Of a stretch of DNA of 64,000 bases, positions 1-64,000 are shown one piece after another. How positions within the stretch are numbered: position 1 is the first letter of the stretch; every line of letters starts with the position of its first letter. The position numbers were made by a program, and so were the translations under genes. This DNA is from Rhizophagus irregularis. Taxonomy: Eukaryota. The notes under the pieces were generated by a model, which was not told where the DNA came from, ran no database searches, and worked only from the letters and a program-made list of their open reading frames with translations. The stretch lies in contig NC_089432.1 in the NCBI RefSeq assembly GCF_026210795.1, positions 2,418,001 to 2,482,000 on the forward strand. Direction: 5' to 3'.

Positions 1-246
1 TTTATATAAAAAACAAAAAAACGTATTATAACAAAACAATAAACAATCACGTGATCACGTGTTATGATACGGGATGATTGTAAAATTATTTTCTAAAATA
101 TTATCGCCATTTTCAAAATTATGCGATTTTCAAAATAATCAAAAAAAAAAATTCGAATTTGAATTTTGTGTAACATTGTGATCTTATGCATCAAATTTAA
201 AGATTAAAAATATATCGCGTAAAAAATTTTATAGCGTCACGTAAAA

Positions 247-1860
247 ATGTCTTCTATTTCACCAAGAAACTACCAAATTGGAGTTTGTTTTACATGCCAA
301 TTGTGTATGTATTGTGGTTTAGACTTAACATCAAATAACTGTAATTGTGATAAATCCATCAAACCAACCAAAAAAAATCGTACTAAAGAAGTAGCAAATT
401 TTCGAAACTTAACTTACAAGCCAGCCATAGTACATGAAAAAATAAAAAACACTTTATCAAATAGCAATCAAAAATATGGATATAAGCTGGATATAGAACT
501 GCCGTATAACTGTACACTTTGTTCAGCATGTAATAGTCAAATTAACAGAAATGTTAAAGCAGCTGACAAAGAAAAAAAAAATATTATAGTTATTCCTTCT
601 TCACCAACGGATGGTACTTCTCTACCTTCTACACCATTACAAATGGAATTTAAATTGCGCATGTCTATCAAACAAAATAAACAAGTGTTGCCTTTCGTAA
701 TAATTAGTTTTACTTTAGATAATCCAAATTTTATTAATTTTAGAGACAAACTTGAATCATATATTTGTGAACAAGTTGGACTAGTTTATAGAAATGAATA
801 TACTTTAGCATATAAATCACATTCAGAAAGTGGAGCTGGAACACTTTTAGGTAATGAAGAAGCATTTGATGAATTTCTAAAGGATTATCAAAGTATAGTA
901 GCGGGAAATAAGAAAGTAGTAATTATTGTTATACTTAGAGAATTATCAAAAAAACGTTCACATGAGGTATTTATTTTGAAAATAATTATTTGTATATATT
1001 AATTATTCAATTAAATTTTTAATAATATTATAGAATGAAGTTTCAGAACAGGAATCTAATGATGAATCAGAAAATGAAGCTTATCAAAATACCAAATCTA
1101 AAAAACAATTAAAAAAACATATCAAAAAACGTATACCTAAAGAAGCTACTTTAAATGAAAATGAAGCATTAGTTGGATCATATGTGATGAAATTAAATGA
1201 TAAGTATATTTGTGAGATTCAGAATCACAAACGTTGTTTTATTAAAGAAGATCGTCATTTATCTTTAACAAATTTTGCAATTAGTTTATGGGCCAAAGAA
1301 ATTGTGTGTATTTAGTATTGGAATTATCATTATAAATACATTTTTAATAACATTAAATTCGTTTATTATAGGTAAACAAAAATGCAGATTTGGATACTCC
1401 TCCTAATCATGCTATATTTAGTATGATGCATTCAGTAAAGGTAACTAGAAAAGATTCTTCTAATATTGATAATTATCCTCAATCAATGACAGCATATCCT
1501 CAATATTCTCAACAAATGTATTTTCTGTCGCCATTTTCATATAATTATCCTGATTGTGATTATAATATTCAAAGCAGAACTTCAATTTCGCAAATATCAG
1601 ATCATAGCACATCAGTTAATTCACAAATATCAGATCATAGTTCAATAAAAAAAATAGTGCCGAATATGGAAGATTTTCTACAAAATTTGGATCAAGAATT
1701 TGGTGATGGTAAATTTACTTGTTATCTATCTATTTTTGAAGAACAAGAAATTCTTGTTAATCAACTTGCAAGATTATCAGATTCTGAATATATTTTAATG
1801 GATGTAACAATTATTGGACGTAGGCAAATTTTACGTGATGAAGCAAAAAAATATGAATGA
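247..1860 (+). CDS. Three-exon protein (~492 aa): Cys-rich N-terminus, C-terminal SAM-like domain; probable transposon accessory gene
   Basis: Exons 247-966, 1034-1303, 1372-1860 join in frame across GT-AG introns. N-terminal CxxCxxCxxC cluster; C-terminus FLQNL...YLSIFEEQEILVNQLARLSDSEY...IGRRQIL resembles a SAM fold. Confidence 0.7.
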
Positions 1861-2017
1861 TTTTTTGTATATATTTTGTTATAAACTTATAATATAATTT
1901 GATTAATTTCTAATAAATAAAGTTAGCAATATTATAAATAATATATTCTTAATATTTTAATTTGTAATTCTAATAATTATAAACATTATTTACAAAAAAT
2001 AAAAACTATATTTTATT

Positions 2018-3131
2018 TTATATATAAACCGATTTTTCAAAATAATTTTTTGCCATTTCTGGTGTAATTTGAGCTAATGCAACTAAAATTAAATATATTG
2101 GATCAAAATAATCTACAAAATCTCTGTACCTTTTTAACCAAGACTTTAATGCCGAGAAGGCCGTTTCAATAGGATTAAAATCTGGTGAATAGGGAGGCAA
2201 ATAAAGTACTCTACCACCAATTTCTTCTACTGCTGCAACTAAATCATCATTATGATGTATACGTGCATTATCCATAACCAATACACTATGTTTAGCTGGA
2301 TATGGATTCATTTGAGGTAACTTAATTTAAAATAAATAATATTATTAATAAAAAAATTTCAATTAATTTAATTATAAAAATAATATAATAAAATATTTAC
2401 CAATTGTGTTAAAATAAAAGTTTGGAATCTTTCCTTATCACAACTTCCTTCCATAATATCAACAGCAATAAAACCTTCTAAAGACAATGCAGGTAAAATC
2501 GTATAACGCTTTCCTCTAATAAAAACAACACTTTTTTCTGCTCTAGTATTAACAGGAGAGTAACCATATAACCTGGTGAGTGTTCTCTCATCCTTTGAAA
2601 ATTCATCAATAAAAATTAATTGTTCAGCAGTATAATTCATTCCAATATTATACAAATAAACACCACGTAATATCTCACTTCTTTCTTTAGCTGCTTTTTG
2701 TATTTTCTTTCTAGTTATACCGCAAAATTGAAGAGAACGCCATAATGTTGGCACAGAAACTAATTTTCCTGTTCTCTGTTCCATTTCATGTACCAACTCA
2801 TCAAGATACCAATCTATTTTATCTTTAACCAAACTTTTTAACGCCTATAAATTTGTAAACTTTGTTAAATAATTATTATAAAATAATAAATCACAAAAGA
2901 GTAACCATCTAAATTTCTTACCGACATATCTTGTGTTGTAAAAATTTTTCTTCTTCCCACTCTACAAATAAATGGGTCCTTTACACATCCCCAGTTTTTA
3001 AAAATCCTACAGACTTTATTGACAGTAGCCTCGCTAACATACATTCTTTTAGCAATTTCATTTTGTGTAAAGCCTTCAGCCTGACAATAAATAATACGCC
3101 ACCTTAAATCTTCGCTTAAACTTTTTACCAT
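2018..3131 (-). CDS. IS630/Tc1-like DD34E transposase, three exons (~318 aa), apparently intact
   Basis: Exons 3131-2922, 2844-2401, 2320-2018 join in frame. N-terminal HTH, IFIDE, then VMDNARIH and YLPPYSPDFNPIE with 34 residues between D and E. Confidence 0.9.
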
Positions 3132-5048
3132 CTTGGTCTAAAATTGTTTTAGTAAGAATTAGTATACTTGAAAACTTAGACGTGAATAACTAAAATACTT
3201 ACATTTTATAGAGTTTTTTGTGAATTTGCGAAATCCGGTTTAGTAAGGGTTAGTATTTTTGAGAATTCGAAGGAAAAAAATACTCATATAGTTATAAAAC
3301 TTAGACTTTAGTAACTAAAAGTCTTATAGTCTAAAAATATAAAAGGAATTCGCAATATTTGTTTTAAATTTTAAAAGGAGTTCGCAAAAAATTGTGAAAT
3401 TCGTGACATTTTGTAATATATTGTCACGTGATGTAGATCGCATAATTATGAAAACGGCGATAAGTTTAAAAATTCCGTATACATTCCGCATTATTGATTT
3501 TTTCCGTATTTGTATACGGAATCTATAGAAACGTACATAAAATGTATACAAAACGTATCCATTCCATATACAGATTTCTTATAGGAAATGAGTTAGAGTT
3601 ATGAAAGTGTGAAATTTTGTCTATTTTAATATGAAGTTTTATGAATTATAGTGATCGTCAAAAAAATCTCTGATAGTAATTTTTTATATGGTACTTTACC
3701 TATTTTGATTTAATTATTTGATGGTACACCCTAATGAATCATGTAAAAACTTTTTTCTATTTTTATTATATTGTAATACAATTATTAAATAAAATAAAAG
3801 ATATAAAATTAAATTATTTCACACAAAACATTTTTCTTTTTTCCATTCATTGATCATCAAATTCTTTTTCCACTTTCATTTCTTTTTTTGTGAGCCATTT
3901 TCTTTAACAACTTTTCAAAATTTTCCATATTTCCAATTTAATGGCAACCTATTTCTTGTGAAAAAAAAACTTTTTAACTATTTTATCATATTTTTTTGTG
4001 AATTGTTTCATTTTAGCTATATTTCTTTTTTCTCTTTAAAAAAAAGCCAACCCGAAAAAGATAAAGTGAAAAAAAAATAAAATAAATCAAAAAAATCAAC
4101 GTTCTGCTGCGGCTGATAGCTAATCACATGGTGATTGATAATTTCATTAACCGGAATTGGAACGTACACGTTACAGTCATTACACTCGTTACAGTGTCGT
4201 TACACGATTGTCTTTACCACCTCAACAAACCGCAGCACCTTTTGGTGTATTAGGAACAGGTGTAAAATATTCAAATGTAAAGATTTATTTACTGTATACT
4301 GGTAAATGTATTTATTTAATTATTTATTTGTTGTAATATTTTTTTTTTTTAAGAGTAATAACTGATTTATTAATATGATAGAGAACATAAAATAAATTAG
4401 TTTGGAATAAATCCTCCCTTCTTACCCGCCTTCTCCTGTAACTGTATCTAATTATACCTTTTCGTCTCCTAAGAGAAAGAGTAGCGAGTTTCCTCTATTC
4501 TAAAACTAATCTATTACAAAAAGAGAAATAATAGATCTAATTTAACTATTCTAAATAAACTAAGCAAAATCCACGCACTGTCCTTTGTTCTAAATTTCTT
4601 AACTATCTAACGCCTCCCTGACCCAGTTTAAGCGTACTTGAACTTTTTGTCATATATATATATATCACAATCGTGCAACTTCTTCTTTTTCTAACCTTTT
4701 CTTTCCTTCCTTAATAATTACTTATTTATAACCGGATGATTATTTGTCTCACTTTCCAACAAGAAAAAAAAAAGAAATAATAACATATATAAGAAATAAA
4801 AATGAATTTAACACTATTGTAACAAATAAATGGTTAACGAAGCGTGTTCGGCAAGATTAAACGACGTTCCACAGAAAAAAATTGAAGAAACCACAGTGGA
4901 AATAAATAAATGTGAATTCAATAATAATATAATCGTAAAAATGATCAATTATCAAAACAACAAAATTTTTAGAATGTCGTTGAAATTATTAATGAGAGAT
5001 ATAAATATTGGTGGCAATAATTTATAGGTTAATGAATGTTCTTTTTTG

Positions 5049-5189
5049 AGAATTGCTAAATATCACCTATGGTGATCGTCACTTCACCAGAATTAGGATA
5101 GAATTTTGGGCAGAATTAAAAATGCCATGAAACTCTGCCCGCTAATGCTGGTGCGGTAAGAATCACCTGCGGTGAGATTTAGCAATGCC
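5049..5189. mobile_element. Degenerate MITE upstream of gene A
   Basis: ~28-bp imperfect TIRs (attgctaaatatcacc / ggtgagatttagcaat); both flanks read (c/t)ttttttg. Confidence 0.5.
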
Positions 5190-5796
5190 TTTTTTTGTGG
5201 AAATAAAATATTACTAATTTTATTCGTAACTTTGTACAAAAAATTTTACTCATATGAAGATTGTAGACAATATTATAATTATAGGTAAGATCTTTTATTT
5301 TAAACTACCCCAATTAGTAATTAAGAAATTAGTAAACAAAATTTATTGTTGAAAGATTAACTTATAATTTTACCATTGTGATGCATTCTTGCGAAATAAA
5401 AAATAAATTTTTTAAATTATTTATTAAATTAGTTTAAATAAAGTTAATTTCATTGAAAGATTAAACAGTAAACATCGAAGTTTGATGAAAAATTAGATGA
5501 TGATAATAAACAAAAAAATACTTTTTTCAATTTTTGAAAAGCATAAATTTAAATTCCGGAGTAATAATTTTTTCTATACCCAACAATGTCTAATAGCACC
5601 GAACTTATTAGTAATTCAAATGATTTAAATAAATGGATTGAAGAAGCAATTTCTAAAAAATTTTTTAAATATTATGAATTTAAACAATTTCATAATATTC
5701 AAGAAATTGGTTCTGGTGGTTTTGGAAAAGTTTATCGTGCAAATTGAAAGAATTCTCATAAGCGTTATGCAATAAAAACTTTTTTTAATATCAACG

Positions 5797-7721
5797 CCCT
5801 ACAAAAAATTTTTATTCGGTACACTCCGATTTTTTTCTGAATATTTCGAAATGTCCCGAATATTACTGAAAATATTCCGATTATGTTGTGAATGTTGTTT
5901 TAGTCAAATTTTAGGAATTTAACATAACTGAAAATTTCTAGAAATATTCCGAAAAATAATCCAGTTTTATATTTAATTTGAAAATACTCCAGAAAGCAAT
6001 TTCATGTAGATCACTTAATAAATCAGTTAAATTACATAGTGGACGCGTTTAAAAATATATGTATAAGTATAAAAAACGCGTTTTAATTTAGTCAAAAAAA
6101 ATAAGCTCGCAATGAATGATCATTGAAGTATGAAAGTATAGATAAAAACGTATTTTTGCTTTTTAGAACTTAAATCTTATCATTTTTTTAAAAAAATTAC
6201 TATTACAAAATACTTATAAAATATTCAAAAAAATAAATATTAAATAATAACAATACAATAAGTAATATTATTTGAATAGTAGTTCAAGGATAAAGATTTA
6301 ATGAAATTTTTAATTATTCTGAATTTACACATAAATACTAGCGAACCAAAAGTTCTGCTATAATGATATCCAACAAACCCCTTCTGCGCCAACTCCAACT
6401 CTACTGTTATATCATCAAATACTCCTACAAGAATTATTAACACATCGGTAATTAAATACAAAAATATTTCAAAAATAATATTAGTGATATTAATAATAAT
6501 TGTTAGTTTCCACATGTTTCAGTATACAAAATCCTATTACCAAAGAAGAATGGAAACAATGGAAAAAAATGAAACAACCAAAAGAAGACTGGGAAGATTT
6601 TCTCCATTTATCGTATGATACATATTGGATTTATCAGGCAAGTATAATTTAACAATTTTATATAAATTTAACAATATTTTCTAACGAAGAATTTGTAAAT
6701 TGCAGAAATTGCAGAGAAACTTCGGGTAAAATTCAAAATGTCATTAATAATTTAAGTTATATATTTATATCTTCCATATTCTTAAACCTAATTAACTTTT
6801 CTAAACTATTATTTAGTTTAAAAATGATTTTCCAACATTTCCTGTTTCAGTGGGAGACTTTATTTTGCAAAAATGACTGTAATATCGTTGGAAATTGGGT
6901 AATATTTAGTATGTTATTATTATGTACAATTTTAACCTGATATTAATATAAATTTTATAGCTGAGACTGAATGCAAGAAAAAAGTTAAATAAGTTCATTA
7001 CGAGGTATGATCCACCTCCCAACGAAAATGTATCACTCTCTCTTATCCAAAACTCAAGAAAACAAGTCCAAATTCACAAACACCAAATCATTATCAAGTA
7101 TTGATATTAATGTCAAATTGTCCTCACCTGAAGTTATTAAGAAATCTGCATCAACTCCTTCTAAAACAATTATTGAAGCATCTTCAATCACTGAAAGAAT
7201 GAACTGGTGTTTAATTAGTATCTTCACAAATACAAGATGATTCAAGAAATTCTGGTATATTTATAATTTTTGTTAGTGATTACAATATTTATAATATTAC
7301 AATTTATAATTTGGTAAATATAAGAGGCAATAAAAGTTTAACTAGAATAACGAAATCAAGTTCAACAAAAGAAAAAAACAGCTAATAACCAAATTACTAC
7401 TTGAAAAAATCATAAGAAAGCTAAAAAATAGAATAAGTACTTTCAGATAATAGCTGAAAAATATGAATAAAAGAACCTGTAAATCTGTAATATTCAATAA
7501 ATTTTTCTGGATACTTTCGGATAATATATATTGTAAAATATCTGATAATATTCCGTTTACATTCATAAAATTTACTGAGCAATTTCGGGTGAAATCTGTA
7601 ATTATCATTCCGAAAAATGATCACTTTCTGTAGTAAAATCGGATAATAAAAATCGGAAAATTTTCGGAATACATAAACCAGATAAAAATCAGAATACATC
7701 CAAAAAAAATTTTTTATAGGG
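5797..7721. mobile_element. Non-autonomous CCCTA-type CACTA element inside exon 1 of gene A
   Basis: TIR ccctacaaaaaattttt / aaaaatttttttataggg; kinase sequence resumes directly after it; aac(g) is duplicated with a 1-nt ambiguity. Internal remnant FKNDFPTFPVSVGDFI is homologous to the accessory gene at 43730-45086. Confidence 0.85.
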
Positions 7722-9965
7722 TAACGATTCTACAGTTAAAGTGATAGTTCGTGAGGTAATTATAATATTAAACATTTTTTCATTAAAATTATTGTAAATA
7801 TGTAAAGATTGTTAATGTAATAATTTATTTATTAACTAGATTCAACTTCAACGTGAAGTTGATTTTCATGATAATATTATTCGTTTTTATGGTGTCACAA
7901 CTTCTATTAAGAATATGGTAAATTCTATTATTATTTATTTTATAAGATACAATAATTAATTGGTTAATAAAATTTTTCTTTTTTTTAGAAAATCAAAGAA
8001 AAGAATATTCATTGGTAATAGAATATGCTGAAAATGGTACCCTCCGAAAATATTTGAAAGAAAATTTTAAAAATCTCAGTTGTGACAATAAATTTGATCT
8101 TGCATTTCAATTGGTTATGCAGTATCATGTTTGCATGATGAAGGGATCATGCACCGTGATTTGGTAAATATTTTACAATTTATTATGTGCTCTATTTCAA
8201 TGATTCTCTTATTTTAACGTTAATTTAATATTAATAGCACTCTAATAACGTGTTAGTCCATCAGAAAACTATTAAGCTAGCAGATTTTGGTTTATCAAAA
8301 AGAATTGAGGAAATATCCAACTCCCAATCAAAAACATTTGGATTAATTCCTTATACTGATTTAAAAAGTTTTGACAGAAGTACAACAGAATTTTATTTAT
8401 TAAATAAAAAAAGCGATGTTTACAGCGTTGGTGTTTTATTATGGAAAATATCCAGTTGTAAGCCTCCTTTTCATGGTAAACCATATGATGTTGGTTTGGC
8501 TATAAGTATTTTACAAGGCCTTAGAGAGACACCTATTCATGATACTCTCGAAGAATATATAAAAATTTATATGGTAAATACAATTTAGACCATAACTACC
8601 ATAACTTATATATAATATTATTTTAATTAATTAAAGACGTTCTTTTTTTTGTAGATTGTTGGAATACTGAACCTGATAATCGTCCAACTATTAATCAAGT
8701 TGTTGATGAATTAAAAGTACTCATAACAAAAGTAAACATTATTATAAAAGATTTTCACTTACTATATAATGATACCAATAATGTCCAATCATTAAATAAC
8801 CATCAACTGCCTAATTTAAATATTTCTGAAAGTACTAATTCATCACATGGAGAATTATCTCAAGTTATTCAAAATTTTAATATGATGAATACAAAAGATA
8901 TTGAATCTTCAATATCATCAATTAACAAATTTGAGGATAATTTTAATATAATATTTAATAATATGTTCAATTTTTTTTATGATGATGATGAAGTAGCAAA
9001 GCAAAAGGTCTTAAGTTATCTTAATGAACAAAATATAACTTTGCAAAAGATTAATAATTTATTATTAAATAACCAAAATAACTCAAATACTATTTACTTA
9101 CTTGGAAAGTTTAATCATTTAGGAATTGGGATTAGTGTTGATGAGCAAAAAGCATTTGATTTATATCAAAAAGCAGCAAATTTAGGAAATTCATTAGGAA
9201 TAAATGATTTAGGGTGTTGTTATCATTGTGGAATTGGAACTGATATTGAAAAAAAAGGCATTTGAATTGTATCAAAAGGCAGCAGAATTAGGAAATTCAA
9301 TTGGAATATAAATTTAGGAGGTTGTTATGAAAAAGGAATTGGAACTGATATTGATTATCAAAAAGCATTTGAATTATATCAAAAAGCAGCAAATTTAGGA
9401 TATTCATCTGGAATAAATAATTTAGGACATTGCTATCAAAATGGAATTGGAACTGATATTGATAAGGAAAAAGCATTTAAATTATATCAAAATGCAGCTG
9501 AATTAGGAGATTCATCTGGAATAAATAATTTAGGATATTGTTATCAAATTGGAATTGGAACTGATATTGACAAGAAAAAAGCATTTGAATTATATCAAAG
9601 GGCTGCAGATTTAGGAAATTCATCAGGAATATATAATTTAGGACTTTGTTATAGAAATGGAATTGGAACTGATATTGATAAGAAAAAAGCATTTGAATTA
9701 CATCAAAAGGCTGCAGATTTAGGAGATTCATTTGGAGTAAATAGTTTAGGATATTGTTATCTAAATGGAATTGGAACTTATATTGATAAGGAAAAGGCAT
9801 TTAAATTATATCAAAAGGCAGCAGATTTAGGAAATTCATTTGGAATAAATAATTTAGGAAATTTGTATCAATATGGAATTGGAACTGATATTGATAAGAA
9901 AAAAGATTTGAATTATATCAAAAAGCTGCAGATTTAGGAAACAGTTTAGCTCAATATAACCTTGC

Positions 9966-10612
9966 TAGAGTTCCAAACAGGTCGACCAAATTCAGGTAAC
10001 CTGACAGGTTGATCTGAATTTATCAGGTCAGGTTTAGCAATTGCAATTCAGCATCAGTTCAGGTTGAATGACCTGTTGACTTGAAACTATGATTTTATAT
10101 AATAAGTGAATTATGGTATTATAATTCACTTTTTATATTGATTTTATATAATAAAAGTGAGTTGCGATTGGGATTCACTTTTTTATATTGATTTTATATA
10201 ATAAAAGTTAGTTGCGATTTTAGAATTCACTTTTTATATCGATTTTATATAATAAAAGCGAGTTGCGATATTAGAATTCACTTTTTTATATCGATTTTAT
10301 ATATAAAAAGTGGATTGCGGTACCGGAATTCACTTTTTTATATCAATTTTATATATAAAAAGTGAATTGCGGTATCAGAATTCACTTTTTTATATTGTTT
10401 TTATATTTAAAAAGTTAGTTGCGGTATTGCGATTCACCTTTTTATATGATTTTAATATAAAAAACTGAATCGCAATATTTCAAAAAAAATGTTTTGCACC
10501 ATTTTTTTTTGATATTTTAATAAAAATCCTGAAATTTTCAGGTTTCAGTTCAGGTCAGGTCAAACAGATAATTTGATATAACCTGACCTGACCTGACCCA
10601 TTCGGAACTCTA
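9966..10612. mobile_element. hAT-type MITE in the last SEL1 repeat of gene A
   Basis: Perfect 8-bp TSD aaccttgc; TIR tagagttcc / ggaactcta; subterminal acctg repeats; internal ~60-bp palindromic tandem units. Confidence 0.9.
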
Positions 10613-11103
10613 AACCTTGCTATGATGTATGAGGATGAAGAGGAAATTGTTAAAAATATAAATGAAGCAATTTATTGGTACAAAAAATCAGCTGAACAAG
10701 GAAACCAAAATGCTCATAATAAATTGGAGGAACTTAAAAATAGGGAAATAGAAAATAATTCATGTAAAATAAATTAATATTTGTTTGTTCAACTATTTTA
10801 AATTTTTAATACTACTATTATAGTTATATTTTTCATACATTTTCAGATCTTTAATACTACTTGCTAATTGTTTTATAATAAAATTCATTCTAATAAATTT
10901 GTTAAATTTTGTTGAATATAATAAACAAGAAATTGGGTTGATTTTTAGAGAAAATATCTGATGTTTTATATATTAAAAAACCTATTTTCATTAGATTTTA
11001 TATAAAATTGCATTAAAATTTGGTATCATATTAAGGTTTACAGAAAAAATAGGCTATTTTTAAATTTAATTTAAAGAATTAAATAAAAAGAATTTTTCTA
11101 ACT

Positions 11104-11220
11104 ATTACCGGAGTGATGATTACCGGTGTCTGAAATTATGACGATCGACCAGCATTAAAAAAATATAGTGCCGGTAAAAATTGATAATTCTGGCCAACGG
11201 TGATGATCGCCCCCGGTGAT
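11104..11220. repeat. Degenerate inverted-repeat element (MITE relic)
   Basis: attaccggagtgatgattaccgg... pairs imperfectly with ...cggtgatgatcgccccggtgat over ~35 bp. Confidence 0.4.
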
Positions 11221-11659
11221 TTGAAGATAAAAATAGTACTTAAAATGGATATATAACTTTAAATTTGAAAATTCTGATATGTAGTAACTAATATCTGATT
11301 TATGAAATACAGTTGTCCCCTCTATAGTCATCCTCTATATAATCACTCCTCCACTTTAGTTACGCTATCATTTAGTCCCAACCTTTTTAAATAGAAAATA
11401 CCCTCTTCATAATCACAGATATATTATAAAATATAATCATACCAATTATAAGGCCTGATATTATAGTAGATATAAGAAATTTGCCCCTTATATAATCACA
11501 GTAAAAATTTCCCTCCTATATAATCACTATAATCACATGTTAAATGGTATTGTGCGACTATGATGATCCTATAGATATAACGTGCCTATAATGTGCAGTT
11601 TGTGCATTTTGCGCAGTTCTTGCATTTTACGCAGTTTTGTGTATTTTCTTTATATAAAA

Positions 11660-14600
11660 GTGCCACCTATCCAACTAAAAAGAACTATTAGTTTTGATAT
11701 TAAGAGAGAAATCTGTGAATATAGTATGGTAACAAATCCCAATGTAAATCAAGGTGGTGTTGCTTCATTTTTTAATAAAAAATAGCATAGCAGGCTTTCG
11801 ATTTTATCACACAAGTTTTTTCGATTTTATCACGTGATATACAATTCCGATATGAAACATTGTTTAATTTTTTGAATAATTCGGCATATTAATATATCCT
11901 TAAATTCTATCAATATATATGTCCTATATTAAATTTTAATTATACCAATTTTTATTAAAATCAGATTATTATTGGCTAACTTTTATATGTAACAACTTAT
12001 TAATTTAACGTGATCAATACATTTTTTTGATATAAATGTTTGGTGAATTCAAAATTCTACATAATAATTATAACTCAAACTTTCCAAATTAATAAATAGC
12101 AACTTGATATACTTGTATTCAAAATTTTACTGAATATGGATGTAAAATAAAGAACTTTAATATATATCATCTGTGTAAAATTAAAATCAAACATAATTCT
12201 TATAAAAAAAATGCAAATAATTTAACTTACATATAAACTAGGCGGACGTTTTTATATTCACTTTAAATAATAGACCAAGACCTATCCAACAAATTAAAAA
12301 TTACTTTGGTTGAATCATTGGTTGATGAATAAATGCGTTCAACACATTTATTCCTAATTATGAATTTGATTGTCAACATTTCTATATGTAGTGAATCAAT
12401 TGGAAAGATCTTTGATTCCAAAATTAGAGTGTGATTTAATCTTTTAAAATGTAGAATTATTTGTTTAGCCAATATACACACTGAGAAAATAATACCATAT
12501 TACTAATATTACATCATAAAATTTCTTACCAATAAGTTATTTTTAAGATTTTGTATTTTATTCAAAGGAATGAAAAAGAGTCATTCACTATTCAAAGAAA
12601 ATAAAATAATAGATAGATCAGTTTCTAACAGAGAAAAATTATGTAAATAATTTATTATAAAACCCAAAAAATTTGTTTTTTAAGAAGTTGTTAAATATAC
12701 AAAGAAAAGAGCTTCTTCAAAAGGGTTCTTCCATCATAAATTTCAATAAACATATAGTAGATTAAAAAGCTTAAGTAAAAACAAACCTTTGAATATGTCT
12801 GTTTCCATTGTTGTAAATAGATCTCATATTTCTTTGTTTCTTCAGCTTATTACAATTCGAAAGAAAATGTACTATGCTTATTTTCATTTTATAAGAAGTT
12901 TTCAAGTGTTTATAATTTCTGGATTCCATCTCCAATAGCCAGATTCCTTTGTAATACGTTTAAACATAACCTGAAGAATTGATTTTTTTTATCGTCCTTT
13001 GCTATTAAATTTTTTGTGGCACAATTAAAATAAATTAGTACAATTATCATATGCCGATACATTTGATATCCAGCCAATAAAATACATATCTATGTAACAA
13101 ACAATTACGTCAGTGTTACGACTGTTATGTCATTTAAAATTACTTGAAAACTTGATGATTTACTTAAATTTTATTTGTTATTTAAGTAAAAATCACATTT
13201 GCCAATCGTCATGTGATTATTTGAAAATCGGAAAGCCTGCTATGCTATAAAAAATATCAAAATTAAATATTGATAGAATGACTATTAATAAAATCTGGAA
13301 AAATGGCTTTCTGTTTTATCTACTTCACAAACTTCACATATTTTTTGCCACCGTTCTGTTCGATTTCCAGAACTTGATAAGGCTATGCAAATTTGGACTT
13401 CACAAGCAATAGCTGATGGAGTTCCTTTAACTGATGATATGATATTACAACAAAAAGGCTTAGAGTTTGCTAAAACATTAAATGTTAAAGATCAGTTAAA
13501 ATGTACTAATGGTTGGGTATACAGATTTAAATTGCAAAATGGTCTTCAAAGAATTAATATGTCAGGAGAAGCTAATAGTGCTCCACTCGAGACTCTTCCA
13601 GAAGAACGTTTGCCTGTGTACTCTTTTAGCTAAATATAATGAAGAAGATATTTATAATGCAGATGAAACAGGACTTTTTTTTCGAATGGAACCAAATCAA
13701 ACACTTGGTACAGGTAAAATTTCTGGCCAAAAAAAGGTAAAATTAATATAATTTATATTAATTAAAAATTTGGTTTATTTATTTATATTTTATTTTAATT
13801 TTGTAGGATAAAACCCGAGTTTCTATTCTTTTTTGTGCTAATGCTACAAGTTCTCATAAATTTCGGCCTCTTGTAATTGGAAATCACTTAATCCTAGGTG
13901 TTTTAAAAATTTCAACAAGTCAGCCCTTCCTGTAATTTATCATGCTAATTCAAAGGTGTGGATGAGAGCAGATATTTTTATTGAATGGCTCCATCACCTT
14001 GATAATTATTTTTGCATAATGAATCAAAAAATATTACTCCTTATTGATAATGCAGGGTCTCACTTTAATCCAAAAGTATTTGAAGAAACTAATTCTGACT
14101 TAAGTGAGAGTGATGAAGAAGAAGTTGCAGAATCATCTCATTCAGCTCAAAATAGGAAAAAGGCTAAAAAAAAAGGTAGCAAAAAAGAAACCTGATATTA
14201 AACTTACTAATATTGAGATTGTTTATCTCCCACCAAACACTACAGCCCATTTGCAACCAATGGATGCAGGCATTATCCATAGTTTTAAAGCAAAATACAA
14301 AAGGAAGTTTTATAATCACACAATTCGTCAATTTGATAGGGGAATAAACTGAGAAACGTAAGTTTAATCATTTAAGTTTATAGCATTTATCTGTTTATTT
14401 TACAGTAATTTAATATCTTTTTTTATTTAGAAATTAAATATCAAAGAGGCAATTGATTACATTGCTGAGGCATGGGAGAATGTCACGCAAACAACTATCC
14501 GAAATTGTTAGGTTAAAACAGGAATATCACCATCTTCTGATTGTATTATAGACGATGTTAATATACAAGGTATTGAGTTAAATAAATTAAACGAATTAAA

Positions 14601-14980
14601 TGAAATTAATCTTGATCTTTTACCAGAAGCTGATGATTTACAAGAATATTTTCATATGCTTGACCATGATATTCCAACTGAAGAACATCTTACTTATGAA
14701 CAAATTATTACAAATTATTAATTTGTTGCATGATGAAGGAAATGAAAGCGATAGCGGGGAGATATATCAAATGATAAGAAAGCAATAATAGTAACAGAAA
14801 AAAAGGAGTTGGAGCATTAAAGCATTAAAAACATTTATTAATTATTTTGAGCAACAAAATGATCCAGAATTTAATATTGATGAACTGCATGTTTTTAGAA
14901 AATACTTGCGAATTATCAAAGTTAGAGAGTTTATTTAATTCAAAGCATCAAACTACACTTGATATCCTTTTTAAAAGATG
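11660..14980 (+). pseudogene. pogo-type transposase (CENP-B HTH + DDE_1), frameshifted and split by a nested element
   Basis: Fragments CTNGWVYRFK, IYNADETGLFFRMEP, LLLIDNAGSH, YLPPNTTAHLQPMDAGII in shifting frames. Confidence 0.88.
11784..13246. mobile_element. Nested non-autonomous TIR element, Mutator-like by TSD length
   Basis: Perfect TIR agcatagcaggctttc / gaaagcctgctatgct; 9-bp TSD ataaaaaat; interrupts the pogo ORF. Confidence 0.8.
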
Positions 14981-16855
14981 AAATTAATAGTTATAATACC
15001 ATTAAAATTAACATTATAATATAGTAATAATTATAGGTAATATAGTAATATAATTTTATATCAGTAATAAAGGGGTGCATTCTTATATGATTTTACGTGT
15101 TTTTTGTGTATGTGTTTGTGTACTGTAAATCAAAATTGTATAAGTTTGAAATCGGAAGGGTGGGTAATGGGAAATCAAGATTTTTTTAAAATGTGTTAAT
15201 TCTGCTTTTATTTACTTAAACTTTTCATTAAAAAATTCATATATAATAAAAAAAATTTCACATATAATCACACTAATTCAAAATTTTATGTAAATGTGAC
15301 TATAAAGTAAAGCTTCACTAAAAGCACTCTCCTTTATAGTCACATCATTTGGTGGTCCAAAGGGGTGTGATTGTAGAGGGGGACACTGTATCACAATTTT
15401 ACTAATAAATTCAATGTATTTTAATTATTTGAATAATTATGACAGATTGAGCAGAAAAATATGAGATAACAAATAATAAATGATTAATAATTAATCGGAT
15501 AATTTAATAGTTACTAATTAATTGACAAACAATTTTAACCTGCCACGATTCACATTTTATTAATTTTAGCGTATTAATTTTTCGATTTGCTGCATCTTAA
15601 TAAAATTTCTGTATTTTTATTTGTTTATTTTTTTTTAACACTGCTTATAATTTTTGTAATTGAATATTTATATGAATAAGTATGTAATAAATATATTTCG
15701 GTTACTTATAGTGAACTAATAAATTTTTATTTATTATTTAGAAGAAAATACTCAAATTTTTATTATTATTAAAAGAACGTTTCAATTATATGATTAAAAT
15801 ATTACTTTATTAGCAGCAAGTGTGAACATTTCAATATATTTTGAATTTCTTTTGGCGAAAAGAATTTTCATTTGCTGTTGTTAGCTACTAGTTGTTATTT
15901 CCAAAAATGATGACCTTTAGAAATTGTAGTGAAAGATGCAAGCTTTGATGACTCAAGTAAAGTTTCTTCAATATTTTCAGAAAATCATCATTCAGTTCAT
16001 TATCACACATGTTAAATAGCTACTTTATAAAATAAGATGTAATATAAAACAAAGGTTTATTCTATTAAACAAAACAATTTTTTTTTTACAAGGTCAAACC
16101 AACTAAATATATTAAAAAAAAACTTATTAAAGTAATAATTATTTATTTCGATTAACCTAGAATTGAATAAGGTTTAGCTTTAAAATATAGGGATGACTTT
16201 TACAATATTATTTCAGTATATTAGTATTATATTTACGGAATTTTTTTTAGGAAACAATTCATAGCCAATAGAAGCGTGTTGATTTGTCTACTTATTTTGT
16301 CAATGAATAAGTACTGATTGATTTAATTTAAGATAAACAATAAAAGACTTATTGCTGAAACCGATATGATGAAAGCGGTACTGTATATAATTCAGTGATG
16401 AACGATAAATATAAAAATCTTAAAAATTTTAAAGTATAAATTTTATTTTACGTAGTTTTTAGTAATGTCTCAAATATAAATTACTTTTTAAAAAAAATTT
16501 CAATTTGTGATAACCTTTTTATTTTACGGGTATGCGCATATTTTATTTTGCAGAGATAGCAATTTGCATAAAAGACAAATAAGTTTCCTTAAGGAGATCG
16601 TGCTACATAGTATAGAATATTTGTATGACAATATTGAAATTACAAAATTTATTTCTATTTTACATTGAGAATATATTACTATATTTCAATGATGTATATG
16701 ATGCAAACAGTTGATATAACTCAAATTTGTAAACATAAAAATATACTGATTAAACTTGCAAATCTTTTATTTAATGCCGTTCCAACTTAAAGTACCCACC
16801 TCTCTATTTTTTTTAAAAATCTAAATTTTGATAAACATATAATGACACATGTTTA

Positions 16856-16952
16856 CTCTATAAAAAATTTTATCACGTGTCTGAGTTTCTTCGAAATAAA
16901 AACTAGAAAAATGATCATTTATCGGAGTTTTTTCCAGAATTTTTTTATAGGG
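16856..16952. mobile_element. 97-bp CCCTA-family MITE
   Basis: ctctataaaaaa...ttttttataggg; 3-bp TSD tta; similar to 17365-17463. Confidence 0.8.
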
Positions 16953-17364
16953 TTAAACCCCCCTTCAAACTATTCAGAAAATCTAGACGTTAAACAAACA
17001 ATCAATATGTGCTCTGGTAATTTTCCTTCTAACGCTTTAGTTATTTTAATAGAAAATAGTTAATTACATGACTTAATTTAAAAAAAGGTTTAATTTTAAA
17101 TGGACATTCCAAAATCACTAATTCCAAATTTATGAAACATTTATTTGAACACAGATGTGTATTCTATTTTAATAGATACAGTGTTTTACATAAGATTATG
17201 TATCATGACAGAATAAAATTTTTTTTTTTGTAGAAAACTAAAAATTACGACATATTAAAAAAGAACACACACGTAATATTTTAAACAAGGCGAAAGAATA
17301 TTTTCTTTGCTTTAAAATTCCATTAATTAATGTTCACAAAATTTAATTATAAAGTTATTACCAA

Positions 17365-17463
17365 CCCTGTAAGAAAAATGATCACATGTCTGAGTTTCTC
17401 CGGAATAAAAACCAGAAAAATGATCATTATCCAGGAGTTTTTTCCATAAATTTTTTTATAGGG
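17365..17463. mobile_element. 99-bp CCCTA-family MITE
   Basis: ccctgtaagaaaaa...tttttttataggg; 3-bp TSD caa. Confidence 0.8.
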
Positions 17464-17480
17464 CAAAAAATAATCTAGGA

Positions 17481-18377
17481 TAGTGCTTCGATCCCGTCAT
17501 CAGGGTTACACAAAAAAGGATCCGGATTTTATCCGGATCAATCCAGATTCTTATCCGGGTCAAATAATCCGGATAGAAACCGGAATCCGGATTGGATTTA
17601 CAACTGATCGGCAATAATTCTGGCCAGAATTCATAACGCCGGCCAGAATTACAAATTTGTGTAACATTAAAATTCTTCGTGGCACTATGCTTAGCCAATA
17701 AAAAATGTTTTACCCGGTGGCTAAACTATTTTTCCGGTATCACGTGATATTAATTTCGGCCAGAATTACATATTTGGCCAAATTATCTAAGACCGCGAAA
17801 TTTTCATAGTTCCAATTTTATTCAATACTTTTTTTAACCAATTACATATTATTCAGCATTTTTCAGACTATTGTTTAACATTTATTTGTAAATTAACTAT
17901 TAAACTATGAAATTTTGGATAAACAAAATGTTTTGTATACAGCTGAAGATTACTATAGATAGATGTTTTGAGTTAGTAAGGCAATTTTTAAATGTTAAAA
18001 TGAGATTTGTTTCTTCTTTCAAAAATTAAAGAATCATTTGAATCAAATTATATAACACTAAGGTTTTAATTTTTAAAAAAAAGTTGTCTCAAATTTTATA
18101 ATATCCCAATTTTTTTCATTTAAAGTCAGTTGACCAAACATGTCATTCAAGTGTTTTCAGTGTTTTCACTTTTCAATATTTAAAGTTTTGTCTATAGTCG
18201 TACTTTAATGAAAAAAAACATATACTTATTTCTTGTAAATCTTAAAATTACAGTGCTATGAAAAAAAAAAATATAAATATTCATTTCATCTGGATTACAA
18301 TCCGGATGAAAACCGCAAAATCCGGATATCCGAAAAAAAAAATATCCGGATCGATCCGGATACGGATCGAAGCACTA
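17481..18377. mobile_element. hAT-type MITE
   Basis: Perfect 8-bp TSD atctagga; TIR tagtgcttcgatcc / ggatcgaagcacta; subterminal tccgga repeats. Confidence 0.9.
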
Positions 18378-20608
18378 ATCTAGGAATTTTATAATCGTTG
18401 GTATTTGCCCATTTTACTGCCAGGTAAAGCTTGCCACATACCACACTATTTTTAAATTTTCGTCAGCAGTTTCACGCTTATTCAATAGAGCAGTTTAAGT
18501 TATTAATCCTATAAATGGTTTGCAAATAAAGACGATCATGATGGTCAAGAGGTACAATTTACTTAAAATCGTTATGATTAATTCTTATAACGGTTAAAAA
18601 TTTTGCTGCTTTTTAGTGTATAATTAAAGTGATTTAACTTACTTTAGTATTAATATCGATATTGAAAGTGTCAGTATAACCGATATCGTATCACGGTAAA
18701 ATGTTAATCAATAAAGCTGTTCCAACTGGAATTAGTTACTTTTTCAGGTTTATTTATACATAAGAAATTTATGTTTGTAAGCATATCTTATAACACATTA
18801 TATGATTATAAAATTTCAATTATTTCATGCATTTAATCCTAAAAATTATTTAGTTTGAGATTGTAATAGTATTTATCGTTCAAAATGTCGGGAATCAGCA
18901 AAAAAGTTACTAGATTTGGAAAGGTTACTTAGCTTCTAGATCAATAAAGATTAGCGTTAGTTTATTTAAAAAAGTAATTCACATGTCGTTAAGGAGTTAA
19001 AAAAAAAATGAGCAACAAATGGTATTACAAAATCGATAAAAAAGGTTGATTGATCCGGTAAAAAGAGTACCCATAGTCAATCAGTCAATCAGTCATACTG
19101 TCATACATCATGAAGCCATCACGTGTCATTGATTTTTTTATATATCGAAGAAATGGGACAAGACTAAGCAACATTTAGATAAACTTGGCTACGTGACAAG
19201 ATTACGCATAAAAAATTATTTAAATACTAAACGGTAAGGGCTGACATTAGACTTACTTTGGTAGCAAGCGAACAATTTAGAACGGGGCTTGTAATGTAGT
19301 TTTTACAAAAATAATAGAAAATATTTCGTTCATTGGTTTTCTGACTCGATGAAACTTTCACAAGTTCGGAAAAGATATGCTTAACAGCTTACCAACGAAA
19401 TAAAAATATGATCAATCCGAAATTGAAATCCAATTTTATTATTGAAAATAAAAAATATAAAGGATTTTTGTTTATATTTTAAATGAAAATGGGATGATGT
19501 ACACATTGGAGAAGTCAGAACTCAGAAGTCTATTCAGGATTAAGGAATTTCTGATGGCCTACAAGCAAAATTTCCAGATGAATATTTTTGATAAGGAAGG
19601 CATTATAATTTTTAAATTAAGCATCAAATTTCAAGGTTTCACTAACAAACGTAGTCTTTCAATTTCTAAGAACAATAGGGACGGTATGTAAAGATATCCC
19701 TTGATCAGCATAGGATACAGATACAAGTCTGGACCAAGGTATGAGGGAAGAAATTAACAAAATTAATAATACTGGGAAATGAGAATTGTTCAGCGTCTTT
19801 GAACATGGACACAAAGGAAACAAGTTTTGAAGATGCTTTTGCGAGTTCAAAGAATTTAGAAAAAGAAGAATACAGATAGGACCTTCCAGATTAAACTTTC
19901 AAATCAGTAAATATTAGTTTAGTGATATTAGAATTAGGATATTGCAGAAAATTTAGAAAATTAGAAAAATACTGTAAAAATTCAAAATGCATACTTTAGA
20001 AAATATTTTGATATTCACATAGGAGTCTGCTTTTGATAGACTAAATGATATTTGTTTATATTTGTATATTTTACACCTGATCCTAGTACACCAATAGATT
20101 ATGCAAAGATTTAATATTTATATATTTAATTATTTGTTGTAATAGTATTAAATTCATTTCATTTCTTATAAATATACTTCATATTTTTGTTGGAAAAGTG
20201 AGCCAGATAATCGTCCGGTTATAATAAGTAGTTATTAAATAGAATGCTAATTTTACAATAATATAATTGTAAAAGAATCAATTATCAAAACAACAAAATT
20301 TTTAGAATATCGTTGAAATTATTAATCAGAGAATAATTTTTTTAAACGTGTTAAATAAAAAAATACTAATCTCATTCTTAGATTTTAGACAATATTGTAA
20401 TCTGATATAACTATAAGATCTATTACACTCTAGTTAGTAATTAAGAATCAGTAAACAAAATTTTGTTTTTGAAATATAAACTTTGATTTTATAAATTTTT
20501 AAAGTATTTGTTGATAAAACGTTAAAATAAAGTTATAATGATAAACATTTCGATCATCAAAGTTTGATGATCTAACTTAAAAAAAGTAAATAATCGACAG
20601 TTACCTTT

Positions 20609-20992
20609 TATGGAAAGCCGTCCTTGACAAAAGGTTGATGTCCAGACATCATGAAATATAATGTTTAGACATCATGATGGTATGTCTAGACATCATGTTT
20701 GATATATGTAGGATGATGTTTATACATTATTTAACATGATGTAAAAGACATCAACCGACATGATGTCTAGACATCATGCTGATCAAATTACCAAATATAG
20801 TATATTATAAGTTACACAAAATAAAATTTACTATATTTGGTAACATGATGTCTAAGACATCATGTCGGTTAATGCTTGAGCATCATGTTGAATGATGTAC
20901 AAACATTATTCTACATATATCAAACATGATGTCTAGACATTATCCAACATGATGTCTGGATATCAACCTTTTGTCAAGGACGGCTTTCCATA
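20609..20992. mobile_element. IS3EU-type palindromic MITE, 120 bp upstream of gene B
   Basis: Long TIR tatggaaagccgtccttgacaaaaggttgat...; TAYGG termini and 6-bp TSD accttt match the IS3EU superfamily; internal gacatcatg repeats. Confidence 0.85.
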
Positions 20993-21112
20993 ACCTTTGG
21001 CGTTCTGTGATACCATTTTATTTATAAATAATCAAAAAAATTTTCTTCATTTTTTCCATTTTTGAAAAGAATAAATTTAAATTCCGCAGCAATAATTTTT
21101 CTATACTCAACA

Positions 21113-24100
21113 ATGTCTAATAGCGCTGAACTTATTAGTAATTCAAATGATTAGAATGAATGGATTGAAGAAGCAATTTCTAAAAAACATATTAAATATT
21201 ATGAATATGAACAATTTTATAATATTCAGAAAATTGGTTCCGGTGGCTTTGGAAAGGTTTATCATGCGAATTGGAAGAATTCTCATAAGCGTTGTGCAAT
21301 AAAATCATTTTTTAATATCAATGATGCTACAATCAAAGCAATAGTTCGTGAGGTAATTATGATGTCAAACATTTTTTCGTTATTATTATAAATATTTAAG
21401 TTAATAATTTATTTATCACCTAGATTCAACTTCAACGCGAAGTTGATTTTCATGATAATGTTATTCGTTTTTATGGGGTTACAGCTTCTATTAAGGGTAT
21501 GATAAGTTCTAATATTTATAATATTATACAATAATTAATTAATTAATTTATAAAAATTTTTTTTTTAAGACAATCAAAAAAAAGAATATTCATTAGTGAT
21601 AGAATATGCATGCAGAAAATGGTACCCTCCGAAAATATTTAAAAGAAAATTTTGAAAATCTCACTTGGAACAATAAATTTAATCTTGCATCCCAACTGGC
21701 TTATGCAGTATCATGTTTACACGGTGAAGGGATCATGCACCGCGATTTAGTAAATATATTACAATTTAATTAGTTATTTTATTTTATTGATGTTTTGTCT
21801 TAATGCTGGTTCAATATTGATAGCACTCCAATAACGTGTTAGTCCATCAGAATATTATTAAGCTAGCAGATTTTGGTTTATTAAAAAGAATTGAGGAAAC
21901 ATCCAACTCTCAATCGAGAACATTTGGATTAATTCCTTATACTGATTCAAAAAGCTTTAATGGAAGTGCATATTTATTAAACAAAAAAAGTGATGTTTAC
22001 GGCGTAGGTGTATTACTATGGGAAATATCCAGTTGTCAGCCTCCTTTTCATGGTAAACGATGTGATGCTGGTTTAGCCTTGAATATTTTACAAGGCCTTA
22101 GAGAGACACCCATTCATAATACACCAGAAGAATATATAAGTATTTATACTGGTAAATACAATTTAAACTATCATAACTTATAAATAATGTCAGTTTTAAT
22201 TAATTAAAAGCATTCTTTTTTTGTAGCTTGTTGGAATGTTAAACCTGATAATCGTCCAACTATCGATCAAGTGGTTAATAAATTAGATAAATTAAAGGCA
22301 AAACAAAATATAATTATAAAAGATTTTCACTTATATAATAATGACAATGATATACAATCATCATATAACTACCAGTCTAATTCAGATGTAATTTCTGAAA
22401 ATATTGATTCATCACATGGAAATTTATCTCAAATTATTCAAAACTTCAATATAATGAATACAAAAGAAATAGAATCTTCAATGTCATCAGGTAACCTATT
22501 TGAGAATAGCTTTGATACTATAGTTAATGATATAATTAATTATCTTGTTGGTGATAGTATTGAAGTAGGAAAACAAAAAGTCCTAAATTATCTTAATAAC
22601 CATAATATAACTTTACAGGACTTTAATAATTTATTATTAAATAATCAAAATAACTCAAATTCTATTTACTTACTTGGAAAATTTAATGACTTAGGAATTG
22701 GAATCTGTGCTGATAGTCAAAAAGCATTTGAGTTTTATCAAAAAGCAACAGATTTAGGAAATGCATTTGGAATAAATGAGTTAGGATATTGTTATGAAAA
22801 AGGAATTGGAACTAATATTGATAAGAAAAAAGCATTTGAATTATATCAAAAAGCAGCAGATTTAGAAAATTCATTTGGTTTATATAATTTAGGAGTTTGT
22901 TATGAAAAAGGAATTGGAACTAATATTGATAAAAAAAAGCATTTGAATTATATCAAAAGGCTGCAAATTTGGGAAATTCATATGGAATAAATAGTTTAGG
23001 ACATTGTTATCAATATGGAATTGGAACTGATATTGATAAGAAAAAAGCATTTGAACTATATGAAAAGGCTGTAGTGGATTCAGAAAATTCATTTGGAATG
23101 ATTGATTTAGGTTATTGTTATGAAAATGGAATTGGAACTGATACCAATAATAAAAAGGCATTTGAATTATATCAAAAGGCAGTAGAATTAGGAGACACAT
23201 CCGTAATAACCAACTTAGGATATTGTTATGAAAAAGGAATTGGAACTGATATTGATAATAAAAAAGCATTTGAATTATATCAAAAAGCAGCAGATTTAGA
23301 AAATTCATCTGGGATGTATAATTTAGGAGATTGTTATGAAAAAGGAATTGGAACTGATATTGATAATAAAAAAGAATTTGAATTATATCAAAAAGCAGCA
23401 GATTTAGAAAATTCATCTGGGATGTATAATTTAGGAGATTGTTATGAAAAAGGAATTGGAACTGATATTGATAAGAAAAAAGCATTTGAATTATATCAAA
23501 ATGCTGCAGATTTAGGAAATTCATATGGAATAAATAGTCTAGGATTTTGTTATGAAAAAGGAATTGGAACTGATATTGATAATAAAAAAGCATTTGAATT
23601 GTATCAAAAGGCTGCAGATTTAGGAAATGCATCTGGAATGAATAATTTAGGAGGTTATTATGAAAATGGAATTGGAACTGATACTGACAAGAAAAAAGCA
23701 TTTGATTTATATCAAAAGGCAGCAGAATTAGGAAATTCATTTGGAATGCATAATTTAGGAGATTGTTATGAAAAAGGAATTGGAACTGATATTGATAAGA
23801 AAAAAGCATTTGAATTATATCAAAAGGCTGCAGATTTGGAAATTTATATGGAATAAATAATTTAGGAAATTGTTATCAATATGGAATTGGAACTGATATT
23901 AATGAGAAAAAAGCATTTGATTTATATCAAAATGCAGCAGATTTAGAAGATGCATTTGGAATGAATAATTTAGGATATTGTTATGAAAATGGGATTGGAA
24001 CTGATATTGATATGAAAAAAGCATTAGAATTATATCAGAAAGCGGCAGATTTAGAAAATTTATCTGGAATGTATAATTTAGAAGATAATTATGAAAAAGA

Positions 24101-24765
24101 AATTGGAACTAATATTGATAAGAAAATGCATTTGAATTATATGAAAATGTAGCTGCTGAATTAAGGAATTCATTTGGAAAAAATAATTTAGAAAATTGTC
24201 ATCAACATGGAATTGAAACTGATATTGATGATAAGAAAAAAGCATTTGAATTATATCAAAAGGCAGCAGAATTAGGAGATGCACTTGGAATAACCAACTT
24301 GGGATGTTGTTATGAAAATGGAACTGGTACTGATATTGATAAGAAAAAAGCATTTGAATTATATCAAAAGGCTGCAGATTTAGGAAATTCATTTGGAATA
24401 TATAATTTAGGAAATTGTTATCAACATGGAATTGGAACTGATATTGATAAGAAAAAAGCATTTGAATCATATCAAAAGGCTGCAGATTTAGGAAATTCAT
24501 TTGGAATATATAATTTAGGAAATTGTTATCAACATGGAATTGAAACTGATATTGATAAGAAAAAAGCATTTGAATTATATCAAAAGGCTGCAGATTTGGG
24601 AAACAGTTTAGCTCAATATTGTCTTGCTGTGATGTATGAGAATGGGGAAGGAACTGCTAAAAATATAGCTAAAGCAATTTATTGGTACAAAAAACAGAAT
24701 ACTTGAGATAATTTAGAGAAATCTAAAATTAGAAAATAAGGAACAATTTATGTAAAGTAAATTAA
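21113..24765 (+). pseudogene. Gene B: TKL kinase + ~19 SEL1 repeats, disrupted
   Basis: Same exon layout as A. TAG at codon 14, 4-bp duplication at ~21606, frameshifts in the repeat array; vestigial ...NNLCKVN* end. Confidence 0.9.
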
Positions 24766-25399
24766 TAATATTTATTCAAGTATTTTTCAAAATAAAAATG
24801 CTACTGTAATAGAAATACTATTTTATAATAAAATTTGTTCTAATAAATTTGTTAAATGTTATTTTTAATAACTGTTATATTGAAATTTATCATATATAAT
24901 TTATAAAATCCAAGTAATCATGATAAATTGGTTGATATATCAGAAATATCTTATATTTCAGAATTATTGTTTTTAATAAATTTTATATAAAACTTGCATT
25001 AGCAGTTAGAATCAATTGTATTAAGATTTGCAGAAAAATAAGCTATTTTAAATTTAATTAAAGATCACAATACTTTATATTACTGATTTTTTTTATTTAA
25101 AAGAGAATTTTGCTAAAGGATCTTTGGATAAAATGTGTCATTTTACCAAAACTATAACTTTTTTATATAAAGATAGAATAAACTGAGTAACTGACTTCAA
25201 AACCATCCGATTTGTTAAGATTTTTTCCAGAAATGTTGACATTCAGTGTGCCCACGAGTCTTCCGAGTCTACCAAAATTGTCACCTCACGTGACCAATAA
25301 ATTTCGATTACCTTTTTTGTATTAGTTTGTTTTTAATTATATTTACATTGCGAAACACGATAAAATACAATTTTTTCTGACTTTATTTTTTGATGAACA

Positions 25400-27200
25400 T
25401 GTCCAGCTTAAGTTTGTTCAGGCTGTTATATAAAAAAAAATATAAATGAGTTTTTAAGTAAAAGTATTATAAGAGCAACTTGTAATAGTTGTGGAAATAG
25501 AAATTTAAATATAAAAAAAAGAAAAATAAGACAAAGAAGCGCTTATTTGATAATAGAGAAAATAACAGACTACCTAGTCAGCTTTTTAATATCGTTTATG
25601 GGTATTTATTAGAAACAAATGAAACAAGTGAGTTTTTAAAAATTAAGGTACTCGATTTATTATAGGAGAAATTTTACATATAGAACCTTTATTTAAAGAG
25701 TTGCCGAATACAATAACTGAAGAAGAAAATACAGTCAACTCACAATATAATGAACCCTCCAGTTTTCACCTCAATTCGTTATAAGGCTATACAGTATATA
25801 ATGAAGAATTTTAAAAAATTTAATTGGTTGCTTCATTTTATTTATTTTATTTATTTTATTTTTACTTCAGAAAGGCAAATACACTAGAGAGATACTAAAA
25901 CATTATGTGTAGAAACTAGACATAAAGAATATTGATCTAAACTAAGTGTACAAAATCTAACAGGCAGACTCGCCCTTCGTTGGAACGACCTGACTAATGG
26001 AGAACTAGTCGCCATAGCAGTGAAAGAACAAAGGGGATTAAACACTATAGTAAATACAAGGGGAAAGAGAGGAGTCAGAAAAATTAAAACTACTTGCAAC
26101 CAGTTCTGAACCAAAAGAAAAATCTAAAAATTGAAATCACGGTAAATTATGTAAGAAGTAAAATAGATCCACATGACTTTATTGTCACGTGATCTCAAAT
26201 CATCACTGTTTGGACACCGATATTGCCAAACAGGATGTGCGTTACGTAAATTAATAACGTCTGAGTCATCTGATGATGTGTGCAAACTATCTTGATCTTT
26301 TTTTCGTCGGTAATTTATGAAACTTTTTTTCGTTATGTTGTTAGCGCTTTTCCAGGCTTTCAAGTGTGAACATCGCAATTTCCAAATCGATTTATAGATT
26401 TCTGCATGTATAACGAGAGTTATTATCGTATTTGATTGGTTAAATGTCACATGATTCGTTATATGTTATATTGAGAGTTGACTGTAATAAAGAAATTGCT
26501 AATAGAATTTTCAAAAGTGAATATCAATATGTATGTCACTCTAAACATATACAAAAATTACAATTTTATTTCACGGTTCAAAATAGAGAAAACTATTTAA
26601 CAGACCAACAAAAATGAATATGTGTGTTCTTGTCGACTAATTGTTTTTTATTATGTAAACATTTTTGTTGTTCCGATTGGCAAAATGGAAACACATTTTT
26701 TTAAAAAGGTTAATTTGTTTAAATATATTTTATTTTTATTCAATTGTATTTTTATTTTATTTTAATAGGTTCAAAGAAACAGAACCCATCCTTTAATATT
26801 TCAGCCTAATATAACAATTTGGCAGGAACTTGGAAACCAACATATAATGAATGAATCTAATATATCTAATATTAATTCTATTTTGACAATGGAAAATTCA
26901 AATAATGAGGATGATGAATATACAGAATTCTGTGAAAATACAATAATCAAATTTAAGAATTTATTAAGAGAGGTGATTTTATTTTTAAAAACTAATGAAT
27001 AGGTTTATTATTTAAAAATATATTAATGATTTCTTTATAGACACAAGATCTTTTAGATGAATCTATCAATTTACCTCAGAGAAAAAAGTGGTGGGAAACA
27101 TCTCTTCTACGAATGGTTCAACAAATAAAAGAACATAAACGTCGATTAACAATGCCGAGAACATGAAAGGATAAAACTAAAAACACATTTTATTGGTAAT
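25400..27200 (+). pseudogene. Decayed multi-exon gene remnant of unknown function, interrupted by a LINE fragment
   Basis: Coding-like segments (TCNSCG; LVASL|YVILRVDCNKE joined across the insertion; QIKEHKRRLTMPRT*KDKTKNTFYW*) with intron-like gaps. Confidence 0.4.
25838..26454 (-). mobile_element. 5'-truncated non-LTR retrotransposon 3' fragment
   Basis: Minus-strand ORF end with IWKLRC (W-x-x-R motif of LINE ORF2 C-termini), a 3' UTR, an (AAATA)n tail, and near-TSD ttcatt/ttcgtt. Confidence 0.65.
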
Positions 27201-29941
27201 TATAGCAATTTTTACAATATTATATCAATCGTTAAAAAGGTTAAAAAATTAAAATTTTTTGTTAAAAAAATAATTATTTTGTTAAGTTAAAAAAGTTTAA
27301 ACTTTTTAAATTTTTTCGTCTAAGTCGTTTAAAAATCATAAACAAGTCACGTGAAAGCAACAAATTTATTGTGCGAGTTAAATTTTCGGCTGCAATCGAT
27401 GTTTCCAAAGTTTTCCATCGTCTAATTTCGGACCACTACTTTTTGGCTTGACTAGTACATTAAGAAGATCTGATTGATATAATTTATATTTTCTCATGCC
27501 TATGCAATTATTTTTGACATAGTAGATGATAATGATTTTGTTGATGAAGATAAGGAAATCTACAGCAGTTGTACTTCAGTTATTTGACTGATCATAGAAC
27601 ATTTGGTAGAATCTAGTAGTATCAGATTTCATCATCAACTATAAATGAGTGTTAATTTTTCGACAACATTATAGTATAATAAAGCAATTATAATGATACT
27701 CCAGTTACTTTATACTATACTATAATATCATGATAATTCTACTCATCTGGATATTGTTAGATTAGATAGTTAAATTTAATATAACGATATAAATACAAGT
27801 ATATAGCATAATTCAATTAATATATTGACGGTCTTTATTAGTGTTATAGTGAAAGTTCAATATGACGACTTTATTGAAATTTTATTTATATGATGATGAT
27901 ATGAAAATATGATGGAAAGTACGAAGCAATTATAAAAACATACTGTAAATCATTTATTCACCAAATTGTAATATTGTATGTTAAATATGGCTAGTATACT
28001 AGACATAAACAGCAGGTAAAATTTACACAAATTTGGATGTTTTCTTTAAAAGTTAAACATAGATTTTCAATGAAAGCTAAAAATGGTTGGTTGTCTTTCT
28101 AAAAAAGGAAACTACTTGAAGACAAATTTTATTGTTTTCTGTTTGTTTAGCCAGTCAGTCAGCTCATTAAAAAACGTAATATAAAGAGATTAAATTTTTC
28201 GACCAAAATTAAAATAATCACATTTAATTTTTCACCCAAAAAAAAAATATATAAATTTAACTAAACCAAAAGAAAACAAAAATGAAAAACTTCCTTTTTT
28301 TAAAAAAAAATTAGTAACCTGGAGTGGAAATAACCATTATGTAAAATACATTAATACTTTCTAATTATTTAACATTAAATAAAATTTTTTATCATTTTGT
28401 TTCGCATAAATTTAACTACCTAAATAATTAAGTAAAACTAAAATTATTTTTTATTATATTATTTTTACTGTTCCATACCAAAAAAGACAAATTCTTTTAT
28501 TTTTAAAAAAAAATTGGTAATCCATCATAATGATCAGATTTAATTATTTTTCACCAAAAAAATATATATTTTTAATATAGTGTTGCATAATAGTCATGAT
28601 TTATTATTGTTTACTAGGAAAACTGAAACCGTCAGCGGTAGGAAATTAAATCATTAAAATATATACAATAATAGCAAATTTAAAAGGGGAAAACGTGTCA
28701 GAACATCAAGAAACTTCAGACAAACGTAATTATCCTCAGCTAAAACTTCGGACAAATAAGAATATGTTTGTGTTTATTGTTTATTATAAAAGAAATAACA
28801 TTGATTATAAATTTCTTACCATATTTAAATTATAGTAATTTTTACATTGATAGTTAGGTAATAATAGTTCATGTAAAATAGTAATAGAATATTTTTTATT
28901 AAATTAGACGAATTTATTATATATTTAATATTTTTTTTTGCAAACCTAATGTAATAATAAATAATTATGATCAACAGTTATTACGAAAGGAATTTTTTTC
29001 AAAAAGAGTATTATATTTGTTTTTTTTTGCATGCTCTAATTTGTTGAAATTCAGTGTCAAATTAAATTTAACTGGCACATTATATAAAACGTCTTTCAAT
29101 CATAAAGTATTAATACTAATTCTATTATTTATTATTATTATAGATACTACACCAAAAATGCATGATAATAGATTTTATTATTTGTTAACATTTAAAGTTC
29201 CCTGCCATGTTTTAATGTTTATTTGTTAAATTATGCATTTTGCTGAAATTTAATTTATTTTTAATGATTTTATCCATTTTTTTTTTCAAAATAAAACAAA
29301 AAAAGACTTTTTATCCAGATAATAGGGAAAACCTGGTAATTTTATTCGGATAAAGACCATAAAGACCGCACTATCAGGATGAACATATTTGTTTGGATCC
29401 AGATCCAGATTACTTGCAGTAAAACAAAACAATTATATTATACACTTTTTACAATATCTTATTTCTGATATTCATTCTATTTTTGGATTTCTAGTCGTCA
29501 CACAAATGTCATTGAAACCAAATTCAATTAAATTTGTTTCACTTACACATCACACAAAATTTGCGGGATGTAACCTTTTTTCTTTTTTTCCTTTCATGTC
29601 GATCATAAACATTTCTCCCCCTAATTTTTAACAATCAAAAACAAAAAAAAAAACCTTTTGTTTCCCCAAAAAGGAAATTTATTATTGAATCTTATGGTAA
29701 TTCAAATGAAGATCAATGATAATTAAGTAATGATTGTCAATGGAGAAATTTTTAAAGTATGATCGACTTAAAATATGCAGACAACGCTTAAGCAAAGACA
29801 GTTCGTTTAATTATTTATTTAAACTCGAGCGGTCGAGCTGCAAACTCACAAAACTCTATAAAAAAAAAAATTATTATTTTATTATTTTTTTTTTTGATAT
29901 TAAACAAAACTTTATTTATTTATTTATTTATTTTTATCAAT

Positions 29942-32900
29942 ATGTCAACGAATAGTAAAGAACAAACTAACAATTCCGATTATATTGATTGGATAGAAAA
30001 AGCAATTGAAGATAATTATATTACATATTTTGATTATGATGAATTTACAAATAAACAAGAATTCGAAAATAGTGATACTAGTTCGGTTGGAAAAATATTT
30101 AAAGCAAATTATAAAAACAATGATACTCCTTTGATCGTAAAAACATCTAGATTAGATATTAAAAAATTTATAAATGAGGTATTTTAAAATTTTAACATAT
30201 TTTATATATATTAATAATTTTCACAAAAATCCTATTAATCAAAATCTATAACAGCTTAAAATCCGGAAGGAAGTTGATTTTCATACAAATATTTTACAAA
30301 TTCATGGGATTTCAAAATTTGACAATCAGTATTCATTAGTTTTGGAGTACGCTGATGGTGGAACATTGTATTCGTACTTAAAAGAGAATTTCACTAAGCT
30401 TGAATGGAATGATAAATATCGTTTAGCGTTACAACTTGCAAGCGCTATAGAATGTATTCATAATAAAGGAATAATCCATTGTGATCTGGTACGTACAATA
30501 TATTATTTAATATTTTTTTATTTATCTAATACATCTCACTAATACGAAAATTAATGATGATAATAATTAACCTTTAGCATGCACACAACGTGCTAATACA
30601 TAAAAACGATATTAAAGTAGCAAACTTTGGCTTAGCTAAGAAAGCATCTGAAGCATCAAATTATTCTATTGAAGTATATGATTTACTTCCTTATATAGAT
30701 CCAAGAAACTTGAGTAATATCAAACATAGAGATCAACCCTGTATAATGGATTTCAAATCAGATATTTATAGTATAGGAGTTCTTCTCTGGTTACTATCAA
30801 GTGGTCGAAAGCCTTTTTGTGATGAAGGTATACAATACGATGCTCGTTTAGCCATGGATATAGTAGGTGGAAAAAGAGAGGAGATTATCAAGGGTACGCC
30901 TATTAAATATAGTAATATCTATAAAGGTAAAATATTATTAATTTTTATAACACGATTGGATGGTTTATGTAACGTATTAATGATGTATAATTCTAATTTA
31001 ATTTTTTTTTTAGCGTGTTGGGAAAATGATCCTGATGAAAGGCCATCCATTCAAAAAGTCGTTTCATACCTTACATCATATCAAGATATTAATGAAGAAA
31101 CAAATTCTATCAAATTTGAAAAAAAAAATGAAATTAAGAAAGGAGCATCAAATAAGGATTTTGATTACATCATGATAGATGATGATTTAATTATAGATGA
31201 AGACATTTTAAATTCTATTATACAAAATGATTTACAAAATGATTTATTAATTAATATAACAGATTCTGATGACATTGAAAAAATTATTAATAAGTTGATA
31301 GACCATTTAATCAAAATGCATGATGAATTTGGTTATGGTTTTGCAGAAGTAAAACAAATTATTGAACAAAATATTAAAAATATTAATCAAACCTTACTAA
31401 ATAATATTCCTAATTGGCTTAAAAATCAAACATCATCACCTAAATATAATTTCTTTCATGGTTTTCTTTATTTTAATGGAATTATTGTAAAGAATAATGG
31501 AGATAGAGCATTTGGATTATTTTCTAAATCATCAAAAGAAAATTATCCTATGGCTCAAGTTTATTTAGGTAAACTGTGTACAGTTCCTAAAATTCAAATT
31601 GATTGGTATCAAAAATCGGCAAAAAATGGAAATAAACTTGCAGAATTTTATTTAGGTAACTGGTATGAAAATGTTAAAAAAGATGATTTTAAAGCATTTG
31701 AATGTTATGAAAAAGCAGCAAATGTTGGAAATAAAATTGCACAATTAAATTTAGGTTATTTTTATGATAATGGTAGAGGAACGGAAAAAAATAAGGAAAA
31801 AGCGATTGAATGGTATGAAAAATCTGCAAATCAAAAATGTAGTAACGCACAACTTTTTCTTGGAATATTATATAAAGGAACTAAAAAAGATTCTAAAAAT
31901 TCATTTGAATTGGTTGAAAAAACAGCAAAAAGTGGAAATAAAATTTCACAATTTTATTTAGGTAAATATTATTATCATGGTACAGGAGTTAAAAAAGATT
32001 ATGGAAAATCATTTGAATGGTATGAAAAATCAGCTAAACAAGGATATAATGATGCATTATGTGCTTTAGGATATTTATATTTAAAAGGTAAAGGTACTGA
32101 AAAAAATTTAGGAAAAGCATTTAATTTGATTGAAGAGGCGGCAGAAAAAGGAAGTAAATATGCACAACATTATTTAGGTACAATTTATCGACATGATAAA
32201 GGTGATATAGTAAAAGCAATTGAATGGTATAAAAAATCTGCTGAACAAGAATATAATGAGGCACAAAATAGTTTGGGATGTTTATATGAAGAAATTTATC
32301 AAGATTTAGATGAATCATTATATTGGTATGAAAAAGCAGCAAAGAATGGAAATAAATTCGCACAATATAAATTAGGATGTTTTTATGAAAATGGTAAAGG
32401 AAAACAAAAAGATGTAAAAAAAGCAATTGAATGGTATGAAAAATCAGCTAAACAAGGGTGTAGTTTTGCACAATATTGTTTAGGATATTCATTTGAAAAT
32501 GGAGAAGGAATTGATCAAGATTTAGGTAAAGCAATTTATTGGTACAAAAAAGCTGCTGAAGATGGAAATAAAACTGCACAATATAGAATAGGATATCTTT
32601 ATGAAAATGGTAGAGGAATGCGAAAAGATATAAAAAAAGCAATTGAATGGTATGAAAAATCGGCTATACAAGAGTATAATAATGCACAATGTAGTCTAGG
32701 ATATTTATACGAAAAAGGCAAAGGAATCGATCAAGATTTAAGTAAAGCAGTTTATTGGTACAAAAAAGCAGCAGATAATGGATATGAAGCTGCGTATTAT
32801 TGTTTGGGTAAATGTCATCAAGATGGAATTGGTATCGAAAAAGATGAAGTTAAAGCATTTGAATATTATAAAAAATCAGCTGAAAAAGGATATTTAAATG

Positions 32901-33040
32901 GAATATATATACTTGGATACTGTTATGAGAATGGGATTGGAACCGAAATTGATAAAGAAAAGGCAGTTGAATTGTATAAAGATGCTGCTAACAGAGGAAA
33001 TAAAGATGCACCAATAAGACTAGAAATGATGAGTTCATAA
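29942..33040 (+). CDS. Gene C: intact TKL-like pseudokinase + ~14 divergent SEL1 repeats
   Basis: Exons 29942-30178, 30255-30488, 30578-30926, 31014-33040 join in frame. HCDLHAHN, ANFG in place of DFG, degenerate Gly loop; repeats of the type AQYxLGxxYENGxG..D.xKAxxWYxKSA. Confidence 0.9.
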
Positions 33041-33987
33041 TTTTACATTATTTAATCAGTCTAATCATATTTTATAATAGTTTCTATCATTCTACTATTT
33101 TGATTATTTTTTTTTTATTTTCTAAAATTATTATATATTTTGTATAATCTCACTATTATTTATTTTATATTCATTATTAAAATGAATGACTTAATATTAT
33201 AAATTTAATTATTAAATAAAATATAACTTGAAGCAAGTATTTTTAATTGAATTGTATCACGTTATATATTGGCGGTGTATGGCGGAGTCTTCAAGATTTT
33301 GCACATGTACAGAATTGAAATTTTGCGAAAAATAGTGTTTTTTACATCCGCAGACCGCAGTATACAATTATTACGTGAAAATAAGGAAAGAAATTAAAAA
33401 AAAAATAAAATTGGCACCGAATAAATTAAAATTGATTGAATTATATCAAAAATATGGAATTGTTGCTATTTTGATAAATGTCAAAGACCTGCTATGAGTA
33501 ATTGCAGTTCTCTTAACCAATAAATTAAAGAGGATATTATTTTTGTATAGCTTCTACTACTTTAAATAAAGGTTATAGTAAATTAATTATTACTGCGTAT
33601 TCTAATCATTTCAATAACAAAACAGGTTCCAAAATTAAAAAAAAAACCATTTTGCTTTCATATCCCACCTGAGTAGATCCAAAGAAACTTTGTATCGTTA
33701 CATTACATCTCATGTCTCTTTACGTCATCTAATAAATCTAATAACAAAATATCAAAGTAATTTCATATCTTATATATCTTATTTACAATAAAAATTGATC
33801 TTTACTATCTATTTAAAAGTAATAAAGTCTATATAAACTTGATGCAAATATAACTGAATTTTGTATACGTAATTGTTAAATATAATTAAACTGATTAAAA
33901 TTATTTTTGTTCTTTACTTCATTGCATGTATTGGCACAGGTACCGTTTTTTCTTAATTATTAATTATATAAAGATGCAATGTATGGT

Positions 33988-35170
33988 AATATTTAATAAT
34001 ACTTTACATGTTAATTATGGGATTAGAGATTAGATACTGTAATATCGTTGACTTTATATGAGTAATAATGCAAACTAACATATTTTATCGATACGCAGTA
34101 TATTATAATCAGTACATAAACTTGTTATACTTACATCTGTAAATTTTCCATATAATTTAGATAGACTTTTAGTATACTTTTTTTATAGTCCGAAACATAA
34201 GCATAGTACACACTTCAACTCTTAATTAGGGAATATTAAATTCTAGGATCTTGAGTAACTATCGAAATCTCATTTTGCTATCATGTATATCACGCGTGAT
34301 TAGATAAAATATTTAATAATACTTTACATGTTAATTATGGGATTAGAGATTAGTTACTGTAATATCGTTGATTTTATATGAGTAATAATGCAAACTAAAT
34401 ACGCAGTATATTATAATCAGTATATAAATTTGTTATACTTACACCTGCAAAATTTTCCATATAACTTAGATAGACTTTCAGTATACTTTTTTTATTGTCC
34501 GAAACATAAGTATAGCACACAATCAACTCCAAATTAGGGAATATTAAATTCTAGGATCTTGTGTAACTATCGAAATTTCATTTTTTGTTGTATATCACGC
34601 GTGATTAGATAAAATATTGATAATACTATTGTGAGATTAGAGATTAGATACTGTAATATCGTTGACTTTATATGAGTAATAATGCAAACTAACATATTTT
34701 ATCGATACGCAGTATATTATAATCAGTTTATAAATTTGTTATACTTACTTCTGTAAATTTTCCATATAATTTAGATAGACTTTTAGTATACTTTTTTTAT
34801 AGTCCGAAACATAAGCATAGTACACACTTCAACTCTTAATTAGGGAATATTAAATTCTAGGATCTTGTGTAACTATTGAAATCTCATTTTGCTATCATGT
34901 ATATCACGCGTGATTAGATAAAATATATTGATAATACTTTACATGTTAATTATGAGATTAGAGATTAGAGATTAGATACTGTGATATCATTGATTTTATA
35001 TGAGTAATAACATATTTTATCGATATGCAGTATATTATAATCAGTACATAAATTTGTTATACTTACATCTGTAAATTTTCCATATAATTTAGATAGACTT
35101 TCAGTATACTTTTTTCATAGTCCGCATAGTACACACTTTAACTCTTAATTATGGAATATTAAATTACGCG
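33988..35170. repeat. Tandem repeat of ~305-320-bp units, ~3.8 copies
   Basis: gattagagattag(a/t)tactgt...aaattctaggatcttg...tatcacgcgtgattagataaaat recurs at ~33988, 34308, 34613, 34921. Confidence 0.9.
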
Positions 35171-36220
35171 TGTTTAATTTATTTAAGCTTTCAAATACAC
35201 TAGTACACTCAAGAGCTGAACTTGTAATGTATACATGTATATGTATGATAAAAACTTTAATACTTCAAAAATAAATTTAGCTTGATAAAAATTTTTTAAT
35301 TAACAATAATAAAAGCTTTAATAATATGGGAATATTACACAATATCATGTAATCTTCAATTATATGGTTTATAGGGAGTAAATCATACTAACAATCATTA
35401 AATCAATTAATATTACTAGTTTAGGATAAATAACTTATAAATTAATTGTGACTCATAGATAATATAGATAATCTTGATTTTTTTTATCTATTTTGTTATT
35501 AGTCACTATGTATCTATGTATTCAAAGGGTTTTAAAAAATATATAAATACCCTTAAATTTCCTCAAGAAAAAAATCAAAAACCAAATTTCAATATTATTA
35601 TTTTACAAATATCAAACCAAAATTTTTCTAAATTACAATTCAAATTTTTAACTTGCAATTACAAAATGTCTTACCATTTGTGCTCAAATATTGTCAACAC
35701 TATTTTAAATGAATTTCCTATCAACAAATGTTACAATCACCCTCAACCTATCATTGAAACGTCTCAAAATTATTTACCATTACTTACCGGATTTTTTTAC
35801 ATTCTTTTTATAATTCTCCTCATATATACCAACATTCTCACCAATACAATTGTCCTAATTCTTCACTTATTGAAATTCATGTGCACAATAATCATTTCTC
35901 TCAACCAACTCCCTTCTCTTCCTTCATATCTATCTAATATATTTTATTCTTTTAAACATTTATTATTATCAATTCTTTTTCGTATTTTATTTACATTATT
36001 ATCTATTCTTCTTCATTTTCTTTATTTACTCAATTGCATAATTCAGATTCTCATCTTTTCTTATTCTCTACTTTATAAAATAACCTATTTAGTGAATATT
36101 ATTCTCCTTTTAATCTCCCAATAGCTTAATTAAATAATCTTATATTACGTAGCTTGGCCCATTGCTTACCAAATATAGCATGGAGACGTAATCTTTCCCC
36201 TTTGGTCAACTTGGGATTAC

Positions 36221-36468
36221 TTGACCATTCTTAGATAGATAATTTTTACAAGGGGATCGTTTGCATCGCCCATGAAGCATTGCACTGCGCTGATTGGTGT
36301 CAGAGAGATCCTTTGTCTTGTAAAAATTTACCCTTTCTTGATCATTTGACCATTCTTAGATAGATAAATTTTATAAGGGGATCGTTTGCATCGCCCATGA
36401 AGCATTGCACTGTGCTGATTGGTGTCAGAGAGATCCTTTGTCTTGTAAAATTTACCTTTCTTGATCAT
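36221..36468. repeat. Tandem duplication of a 125-bp self-complementary unit
   Basis: Copies start at 36221 and 36346 and are nearly identical; ttttacaaggggatc pairs with gatcctttgtcttgtaaaa. Confidence 0.85.
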
Positions 36469-36784
36469 CTGATCTATCTCATGTGATTTCCTTCTTCACA
36501 TGTGATACCCTTTATTTCATTCCTTTGTTGAGTTCTTTCCTTAATAACTTATCAACTCAACAAAATCCATCGCCGTTGGTTCCACAATTTTTGTGTCCAA
36601 GTTCAATTCTTGGAGGTGATTTTCTTATTAATTAATTTATCTTCTTTTTTCTTCTTTTATAGGGAGTTCCAGACGATTTTATGTCAAGCAGGCAGGGGAA
36701 ATATTATTAACAAGATGTAGGTGACTAGACCAAAAAATAAAATTACCTAAGGGCGGGTATCTTCATAGTTCCCACCACCACTGT

Positions 36785-38075
36785 TTACCTCTCAAACAAG
36801 AAATTATTTTTTTTCCGCATTAAAACAGGTATTTCGCAAGGTATTACGCAAGGTACTGTATTTTTAAATAACTTCGAGTATCTATTGGTTTGGAACGATA
36901 TCAAAAACTTTCTAACAAAGCTTATTTCATCAAAAGTATTTGAAAGCATCGTGCGGGTCGAAAATACGTTTATCGTGATGACGCTGACGTTTCTCATCCG
37001 GTTTACTATAAGAAAAATCTAAATTGTAATTGTTATTAACCGTTCGCTTGTTATGATGAGTCTTGACTTCTTTGGCATCATCCGAAGTCATTGAAAAATC
37101 CACATTATAAGAGTCTTGGAGAAGATCTGCCTTCATATGCTGACAGGCAATAGGGAATCGATCCGTAAATTCTTTCATCTCTTCGACCAACTATTTTGGG
37201 TGTAAGGGTGCGGTAGTACGTCTTGCACGTTTTCTGAACTCAGACATGTGCTCATGAAAAGCATTGTTGATGTCGGTAAGAGATTGTTTTTGTATATCAC
37301 GCAATCGAAGCTTTTTCACTGAAGTGCCATTCTTGGCGGCTCTGACTGATTCAAAGTCATATGCTTTTTTCTTAAATTCATCCAATCGTTCAGATATGGA
37401 ACGCTTGGCCACTTGGGGAACTTTGTCTTTAATTCGTGTATGATGCCGTAATTGAGTAGTATCCTTCTGGTGGTACAACAACAGGTGATTTTCCTTTGTG
37501 ATAATTTTTAGGCAGAGAAGCACAGCCACTTGAAGGTTGTTGCGCACGTCGCGTATAACAAAGAATTAAAAATGGGTAAGCGTCCACGTTTGGTGCAGTC
37601 TTCAACGTATTATATTTTAAGTATCTGACAGGCTTCTTCACATATTGTGAAGGAAGAAAAAGAAAACGATATTGCTTGGAGATAGCCAATTTGTCAGCAA
37701 GTTAGTGTGTTTGTCCCGCTTTCGGTTTTGATTTAGCAAAAATACGTTTACACGACCGTTCAAACCGTTGTTGTTGTTGTTCTTTTGTATGTGGATTTCA
37801 CTTGGAGTAAACTGGAAGTTGAAAAGTCTCTTCCGGTACATATACTTATTACCTAATTGTAAAATCGATTTCGCGTCTCGAGCGTGATAAGTACTACTAT
37901 ATGTGATACCTAGTCTATTAGAAAGACATTTTTGATCGATCATCTTGCCAACGACAATAAAGAAGATTGGCGTGTGAAACTTTGTCATTATTAAATTCAG
38001 CGCTGGTGTCACGCGTTTTTTTCCGTATAGGTGTGAAAGCCGGCCCTTTAAACAATTGCGAGTGATGAACTCCAC
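36785..38075 (-). pseudogene. Frameshifted, intronless basic ORF in a GC-richer island, probably repeat-derived
   Basis: Overlapping minus-strand ORF pieces chain through frameshifts (SNRLGITYSSTYH..., QYRFLFLPSQYV...); no catalytic motif recognised. Confidence 0.45.
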
Positions 38076-41000
38076 AAGCTCATCTGTCTAGTGACATGAT
38101 GATAAGACTAGGGACTGAACAGATATGTTATAGCTCGTTGATGTGTAATTTTATTATTGCATGGGAGAAAGATGCCAGAGTAAAATCTGTATCTTTAGTA
38201 CGAAAAATTAAAGAAAGTTCTTGTTGTATGATTCCGATATGAAATTATTTGTCCACGTGGTGTCGGGAAATTGATAGATAATCTCAAAAAAGAAACTTTT
38301 AAAATCGTAGATCGTTTTAAAACCTGATTCTTTTACTTTGGTCACGTGGAATTTTTCAAAAGAGACGAGGAAAAAATTATCTACTATACTAGAGGTAGAA
38401 ATTAAAGGAAAGGAAGTGTTTGAAGAAACATTATCTTCGATTAAAGTGTCATTATAGGAGATGTAGACTCGAAAGGTTCACTATTGAAGACATAGTCGTC
38501 TGGTGAGAAAGAACTAAAGCCGTACGGAGGAATATAATTTCCGTCTGCCCGAGGAAAAGAACACATAACCCAAAGTTGCGGGTATAAAAAACTCTGTTTT
38601 TCTGAAAAAACTGTAGCGTATATTACGCTATTAGCAAGCAACGGGGCCACCGTGTGGTCCTTCCACCACGAAATAAAAACTAATTAACGGAACGGTAAAA
38701 CTAGTGTTTACTGCGGAAAATTAACAAAAATAAAAAAGGGGGAAGAGTTTTTTTTTTTTATGAAAATGATCTAGGTGAAGTTGAAAAAAGTTCTCGTTAT
38801 TGTATTTCTTATGGCTTATTAGAAGCACGTGATTTTATAAGGTGTAAACGATCCAAAAAAAGAGGATAGTGGAAGTATTAAAGATAGGGTGTATAAAGAC
38901 TTTGATAAGTGACTGTATAGTCGAAACTTTTACCATATGTATATATATTCGCAAATTGGTTTTGTTTGTTAATAAGCAATGTACAAAAAAAATAATAAAA
39001 AGTCTATTTTTTCCCTCAAGTACCTGAAAGATAACCCAAAGATTAACTGAAAAATGTTTTACCAGTTGTTGATGGTAAGAATATTATAAACTATCTAATT
39101 AAGGAATTCACTGTATATTTCAAAATTTATTTAATCAACCCCTTGGGACTTGGGTAACTTTTGGTTAATTGTCCTGAAAACTTGATTGTTTCACTGCAGT
39201 AAACTTTAAACTAAATTCGTCTAAAAATTCATCTACAAGATTTGAATTCATTTCAAAAGCAAATTTATTGTTTTTCAATAAAATATAATTTTAGAATATA
39301 TAATTTATTTTTCCATTTATATTAAAAACTTGAAATATGTCGAAGAAAAATAATGTCTAAAAAGTCAACTAACGATTAAAATTTAGAGTTAGATATAACT
39401 TGAAATTATATATAAAATTAAAAGAATTTTAAAAAGAATTAATAAATAGAAAAAATCATACAAAAAAAGTCGACGCACAAGGATTTTTTAATAAATTTTC
39501 CAAAAATTATTTCATGAAACATTGACCGCATAATCAAATAAACTCAATTTTGATAATTTTGATATTCTTCTAAAATAAGTACTACGTAGTTTTTAATGTT
39601 ATGAATTTTCCTTCCCAGGAAATAAATGAGTAGTCCCCTGGAGCATGTCACTCATTTAATATTAACTATTTTAACTATTTTAAACTAAAATTAGTAATTT
39701 CCCGGCTATCTATATGAGACCGGGAAATAACTAAACGAAGATTCCCGGTCATTTATAAACTCAGCTAATCACTCGTAATTTTTATAATTTTTAAAAATTA
39801 GTATGAAGGTGATCATAAGTGACACTTAGTGCGACAGGGGATTAATTTACTTATACATATAGTTTCGTAATACGATTTTAATGCCTGATACACCTGATAC
39901 ACAATTTATTATAACCATTTTTATTATAAATCACATTACACCGGATAAAATGATGATATCTGTACGACATATTAATCAGATTTAATAATAATTTCATAAC
40001 AACATTTCTTTATATATTTTAATACTATTATCATTAATATTATTTGTATAAATATATTATATTCAATAATATAAAAAAAAAAATTCAAATTCAGTGATTC
40101 TTGAAAACTCTGCGTATAAAACGAAAAAAAAGTTGCTTAGCGCTAATCTTCAAAATTTATTCTAACATTAAAAAGAACTTATATTATTCTTATTATTCTA
40201 ATGATACATTAAAAATTCGTTATTTAAGAATTTTAATTTGTATATTCAATAAGCAAAATTATATATTTCCAAATAGTAATATTTAATATTACCGTATATT
40301 TCTTTTTAAGAGTTAAGTTTGTTAAGGAAATTGTTGGTAAAAAACTTTTTTCTTGATAAATATAAAGTGAACTGATACTATGCTATCCTTATATAGTAAA
40401 TAATAAAAAGATTCTTATATAGAAAATTTTCTAATAGAAAAGTAAATGATGCGAAACAAAAGAATTAATAAAAGAAAATTTTTAAATACCTATGGGAACT
40501 GAAAAGATTTATAAGGATTGAGATTCGTAAAACCAAAAAAAAATCGTAAATCCTTTAATTTATTCAGAGCTTGAAAATACGCTGTTCTTTTTCAGCTTGC
40601 ATGAACTTCCCCAGAAAAATGTCAATAAAATTTGTTTATAAAAATAAATTTTCTTGTACTAAATAATTGTTAACGTTACCATGAATCCATAATACGTTTA
40701 AATAATTCTTATATTTTATTGAGAATAAATAATAATAATAGTAGTAAGAAATATTACCTCCTGCTTCTCTTATTTAGATGACATCACTTTCATATATATA
40801 TTAAATAGAACATTATTATTATTTTATTTATTTTAAAAATAATACCCATAAAAATATAACTGATAATTATAAATTAATAATAAACGATATGGCGAACAAT
40901 AAAAAAAGATAAAATAGATAGAGTAGTTAGTTGCAATAAACTATAAAAGTGATTCGTTCAAAAAATTATTTTATGTATCGATGAGCACAGTATACACTTT

Positions 41001-43269
41001 TAGAAATGATCAGCACAAATCACGTGAACGTTACATTTTTCTGCGGGCAACTGGGAAGTTTGCTGCATGCTGAAGATCAGTAAAATTTCGACATAGAAAT
41101 GTCTGGTGTCACTATTTTTATTATAAATAGTTTTACAAAAAAAAAAATATTTTTTTTTTCAATTTAAAAACGTAAAATTAAATTCTGCCACAAAATTTTA
41201 AAATTTTTGTATATCCAACAATGTCTAATAACGCTGAACTTACTAAAAATTCAAATGAGTATAATTGGATTGAAGATGCAATTTCTAAAAAACTTATTAA
41301 ATATTATGAATTTGAACAATTCTGCGATCTGCAAGAAATTGGTTTCGGAGGTTTTGGAAAAGTTTATCGTGCAAGTTGGAAGAATTATTACAAACAATGT
41401 GCACTAAAATCCTTTTTTGATTTCAACGACTCTACAGTTAAAGGAATTGTCCGTGAGGTAATTTTAATATCGAACATATTTCAATTTATATATGTACATT
41501 TCTATTATTAACAAACTTCTATTTATTGCTTAGATTCAACTTCAGCGCGAAGTTGATTTTCATAATAACATTATCCGTTTTTATGGTGTCACAGCTTCCA
41601 GTAAAGGTATCAAAAGTTCTAGTAATATTATTTTTTTTTTATATTAAACTGTAATTAATTATCTAATTTGTAAATTTTTTTTTTTTTAAAAGAAAACCAA
41701 AGAAAAAAGTATATGTTAGTAATGGAATATGCCGACAGTGGTACTCTCCGAAAATATTTGAATGAAAATCTGTCTTGGAATGACAAATATAATCTTGCAT
41801 TCCAACTTGTTTGTGCAGTATCATGTTTACATGGCGAAGGGATCGTGCATCGTGATTTGGTAATTAATTTATAACTTATTATGATTGCGTAGTGTATTTA
41901 GTTTATCTTAATTTAATTATTTTAATTTAATGTAATTGAATAGCACTCCAATAATATATTAGTTCATCAGAATACTGTCAAGCTAGCAGATTTTGGCTTA
42001 TCAAAAAGAATTGAAGAAACATCCAACTCTCAATCAAAAACATTTGGATTAATTCCATATGTTGATCCAAAAAGTTTCAATAGAAGTAAAGAATTATATG
42101 TATTAAGTAAAAAAAGTGATGTTTATAGCATTGGCGTATTGTTATGGGAAATATCCAGTTGCCAGCCTCCTTTTCATGGTAAACAATATGATGTTGGTTT
42201 AGCTTTAGATATATTACAAGGCCTTAGAGAAACACCCACTCATGATACACATGAAGAATATATAAAAATTTATGTTGGTATGTATAAAATTACATTTGTA
42301 TGATTTATAACCATATAATTTTAATTAATTGAGGATAATTTTCTGTAGATTGTTGGAATATTGAACCTGATAATCGTCCAACTATTGATCAAGTAGTTGA
42401 AGAACTAAAAGTACTCATAATGAAAGAAAACATAATTATAAAAGATTTTCACTTATATAATAATACCAATAATTCTCTGTCATCAAATAACCATCAACTG
42501 TCTAATTCAACTGTTAAAATTTCTGAAAGTACTAGTTCAATACATGGAGATTTATCTCAAGTTATTCAAAATTTTGATATGATTGATATGATAAATACAG
42601 AAGAACTAGAACCAACATTATCATCAATTAACCAATTTAAGGATAACTTTAATATAGAAGTTAATATTATGTTCAATCTTTTTAATGATAGTGATGAAAT
42701 AGGGAAGCAAAAGATCTTAAGTTATCTTAATGAACAAAATATAACTTTGCAAGAGATTAATAATTTATTATTAAATGATCAAAATAACTCGCATTCTATT
42801 TACTTACTTGGAAAATTTAATCATTTAGGAATTGGAATCAGCGTTGATAATCAAAAAGCATTCGAGTTATATCAAAAAGCAGCAGATTTAGGAAATTCAT
42901 CTGGAATAAATGATTTAGGATATTGTTATTTAAATGGAATTGGAACTGGTATTGATAAGAAAAAAGCATTTGAATTATATCAAAAGGCAGCAGAATTAGG
43001 TAATTCATCTGGAATAAATAATTTGGGAGATTGTTATCAATACGGAATTGGAACTGATATTAATAATAAAAAAGCATTTGAATTATATCAAAACCCTATA
43101 AAAAATTTTGATCCGTTTTTTTATTCCGTTTTTATTCCGTTTTTATTATTAAATAGACAATTCCGTGTTTATTCAGTAAAGGTCTCATATTCGCGGAATT
43201 TATACGGAAATTTTACTGAAATTATCTATAAAAAAACTGAAATTTTATTGAATAGATTTAATTAATAAC

Positions 43270-43695
43270 ACTGATAATAAACTAATAAAAAACTGATAAA
43301 TTCATAGAATAATTTATTACGTAAAACTGATAAAAAACTAATAAAAAACTGATAAATTCAAAGAGAATTTATTGATATAAAATGGATAATAAACTAATAA
43401 AAAACTGATAAATTCATAGAATAATTTATTGTATAAAACTGATGAAAAACTAATAAAAAACTGATAAATTCATATAATAATTTATTGTATAAAACTGATA
43501 AAAAACTAATAAAAAACTGATAAATTCATAGAATAATTTATTGTATAAAACTGATAAAAAACTAATAAAAAACTGATAAATTCATAGAATAATTTATTGC
43601 GTAAAACTGATAATAAACTAATAAAAAACTGATAAATTCAAAGAGAATTTATTGATATAAAATGGATAAATTTCGGATAAAAAACTGATAAATTT
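43270..43695. repeat. Subterminal tandem array (~58-bp unit) of the CACTA element
   Basis: aaactaataaaaaactgataaattcatagaataatttattgtataaaactgat repeated about 7 times. Confidence 0.85.
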
Positions 43696-43729
43696 CCAAG
43701 ATACAATTTCAGGATTTCTCCCTACTTTA

Positions 43730-45086
43730 CTAATCAGTTTTCTTGCTAGAAGATCTTGTTATTCGTGAAGTTTTTGGAGTTTTTACTGGGGTTTGTGAAG
43801 ATTTCCTTTTTCTTTTTTTATCTATAAAATTGGAAAACATAATAAATATAATTATATTTATTTGAAAAAAAACAAAATTTCTGCCTTACTAGAAGTTTCT
43901 GCAATTTTATCCATAACAGGCGTAATATGGAGAGCATTGTCCTCAGTTTCAGAAGTATTAACTTCACCTGGAGTGGGAGATGGTGGATCCTCAGTACCTG
44001 GCGTATTAGCTTTGGAGATGGGAGTTGGTAAAATAATTGCTTTTGAACAGTAAAAATAATAGTGTTTATATTATTTAATATATTAAATATTAATATAAAT
44101 TACTATGGAATAATTATAAAAATAATACTTGAAGTACTTCCAGAAGCTTGCAAGCTACCAGTAATAGAATCACTCATGTTACGCTTCTTATTATTAGGTG
44201 GTTTGATATTTTTCTTTTTTGGCTGCGGTAGTGGAAGACCATGTTCTTTTGCATCAGCAATTTTCTTTTTTTTGGCTTGGTCAACTATAATAAAATTAAG
44301 TAAAAATTATTTAAAAAAAATACAAAAATTTTTGTAATAAAGCACATACCAGTACTATTACAGTACAAAGCAAGCCATTCACGAAATATAAAGTTAGCTT
44401 CGGAAACTGGAAATGTTGGGTTTGCTTCTTTGAACTGTAATAAAATAATAAATATTATTTATTTTTATATTTATTTTTATATCTTCACTAAAAATATGAA
44501 TTTATATACTTACATCTTTAATAATCTCTTCAACTATCCCCTTTTGCTGATGGGACATTGGTTCACCACGAGTAAGTCTAGAGGCTGCACGATTTCGAAG
44601 ATCATTCTGTAATAGTAATTATATAAAATTAATAATTGTTAGGCAAACACTTAAACTGAGTATATTTACCCTAAAGTTTAAGTATTGCTGCTTATCAAGT
44701 TTCAAGAATTCATGCCATTGGAACTCTTTTTTATTTTGCTTTTGAATTTGCTTATATTCTCTATATTCCTGAATTTTGATTGGATTCATCACAGTTCCTT
44801 TCGGAAACTGTATATAATTGTTATTACTAATTAGTAATTCAAGAAATTATTTGTAAACAAAGTATACCTGTTCATTAGTAGTGCCATTCACAGCACTACG
44901 TGCATCTAGAGATGATCCTGCAAGTGAAGGCTCAATGGTTATTAGCTCTGTATATAATTTATGACGCTTTTCAGAACTTAAAACATTAATAAGAGATATA
45001 TCTTCCAATAATACAAGAAATAGTTGTTTGCGTTCTTCATAACTAAGTTCACTAATATCAATAGCATGATTAGTACTTTGTGACAT
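43730..45086 (-). CDS. Multi-exon accessory gene of the CACTA element (one apparent frameshift near 44735)
   Basis: MSQSTNHAID...; exon pieces FQWHEFLKLDKQQYLNFR and FKEANPTFPVSEANFIFREWL; basic S/P/T-rich tail ending SSKKTD*. Confidence 0.6.
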
Positions 45087-45519
45087 CTTTTAAAAGAAAT
45101 TTTAAAATATTTATTATTAAAGAAAAGAAGAGTTGAATGTTTAATTAAATAAAAGTTTGAGTTGTATTTATAATGAAAAGTATATGATAATTGATATGCG
45201 TTTTACAAATTTGAAAGTATAAATAGTTTAATATTTATAATACAAAAGTATATAATAGTTTAATAATTATACGCGTCTTACAAATTTGAAAGTATAAATA
45301 GTTTAATATTTATAATATAAAACTATATGAAAGTTTAATAATTGATACGCGAAATTATAATAAAGTCAATATTTAATACTACTATTATATTGTATAAGCA
45401 TTAATTATTTTGATAATATTTTTTTTTAAATATATGGAATTTATCAGTTATATGAAAATTAATAATTATATAAAAATTCAAAACTCTGATTATTTTTAAT
45501 ATTTTTAATAATTTTTAAT

Positions 45520-48500
45520 ATGGTTAAACAAGTTCTATGCACCTGTATTTGGTGTCTTCAAGAGTCAAATGGCCAAGGAAAATCAGTAAGCAAGGCAACT
45601 CGTGCAAGGCATATAATAAAACAAAAAAAAACTTGGGCCAACCCAGCAGGCATGCCTACATTACAGCGTCATATAACTACTCCCATTTCTCAGACTACTT
45701 CAGCAGTATCACCATCTACAGTAATGCTATTGCCTACTAATACTACAGAAGAAATTTCAAATTATAATCATGGTGAAGATATTAATATAGATTTTTTTGA
45801 AAATATGATGAGTGATAGAAATGAAGAAATCATATCTGAACGATCTTCTAGTGATGAAGAAGATCAAATTGAAGTATTAGAATATGAAGAAAATGAAAAG
45901 GATAATGATGATGAATATGATGGGGATGATGATAATGATGATGATAATGATGAAGGTGATCATAATAATAATAATAATGAAGGAGATGATAAAGGGAATA
46001 ATGAAGAAGAAGAAAATAATAAGGAATATAATGGAGAAATTTCAGAAGATTTAATTAAAGGTTTACGGCTTCTTAAAATTAAAGACAAATATAATATCCC
46101 AGAAGCTGCATTTAATGAAATTCTTAAAGTTTTTGAAATTTCTAAAGTATCTCTTTTTAAACTTCGAAAACTTCTTGGAAATATTGTTCCATTAGAACCA
46201 ACTCTTGTAAATTGTTGCATCAACTCATGTGTAGCATTTACAGGCGAATTTATTAATGAAGATCATTGCCCATATTGTGGGGAATTTCGTTATAAATCTA
46301 GCCAAGTTGCTCGAAAAAATGCTTCTTATTGGTCACTTATTAATACACTTAGAGCACAATATAAGGACAAAGCTCGTTCTGAGACTCTTCGCTATCGACA
46401 TACTTACACCTCAACAAATGAGTATACAATTGGTAATCAAATAAGTGATGTATTTGATGGTTTTCGTTATAAAACTCTAGTTTCTTCTGGATTTTTCTCA
46501 GACAGTCGGGATATTGCCCTAATAGCATCTACTGATGGATACCAGATTTTCTGTCAAAAAAGAAATGACTGCTGGGTTATTCTTTTGATAAATGCAAATC
46601 TACCACCTGATGTGCGTGTCAAACGTGAAAATTTGATGATTTCTGCACTTATTCCAGGACCAAAAGAACCAAAAAATTTTAATTCTTTTTTACAACCACT
46701 AGTTGATGAATTAAAACAATTACAAGGTATTTAATTTATATTTATTAGCATATGTCAGATATGTTTAGATTATAAATAAACTTATAATATATAATACTTA
46801 TAATTCAATTATTATAATAATGAGTATAGAAGGTGTTCAATGTTTTGATGGTTTAACAGAAAGTACATTTACCCTTCATGCACATATTATGAGTTTGTCT
46901 GGTGACATTCCAGCACTTGCTAAAGTTATGTGTACAACAGGACATAACTCATATAAGGCTTGTCGATTTTGCACTATTAATGGAGTGTATTGTCAAGAAA
47001 ATCGACATGTATATTTTCCACACAAATCTGCTAATAGGAGGTATGATCCTGAAAATCTTCCATTACGAACACATGAAGGTTATATTCAAGATGTTATGGC
47101 CATAGAACATGTAAATGGAACTTTATATAGACAAGAAGTGCAAAAGAGAGGTGAGATATAAATTGTTTATAAATTGAATAAAATTTTTATTCATTTATTT
47201 GTTGTTTTTGTAGGTGTAAAAGGTCGAAGCATTCTTTTGGAACTTAAGTCAATTGAGTTCCCAGCTTCATTTCCCATCGATATTATGCATGGATTATTTG
47301 AAAATATTGCACCAGCAATGCTTCGCCATTGGTTTGGTACTTTTTTTAAAAAAGATTTTGCCTCTGAATGTGTACTTTCTAAAAGTATTTGGAATGAAAT
47401 TGGAACTATAATGGAAAAAAATCAAAAGAACATGCCTCTTGATTTTGGCCGTCCACCTATTGACATTCAAAAACATTTTGCAGGATTCAAAGCAGAGGAT
47501 TGGACAAATTGGGTGATACTGTATTCACTTCCACTCTTACAGAATTATCTTCCTGAAAGGTAAATTTGCTTGCAACATATATATATAATGTTACCAAGTA
47601 ATATTTACTATTAATTTAAATTTTAATATTTTTAGGTATTTAAATGGATGGGCAAAATTCGTACATGCTGTAAAGCTTTGTCTTAAAAAAAATATTAGTA
47701 TATCAGAATTGACAGAAATAGATAGATTATTTCGTGAATTTGTTACACATTATGAAAGGTATATTTTCATAAATAGTTATTGCAATCAATTCTTTATTTA
47801 ACTTATTAAATATAATTTAATTTTATTAGAGAGTATATTCAGGATGATTCCAGACGATTTTCGGCAGCACTAATTTCTTATCATTATTTACTGCATATTT
47901 CTACCTCCATTCGTAATACTGGGCCTGCATGGGCAACTTGGCAGTACCCCATGGAGAGATTATGTGGGATGCTAGTGCCATTAGTGCATTCCAAGCAACA
48001 TCCCTATACAAACCTTCGAAACCAAATTACTATATGGACTCAATTCTCACATCTTCAGTACAAAGCTGAAGTGAACCAGAAAGTTTTTGGAAACAAGTTG
48101 AGAGAACTTAGTACAATTGAAGAAGAGTTGTACTCACTATCACGCAAGTATTGTATGAATAGAACTGAGTTACAACGCCTTAGAGCTTATTATGTAACAG
48201 TATTGAATAAGCCTGCAGACCAACTTATGGTGAGCTATGATGTTCCAATTTTAATCTTTAAAAACTTTAGTTCTCTAACATTTGCTTAGCCAATTACAGA
48301 TTCCATACAGAAGTATGGGAAGTTTCGAACAAAGTATGGACTGATTATTAATTCAAAACTATCAAATCGCAAGGGTGATGTTGCTCGTAAAAATTTCTGT
48401 ATTGCTGTATGTATATCATTAGTACTAATGATTTTTCCAAGAATTATCATTTTAATATTAGCCACTTTTAGGTAAAGCTTTTGGTTGATAAAAATGCTCA

Positions 48501-48777
48501 TCGCCCAAATGCACCAATCATTCTGGAAGAAAGGGAGTTTTTTGGAGAGGTACAATATTTCTTTTCACATCAATATAATGGTTGCTGGTCCATGTTAGCA
48601 TATGTGCAATGGGTGCGAAATCCTCGGCCTTCTGGACATGGTCCATTAAAGTTCCGGGATCTTGGTGCATTTGAAGTAATTAATATTAGTGCAATTGATA
48701 GAAATGTTGGATTTCTCAAGATGCCAAACAATGAATTGTATATTATCGATCGAGAAAATAGAGTTAAATTCAGATAA
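45520..48777 (+). CDS. CACTA/EnSpm TnpD-like (Tnp2/Transposase_21 family) transposase, ~7 exons
   Basis: CINSC...CPYC, STDGYQIF, NANLPPDVR, IPGPKEPKNFNSFLQPLVDEL, GDIPA...GHNSYKACRFC, DIMH, WQYPMERLCG. Confidence 0.88.
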
Positions 48778-51354
48778 TTATTTGTTGTTATTTGGATAGT
48801 ATAATCAATTAAATTTATTAATTTGCGAAAGTCAAAAAACTTTATTTATAAATTATAGTTCATTTCGTTACGGTGTTGTATTACATAAAAAAAAAAAACT
48901 GGGATCCCAGACCCCAGGCGTTACTGACTAGTGAATTTTTATTTGCTTTTTTATTTTATTATATTTCTGATTTATTCATATTTTTTCCATTATTATTCCG
49001 TTTTTTATCATGGTTAATTATCAGCAAATTATCAGTTAATTTTAGAAATTTGATAGTCCATTTTAATTCCGTATTTATATTGCTGAAATTACTGAAAGAA
49101 TCCGGATTGTTACTCAACCGGTTACTATTCCGAAAAAATTCACTGAATATTTACGGAATCCAAACAAAATCATGGAGTTATAACGGAAATATTCTGGAGT
49201 GTCATTTTTTATAGGGAAAGGCAGCAGAATTAGGAAATTCATCTGGAATAAATAGTTTAGGATATTGTTATCGAAATGGAATTGGAACTGATATTGATAA
49301 TAAAAAAGCAATTGAATTATATCAAAAGGCTGCAGATTTAGGAAATGCATCTGGAATTAATAATTTAGGACAATGTTATGAAAATGGAATTGAAATTGAT
49401 ATTGATTATCAAAAAGCATTTAAATTATATCAAAAGGCAGCAGATTTAGGAAATGCGTTTGGAATAAATAATTTAGGATTTTGCTATCAAAATGGATTTG
49501 GTACTATTGTTGATAAGAAAAAAGCATTTGAATTATATCAAAAGGCAACAGATTTAGGAAATGCATTTGGAATAAGTAATTTAGGGCAATGCTATGAAAA
49601 TGGATTTGGTACTGATATTGATAAGAAAAAAGCATTTGAATTATATCAAAAAGCAGCAGGTTTAGGAAATGCATTTGGAATAAATAATTTAGGATATTGT
49701 TATGAAAATGGATTTGGTACTGATATTGATAAGAAAAAAGCATTTGAATTATATCAAAAAGCAGCAGATTTAGGAAATGCATTTGGAATAAATAATTTAG
49801 GACAAAGTTATCAAAATGGAAATGGAATTGATATTGATTATCAAAAGGCATTTAAATTATATCAAAAAGCAGCAGATTTAGGAAATGCATTTGGAATAAA
49901 TAATTTAGGATATTGTTATAAAAATGGATTTGGTACTAATATTGATAATAAAAAAGCATTTGAATTATATCAAAAAGCAGCAGAATTAGGAAATTCAACT
50001 GGAATAAATAATTTAGGAGATTGCTATCAATATGGAATTGGAACTGATATTGATAAGAAAAAAGCATTTGAATTATATCAAAAAGCAGCAGATTTAGGAA
50101 ATGCATTTGGAATAAATAATTTAGGATATTGTTATGAAAATGGAATTGGTACTGATATTGATTATCAAAAAGCATTTGAATTATATCAAAGGGCAGCAGA
50201 TTTAGGAAATGCATTTGGAATAAATAATTTAGGACAATGTTATCAAAATGGAAATGGAATTGATATTGATTATCAAAAAGCATTTAAATTATATCAAAAA
50301 GCAGCAGATTTAGGAAATGCATTTGGAATAAATAATCTAGGATATTGTTATAAAAATGGATTTGGTACTAATATTGATAATAAAAAAGCATTTGAATTAT
50401 ATCAAAAAGCAGCAGAATTAGGAAATTCAACTGGAATAAATAATTTAGGAGATTGCTATCAATATGGAATTGAAACTGATATTGATAGGAAAAGAGCATT
50501 TGAATTATATCAAAAAGCAGCAGATTTAGGAAATGCATTTGGAATAAATAATTTAGGATTTTGTTATGAAAATGGAATTGGAATTGATATTGATAAGAAA
50601 AAAGCATTTAAATTATATCAAAAGGCAACAGATTTAGGAATTGCAATTGGAATAAATAATTTGGGATATTGTTATGAAAATGGATTTGGTACTGATATTG
50701 ATAAGAACAAAGCATTTGAATCATATCAAAAGGCAGCAGATTTAGGAAATGTATTTGGAATAAATAATTTAGGATGCTGTTATGAAAATGGATTTGGTAC
50801 TAATATTGATAAGAAAAAAGCATTTGAATCATATCAAAAAGCAGCAGATTTAGAAAATACATTTGGAATAACCAATTTAGGAAATTGTTATCTTAATGGA
50901 ATTGGGACTGGTATTGATTATCAAAAGGCATTTGAATTATATGAAAAGGCGTCAAATTTAGGGATTAGTGTAGCTCAATATAATCTTGCTATGATGTATG
51001 AGAATGGAAAAGGAACTGTGAAAAATATAAATGAAGCAATTTATTGGTACAAAAAATCTGCTGAACAAGGAAATCAAGGTGCTCAAAATAAATTAGAGGA
51101 GCTTAAATAGAAAAATAAAGAATAATTCATGTAAAAGTAAATTAAGAATATTTGATTAAACATTTAAATAAAATAACACATAACAATCATTATTTTTTAA
51201 ATATTATTAAATTGTCATTTATATTTTTAACTAAAATTTATTTTTAGTATATTTAATAAGAAATTTTTCATTACAATTGATAATTGCTTGTAACTATAAA
51301 CAATTTATGTACTGATATCTAGTACCTATTTATTAACAATAATTTAATCTATTA

Positions 51355-51505
51355 CTAGGAAACGGGAACCGTTGTAAGTCCGGAGCGAAAAACTAAAATT
51401 TACGATTTCATTGGTGACGATCACGTGGCGGACAGAGAATTTCACGTGATCGATTTTTTTTCATAGTGCGTAGACATATATTGTCCGGAGCGAAGCGAAG
51501 GACAA
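51355..51505 (-). mobile_element. 151-bp non-autonomous Helitron-like element
   Basis: Minus strand ends with an aacgg-ttc-ccgtt hairpin then CTAG; inserted between A and T with no TSD; exact empty site (tctatta|ttataat) in the paralogous flank at 63061-63074. Confidence 0.8.
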
Positions 51506-53967
51506 TTATAATATTACTAAACTAAAACTGTTGTCAAGCATCTCCTTCAATTTCATCAAATAGTTACGTTATTGTAACGATCAATAAATTAAAAGCTATT
51601 ACTAATCAATCTATCATTTGGGGCCATAATTAACAAATTTTTATTTTAGAATTATTAAATTTAATAATACAGTCGTTCCAGGGCCTCCGAACTATTTTTA
51701 TTTAAAATTACTTGATTTAATAACAATAAATAGTCAGTTGGGTACATAATTATTAATTACCGTATAGAACTGCCTAAAGTACTCCAAGTCTAAATTAATT
51801 TAAATTTAAAAAAAAAGTAGTTAAAAAAAAAAATGAAAATGAAAGATGATTAATAAGAAAATCAAACTTTTTTGTTAACATTATCTCATTAGTAAAAAAA
51901 AATATACACACATGACTATAATAGCAAACCAAATTATTAATCTATAGTAAATAACATGTCACGCAATTCAAATTATTTATAAGGAGGGTAATCCAAATAA
52001 ATATCACTGGGTAATCCAAATATCACCGGAGTTTTTTTAGTTATAATATATGTCCCCTTTATTCTTACAGTATGCGGAAATTTGTTTTGCTGAAGATAGT
52101 AATAAATAATATTTGCAAAAAAAAATTATAAAAATAAATGTATTTACTTAATGTCTCAAAAAAAATACAATGAAGATACTTGTACAACAGTATTTAATCA
52201 GCAAACAGAATAGATTTATTTAATTTAATAATCTCATGTCAAAATTTTCTTTAAGTTAAATATAAAAAAAAATTTCAGATTTAGCGATTTTTTAACCAAT
52301 TTACTAAAATTCAGCGTATAAAACGAAATAAAAGTTGACATAACACCAATCGACACTTTGCTATTACCACTGTTTTTAATTTAGCCCCTAATTGTGTAAC
52401 CAATGCAAATTTCCCGATTTCCTCCATTTTTTTCAATTGCTTTTAATAAAAGTTTCTTGTTAAGTTTATTTTTTGCAAATTTTCCATGATTTTATAAACA
52501 TTTTATGACAATCTATATACTTGCAAAGTTATAAGTATGATATTTACCAGGTAAGAGTTGGTTTTCAAGTTATGAAGTTTTACAGATTTCCTTCGGGTTT
52601 CTTTTTATGCAAAAATTGTCTTAAACCTATTAAAATTTAGCATAGATATAATTCGTTAATGTTGCAACTGTCGAACATTTGTAGATCCTATATACTATTA
52701 AATTTTTATTTTTATTTTTATTACCCAAGGTATACTAAGTGTCAGTACAAATTATATATATACTATTAAAATCCATTACGTTATACTGTATGTAGGTGGT
52801 AGTCACACCACGTTTTTTAAAAAATAAGTTTATTTTTCTAAATCTTTAGCCTCTTGCGTGTTAGATTCAAGTGTCAGATCCCATAGATCTCGTTAACTAC
52901 AGGAAATGAATGAAGAAACCTTATAAAAACCTTTTATTAAACATTTTGTTTATGATAAGTTTGCTTTCTTAATTTAATACCTAAAACGTTAGCAGTTAAA
53001 ATTTAAAAACACAAATTTCCATTCATTAATAAATAATTTAGAACTTATAAAGTTATTCATTATTAATGTCTATTTGTTTTATTATAGGTTTTATGAGCCA
53101 AACTGAATATTTTATATTATTTATATAATAATAAGGTCATGTATCCCTAAATAATTATAGCTATAGATAGACATATTGAATTATTATGATTCTATATTTG
53201 TTAGAAAGAGTTTTGTTCGCTCTTTTATAGAAATCAAAGATTGTTCAAATTGAATCACAAGAAGCTTAGATATTAATTTTTAAATATAAATTATTAATTA
53301 ATTAATTTCTTGTTATTCTATGATTTATTTTAGATTATTCTTATGCTGTAAGAATGGATATAGTTTCTTTTTATTGGTTATTAGTCACTGAAGAGTTTTG
53401 TCGTTTCAAAAATTATAAATTTAAAAAAGAATGAAAGTCAATGAATAGTCACGTGATCTGAATTTCATAGTTTATTGGCTAATCAATGTCGATCATCACA
53501 TGAAATTAAACCAATGAATGGATTTTTAATTTATACTATAATTATGTATATTTAAATGGTTATATGTATAGTCATGTCAGATTAAAATAACTTTAAAGTA
53601 TTAGGATAAGCTTTGTTTGTTCTTTTAGAATATTAAAAATTATTTAAGTGCCGGTCCTTATATGATCGACATAAAATTATTATGCAGATCCGGGGGGAAT
53701 TTACTATGAAAAACTATGATATACAAATAATTGTCAACAATACCGATAAGGAAAACCCCAAATGTTGTGTAAACAGACACAAAAAAAATCACATTACTCT
53801 GTTCTTCATAGCCCGTTCAAACAATATATATATAAAAAAAAATACTCTCTTTATTATTTAAAACGCACTTATAGTACGGTCGACGTTGGATTTTGGTATA
53901 AAGAAGTATATTACTAGTAAAATTGCAATTTCTAAAATTTATTACAACCAAACCAAAAACCCATTAT

Positions 53968-56900
53968 TCATGTATTTTTTGAAGATTCTGCTTCTTCCAA
54001 AGCACGAAGTGAAGCAGAAGCTTTAAAAGTTCTAGTATAATTTGCAATCCAGTTTTGAATGGTTTGAACTTTTGGAATATCATTTTCTTCTATTTCTTCT
54101 TGTGACGCACGTTCTGTAAGATTATCATACATTTCTTGTGCGGACATTTTCTTTCTTTTGTCAATATTTCCATTCAAAAACATTGTTTCCATTAGCGCTT
54201 TAATTTCTGGTTTTATTCTTTTTACCGTTCCTCGCTGATTTATTATTTGTTTTTCTTTTAGTGCCCACCCCGCAAAGAAGATACCACGTCTATAAATGAA
54301 TAAATATTAACAAATTGACCAATGGCAAGAAAATATCACAATGTATTATAAAACTTACATTGTGTTTTGTTGTGTATTTTCTTTATTTGTGAGGTCAACC
54401 AAATCCAAATCAACAGAAGAAATTATGATCTAATTGGGAATTGGGTTAATATTTGTACAGTAAATAAAGGGATTGTAAGTATTTACCGTATTTATTTTCT
54501 GATTATTGTTTTGGATATTATTTATTTCTGATGCTAATAAAAAAGTATTGGAAATTTAAGATTAGAGTTCAAAATTAACAAAAATACGATCAATAACTTA
54601 CAAATTGGTCTTAATATTGGAGTTACCCATTGATTAGTTGCTTTAGAAGGAGTAGTAAAACTAGGATTTGGTTTTGTAGTTGGAGTTTTTTCCAACTTTT
54701 TTATTTTCGCTGGCGTAATCGTTGTCCATTCATTTATATGAGGTAAGGCACGTGCAAGTATATGACCTGCATTAGGACCATCAACTGGCCAAGACCATTC
54801 ATTCCAATTATTTATACCAGCTATAGTTCCGATCTTTGTTTTTTTGTCTATTCAAAAAAATTGTATCAAAAATTCAATCTAATATCTAAAAAATCAATAT
54901 ATTTTTTTTTAATTCTTACCAAATTCACGATCAGGTGTCAGTTGTGAAATGCGAGCTCCTGAAATATTCTGTATTGCTTTTTGAATATCTTCTCCATCAG
55001 TAATATTCAATCCAAGTCGTACATAACGTTTTATTGCTTGTGAAATCTACAAAAATAAAATAATGTAAGTAATAAAAAAAATAATTTTCTTCAAGTTTTA
55101 CATTACTTGAGCATGATGGGAATCTATTGATGTTTTGGCTTCTCCAGCCTCTAAGAATATCCACCGTCTCACTTCTACGTTGTACCAATCATACCAATAA
55201 GAAAGGATGATCATCAGTTGTGTATTGTGATAATGTGGACCATTATCAGAAATAATCGTTATCCATTTAGGTTTTTGTTCAAGATTTTCTATTACAGCAT
55301 GGAGAGAAGAGGCAGTGAACCAAGCATCTTGCTTGGTGTCATCAGACCAGTGATCGAATGCTTCAATATTCATAGTTTGTGTACCTTTGATTTTTTGATA
55401 CACAAGAACTGAATGCAAAGTCCATCCGCGTTTTCCAAAAAATTCAGATTTTGTCTCACGAGAAGTTTGTGGAAGAATTCTCATCTTATAATCAACAATA
55501 AGGACTGCACCTTCATCATCCAACTCTTGAAGTCTAATATTAAATTGTGAATTTAGGTAAAATTTTCTTATAAGGTGAGATAACCAGAATATTAGTTGCT
55601 TTAGTTTAATATTCAAAAATTCGTGATGCTCGGCTGATAATTGTTTTTTTAACAGCTCAAAGATGAAAAATAATTTATTGCATTGTGAACATGCATCAGT
55701 ATGTGATTCTGAACATATTCCAAAAGCATGAATTAAGCAATGACAGATACAAGGATTGTGTTTTGGTTTTCCGGTAATATCAACTTTCAACTCTTTTTCA
55801 AAATCCTTTCTGAGATATCGTCGAAGAATCTGTAATTGTTTACATAAATCGTTCTTTTTTCAAATAATAGACGCTATTATTATTATTATAACGTGATAAT
55901 TACAAAGGTACATGAAATATTTACCTTCAATTGCGTATTTACAATATTATTTTCTATCAATTTTTCAAGATCTAAAAATACCTCATAAAAATTTTCATTG
56001 CATATTGAACACAGTCCCCCTAAATTTCCTTATAGACAAATCTACCACTTTCCAATCGTGTCATAAAGGATGTACGTCCCATACCATTAGGATAAAGTTC
56101 TGTGAACTTTTCCCATAAAGATTTTTTATTATTCTGCAGGTACAAGATAGGTAATCCACTTTCATTATCCGTCTTATAGGATGACATGTTTACATTATTT
56201 TTATCAGAAAAAAAAGAGTCAAATTGATCTAATTTTTCTTGTGATAATCTCATACGATGTGTGACAGGCTTCAACATCGGAGGGCAGCCGTAACCACATA
56301 ATCGTGAATGTCGCTTTGCATCAATTATTGTGTGACTTCCAACCTATGATTTATAATAGGTGCATGGTGTAACAAAAAAAAATCATACGATCTTAATTTT
56401 TTTGAATAATTTTTTCAAATAATTTTTTTTTTCGAATAATTTTTTTGAATAATTTTTTCAAATAATTTTTTTTTCGGATAATTTTTTCAAATAATTTTTT
56501 TTTGAATAATTTTTTTCAAATTATAATCTCATTTTATTATCAAATAATAAATCAAATAATATATTTTTTCTAATATTTATACATAAAATCTATTCAAAAT
56601 GTTTTTGTTTCTATGAACGTATATATATTTCTAAAATCTATATTTCTATGAATGTATGTATATTTCTATGAATGTATAAGTCTATATTCTATGAATGTAT
56701 ATAGTCTATATTCTATGAATGTATAAGTCTATATTTCTATGAACGGATAAGTCTATCAAAAATGTTTGTATTTCTATGAATGTATAAAATAAAATCTAAA
56801 TAGATAAAAATTGGGCTAAATCCTTTCTGTTTGTAAGTGTGCTTTTGTTGTTATTATATTACACTTACCTTCAGGTTTTTTTCAAGTTGGGAGTATGTGA

Positions 56901-58285
56901 ATTGATCAGCAATTATAGATATAACCCTACGCTTACCATCATGGGTTTTTTTATTTTCTTTTATAGCACGATCAAAACAATACCAAAATTTTTTTGTCGA
57001 ATTTGGCATATGAATGGGTGTTGATACAAGAAAGCCCATTTTGTAAAGATTTGAAATTGTATCACTATCTTTTATAGGATTAGAGGCTCGCGTCCAGAAC
57101 TGAAACTTTTTATAATAAAGTTAGTATGCAGATTGAATTATCTCTTTTATATATCAAATACAAAAAACTAACCTTTGATTCATCAGAATTGAAAGGAGTG
57201 ATCAGATGAGCACCAGCCGCTTTTAGCAAAGCTCGCCATGCACGCAATTCCCTATCCCCAAATTTATGACGTTTTGGATAAATTTTTTTCAGATTTGAAT
57301 AAAGCTCAAAAATATCACTATCTTGTTTTCCCCAATGACACTACTAGAAAACAATATAAAATTTCGGTAGGTTAATTAATGTTATGAATTGTTAATTTTT
57401 GACAGTGCATGTTCCATTTAAGTCTTTAAGATAACCTATATCAAAAATTGTATACCAATTAATCTTTGAAATAGTTCGTCTCTTTAGATGATATTCAAAT
57501 AATTTTGACATCAGAGACAGATTACCCCAATTACTAGGCGTGCATGTGGGAACATGATGCACGCGTAATGAATTTTGTGTTTTTTGATCTTTGAGACCAT
57601 AAAGTTCGCTCCCATCATACTTTTCCATAAACCATGATTTGCGCCAAACTTCACTTGGTGTAGAGCCACGAATTATTTTTATTTTTTGTGCTTGTTGATA
57701 GATTTCAATAATACATTCATTATCAACAATTCTTGAAACAAATAACGCTTGTTTCTTATTGTAAAAGTGAAGGAGAGATGATGAATAGCCTGAACCAGCA
57801 TTATGCCACTCGGGATGAGATGATACCCCTAAGTCATGTATAAAAATTTTATATTTATCAATTGTAATTTGAAATGGAATAAATCTAAAACCACGAGATA
57901 TTTCTTCTATTATTTTTGGATCGTTTTGTCCTATTATTGTTGGTCCCGAAAATTTAGTTGAGTTATGAAAAATTTCATTATATAAAGAGCTAATAGCTCT
58001 AGTAGGAGAGGTTTCTATTTTCCCAGAAAATGAACCTGAACTACAAAAATATCCAGGCTGTCTAGGGTGTTCTGAATTTCCAAGAACCACTGAAACTATA
58101 AACTCCCGATTATTGCGAAAAACACGAGTCTTCTGACCCAAGCGAATAGGAAAAAAAATATGTTCGTTACTATCATTTGTAGATCGGGAACTCCACCAGT
58201 AACGGGCAAATGGTCCATAGTGTAAATTTTCATTAATAGTGCCTGGTGTTAACAATGTAACTGGAACTTCAAGGTGTTTTGCCAT
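53968..58285 (-). pseudogene. Large multi-exon DDD/E transposase (Sola-like); frameshift near 56020 and insertion near 57339-57437
   Basis: VDYKMRILP...FFGKRGWTLH, DDTKQD, ISDNGPHYHN, FLEAGEAKTSIDSHHA; upstream Cys/His cluster; C-terminal helical segment (QTIQNWI). Confidence 0.7.
56395..56790. repeat. Intronic low-complexity tandem repeats in the Sola-like gene
   Basis: (aataatttttt..aa)n at 56395-56520 and (tatttctatgaatgtataagtc)n at 56610-56790. Confidence 0.7.
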
Positions 58286-59643
58286 TATTTTTGTGAAAGT
58301 AAGAAGTCAACAGCAGATTTTAAACGCGACCTTTATTACTATGAGATTATCCCCGAATGTTATTATTATCGATATTAATAATCAATGTCGATCATAACCG
58401 GATTAGCACTTAAATTGAATCACAGGAAACAGTTATTAAACTTTAAAATTATACTTTTTTTCTTTTTTTTTGTTCAACGTGAAAAATCTGAAGACCTGAT
58501 TTCCTATGATGAAATAATGAAAATTAGAAAGGTCGCACTAAGTTGAAAACAGCGATAAATAATTCAAGCTTAAAAATAAAAAAAAAATTCACATCATTTT
58601 AAAGTGATTTAATTATTTCTTGATAGTTTAAGATAAAATCCGTTATTTTACAAGATTCTAATTTGTATATTCAATAAGTAAATTCTATTATATTCCAAAT
58701 AGAATTGATTGATAATGTTAAATTCGTAGTCTCCGAACCAGTGAACATTTTGGGAAATCGTTTTGCAAATTAATTACCCTTAAATGGCTTTTGAACTAAT
58801 TTGCCCAGAAATTTTTTTTTAAATGTTATAGAATAATGTTCCGAATGATAAAATTTGCGTCATCATATTAGTTGATTAACATATACTTGCTAATTAAGGT
58901 TACGATGTTATACAAATTGGTGATATTAGCGTGATAAACTAGCCAAAATTTGTATTACAACCCCAATTGCTTAAAATTGAGAGAATCAAGGTTCGGCAAA
59001 ATTATTATATTGTATGATTAGAAATTTTTTCTTTAGTGACGCTGGATTCCAGCCTTTAAAAACACTATATTATTCAATTACAGGAAGTGTACCGATCACA
59101 AACTTAATATTTTTTATTAAAATATTATTTATAGGTTGGTAAATAATTTATTTTAAAAGGCATGATAAACAAAAAAAAAATATAAAATATTAAATTATTT
59201 ATTTCTATCGATCACAGGCTGACTAGCTTATTGTACCATGTTTTACTTATATTGAGCGGTATATCTAATTTTGAATGGTAGATACTTTTGGAATGTCAGT
59301 TTCTTCCAAACTACCTTTCTTTAATAAGTTCATATCACATTTCCTGCCTGCTATCATATCTATTGCTTTTATCTAAATTTGCTGCTAATTAATTTACAAA
59401 GATAATTCCTGAAATATAATAGTAGAATTCACCGGTTGGAAATAGGTCACCAACTAATATTTTTCTTTCTTAAGCTTTGTTAAAGAAATTTAGAAATTCT
59501 GATTGTGCTGAACTTTATTAACCGCAGTCCTGCATGCTGAAGATCAGTGAAATTTCGACATAAATAGTTTACAAAAGAAAAAAAATATTTTATTTTCAAA
59601 ACGTAAAACTAAATTCTGCTGCAACATTATTGTATACCCAACA

Positions 59644-62307
59644 ATGTCTAATAACGCTGAACTTACCAAAAATTCAAATGAGTATAATTGGATTGAAGAT
59701 GCAATTTCTAAAAAACTTATTAAATATTATGAATTTGAACAATTTTGCGATCTGCAAGAAATTGGTTTCGGAGGTTTTGGAAAAGTTTATCGTGCAAGTT
59801 GGAAGAATTATTACAAACAATGTGCACTAAAATCCTTTTTTAATTTCAATGACTCTACAGTTAAAGGAATTGCCCGTGAGGTAATTTTAATATCGAACAT
59901 ATTTCAATTTATATATGTACATTTCTATTATTAACAAACTTCTATTTATTGCTTAGATTCAACTTCAGCGCGAAGTTGATTTTCATAATAACATAATCCG
60001 TTTTTATGGTGTCACAACTTCTAGTAAAGGTATCAAAAATTTTAGTAATAATATTTTTTTTTTATATTAAATAAACTAACTTGTAAATTTTTCTTTTTTA
60101 AAAGAAAATCAAAGAAAAAAGTATATGTTAGTAATGGAATATGCCGACAATGGTACCCTCCGAAAATATTTGAAAGAAAATTTGGAAAAACTCACTTGGA
60201 ATGATAAATTCAATCTTGCATTCCAACTGGTTTGCGCAGTATCATGCTTACATAACGAAGGGATCATGCACCGCGATTTGGTAATTAATTTACATCTTAT
60301 TATGATTTACGTAGTGTATTTTAGCAATTAGCTCATCTTAATTTAATTATTTTAATTTAATGTAATTGAATAGCACTCCAATAATATATTAGTTCATCAG
60401 AATACTGTCAAGCTAGCAGATTTTGGCTTATCAAAAAGAATTGAAGAAATACCCAACTCTCAATCAAAAACATTTGGATTAATTCCATATGTTGATCCAA
60501 AAAGTTTTAATAGTAGTACAACAGAATTATATGTATTAAATAAAAAAAGTGATGTTTATAGCATTGGCGTATTGTTATGGGAAATATCCAGTTGCCAGCC
60601 TTCTTTTCACGGTAAACCATATGATGTTGGTTTAGCTTTAAGTATTTTACAAGGCCTTAGAGAAACACCCACTCATGATACACCTAAAGAATATATTAAA
60701 ATTTATATTGGTATGTATAAAATTACATTTATATGATCTAAATCATATAATTCTAATTAATTGAAGATAATTTTCTGTAGATTGTTGGAATTTTGAACCT
60801 GATAATCGTCCAACTATTGATCAGGTAGTTGAAGAATTAAAAGTACTCATAACGAAAGAAAACGTAATTATAAAAGATTTTCACTTATATAATAATACCA
60901 ATAATACTCTGTCATCAAATAACCATCAACTTTCTAATTCAACTGTTAAAATTTCTGAAAGTACTAATTCATTAAACGGAGAATTACAATTTATTCCGAA
61001 TACAAAAGATATAGAATCTTTAATGTCATCAAGTAACCAGTTTGAGAATAACTTTGATACAATAGTTATTAATACTATGTTCAATCTTTTTAATGATAGT
61101 GATGAAATAGGGAAGAAAAAGGTCTTAAGTTATCTCAATGAACAAAGTATAACTTTGCAATAGATCAATAATTTATTATTAAATAATCAAAATAACTCGC
61201 ATTCTATTTACTTGGAAAATTTAACAATTTAGGAATTGGAATCAGTGTTGATAATAAAAAAGCATTCAAGTTATATCAAAAAGCAGCAGATTTAGGAAAT
61301 TCACATGGAACAAATAATTTAGGGAATTGTTATCAATATGGAATTGGAACTGATATTGATAATAAAAAGCATTTGAATTGTATCAAAAGGTTGCAGATTT
61401 AGGAAATTCTTATGGAATAAATAGTTTAGGAGATTGTTATCAAAATGGAATTGGTACTGATATTGATTATCAAAAAGCATTTAAATTATATCAAAAGGCA
61501 GCAGATTTAGGAAATGAATTTGGGATAAATAGTATAGGATATTGTTATCAAAATGGATTTGGTACTGATATTGATAATAAAAAAGCATTTGAATTATATC
61601 AAAAGGCATCGGATTTAGGAAATTCATATGGAATAAATAATTTAGGACAAAGTTATCAAAATGGAATTGGAATTGATATTGATAATAAAAAAGCATTTAA
61701 ATTATATCAAAAGGCAACAGATTTAGGAAATTCATATGGAATAAATAATTTAGGAAATTGTTATCAAAATGGAATTGGAATTGATATTGATAATAAAAAA
61801 GCATTTAAATTATATCAAAAGGCAGCAGATTTAGGAAATTCATATGGAATAAATAATTTAGGAAATTGTTATCAATATGGAATTGAAATTAATATTGATA
61901 ATAAAAAAGCATTTGAATTATATCAAAAGGCATCAGATTTAGGAAATTCTTATGGAATAAATAGTTTAGGAGATTGTTATGAAAATGGAATTGGAACTGA
62001 TATTGATAAGAAAAAAGCATTTGAATTATATCAAAAGGCAGCAGATTTAGAAAATACATTTGGAATAACCAACCTAGGAAATTGTTATCTTAATGGAATT
62101 GGGACTGGTATTGATTATCAAAAGGCATTTGAATTATATGAAAAGGTATCAAATTTAGGGATGAGTGTAGCTCAATATAATCTTGCTATGATGTATGAGA
62201 ATGGAAAAGGAACTGTGAAAAATATAAATAAAGCAATTTATTGGTACAAAAAATCTGCTGAACAAGGAAATCAAGTTGCTCTAAATAAATTAGAGGAGCT
62301 TAAATAG
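59644..62307 (+). pseudogene. Gene E: TKL kinase + ~10 SEL1 repeats, recent paralog of D
   Basis: Exon 1 differs from D by 2 aa. TAG at 61161 (GAG in D), 4-bp deletion near 61210, A-run frameshift near 61365. Confidence 0.9.
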
Positions 62308-63676
62308 AAAATAAAGAATAATTCATGTAAAAGTAAATTAAGAATATTTGATTAAATATTTAAATAAAATAGCACATAACTAGTAAACCATTATTTTTTA
62401 AATATTATTAAATTGCCATCTAATATTTTTAAATTAAAATTTATTAATAAAAATTTTTCATTTACAAGGTATGGTGCCAGAAGTCTATACTTGACAATAA
62501 AAATATAACACTTAAAAATCTTCAACTCCTTAAAAAAAAAATACAATTTAGAAAAAATAAATTGGTAACTATATTCTTTGAGGTAAGCTCTATCAAATTA
62601 TCGGTCAGATTTTTAAAAGAAGATCTACGTAAAAAGTTATAAGCATTTGAAATTGCATGATTTTCATATGATCGGCCCAAGTTTGAAACAAAATATGTTG
62701 GCAGAACTTGTGATAATTTGGGCCGACTCTATGCATTGTGATAATGCCAGCTCGAATTATCATAATATGAATCAAATGTAATTTTTTTAAAAAAAAATTT
62801 TTTATCAATGTATAGCTTTTATGAAGTGGTAGTTGCGATTTATTTCCGAAATCTACTTTTTCTTATGTTTTATCTTGTTTGTAATAAAAAATTTTCAAAA
62901 ACCGCATTTCATTAGTACTTTACACAAGAAATCCCGGATCACATGATATAGAATCGGCTCAGAAAATTGACCGTATAGACTTCCGGAACAATTTATGTGC
63001 TAATTACTATCTACCTATTTATTGTGCCAAGAAATTAGTATTAATTAAACAATAATTTAATCTATTATTATAATATTACTAGACTAAAGCTGTTCTCAAG
63101 CATCTCCTTCAATTTCATCAAATAGTTACGTTATTGTCACAATCAATAAATTGAAACGATGATTGAGCAATTGAAGGTCATTGAAGAAAAGTGGTTACTA
63201 ATCAATCTATCATTAGGGGCCCTAATTAACCAATTTTTATTTTAGAATTATTAAATTTAACAATAAATACAGTCGTTCCAGGGCCTCGGAACTATTATTA
63301 TTTAAAATTACTCGATTTAATAGCAACAATAAATAGTCAGTTGAGTACATTTTATATCATAATTATTAATTACCTTATAAAACTGCCTAAAGTATTCAAG
63401 GTCTAACAATTTAAATTGAATTATACCAGCAGGGAGGGTATTGATATTATACTATGGGCAGTATATTTCAAGGGAGATAGTACGCTACACAGCCAATATA
63501 CCGAACAATTAATCAGAGTCGTTATTTATTGATCTATTTAAATGACGCTTTATTAGCAAATAAATACAATATCCATAAACGAAATTTTATTGATTAATGG
63601 TTGGTCTTAATCAAAAAAAAATTTTTTACGTCAAATGGTTCTGCCATGTAAAGAGAAAATTTAGGAGAGCATAGTA

Positions 63677-63872
63677 AACATGTAGTGTATGGTTGGCTAT
63701 GTATGTAGGGTATGGTTAAACATCACATATAAAATGATCACGTGACCATACGTGTTACAAAATAGAACGGTCTAGGCCTTTCTATATTTGGTAATAAACA
63801 ATGTAGATCTGTATGGAACGCGTGTGAAATTTTGCATACCCTACATACATAGGTATCCATACAATACATGTT
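63677..63872. mobile_element. MITE
   Basis: ~38-bp TIR aacatgtagtgtatggttggctatgtatgtagggtatg / cataccctacatacataggtatccatacaatacatgtt; flanks atagta/atcgta. Confidence 0.7.
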
Positions 63873-64000
63873 ATCGTAACACCCAAAATGTTTTTTAGCG
63901 ATAAAATACTCAGTTATTATAATGAGAATATGCCAAGGGGAAGTTTTTTAGTCAGTGCTATACGGTAACTGTTTCTGAGGAAGAAGCTATTAGGAAACAT

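What the first reader, a model, noticed from the sequence alone, without database searches (positions are those of the whole stretch)
5586..62307. Cluster of kinase-SEL1 genes with homogenised, copy-number-variable 108-bp arrays: candidate NLR-like diversifying receptor system
Seen: four paralogs share a kinase + linker and end in near-identical 108-bp units numbering about 9, 19, 20 and 10; all four are damaged, consistent with fast birth-and-death. Known: fungal NLRs (Podospora HET-E/HET-D WD40 arrays, high-internal-conservation TPR/ANK arrays) diversify ligand specificity by repeat shuffling, and kinase/SEL1 families are expanded in Glomeromycotina. Inference: this is an effector-kinase + variable-sensor architecture without a NACHT/NB-ARC domain, possibly for non-self recognition (allorecognition, endobacteria, plant host).
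Basis: partly seen in the sequence, partly recalled or inferred. Interest (0 to 1): 0.85.

Follow-up and report, generated by a model that had tools for sequence, protein, structure and literature searches.

The report
Mycorrhizal kinases with hypervariable repeat arms
Four broken copies and one intact cousin of a mycorrhizal-fungus kinase gene carry tandem protein repeats that vary most at the positions predicted to form the binding groove, so the family is likely a fast-changing set of sensors, possibly for foreign molecules, although no ligand is known.

Summary
The window matches Rhizophagus irregularis DAOM 197198. Four paralogous TKL-type kinase + linker + SEL1 genes carry 9, 19, 20 and 10 units (7, 17, 18, 8 core), and all four are broken. 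Units are about 86% identical, not near-identical. Exchange between genes was not demonstrated.

New evidence: the scaffold is under purifying selection. In 11 other apparently intact genes the six most variable of 36 positions are exactly the known TPR ligand-face positions (2, 5, 6, 9, 12, 13). Codon TPR9 has omega 2.2-5.7 in 9 of 10 model/tree settings; the gene-wide test depends on the model. Intact, expressed members exist. Gene E has an intact allele-like relative with two extra units.

Against het-like allorecognition: 9 of 11 allele-like pairs keep their unit number, their differences are not enriched at the ligand face, and assemblies of one strain disagree on unit counts. No NACHT/NB-ARC domain, so these are not NLRs.

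The fifth gene (C), a likely pseudokinase with diverged repeats, is the published 'skt5 mating gene' induced on co-inoculation, in one host only.

Verdict: likely a paralog-level diversifying sensor-kinase repertoire; ligand and immune role inferred.

The parts
5586..10777 (+). Gene A: broken TKL kinase-linker-SEL1 gene (GBC21932 / OCT59_023865); 7 core units 9185-9937
   Evidence: 0 of 33 RNA libraries above 1 RPKM
5797..7721 (.). Insertion in exon 1 of A with CCCTA...TAGGG ends like those of the element in D; no transposase hit tested inside
9966..10612 (.). Insertion in the cap unit of A; short terminal inverted repeat, 8-bp target duplication (hAT-like, label recalled), internal 52-bp tandem array
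21113..24706 (+). Gene B: broken kinase-linker-SEL1 gene (GBC21935 + GBC21936 by gene order); 17 core units 22757-24598
29942..33040 (+). Gene C: intact 948-aa kinase-SEL1 gene, likely pseudokinase (G-loop SSVGKI, HCD, DFG changed to NFG), diverged units; = GBC21938 / RIR_0905100
   Evidence: 7 of 33 libraries; listed as induced on co-inoculation in one host
41221..43093 (+). Gene D 5' part: kinase with G-loop, HRD and DFG, linker, first units (GBC21940 / OCT59_023870)
   Evidence: 12 of 33 libraries
43094..49216 (+). CACTA-type DNA transposon (Pfam Transposase_21, DUF4218) inserted inside a SEL1 unit of D
   Evidence: P0009 (another assembly) reads through the site without it
49217..51110 (+). 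Gene D 3' part: 16 further in-frame core units (49233-50960) with a recent 4-unit block duplication, and cap
59644..62307 (+). Gene E: broken kinase-linker-SEL1 gene (OCT59_023873; GBC21944 by gene order); 8 core units 61295-62157
   Evidence: intact relative P0001 has 10 core units

Best explanation
These are dead copies (A, B, D, E) of a Glomeraceae subfamily of kinase-SEL1 genes whose repeats vary most at the predicted binding groove, and which likely works as a rapidly renewed repertoire of intracellular sensor kinases. Shown: N-terminal tyrosine-kinase-like domain with catalytic motifs, a low-confidence linker, a helical cap and a SEL1 solenoid; scaffold and kinase under purifying selection; variation focused on helix-A positions TPR 2, 5, 6, 9, 12, 13; arrays remodelled by unit and block duplication and loss; genes born by tandem duplication and killed by transposons and point lesions; some intact members are transcribed. 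Supported but model-dependent: positive selection at TPR9 (and 2, 12). Inferred: each array would bind a different protein or peptide in its groove, and binding would switch on the kinase by clustering or release of autoinhibition, with no nucleotide-binding switch. The ligands are likely fast-changing and foreign (microbial, viral or other-genotype proteins); this is the least supported step. Diversity lies mainly between paralogs, not between alleles.
For: Entropy over 50 window units peaks at unit codon 11 = TPR9 (10 amino acids, 11 codons, H 2.84), then codons 4, 14, 15, 23. In 69 distinct units from 11 other apparently intact genes the top six positions are unit 4, 14, 7, 15, 11, 8 = TPR 2, 12, 5, 13, 9, 6; mean H 2.74 against 0.86 for six polar helix-B positions (79 units from 12 genes). 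PMC1261162 (passages) names 2, 5, 6, 9, 12, 13 as ligand contacts. Codon models: site 11 omega 2.2-5.7, p<=0.01, in 9 of 10 tree x frequency settings; M2a beats M1a at p<0.01 in 8 of 10. 12 null simulations with no omega>1 and 0-100 conversion tracts gave LRT at most 10.4 (observed 28.1) and H at most 2.40. Kinase dN/dS 0.22-0.27 in 6 of 6 paralog pairs. D and E differ by 6-7% at neutral sites, yet only 1 of 8 E units has a clear positional counterpart in D. Two Diversispora kinase-SEL1 proteins show the same pattern with a different unit (internal identity 0.82, 0.75; top positions 11, 4, 7, 14). SEL1 arrays of other sources are fused to TIR, caspase or TIR+NACHT. 2 of 4 intact members looked up are expressed (10 and 17 of 33 libraries). 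No NB-ARC and no Pfam NACHT entry in the 16,542 of 41,572 gene rows held.
Against: With F3x4 frequencies the gene-wide test fails on the ML tree (p=0.073), on the conservative topology (p=0.078; site 11 omega 1.46, p=0.20) and in 3 of 3 subsets. 2 of 12 null runs reached p<0.05 through conversion alone. The DNA tested is from pseudogenes. TPR ligand-face positions are variable across TPR families generally, so the pattern shows a binding face, not a foreign ligand. Arrays are mostly stable between allele-like records. A, B, E and D-3' show 0 of 33 libraries, as do 2 of 4 intact members. Arrays are CpG-depleted (o/e 0-0.13), fitting a methylated, transposon-rich compartment where turnover could be largely neutral. 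No ligand, kinase assay or phenotype exists.
Confidence: 0.55

Rival explanations
1. Neutral by-product: slippage and unequal crossing-over expand arrays in a methylated, transposon-rich region; exposed groove positions are merely unconstrained.
For: 4 of 5 family genes in the window are dead; CpG depletion; higher methylation of kinase and Sel1 genes (PMC8647823 passages); F3x4 tests often not significant; many copies silent.
Against: Polar helix-B positions stay conserved while groove positions vary; a neutral codon on the same tree reaches H>=2.84 in at most 0.25% of 2000 runs in 6 of 6 settings; kinase dN/dS about 0.25; same pattern in Diversispora.
Confidence: 0.2
2. Diversifying binding face, but for endogenous partners: the arrays track other expanded R. 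irregularis families or act as scaffolds in ordinary signalling, not immunity.
For: Arrays are mostly conserved between allele-like records; several neighbours are broadly expressed (up to 29 of 33 libraries); the expansion is read as signalling in PMC6123716 (passages).
Against: Rapid gene death and presence of broken and intact versions of one locus (E vs P0001, D vs P0009) fit dispensable sensors better than core signalling.
Confidence: 0.15
3. het-e/het-d-like allorecognition loci: alleles with shuffled arrays decide fusion compatibility between isolates.
For: 2 of 11 allele-like pairs differ in unit number or order (E/P0001 8 vs 10; P0056/P0156 6 vs 9); gene C and GBC21972 of this cluster are listed as induced on co-inoculation in host COL2215.
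Against: 9 of 11 pairs keep unit number; no allelic enrichment at the groove (p=0.38); induction is about 3-fold, n=3, padj 0.005 and 0.071, in 1 of 3 hosts, and C has a stable, diverged array (99.2% identical in another record); no cell-death domain.
Confidence: 0.1

Closest known systems
Expanded kinase / Sel1 'high copy number' genes of R. irregularis (orthogroup OG0000000; PMC6123716, PMC8647823, PMC9453076)
   Same: These are annotated members (Pfam PF07714 + PF08238), transposon-associated, often silent.
   Different: The passages read report counts, methylation and transposon links; none mentions internal repeat conservation, groove-focused variation or selection.
Fungal NLRs with high-internal-conservation TPR/ANK/WD40 repeats (Podospora HNWD, Pa_2_10340; PMC4986451, PMC13449251)
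   Same: C-terminal solenoid with conserved scaffold, variable concave face, unit-number change, transposon association, fast gene turnover.
   Different: No NACHT/NB-ARC; SEL1 repeats; N-terminal kinase only; lower internal identity; little allelic diversity; inter-gene exchange not shown.
Cereal kinase-fusion / tandem-kinase immune receptors (Sr43, WTK4, RWT4; search listing only)
   Same: Kinase fused to a sensing domain without its own NOD; pseudokinase relatives nearby.
   Different: Integrated non-repeat domains; function proven there, not here; no homology tested.
NOD-less TIR-SEL1 and caspase-SEL1 proteins and SEL1-TIR-NACHT proteins (P0271, P0222, P0220, P0239)
   Same: SEL1 array next to an immune-type domain; P0271 varies at the same positions.
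   Different: Units 45-51% identical to D's; uncharacterised; in the NACHT cases the array is N-terminal.
Yeast Skt5/Chs4 (chitin synthase activator)
   Same: SEL1 repeats give the BLAST hit behind the name of gene C.
   Different: C has an N-terminal kinase fold and belongs to a lineage-specific expanded family; the name is not evidence of orthology.

Membership tests
NLR (STAND) receptors | Central NACHT or NB-ARC domain | tested here: not met
   Pfam finds none in window ORFs or in 11 of 11 relatives; model shows kinase, low-confidence linker, helical cap, solenoid.
NLR (STAND) receptors | N-terminal effector plus C-terminal superstructure-forming repeats | tested here: met
   Kinase 38-295, SEL1 x10-12.
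HIC-repeat receptors (Dyrka 2014) | >=85% amino-acid identity over >=100 aa within the array | tested here: inconclusive
   My approximation: D 0.96 meets; A 0.78, B 0.82, E 0.84 do not; 8 of 14 relatives reach 0.85.
HIC-repeat receptors (Dyrka 2014) | Variable sites on the concave face | tested here: met
   By position mapping on the L-G-x-x-Y motif and helix A of the model; atomic coordinates were not inspected.
HIC-repeat receptors (Dyrka 2014) | Positive selection at repeat codons | tested here: inconclusive
   Site 11 omega>1 in 9 of 10 settings; gene-wide test significant in 8 of 10 on all units, 3 of 6 on subsets.
HIC-repeat receptors (Dyrka 2014) | Repeat-number polymorphism among isolates | tested here: inconclusive
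   2 of 11 allele-like pairs differ; three assemblies of one strain give 8, 9 and 4 units for one gene.
HIC-repeat receptors (Dyrka 2014) | Repeat exchange between genes | tested here: inconclusive
   Within-minus-between identity only 1.1 points; 4-fold distance of units across clades 0.17 (CI 0.06-0.30) vs 0.18-0.24 in non-repeat parts; A<->T-only distance is higher in units.
het allorecognition genes | Incompatibility / cell death on allele confrontation; balancing selection | not testable with these tools
   No phenotype or population data; allelic data point against.
TKL-type kinase-Sel1 genes of Glomeromycotina | PF07714 kinase with G-loop, Lys, HRD, DFG fused to PF08238 repeats | tested here: met
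   D, E and intact relatives; best solved matches are TK/RAF/MLK kinases. C departs (SSVGKI, HCD, NFG).

The most novel reading that the evidence does not exclude
Arbuscular mycorrhizal fungi, which show no expanded NLR family in the gene table part read, run their non-self surveillance on NOD-less kinase-SEL1 receptors: hundreds of tandem paralogs whose repeat grooves diversify under positive selection and unit shuffling, with stable pseudokinase partners such as gene C; part of the published 'mating response' between isolates would then be this immune-like response.
Probability: 0.25. Interest if true: 0.85.

Novelty: new variant of a known kind. Interest (0 to 1): 0.58.

Why it matters
The kinase-Sel1 expansion of these fungi (a mean of about 3400 Sel1 motifs per genome, PMC9453076 passage) has no assigned function. 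A groove-specific selection signal turns it into a testable receptor repertoire and extends the NLR-type repeat regime to proteins without a nucleotide switch. It also changes the reading of a published marker: 'skt5' GBC21938 and 'sps1' GBC21972 are kinase-Sel1 genes of this cluster, so their names do not support a mating role.

Tried and rejected
No whole genome was held, so no genome-wide DNA set of intact arrays. Sequencing runs: no RNA holder listed; contigs of 4 runs laid on E were short and mixed with paralogs, uninformative on unit number; presence of the D transposon across runs stays open. Metagenome scan: 80 loci, only 6 clean core-like units, too few for codon tests. IQ-TREE codon run timed out; replaced by my own MG94 code. 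Inter-gene homogenisation looked supported by total pS (units 0.16 vs kinase 0.35) but not after composition control: claim dropped. Pairs dropped before the 2-of-11 count: P0021/P0066 (truncated), P0039/P0173 and /P0174 (no kinase), four same-strain pairs; some kept pairs may be one isolate annotated twice. The text of PMC7490403 says GBC21938 was induced in all three hosts; its tables list it for COL2215 only, and the 'Skt5p' in the other two is GBC31102: three-host claim rejected. Enrichment of the family among the 79 induced genes was not tested properly. ESM Atlas on the linker: no usable hit. Rfam: 0 hits. Earlier findings: none. CpG/RIP hypermutation as the cause at codon 11 rejected: its C-containing codons are not in CpG context and changes include transversions. 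Supplement of PMC10234402 could not be read and may hold expression data.
Full report
IDENTITY. The linker of gene D is 100% identical to two Rhizophagus irregularis DAOM 197198 proteins. Accessions place A = GBC21932/OCT59_023865, D-5' = GBC21940/OCT59_023870, E = OCT59_023873. The gene order in Supplementary Data 2 of PMC6123716 (rows searched) matches the window: DDE transposase, A, Tigger, B (two models), C, D, transposase-Sel1 model, E. At least 15 further OCT59_0234xx-0244xx relatives on the same 5.9-Mb record are among the 120 listed hits, so the window is part of a larger cluster.

OBSERVATION. Core units number 7, 17, 18 and 8, or 9, 19, 20 and 10 with the degenerate first unit and the cap. 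All four genes are broken; lesions are listed under the observation check. Units are 86-87% identical within genes and 85-87% between genes; the difference is 1.1 points (permutation p=0.001). D holds a recent 4-unit block duplication at 97-99%. The fifth gene C is intact (948 aa, canonical splice sites), with units about 46% identical and a degenerate kinase. In a kinase tree of 56 rows A, B, D and E fall in one clade of 21 rows (100/99) that includes R. clarus proteins; C lies on a distant long branch whose members share the degenerate G-loop.

ANATOMY. An AlphaFold2 model of the intact relative P0004 (mean pLDDT 71; kinase only moderately confident) shows kinase, low-confidence linker (307-367), helical cap and a regular SEL1 solenoid with helix A at unit positions 3-15. 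Fold and sequence searches return SEL1 proteins and TK/RAF/MLK kinases. No NACHT or NB-ARC in 11 of 11 relatives.

WHERE THE UNITS VARY. In the 50 window units codon 11 carries 10 amino acids, followed by codons 4, 14, 15 and 23. Anchored on the L-G-x-x-Y motif, unit positions 4, 7, 8, 11, 14, 15 are TPR positions 2, 5, 6, 9, 12, 13, which PMC1261162 (passages) names as ligand contacts. I recalled this set after seeing the window units, so the independent test is on other genes: in 69 distinct units from 11 apparently intact genes these six are the six most variable positions (one search prints p=2.6e-4 for six among the top seven of the 19 columns not used to call units). Polar helix-B positions are conserved (H 0.86 vs 2.74). 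Caveat: these positions vary across TPR families in general, so this marks a binding face, not the nature of the ligand.

SELECTION. Own MG94 site models, fixed trees. All 50 units, 5 topologies x 2 frequency models: M2a over M1a p<0.01 in 8 of 10; codon 11 omega 2.2-5.7 (p<=0.01, uncorrected) in 9 of 10. The failures are with F3x4 (p=0.073 and 0.078). Subsets D+E, A+B and D: significant in 3 of 3 with intron-based frequencies, 0 of 3 with F3x4; codon 11 omega 2.6-4.7 in 6 of 6. Twelve null simulations gave LRT 0-10.4 against 28.1 observed, but 2 of 12 passed p<0.05 through conversion alone. Overall unit omega is 0.39-0.56; kinase dN/dS is 0.22-0.27. Codon 23, at the start of helix B, also scores above 1 in several settings and is unexplained. 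Reading: purifying scaffold, probable diversifying selection on the groove.

TURNOVER AND POLYMORPHISM. D and E differ by 6% at 4-fold sites and 7% in introns, yet only the last core unit matches positionally (96%); the other 7 of 8 E units have best D matches of 90-94% out of order. P0001 (PKY28792), sister to E in the tree and 98% identical before the array, is intact and has two extra, distinct units. P0009 (PKY61462, partial) reads through D's insertion site. But 9 of 11 allele-like pairs keep their unit number, and only 8 of 37 differences in 45 matched units fall on the six groove positions (p=0.38). Three assemblies of one strain give 8, 9 and 4 units for one gene, so short-read unit counts are unreliable. 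Exchange between genes is neither shown nor excluded.

EXPRESSION. Libraries above 1 RPKM, of 33: A 0, B 0 and 0, C 7, D-5' 12, D-3' model 0, E 0 (assigned by order). Intact members: GBC22002 10, GBC21969 17 (linked to intact OCT59_023892 by N-terminus and unit count, not aligned), GBC20900 0, GBC45074 0. C is GBC21938: adjacent locus tag, and its self bit score of 1917 equals the tabulated one. PMC7490403 (passages, sections 16 and 18, supplementary files 1, 2, 3, 6, 12 in part) calls it the mating regulator 'skt5'. It is up about 3-fold on co-inoculation of two isolates in host COL2215 (padj 0.005 and 0.071, n=3) and is absent from the tables for the other two hosts. 'sps1' GBC21972 is also a kinase-Sel1 gene of this cluster, and 3 of 6 other 'mating kinases' looked up belong to the same expanded orthogroup. 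This is a weak hint of a role in non-self encounters, and it concerns C, not the conserved-repeat subfamily.

BREADTH. Among the 120 best listed hits to D's array, all with >=60% identity are Rhizophagus or Glomus kinase-SEL1 proteins. Two Diversispora proteins have internally conserved arrays of another unit type with the same variable positions; independent homogenisation is inferred. Other SEL1 arrays are fused to TIR, caspase or TIR+NACHT. The 16,542 of 41,572 gene rows held contain no NB-ARC and no Pfam NACHT entry; this is suggestive only.

MECHANISM. Most likely (0.55): a paralog repertoire of sensor kinases; ligand in the groove would activate the kinase by clustering or release of autoinhibition. 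Architecture, variation pattern, turnover and some expression are shown; activation mode and foreign ligands are inferred. Rivals: neutral turnover (0.2), endogenous partners (0.15), het-like allorecognition (0.1).

KNOWN AND NEW. The expansion is known (passages of PMC8647823, PMC6123716, PMC9453076, PMC8778642, PMC10234402). The repeat regime is known from fungal NLRs (PMC4986451 passages; PMC13449251 abstract, section 12 and passages); neither text contains 'Sel1' or 'Rhizophagus'. Searches found no paper reporting groove-focused variation or selection in mycorrhizal kinase-Sel1 arrays; subscription papers are outside the library. PMC10197012, PMC9815663 and PMC11291939 (passages) add nothing on this family. 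It works like a HIC-repeat receptor in its sequence evolution; it is not an NLR.

Noticed in passing
window 29942-33040: Gene C is the published 'skt5' co-inoculation gene GBC21938; the paper's three-host claim does not match its tables. C's clade shares a degenerate G-loop and several members have HCN in place of HRD, a likely pseudokinase clade.
   Followed up: yes
window 41221-43093: The transposon-truncated D 5' part (kinase plus three units) is above 1 RPKM in 12 of 33 libraries; it could encode a kinase lacking most of its array.
   Followed up: partly
arrays of A, B, D, E vs C: CpG observed/expected 0-0.13 in the four conserved arrays, 0.61-0.65 in C, 0.82 window-wide.
   Followed up: partly
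unit codons 23, 24, 28: A 'DYQKAFKL' variant recurs in A, D and E; codon 23 scores omega>1 in several models though outside the classic groove set.
   Followed up: no
window 2018-2844 (-), about 11310-15390, 16855-17463: DDE_3 transposase remnant, Tigger/pogo-type element (HTH_Tnp_Tc5, DDE_1), and two further TTTTTTATAGGG ends like those of the elements in A and D.
   Followed up: partly
window 53968-58306 (-): Several ORFs of 105-304 aa without Pfam hit; one has an EFFGKRGWTLH motif that I recall from DNA transposases (recalled, untested).
   Followed up: no
window 33988-35165 and 36221-36472: 309-bp x3.8 and 125-bp x2 tandem repeats, unexplained.
   Followed up: no
P0236, P0288 (Diversispora epigaea); P0271: Kinase-SEL1 and TIR-SEL1 proteins with internally conserved arrays varying at the same positions.
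   Followed up: partly
PMC7490403 supplementary file 12, part 1: The induced list also holds an RNA-dependent RNA polymerase, an RNF213-like gene and an AIG1-Hint gene, which I read as immune-like (inference).
   Followed up: no

Follow-up and report, generated by a model that had tools for sequence, protein, structure and literature searches.

The SEL1-like repeats of gene C of Rhizophagus irregularis join a nearly fixed scaffold to change at a small number of positions. We lean, by a modest degree, towards reading the array as the ligand sensor in what is predicted to be an intracellular kinase-SEL1 receptor, in which the repeats are homogenised and selection changes the predicted groove sites 8, 11, 15, 18 and 19 of the repeat unit. 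Diversifying selection at these groove sites, taken by itself, is fairly probable and has moderate statistical support.

Genes of the window and the interrupted array

The window, meaning the whole stretch of DNA analysed (64,000 nucleotides; contig NC_089432.1, positions 2,418,001 to 2,482,000), is AT-rich eukaryotic DNA with spliced genes. Five kinase-SEL1 genes, A, B, C, D and K, lie on its plus strand (Table 1). Near-identical 108-nt repeats are common to genes A, B, C and D, and the repeats of gene K are divergent, with 70–78% DNA identity to the unit consensus. The G+C content at third positions of the repeats is very low (6%). Along the 5' region gene D is 82–99% identical to gene C. 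The protein at 49215-51107 has Pfam Sel1 matches in 17 stretches (E 1.8e-172), identifying it as a SEL1-like repeat protein, and finds its best homologues among the kinase-SEL1 proteins of Rhizophagus. The PF07714 match at 41944-42300 gives gene C the N-terminal tyrosine-kinase-like domain and SEL1 repeats that define the Glomeromycotina kinase-SEL1 family. The first-pass annotation of 49221..51000 had described a SEL1 array with a scaffold close to invariant. The array is real, consisting of 16 near-identical units and a divergent terminal unit, and the 16 units agree at 11 of the 36 positions, but a transposon that parts the array from its kinase had been overlooked.

Table 1. Kinase-SEL1 genes, repeat arrays and the gene C transposon in the window
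Feature	Position	Strand	Basis or detail
Array A: 7 highly similar repeats, broken paralogue	9173..9924	+	stop 5745-5747, insertion 5797-7721, frameshifts
Array B: 17 highly similar repeats, broken paralogue	22745..24585	+	stop near 21152, frameshifts
Gene K: kinase-SEL1 paralogue, divergent repeats, no homogenisation (internal contrast)	30578..33040	+	
5' part of gene C: spliced tyrosine-kinase-like kinase, linker, cap repeat, two highly similar repeats	41221..43093	+	
Presumed CACTA/EnSpm-like DNA transposon, 6.1 kb, between repeats of gene C	43094..49216		Transposase_21, DUF4218
Array C, 3' part of gene C: 16 highly similar 36-aa SEL1-like repeats (SLR)	49221..50948	+	Pfam, unit alignment, AlphaFold, SLR fold matches
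Three-unit block duplication within array C, recent	49761..50516	+	49761-50084 vs 50193-50516; 2, 1, 3 nt differences
Divergent terminal SEL1 repeat, then capping helix and stop codon	50949..51110	+	
Array D: 8 highly similar repeats and terminal repeat	61283..62307	+	frameshift at array start

The element that splits gene C, whose class we take from its Pfam domain and from general features of such elements, has 12-bp terminal inverted repeats and a 3-bp target duplication (AAA). Contigs from runs X1 and X13 span its left junction and show 0 differences; run X17 covers the transposon at a low level and is uninformative. In protein P0057 the kinase and the SEL1 repeats are joined with no interruption at the transposon site. 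It is 91–94% identical to gene C over the kinase and linker, and its units are collinear with those of gene C, with 0–2 residue differences each. It appears from this identity that an uninterrupted allele of gene C exists elsewhere. The core of array C is nearly without amino-acid change (piN/piS 0.03–0.04), which fits a recent insertion. Gene C is probably an inactive copy in this genome, and the selection signal within it therefore records the recent past. A 1.9-kb element at 5797-7721, interrupting exon 1 of gene A, carries the same terminal motif as the gene C transposon, and its target duplication is not clean; two further right-end motifs occur at 16941 and 17452 (six motif matches in all, against 0.11 expected).

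None of the four high-identity genes (A to D) is intact in the assembly, with stops, frameshifts and the transposon among the lesions; the in-frame stops in exon 1 of genes A and B fall at Trp codons. Reads were compared with the window over positions 41000-44000. At 41460-41735 a contig of run X1 matches the window with 0 substitutions and five gaps, which suggests homopolymer-length errors in the window, and the A-run frameshifts in arrays A, B and D may be partly artefacts. Contigs of run X17, which is RNA by guess only, match gene C exons at 41271-41455 and 42027-42276 with 0–1 differences and leave the alignment near the exon borders, a weak hint of spliced transcripts. Non-coding tandem arrays lie at 43231-43694 (56 bp period, within the end of the gene C transposon), 10096-10463 (52 bp) and 33988-35165 (309 bp), and transposase remnants stand between the kinase genes at 2368-2844 (DDE_3) and 13292-14195 (Tc5 HTH and DDE_1).

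Exchange among the repeats is visible at several levels. Units differ by 14.3 nt within genes and by 15.4 nt between genes, a DNA identity of about 87% and 86%, respectively, so that the high internal identity of HIC-type arrays is found here. Four-gamete conflicts, which recurrent mutation also produces, climb with distance from 34% to 55–66%, and linkage decays (rho -0.10, p=0.026). Protein P0001 corresponds to gene D unit for unit and has two more units; judged from their identity, the two are probably allelic copies with a difference in unit number. The block duplication, the four-gamete conflicts and the unit gain of P0001 together amount to the repeat exchange and number polymorphism known from HIC NLRs.

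Variable sites and tests of selection

Unit positions are numbered from the first A of the AADLG motif. The pooled set comprises 50 full units (7 from A, 17 from B, 2+16 from C and 8 from D); four partial cap units and five gene-K hits were excluded from the 59 BLAST rows, and the divergent terminal units were also left out. Variation in the pool ranks positions in the order 15, 8, 18, 27, 19, 7, 11. The per-position entropy check proposed by the first-pass annotation peaks at these same sites, with 2.84 bits at position 15 (10 residues), 2.10 at 8, 1.83 at 18, 1.81 at 19, 1.79 at 27, 1.64 at 7 and 1.39 at 11. Among the 16 units of array C the values are 2.28 bits at 15, 1.92 at 18, 1.75 at 27, 1.42 at 21, 1.37 at 8, 1.32 at both 7 and 24, 1.20 at 28, 0.67 at 11 and 0.54 at 19. 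The five groove sites hold 33% of the amino-acid heterozygosity in the 50 units, against 14% if it were spread evenly (p=0.0004 against random non-core sets), for a set that was defined from structure but after the earlier annotation had indicated most of its sites. For array C alone the corresponding test of the TPR-register set gives p=0.07, and the one-face pattern is thus a property of the pooled arrays that is borderline in array C.

The earlier statement that variation is concentrated on one helix face accordingly stands for the pooled units; within array C, positions 7 and 8 are matched in variability by 27, 21, 24 and 28. The residue lists given for array C are right at 15 (Y/Q/F/D/C/N) and at 18-19 (RN/EN/QN/KN/QY/LN), and the list for the pair 7-8 (SS/AS/AF/ST/VF/TF) is correct apart from the missing AI. 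Of the extra residues claimed at 15 in arrays A and B, H and G occur and T does not, the actual set being H/G/V/L. In the proposed spacing i, i+3/4, i+7, i+10/11, the i+3/4 site is position 11, since position 12 is mostly Asn (39 of 50 units). At positions 27-28, where helix B begins, arrays A, C and D carry a linked Tyr-Gln pair in alternation with Lys-Lys or Asn-Lys; the two positions are as elevated as the groove sites here and quiet in Diversispora arrays.

The best AlphaFold model of the array has a mean pLDDT of 85.9 (34–58 in the other four) and puts unit positions 7-19 in helix A and 27-3 in helix B; its top Foldseek matches are solved SLR structures. The five variable sites belong to helix A and occupy the binding register of TPRs, and position 27, the first residue of helix B, is off the groove face. 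SLR and TPR presumably share a register, which we assume from the TPR consensus together with a statement in PMC3851747. The SLR number, in which residues 7, 8 and 11 are conserved (PMC3851747), equals the unit position minus 6, and the TPR specificity positions 2, 5, 9, 12 and 13 (PMC1261162) therefore become unit positions 8, 11, 15, 18 and 19. In the solved SLR structure c5321, groove residues D304, T306, A309, N310, A313, R317, Y272, K280, A341 and N345 touch a peptide in the crystal packing (PMC3851747). Aligned to the array unit these contacts fall at positions 6, 8, 11, 12, 15 and 19, coinciding with four of the five groove sites, and the backbone-binding Asn of c5321 aligns with the prevalent Asn of position 12. 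Mapping by homology thus supports the concave-groove location that had been proposed for the variable sites.

Selection was tested on the 50 units of the window, and homologues were compared as proteins. Tree-free piN/piS was estimated under three mutation models with bootstrap limits, only 36 codons calibrating the synonymous rate. It is 2.17–2.74 at the groove sites (lower limits 1.44–1.84), 0.75–0.97 at six exposed helix-B sites, 0.60–0.83 in the loop and 0.11–0.18 in the core. The comparison of synonymous with non-synonymous diversity that the first-pass annotation had suggested therefore gives a groove excess of 2.2–2.7 times, not equality. The groove value is stable when array B (2.1–2.8) or the gapped units (2.0–2.5) are removed; array by array it is 1.5–3.6, the lower limits of C and D coming close to 1 (0.89–1.18 for array C alone). 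Position 27 is also raised (2.3–3.2 pooled, 3.7–4.9 in array C), and the codon models pick it up too. At codon 15 all four bases occur in the first position, with a heterozygosity of 0.73, compared with at most 0.44 at nine four-fold third positions.

Neutral simulations, in which 20 sites were neutral and synonymous diversity was matched to that observed, covered 12 scenarios that combined different settings of genealogy, recombination, rate variation and base bias. The pooled groove value was matched in nine of 3863 accepted runs (7/363 in the worst scenario) and the value of the c5321-contact set in 52 of 3863 (worst 15/363). Single sites are more easily matched by chance: the top single-site piN was reached in 26/164, 82/217, 41/525, 0/323 and 113/485 runs, or 0–38% by scenario, and the top entropy in 0/164, 6/217, 0/525, 0/323 and 127/485 runs, the last being a star tree with strong rate variation.

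The codon-model check gave omega above 1 under MG-type models (LRT 9.6–32; omega 2.4–3.5 at 8, 15 and usually 27; 3.4 at 8, 15 and 27 in the best-fitting model) and under GY-F1x4 (LRT 13.9), but no such class under GY-F3x4 or F61 (LRT 0.02 and 0.0). When codon rates were allowed to vary, the LRT fell from 32 to 7–9. Of 20 neutral runs with recombination, 10 gave an LRT above 6 and one exceeded the observed 36, compared with 0/10 without recombination. Tree-based site models were dropped as sole evidence after the recombination control, and the tree-free result is given more weight, since the tree tests are both model-dependent and inflated by recombination. The diversifying selection inferred in the first-pass annotation is thus favoured by the tree-free tests on the pooled units and by the recurrence in other lineages described below; the mixed tree-based results and the equal elevation of off-face position 27 count against it.

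Recurrence in other arrays and alternative explanations

Among 104 homologues with at least eight units, 28 have an internal identity of 70% or more, and of these 23 carry a kinase and one a TIR domain. Eight Diversispora arrays, whose consensus is different, have 18, 15, 11, 8 and 19 as their five leading sites, and their heterozygosity is 0.70 in the groove versus 0.19 in helix B, with site 27 quiet (0.08); the eight proteins are paralogues and not independent cases. The groove also exceeds helix B in all of eight further arrays with other consensus sequences (0.59 versus 0.18; one near-duplicate excluded). In low-identity SLR arrays the groove is still the least conserved face, by a small gap (0.83 versus 0.64), and as they show the same rank, which positions vary is what the fold leads one to expect. 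What is new is that this variation exceeds synonymous change, together with the contrast within homogenised arrays. A mutation hotspot set by DNA context was rejected, given that arrays with other consensus sequences vary at these sites too. The related-locus scans took in 24 metagenome loci and one viral locus; of the 24 examined, all but L025, none carried five units or more that exceeded 68% DNA identity, so that the codon tests stay confined to the units of the window. In proteins P0071 (internal identity 71%), P0083 and P0007 of other organisms, SEL1 arrays are fused to TIR or caspase-like domains, an arrangement suggesting that such arrays may serve as sensors for several effector domains.

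The groove might simply hold the least constrained sites of the SLR fold, with gene conversion and restricted synonymous change in an AT-rich, multi-copy, decaying family mimicking selection. The concave face is generally less conserved in SLR proteins (PMC3851747), as in the low-identity arrays above, and the dependence of the codon tests on the model, the false positives produced by recombination, off-face site 27, the G+C-poor third positions and the broken genes all point the same way. We nevertheless hold relaxed constraint alone to be rather unlikely: exposed helix-B and loop sites lie at or just below 1, so that the synonymous yardstick is not obviously deflated, the pooled groove value is seldom reached in neutral runs, and first-base diversity at codon 15 exceeds that at four-fold third positions.

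Even where selection is real, its object could be ordinary signalling, in which paralogues bind different endogenous partners or kinase substrates with no non-self role. SLR domains are known adaptors (PMC3851747), the family has been interpreted as a signalling expansion (PMC6123716), and these proteins are without a NOD or cell-death domain; yet the variation separates units of a single gene as well as close copies, and comes with gains of units, shuffling and frequent losses of genes, a pattern tied in Podospora to allorecognition and immune genes (PMC4986451, PMC13449251), and this explanation seems improbable to us. A true modular code of the TALE or PPR kind, each repeat reading one polymer unit through a fixed residue combination, is very improbable. 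The near-identical arrays are long, up to about 20 units, and there is co-variation among residues 15, 18 and 19 (p<=0.005), but off-face 27-28 co-vary as strongly, as expected from shared descent. The 50 units hold 40 different five-residue combinations, none of them present more than three times, instead of a small recurring set with one unit per target letter, and pockets in known SLR and TPR structures span about three repeats (PMC3851747). The comparison with a repeat code made in the first-pass annotation is accordingly not supported.

Proposed mechanism and comparison with known systems

In gene C the glycine loop, Lys, alphaC Glu, HRD and DFG motifs of the kinase are present. Among the aligned sequences Lys, Glu, HRD-N and DFG are conserved, and 28 of the 33 have Lys in place of the APE Glu. 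P0001 showed no hydrophobic segment, the Pfam matches included no NACHT or NB-ARC domain, and one chance Walker-A-like match turned up in 45 proteins. The linker is disordered and then helical, and a search with it returned only Mucoromycota SEL1 clusters (best score 0.85). The intact product is likely a soluble kinase followed by a disordered linker, a helical cap and an SLR superhelix.

In the diversifying-sensor reading that we prefer, duplication and exchange would keep the repeats near-identical and selection would drive change at the five helix-A sites. By homology to c5321, an extended peptide would lie in the groove over about three repeats, its backbone held by the Asn at 12 and its identity read by the flanking variable side chains, so that a unit swap or a mutation could alter specificity. 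By parallel with the Podospora NLRs, ligand binding may switch the kinase on, and the ligands may be non-self or fast-evolving proteins, with other fungal genotypes at hyphal fusion, endobacteria, viruses and plant proteins as candidate sources. The groove sites likely vary most because new binding specificities are favoured, as in fungal immune receptors. More tentatively, arbuscular mycorrhizal fungi may possess a large family of NOD-free intracellular receptors for immunity or allorecognition, of the kinase-SEL1 type, in which unit shuffling together with diversifying selection reprograms the groove, and which recurs with separate consensus sequences in Diversispora, a chytrid and others, once with TIR in place of the kinase.

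The architecture is that of the Glomeromycotina kinase-SEL1 (HCP-like) family, the top homologues being kinase-SEL1 proteins of Rhizophagus, Diversispora and Geosiphon, up to 81% identical. This family is reported as high-copy, methylated and transposon-associated (PMC8647823, PMC6123716, PMC8778642), and its function is given as unclear in the text drawn upon (PMC8778642); near-identical repeats, unit shuffling and site-specific selection are not described in those portions of this literature. A full-text literature search, with most subscription journals and supplements outside its reach, yielded no account of SEL1 arrays in these fungi that are both homogenised and variable in the groove. 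Family expansion, and selection in bacterial slr genes, are already known. The bacterial SLR proteins (HcpC, c5321/4BWR, Helicobacter slr) share the fold and the groove with its Asn anchor, and positive selection between strains has been reported for Helicobacter slr genes (PMC1941758). Unlike the present proteins, they are secreted and have divergent repeats, and selection on them acts between orthologues, mostly in loops and on the general surface, and not among homogenised units.

The kinase and SEL1 expansions of arbuscular mycorrhizal fungi are well documented and unexplained. Should the evolution of their arrays resemble that of the sensor repeats in fungal NLRs, the arrays would be candidates for self/non-self discrimination or microbe detection in symbionts, and five defined residues per repeat offer a direct handle for population-genetic and binding tests. 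TALE and PPR proteins likewise have near-identical helical repeats with few variable residues, but the kinase-SEL1 arrays are without their small recurring vocabulary and without evidence of nucleic-acid binding.

A close parallel is with the fungal HIC NLRs, whose repeats have high internal conservation. The WD40, TPR and ANK NLRs of Podospora, such as het-e and het-d, carry repeats that are near-identical, that are exchanged both inside one gene and from gene to gene, and that are polymorphic in number; a few positions of the concave or binding face are under positive selection, and there is an association with transposons (PMC4986451, PMC13449251); a 2026 survey of such NLRs took in only repeats of the ANK, TPR, WD40 and LRR types (PMC13449251). 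The kinase-SEL1 arrays share near-identity, exchange, number polymorphism, groove-face variation and transposon association, and for binding-face selection the tree-free tests are positive, the tree-based ones mixed and site 27 raised as well. They differ in the 36-aa SEL1 repeat, the N-terminal kinase, the lack of NACHT or NB-ARC and the Glomeromycotina host. If the parallel holds, the shuffled-repeat receptor strategy reaches a new repeat type and NOD-free proteins. The arrays of the window are best read as shuffled, diversifying sensor repeats like those of the fungal NLRs, of SEL1 type, fused to a kinase and without a NOD, for which an immune role is a candidate.
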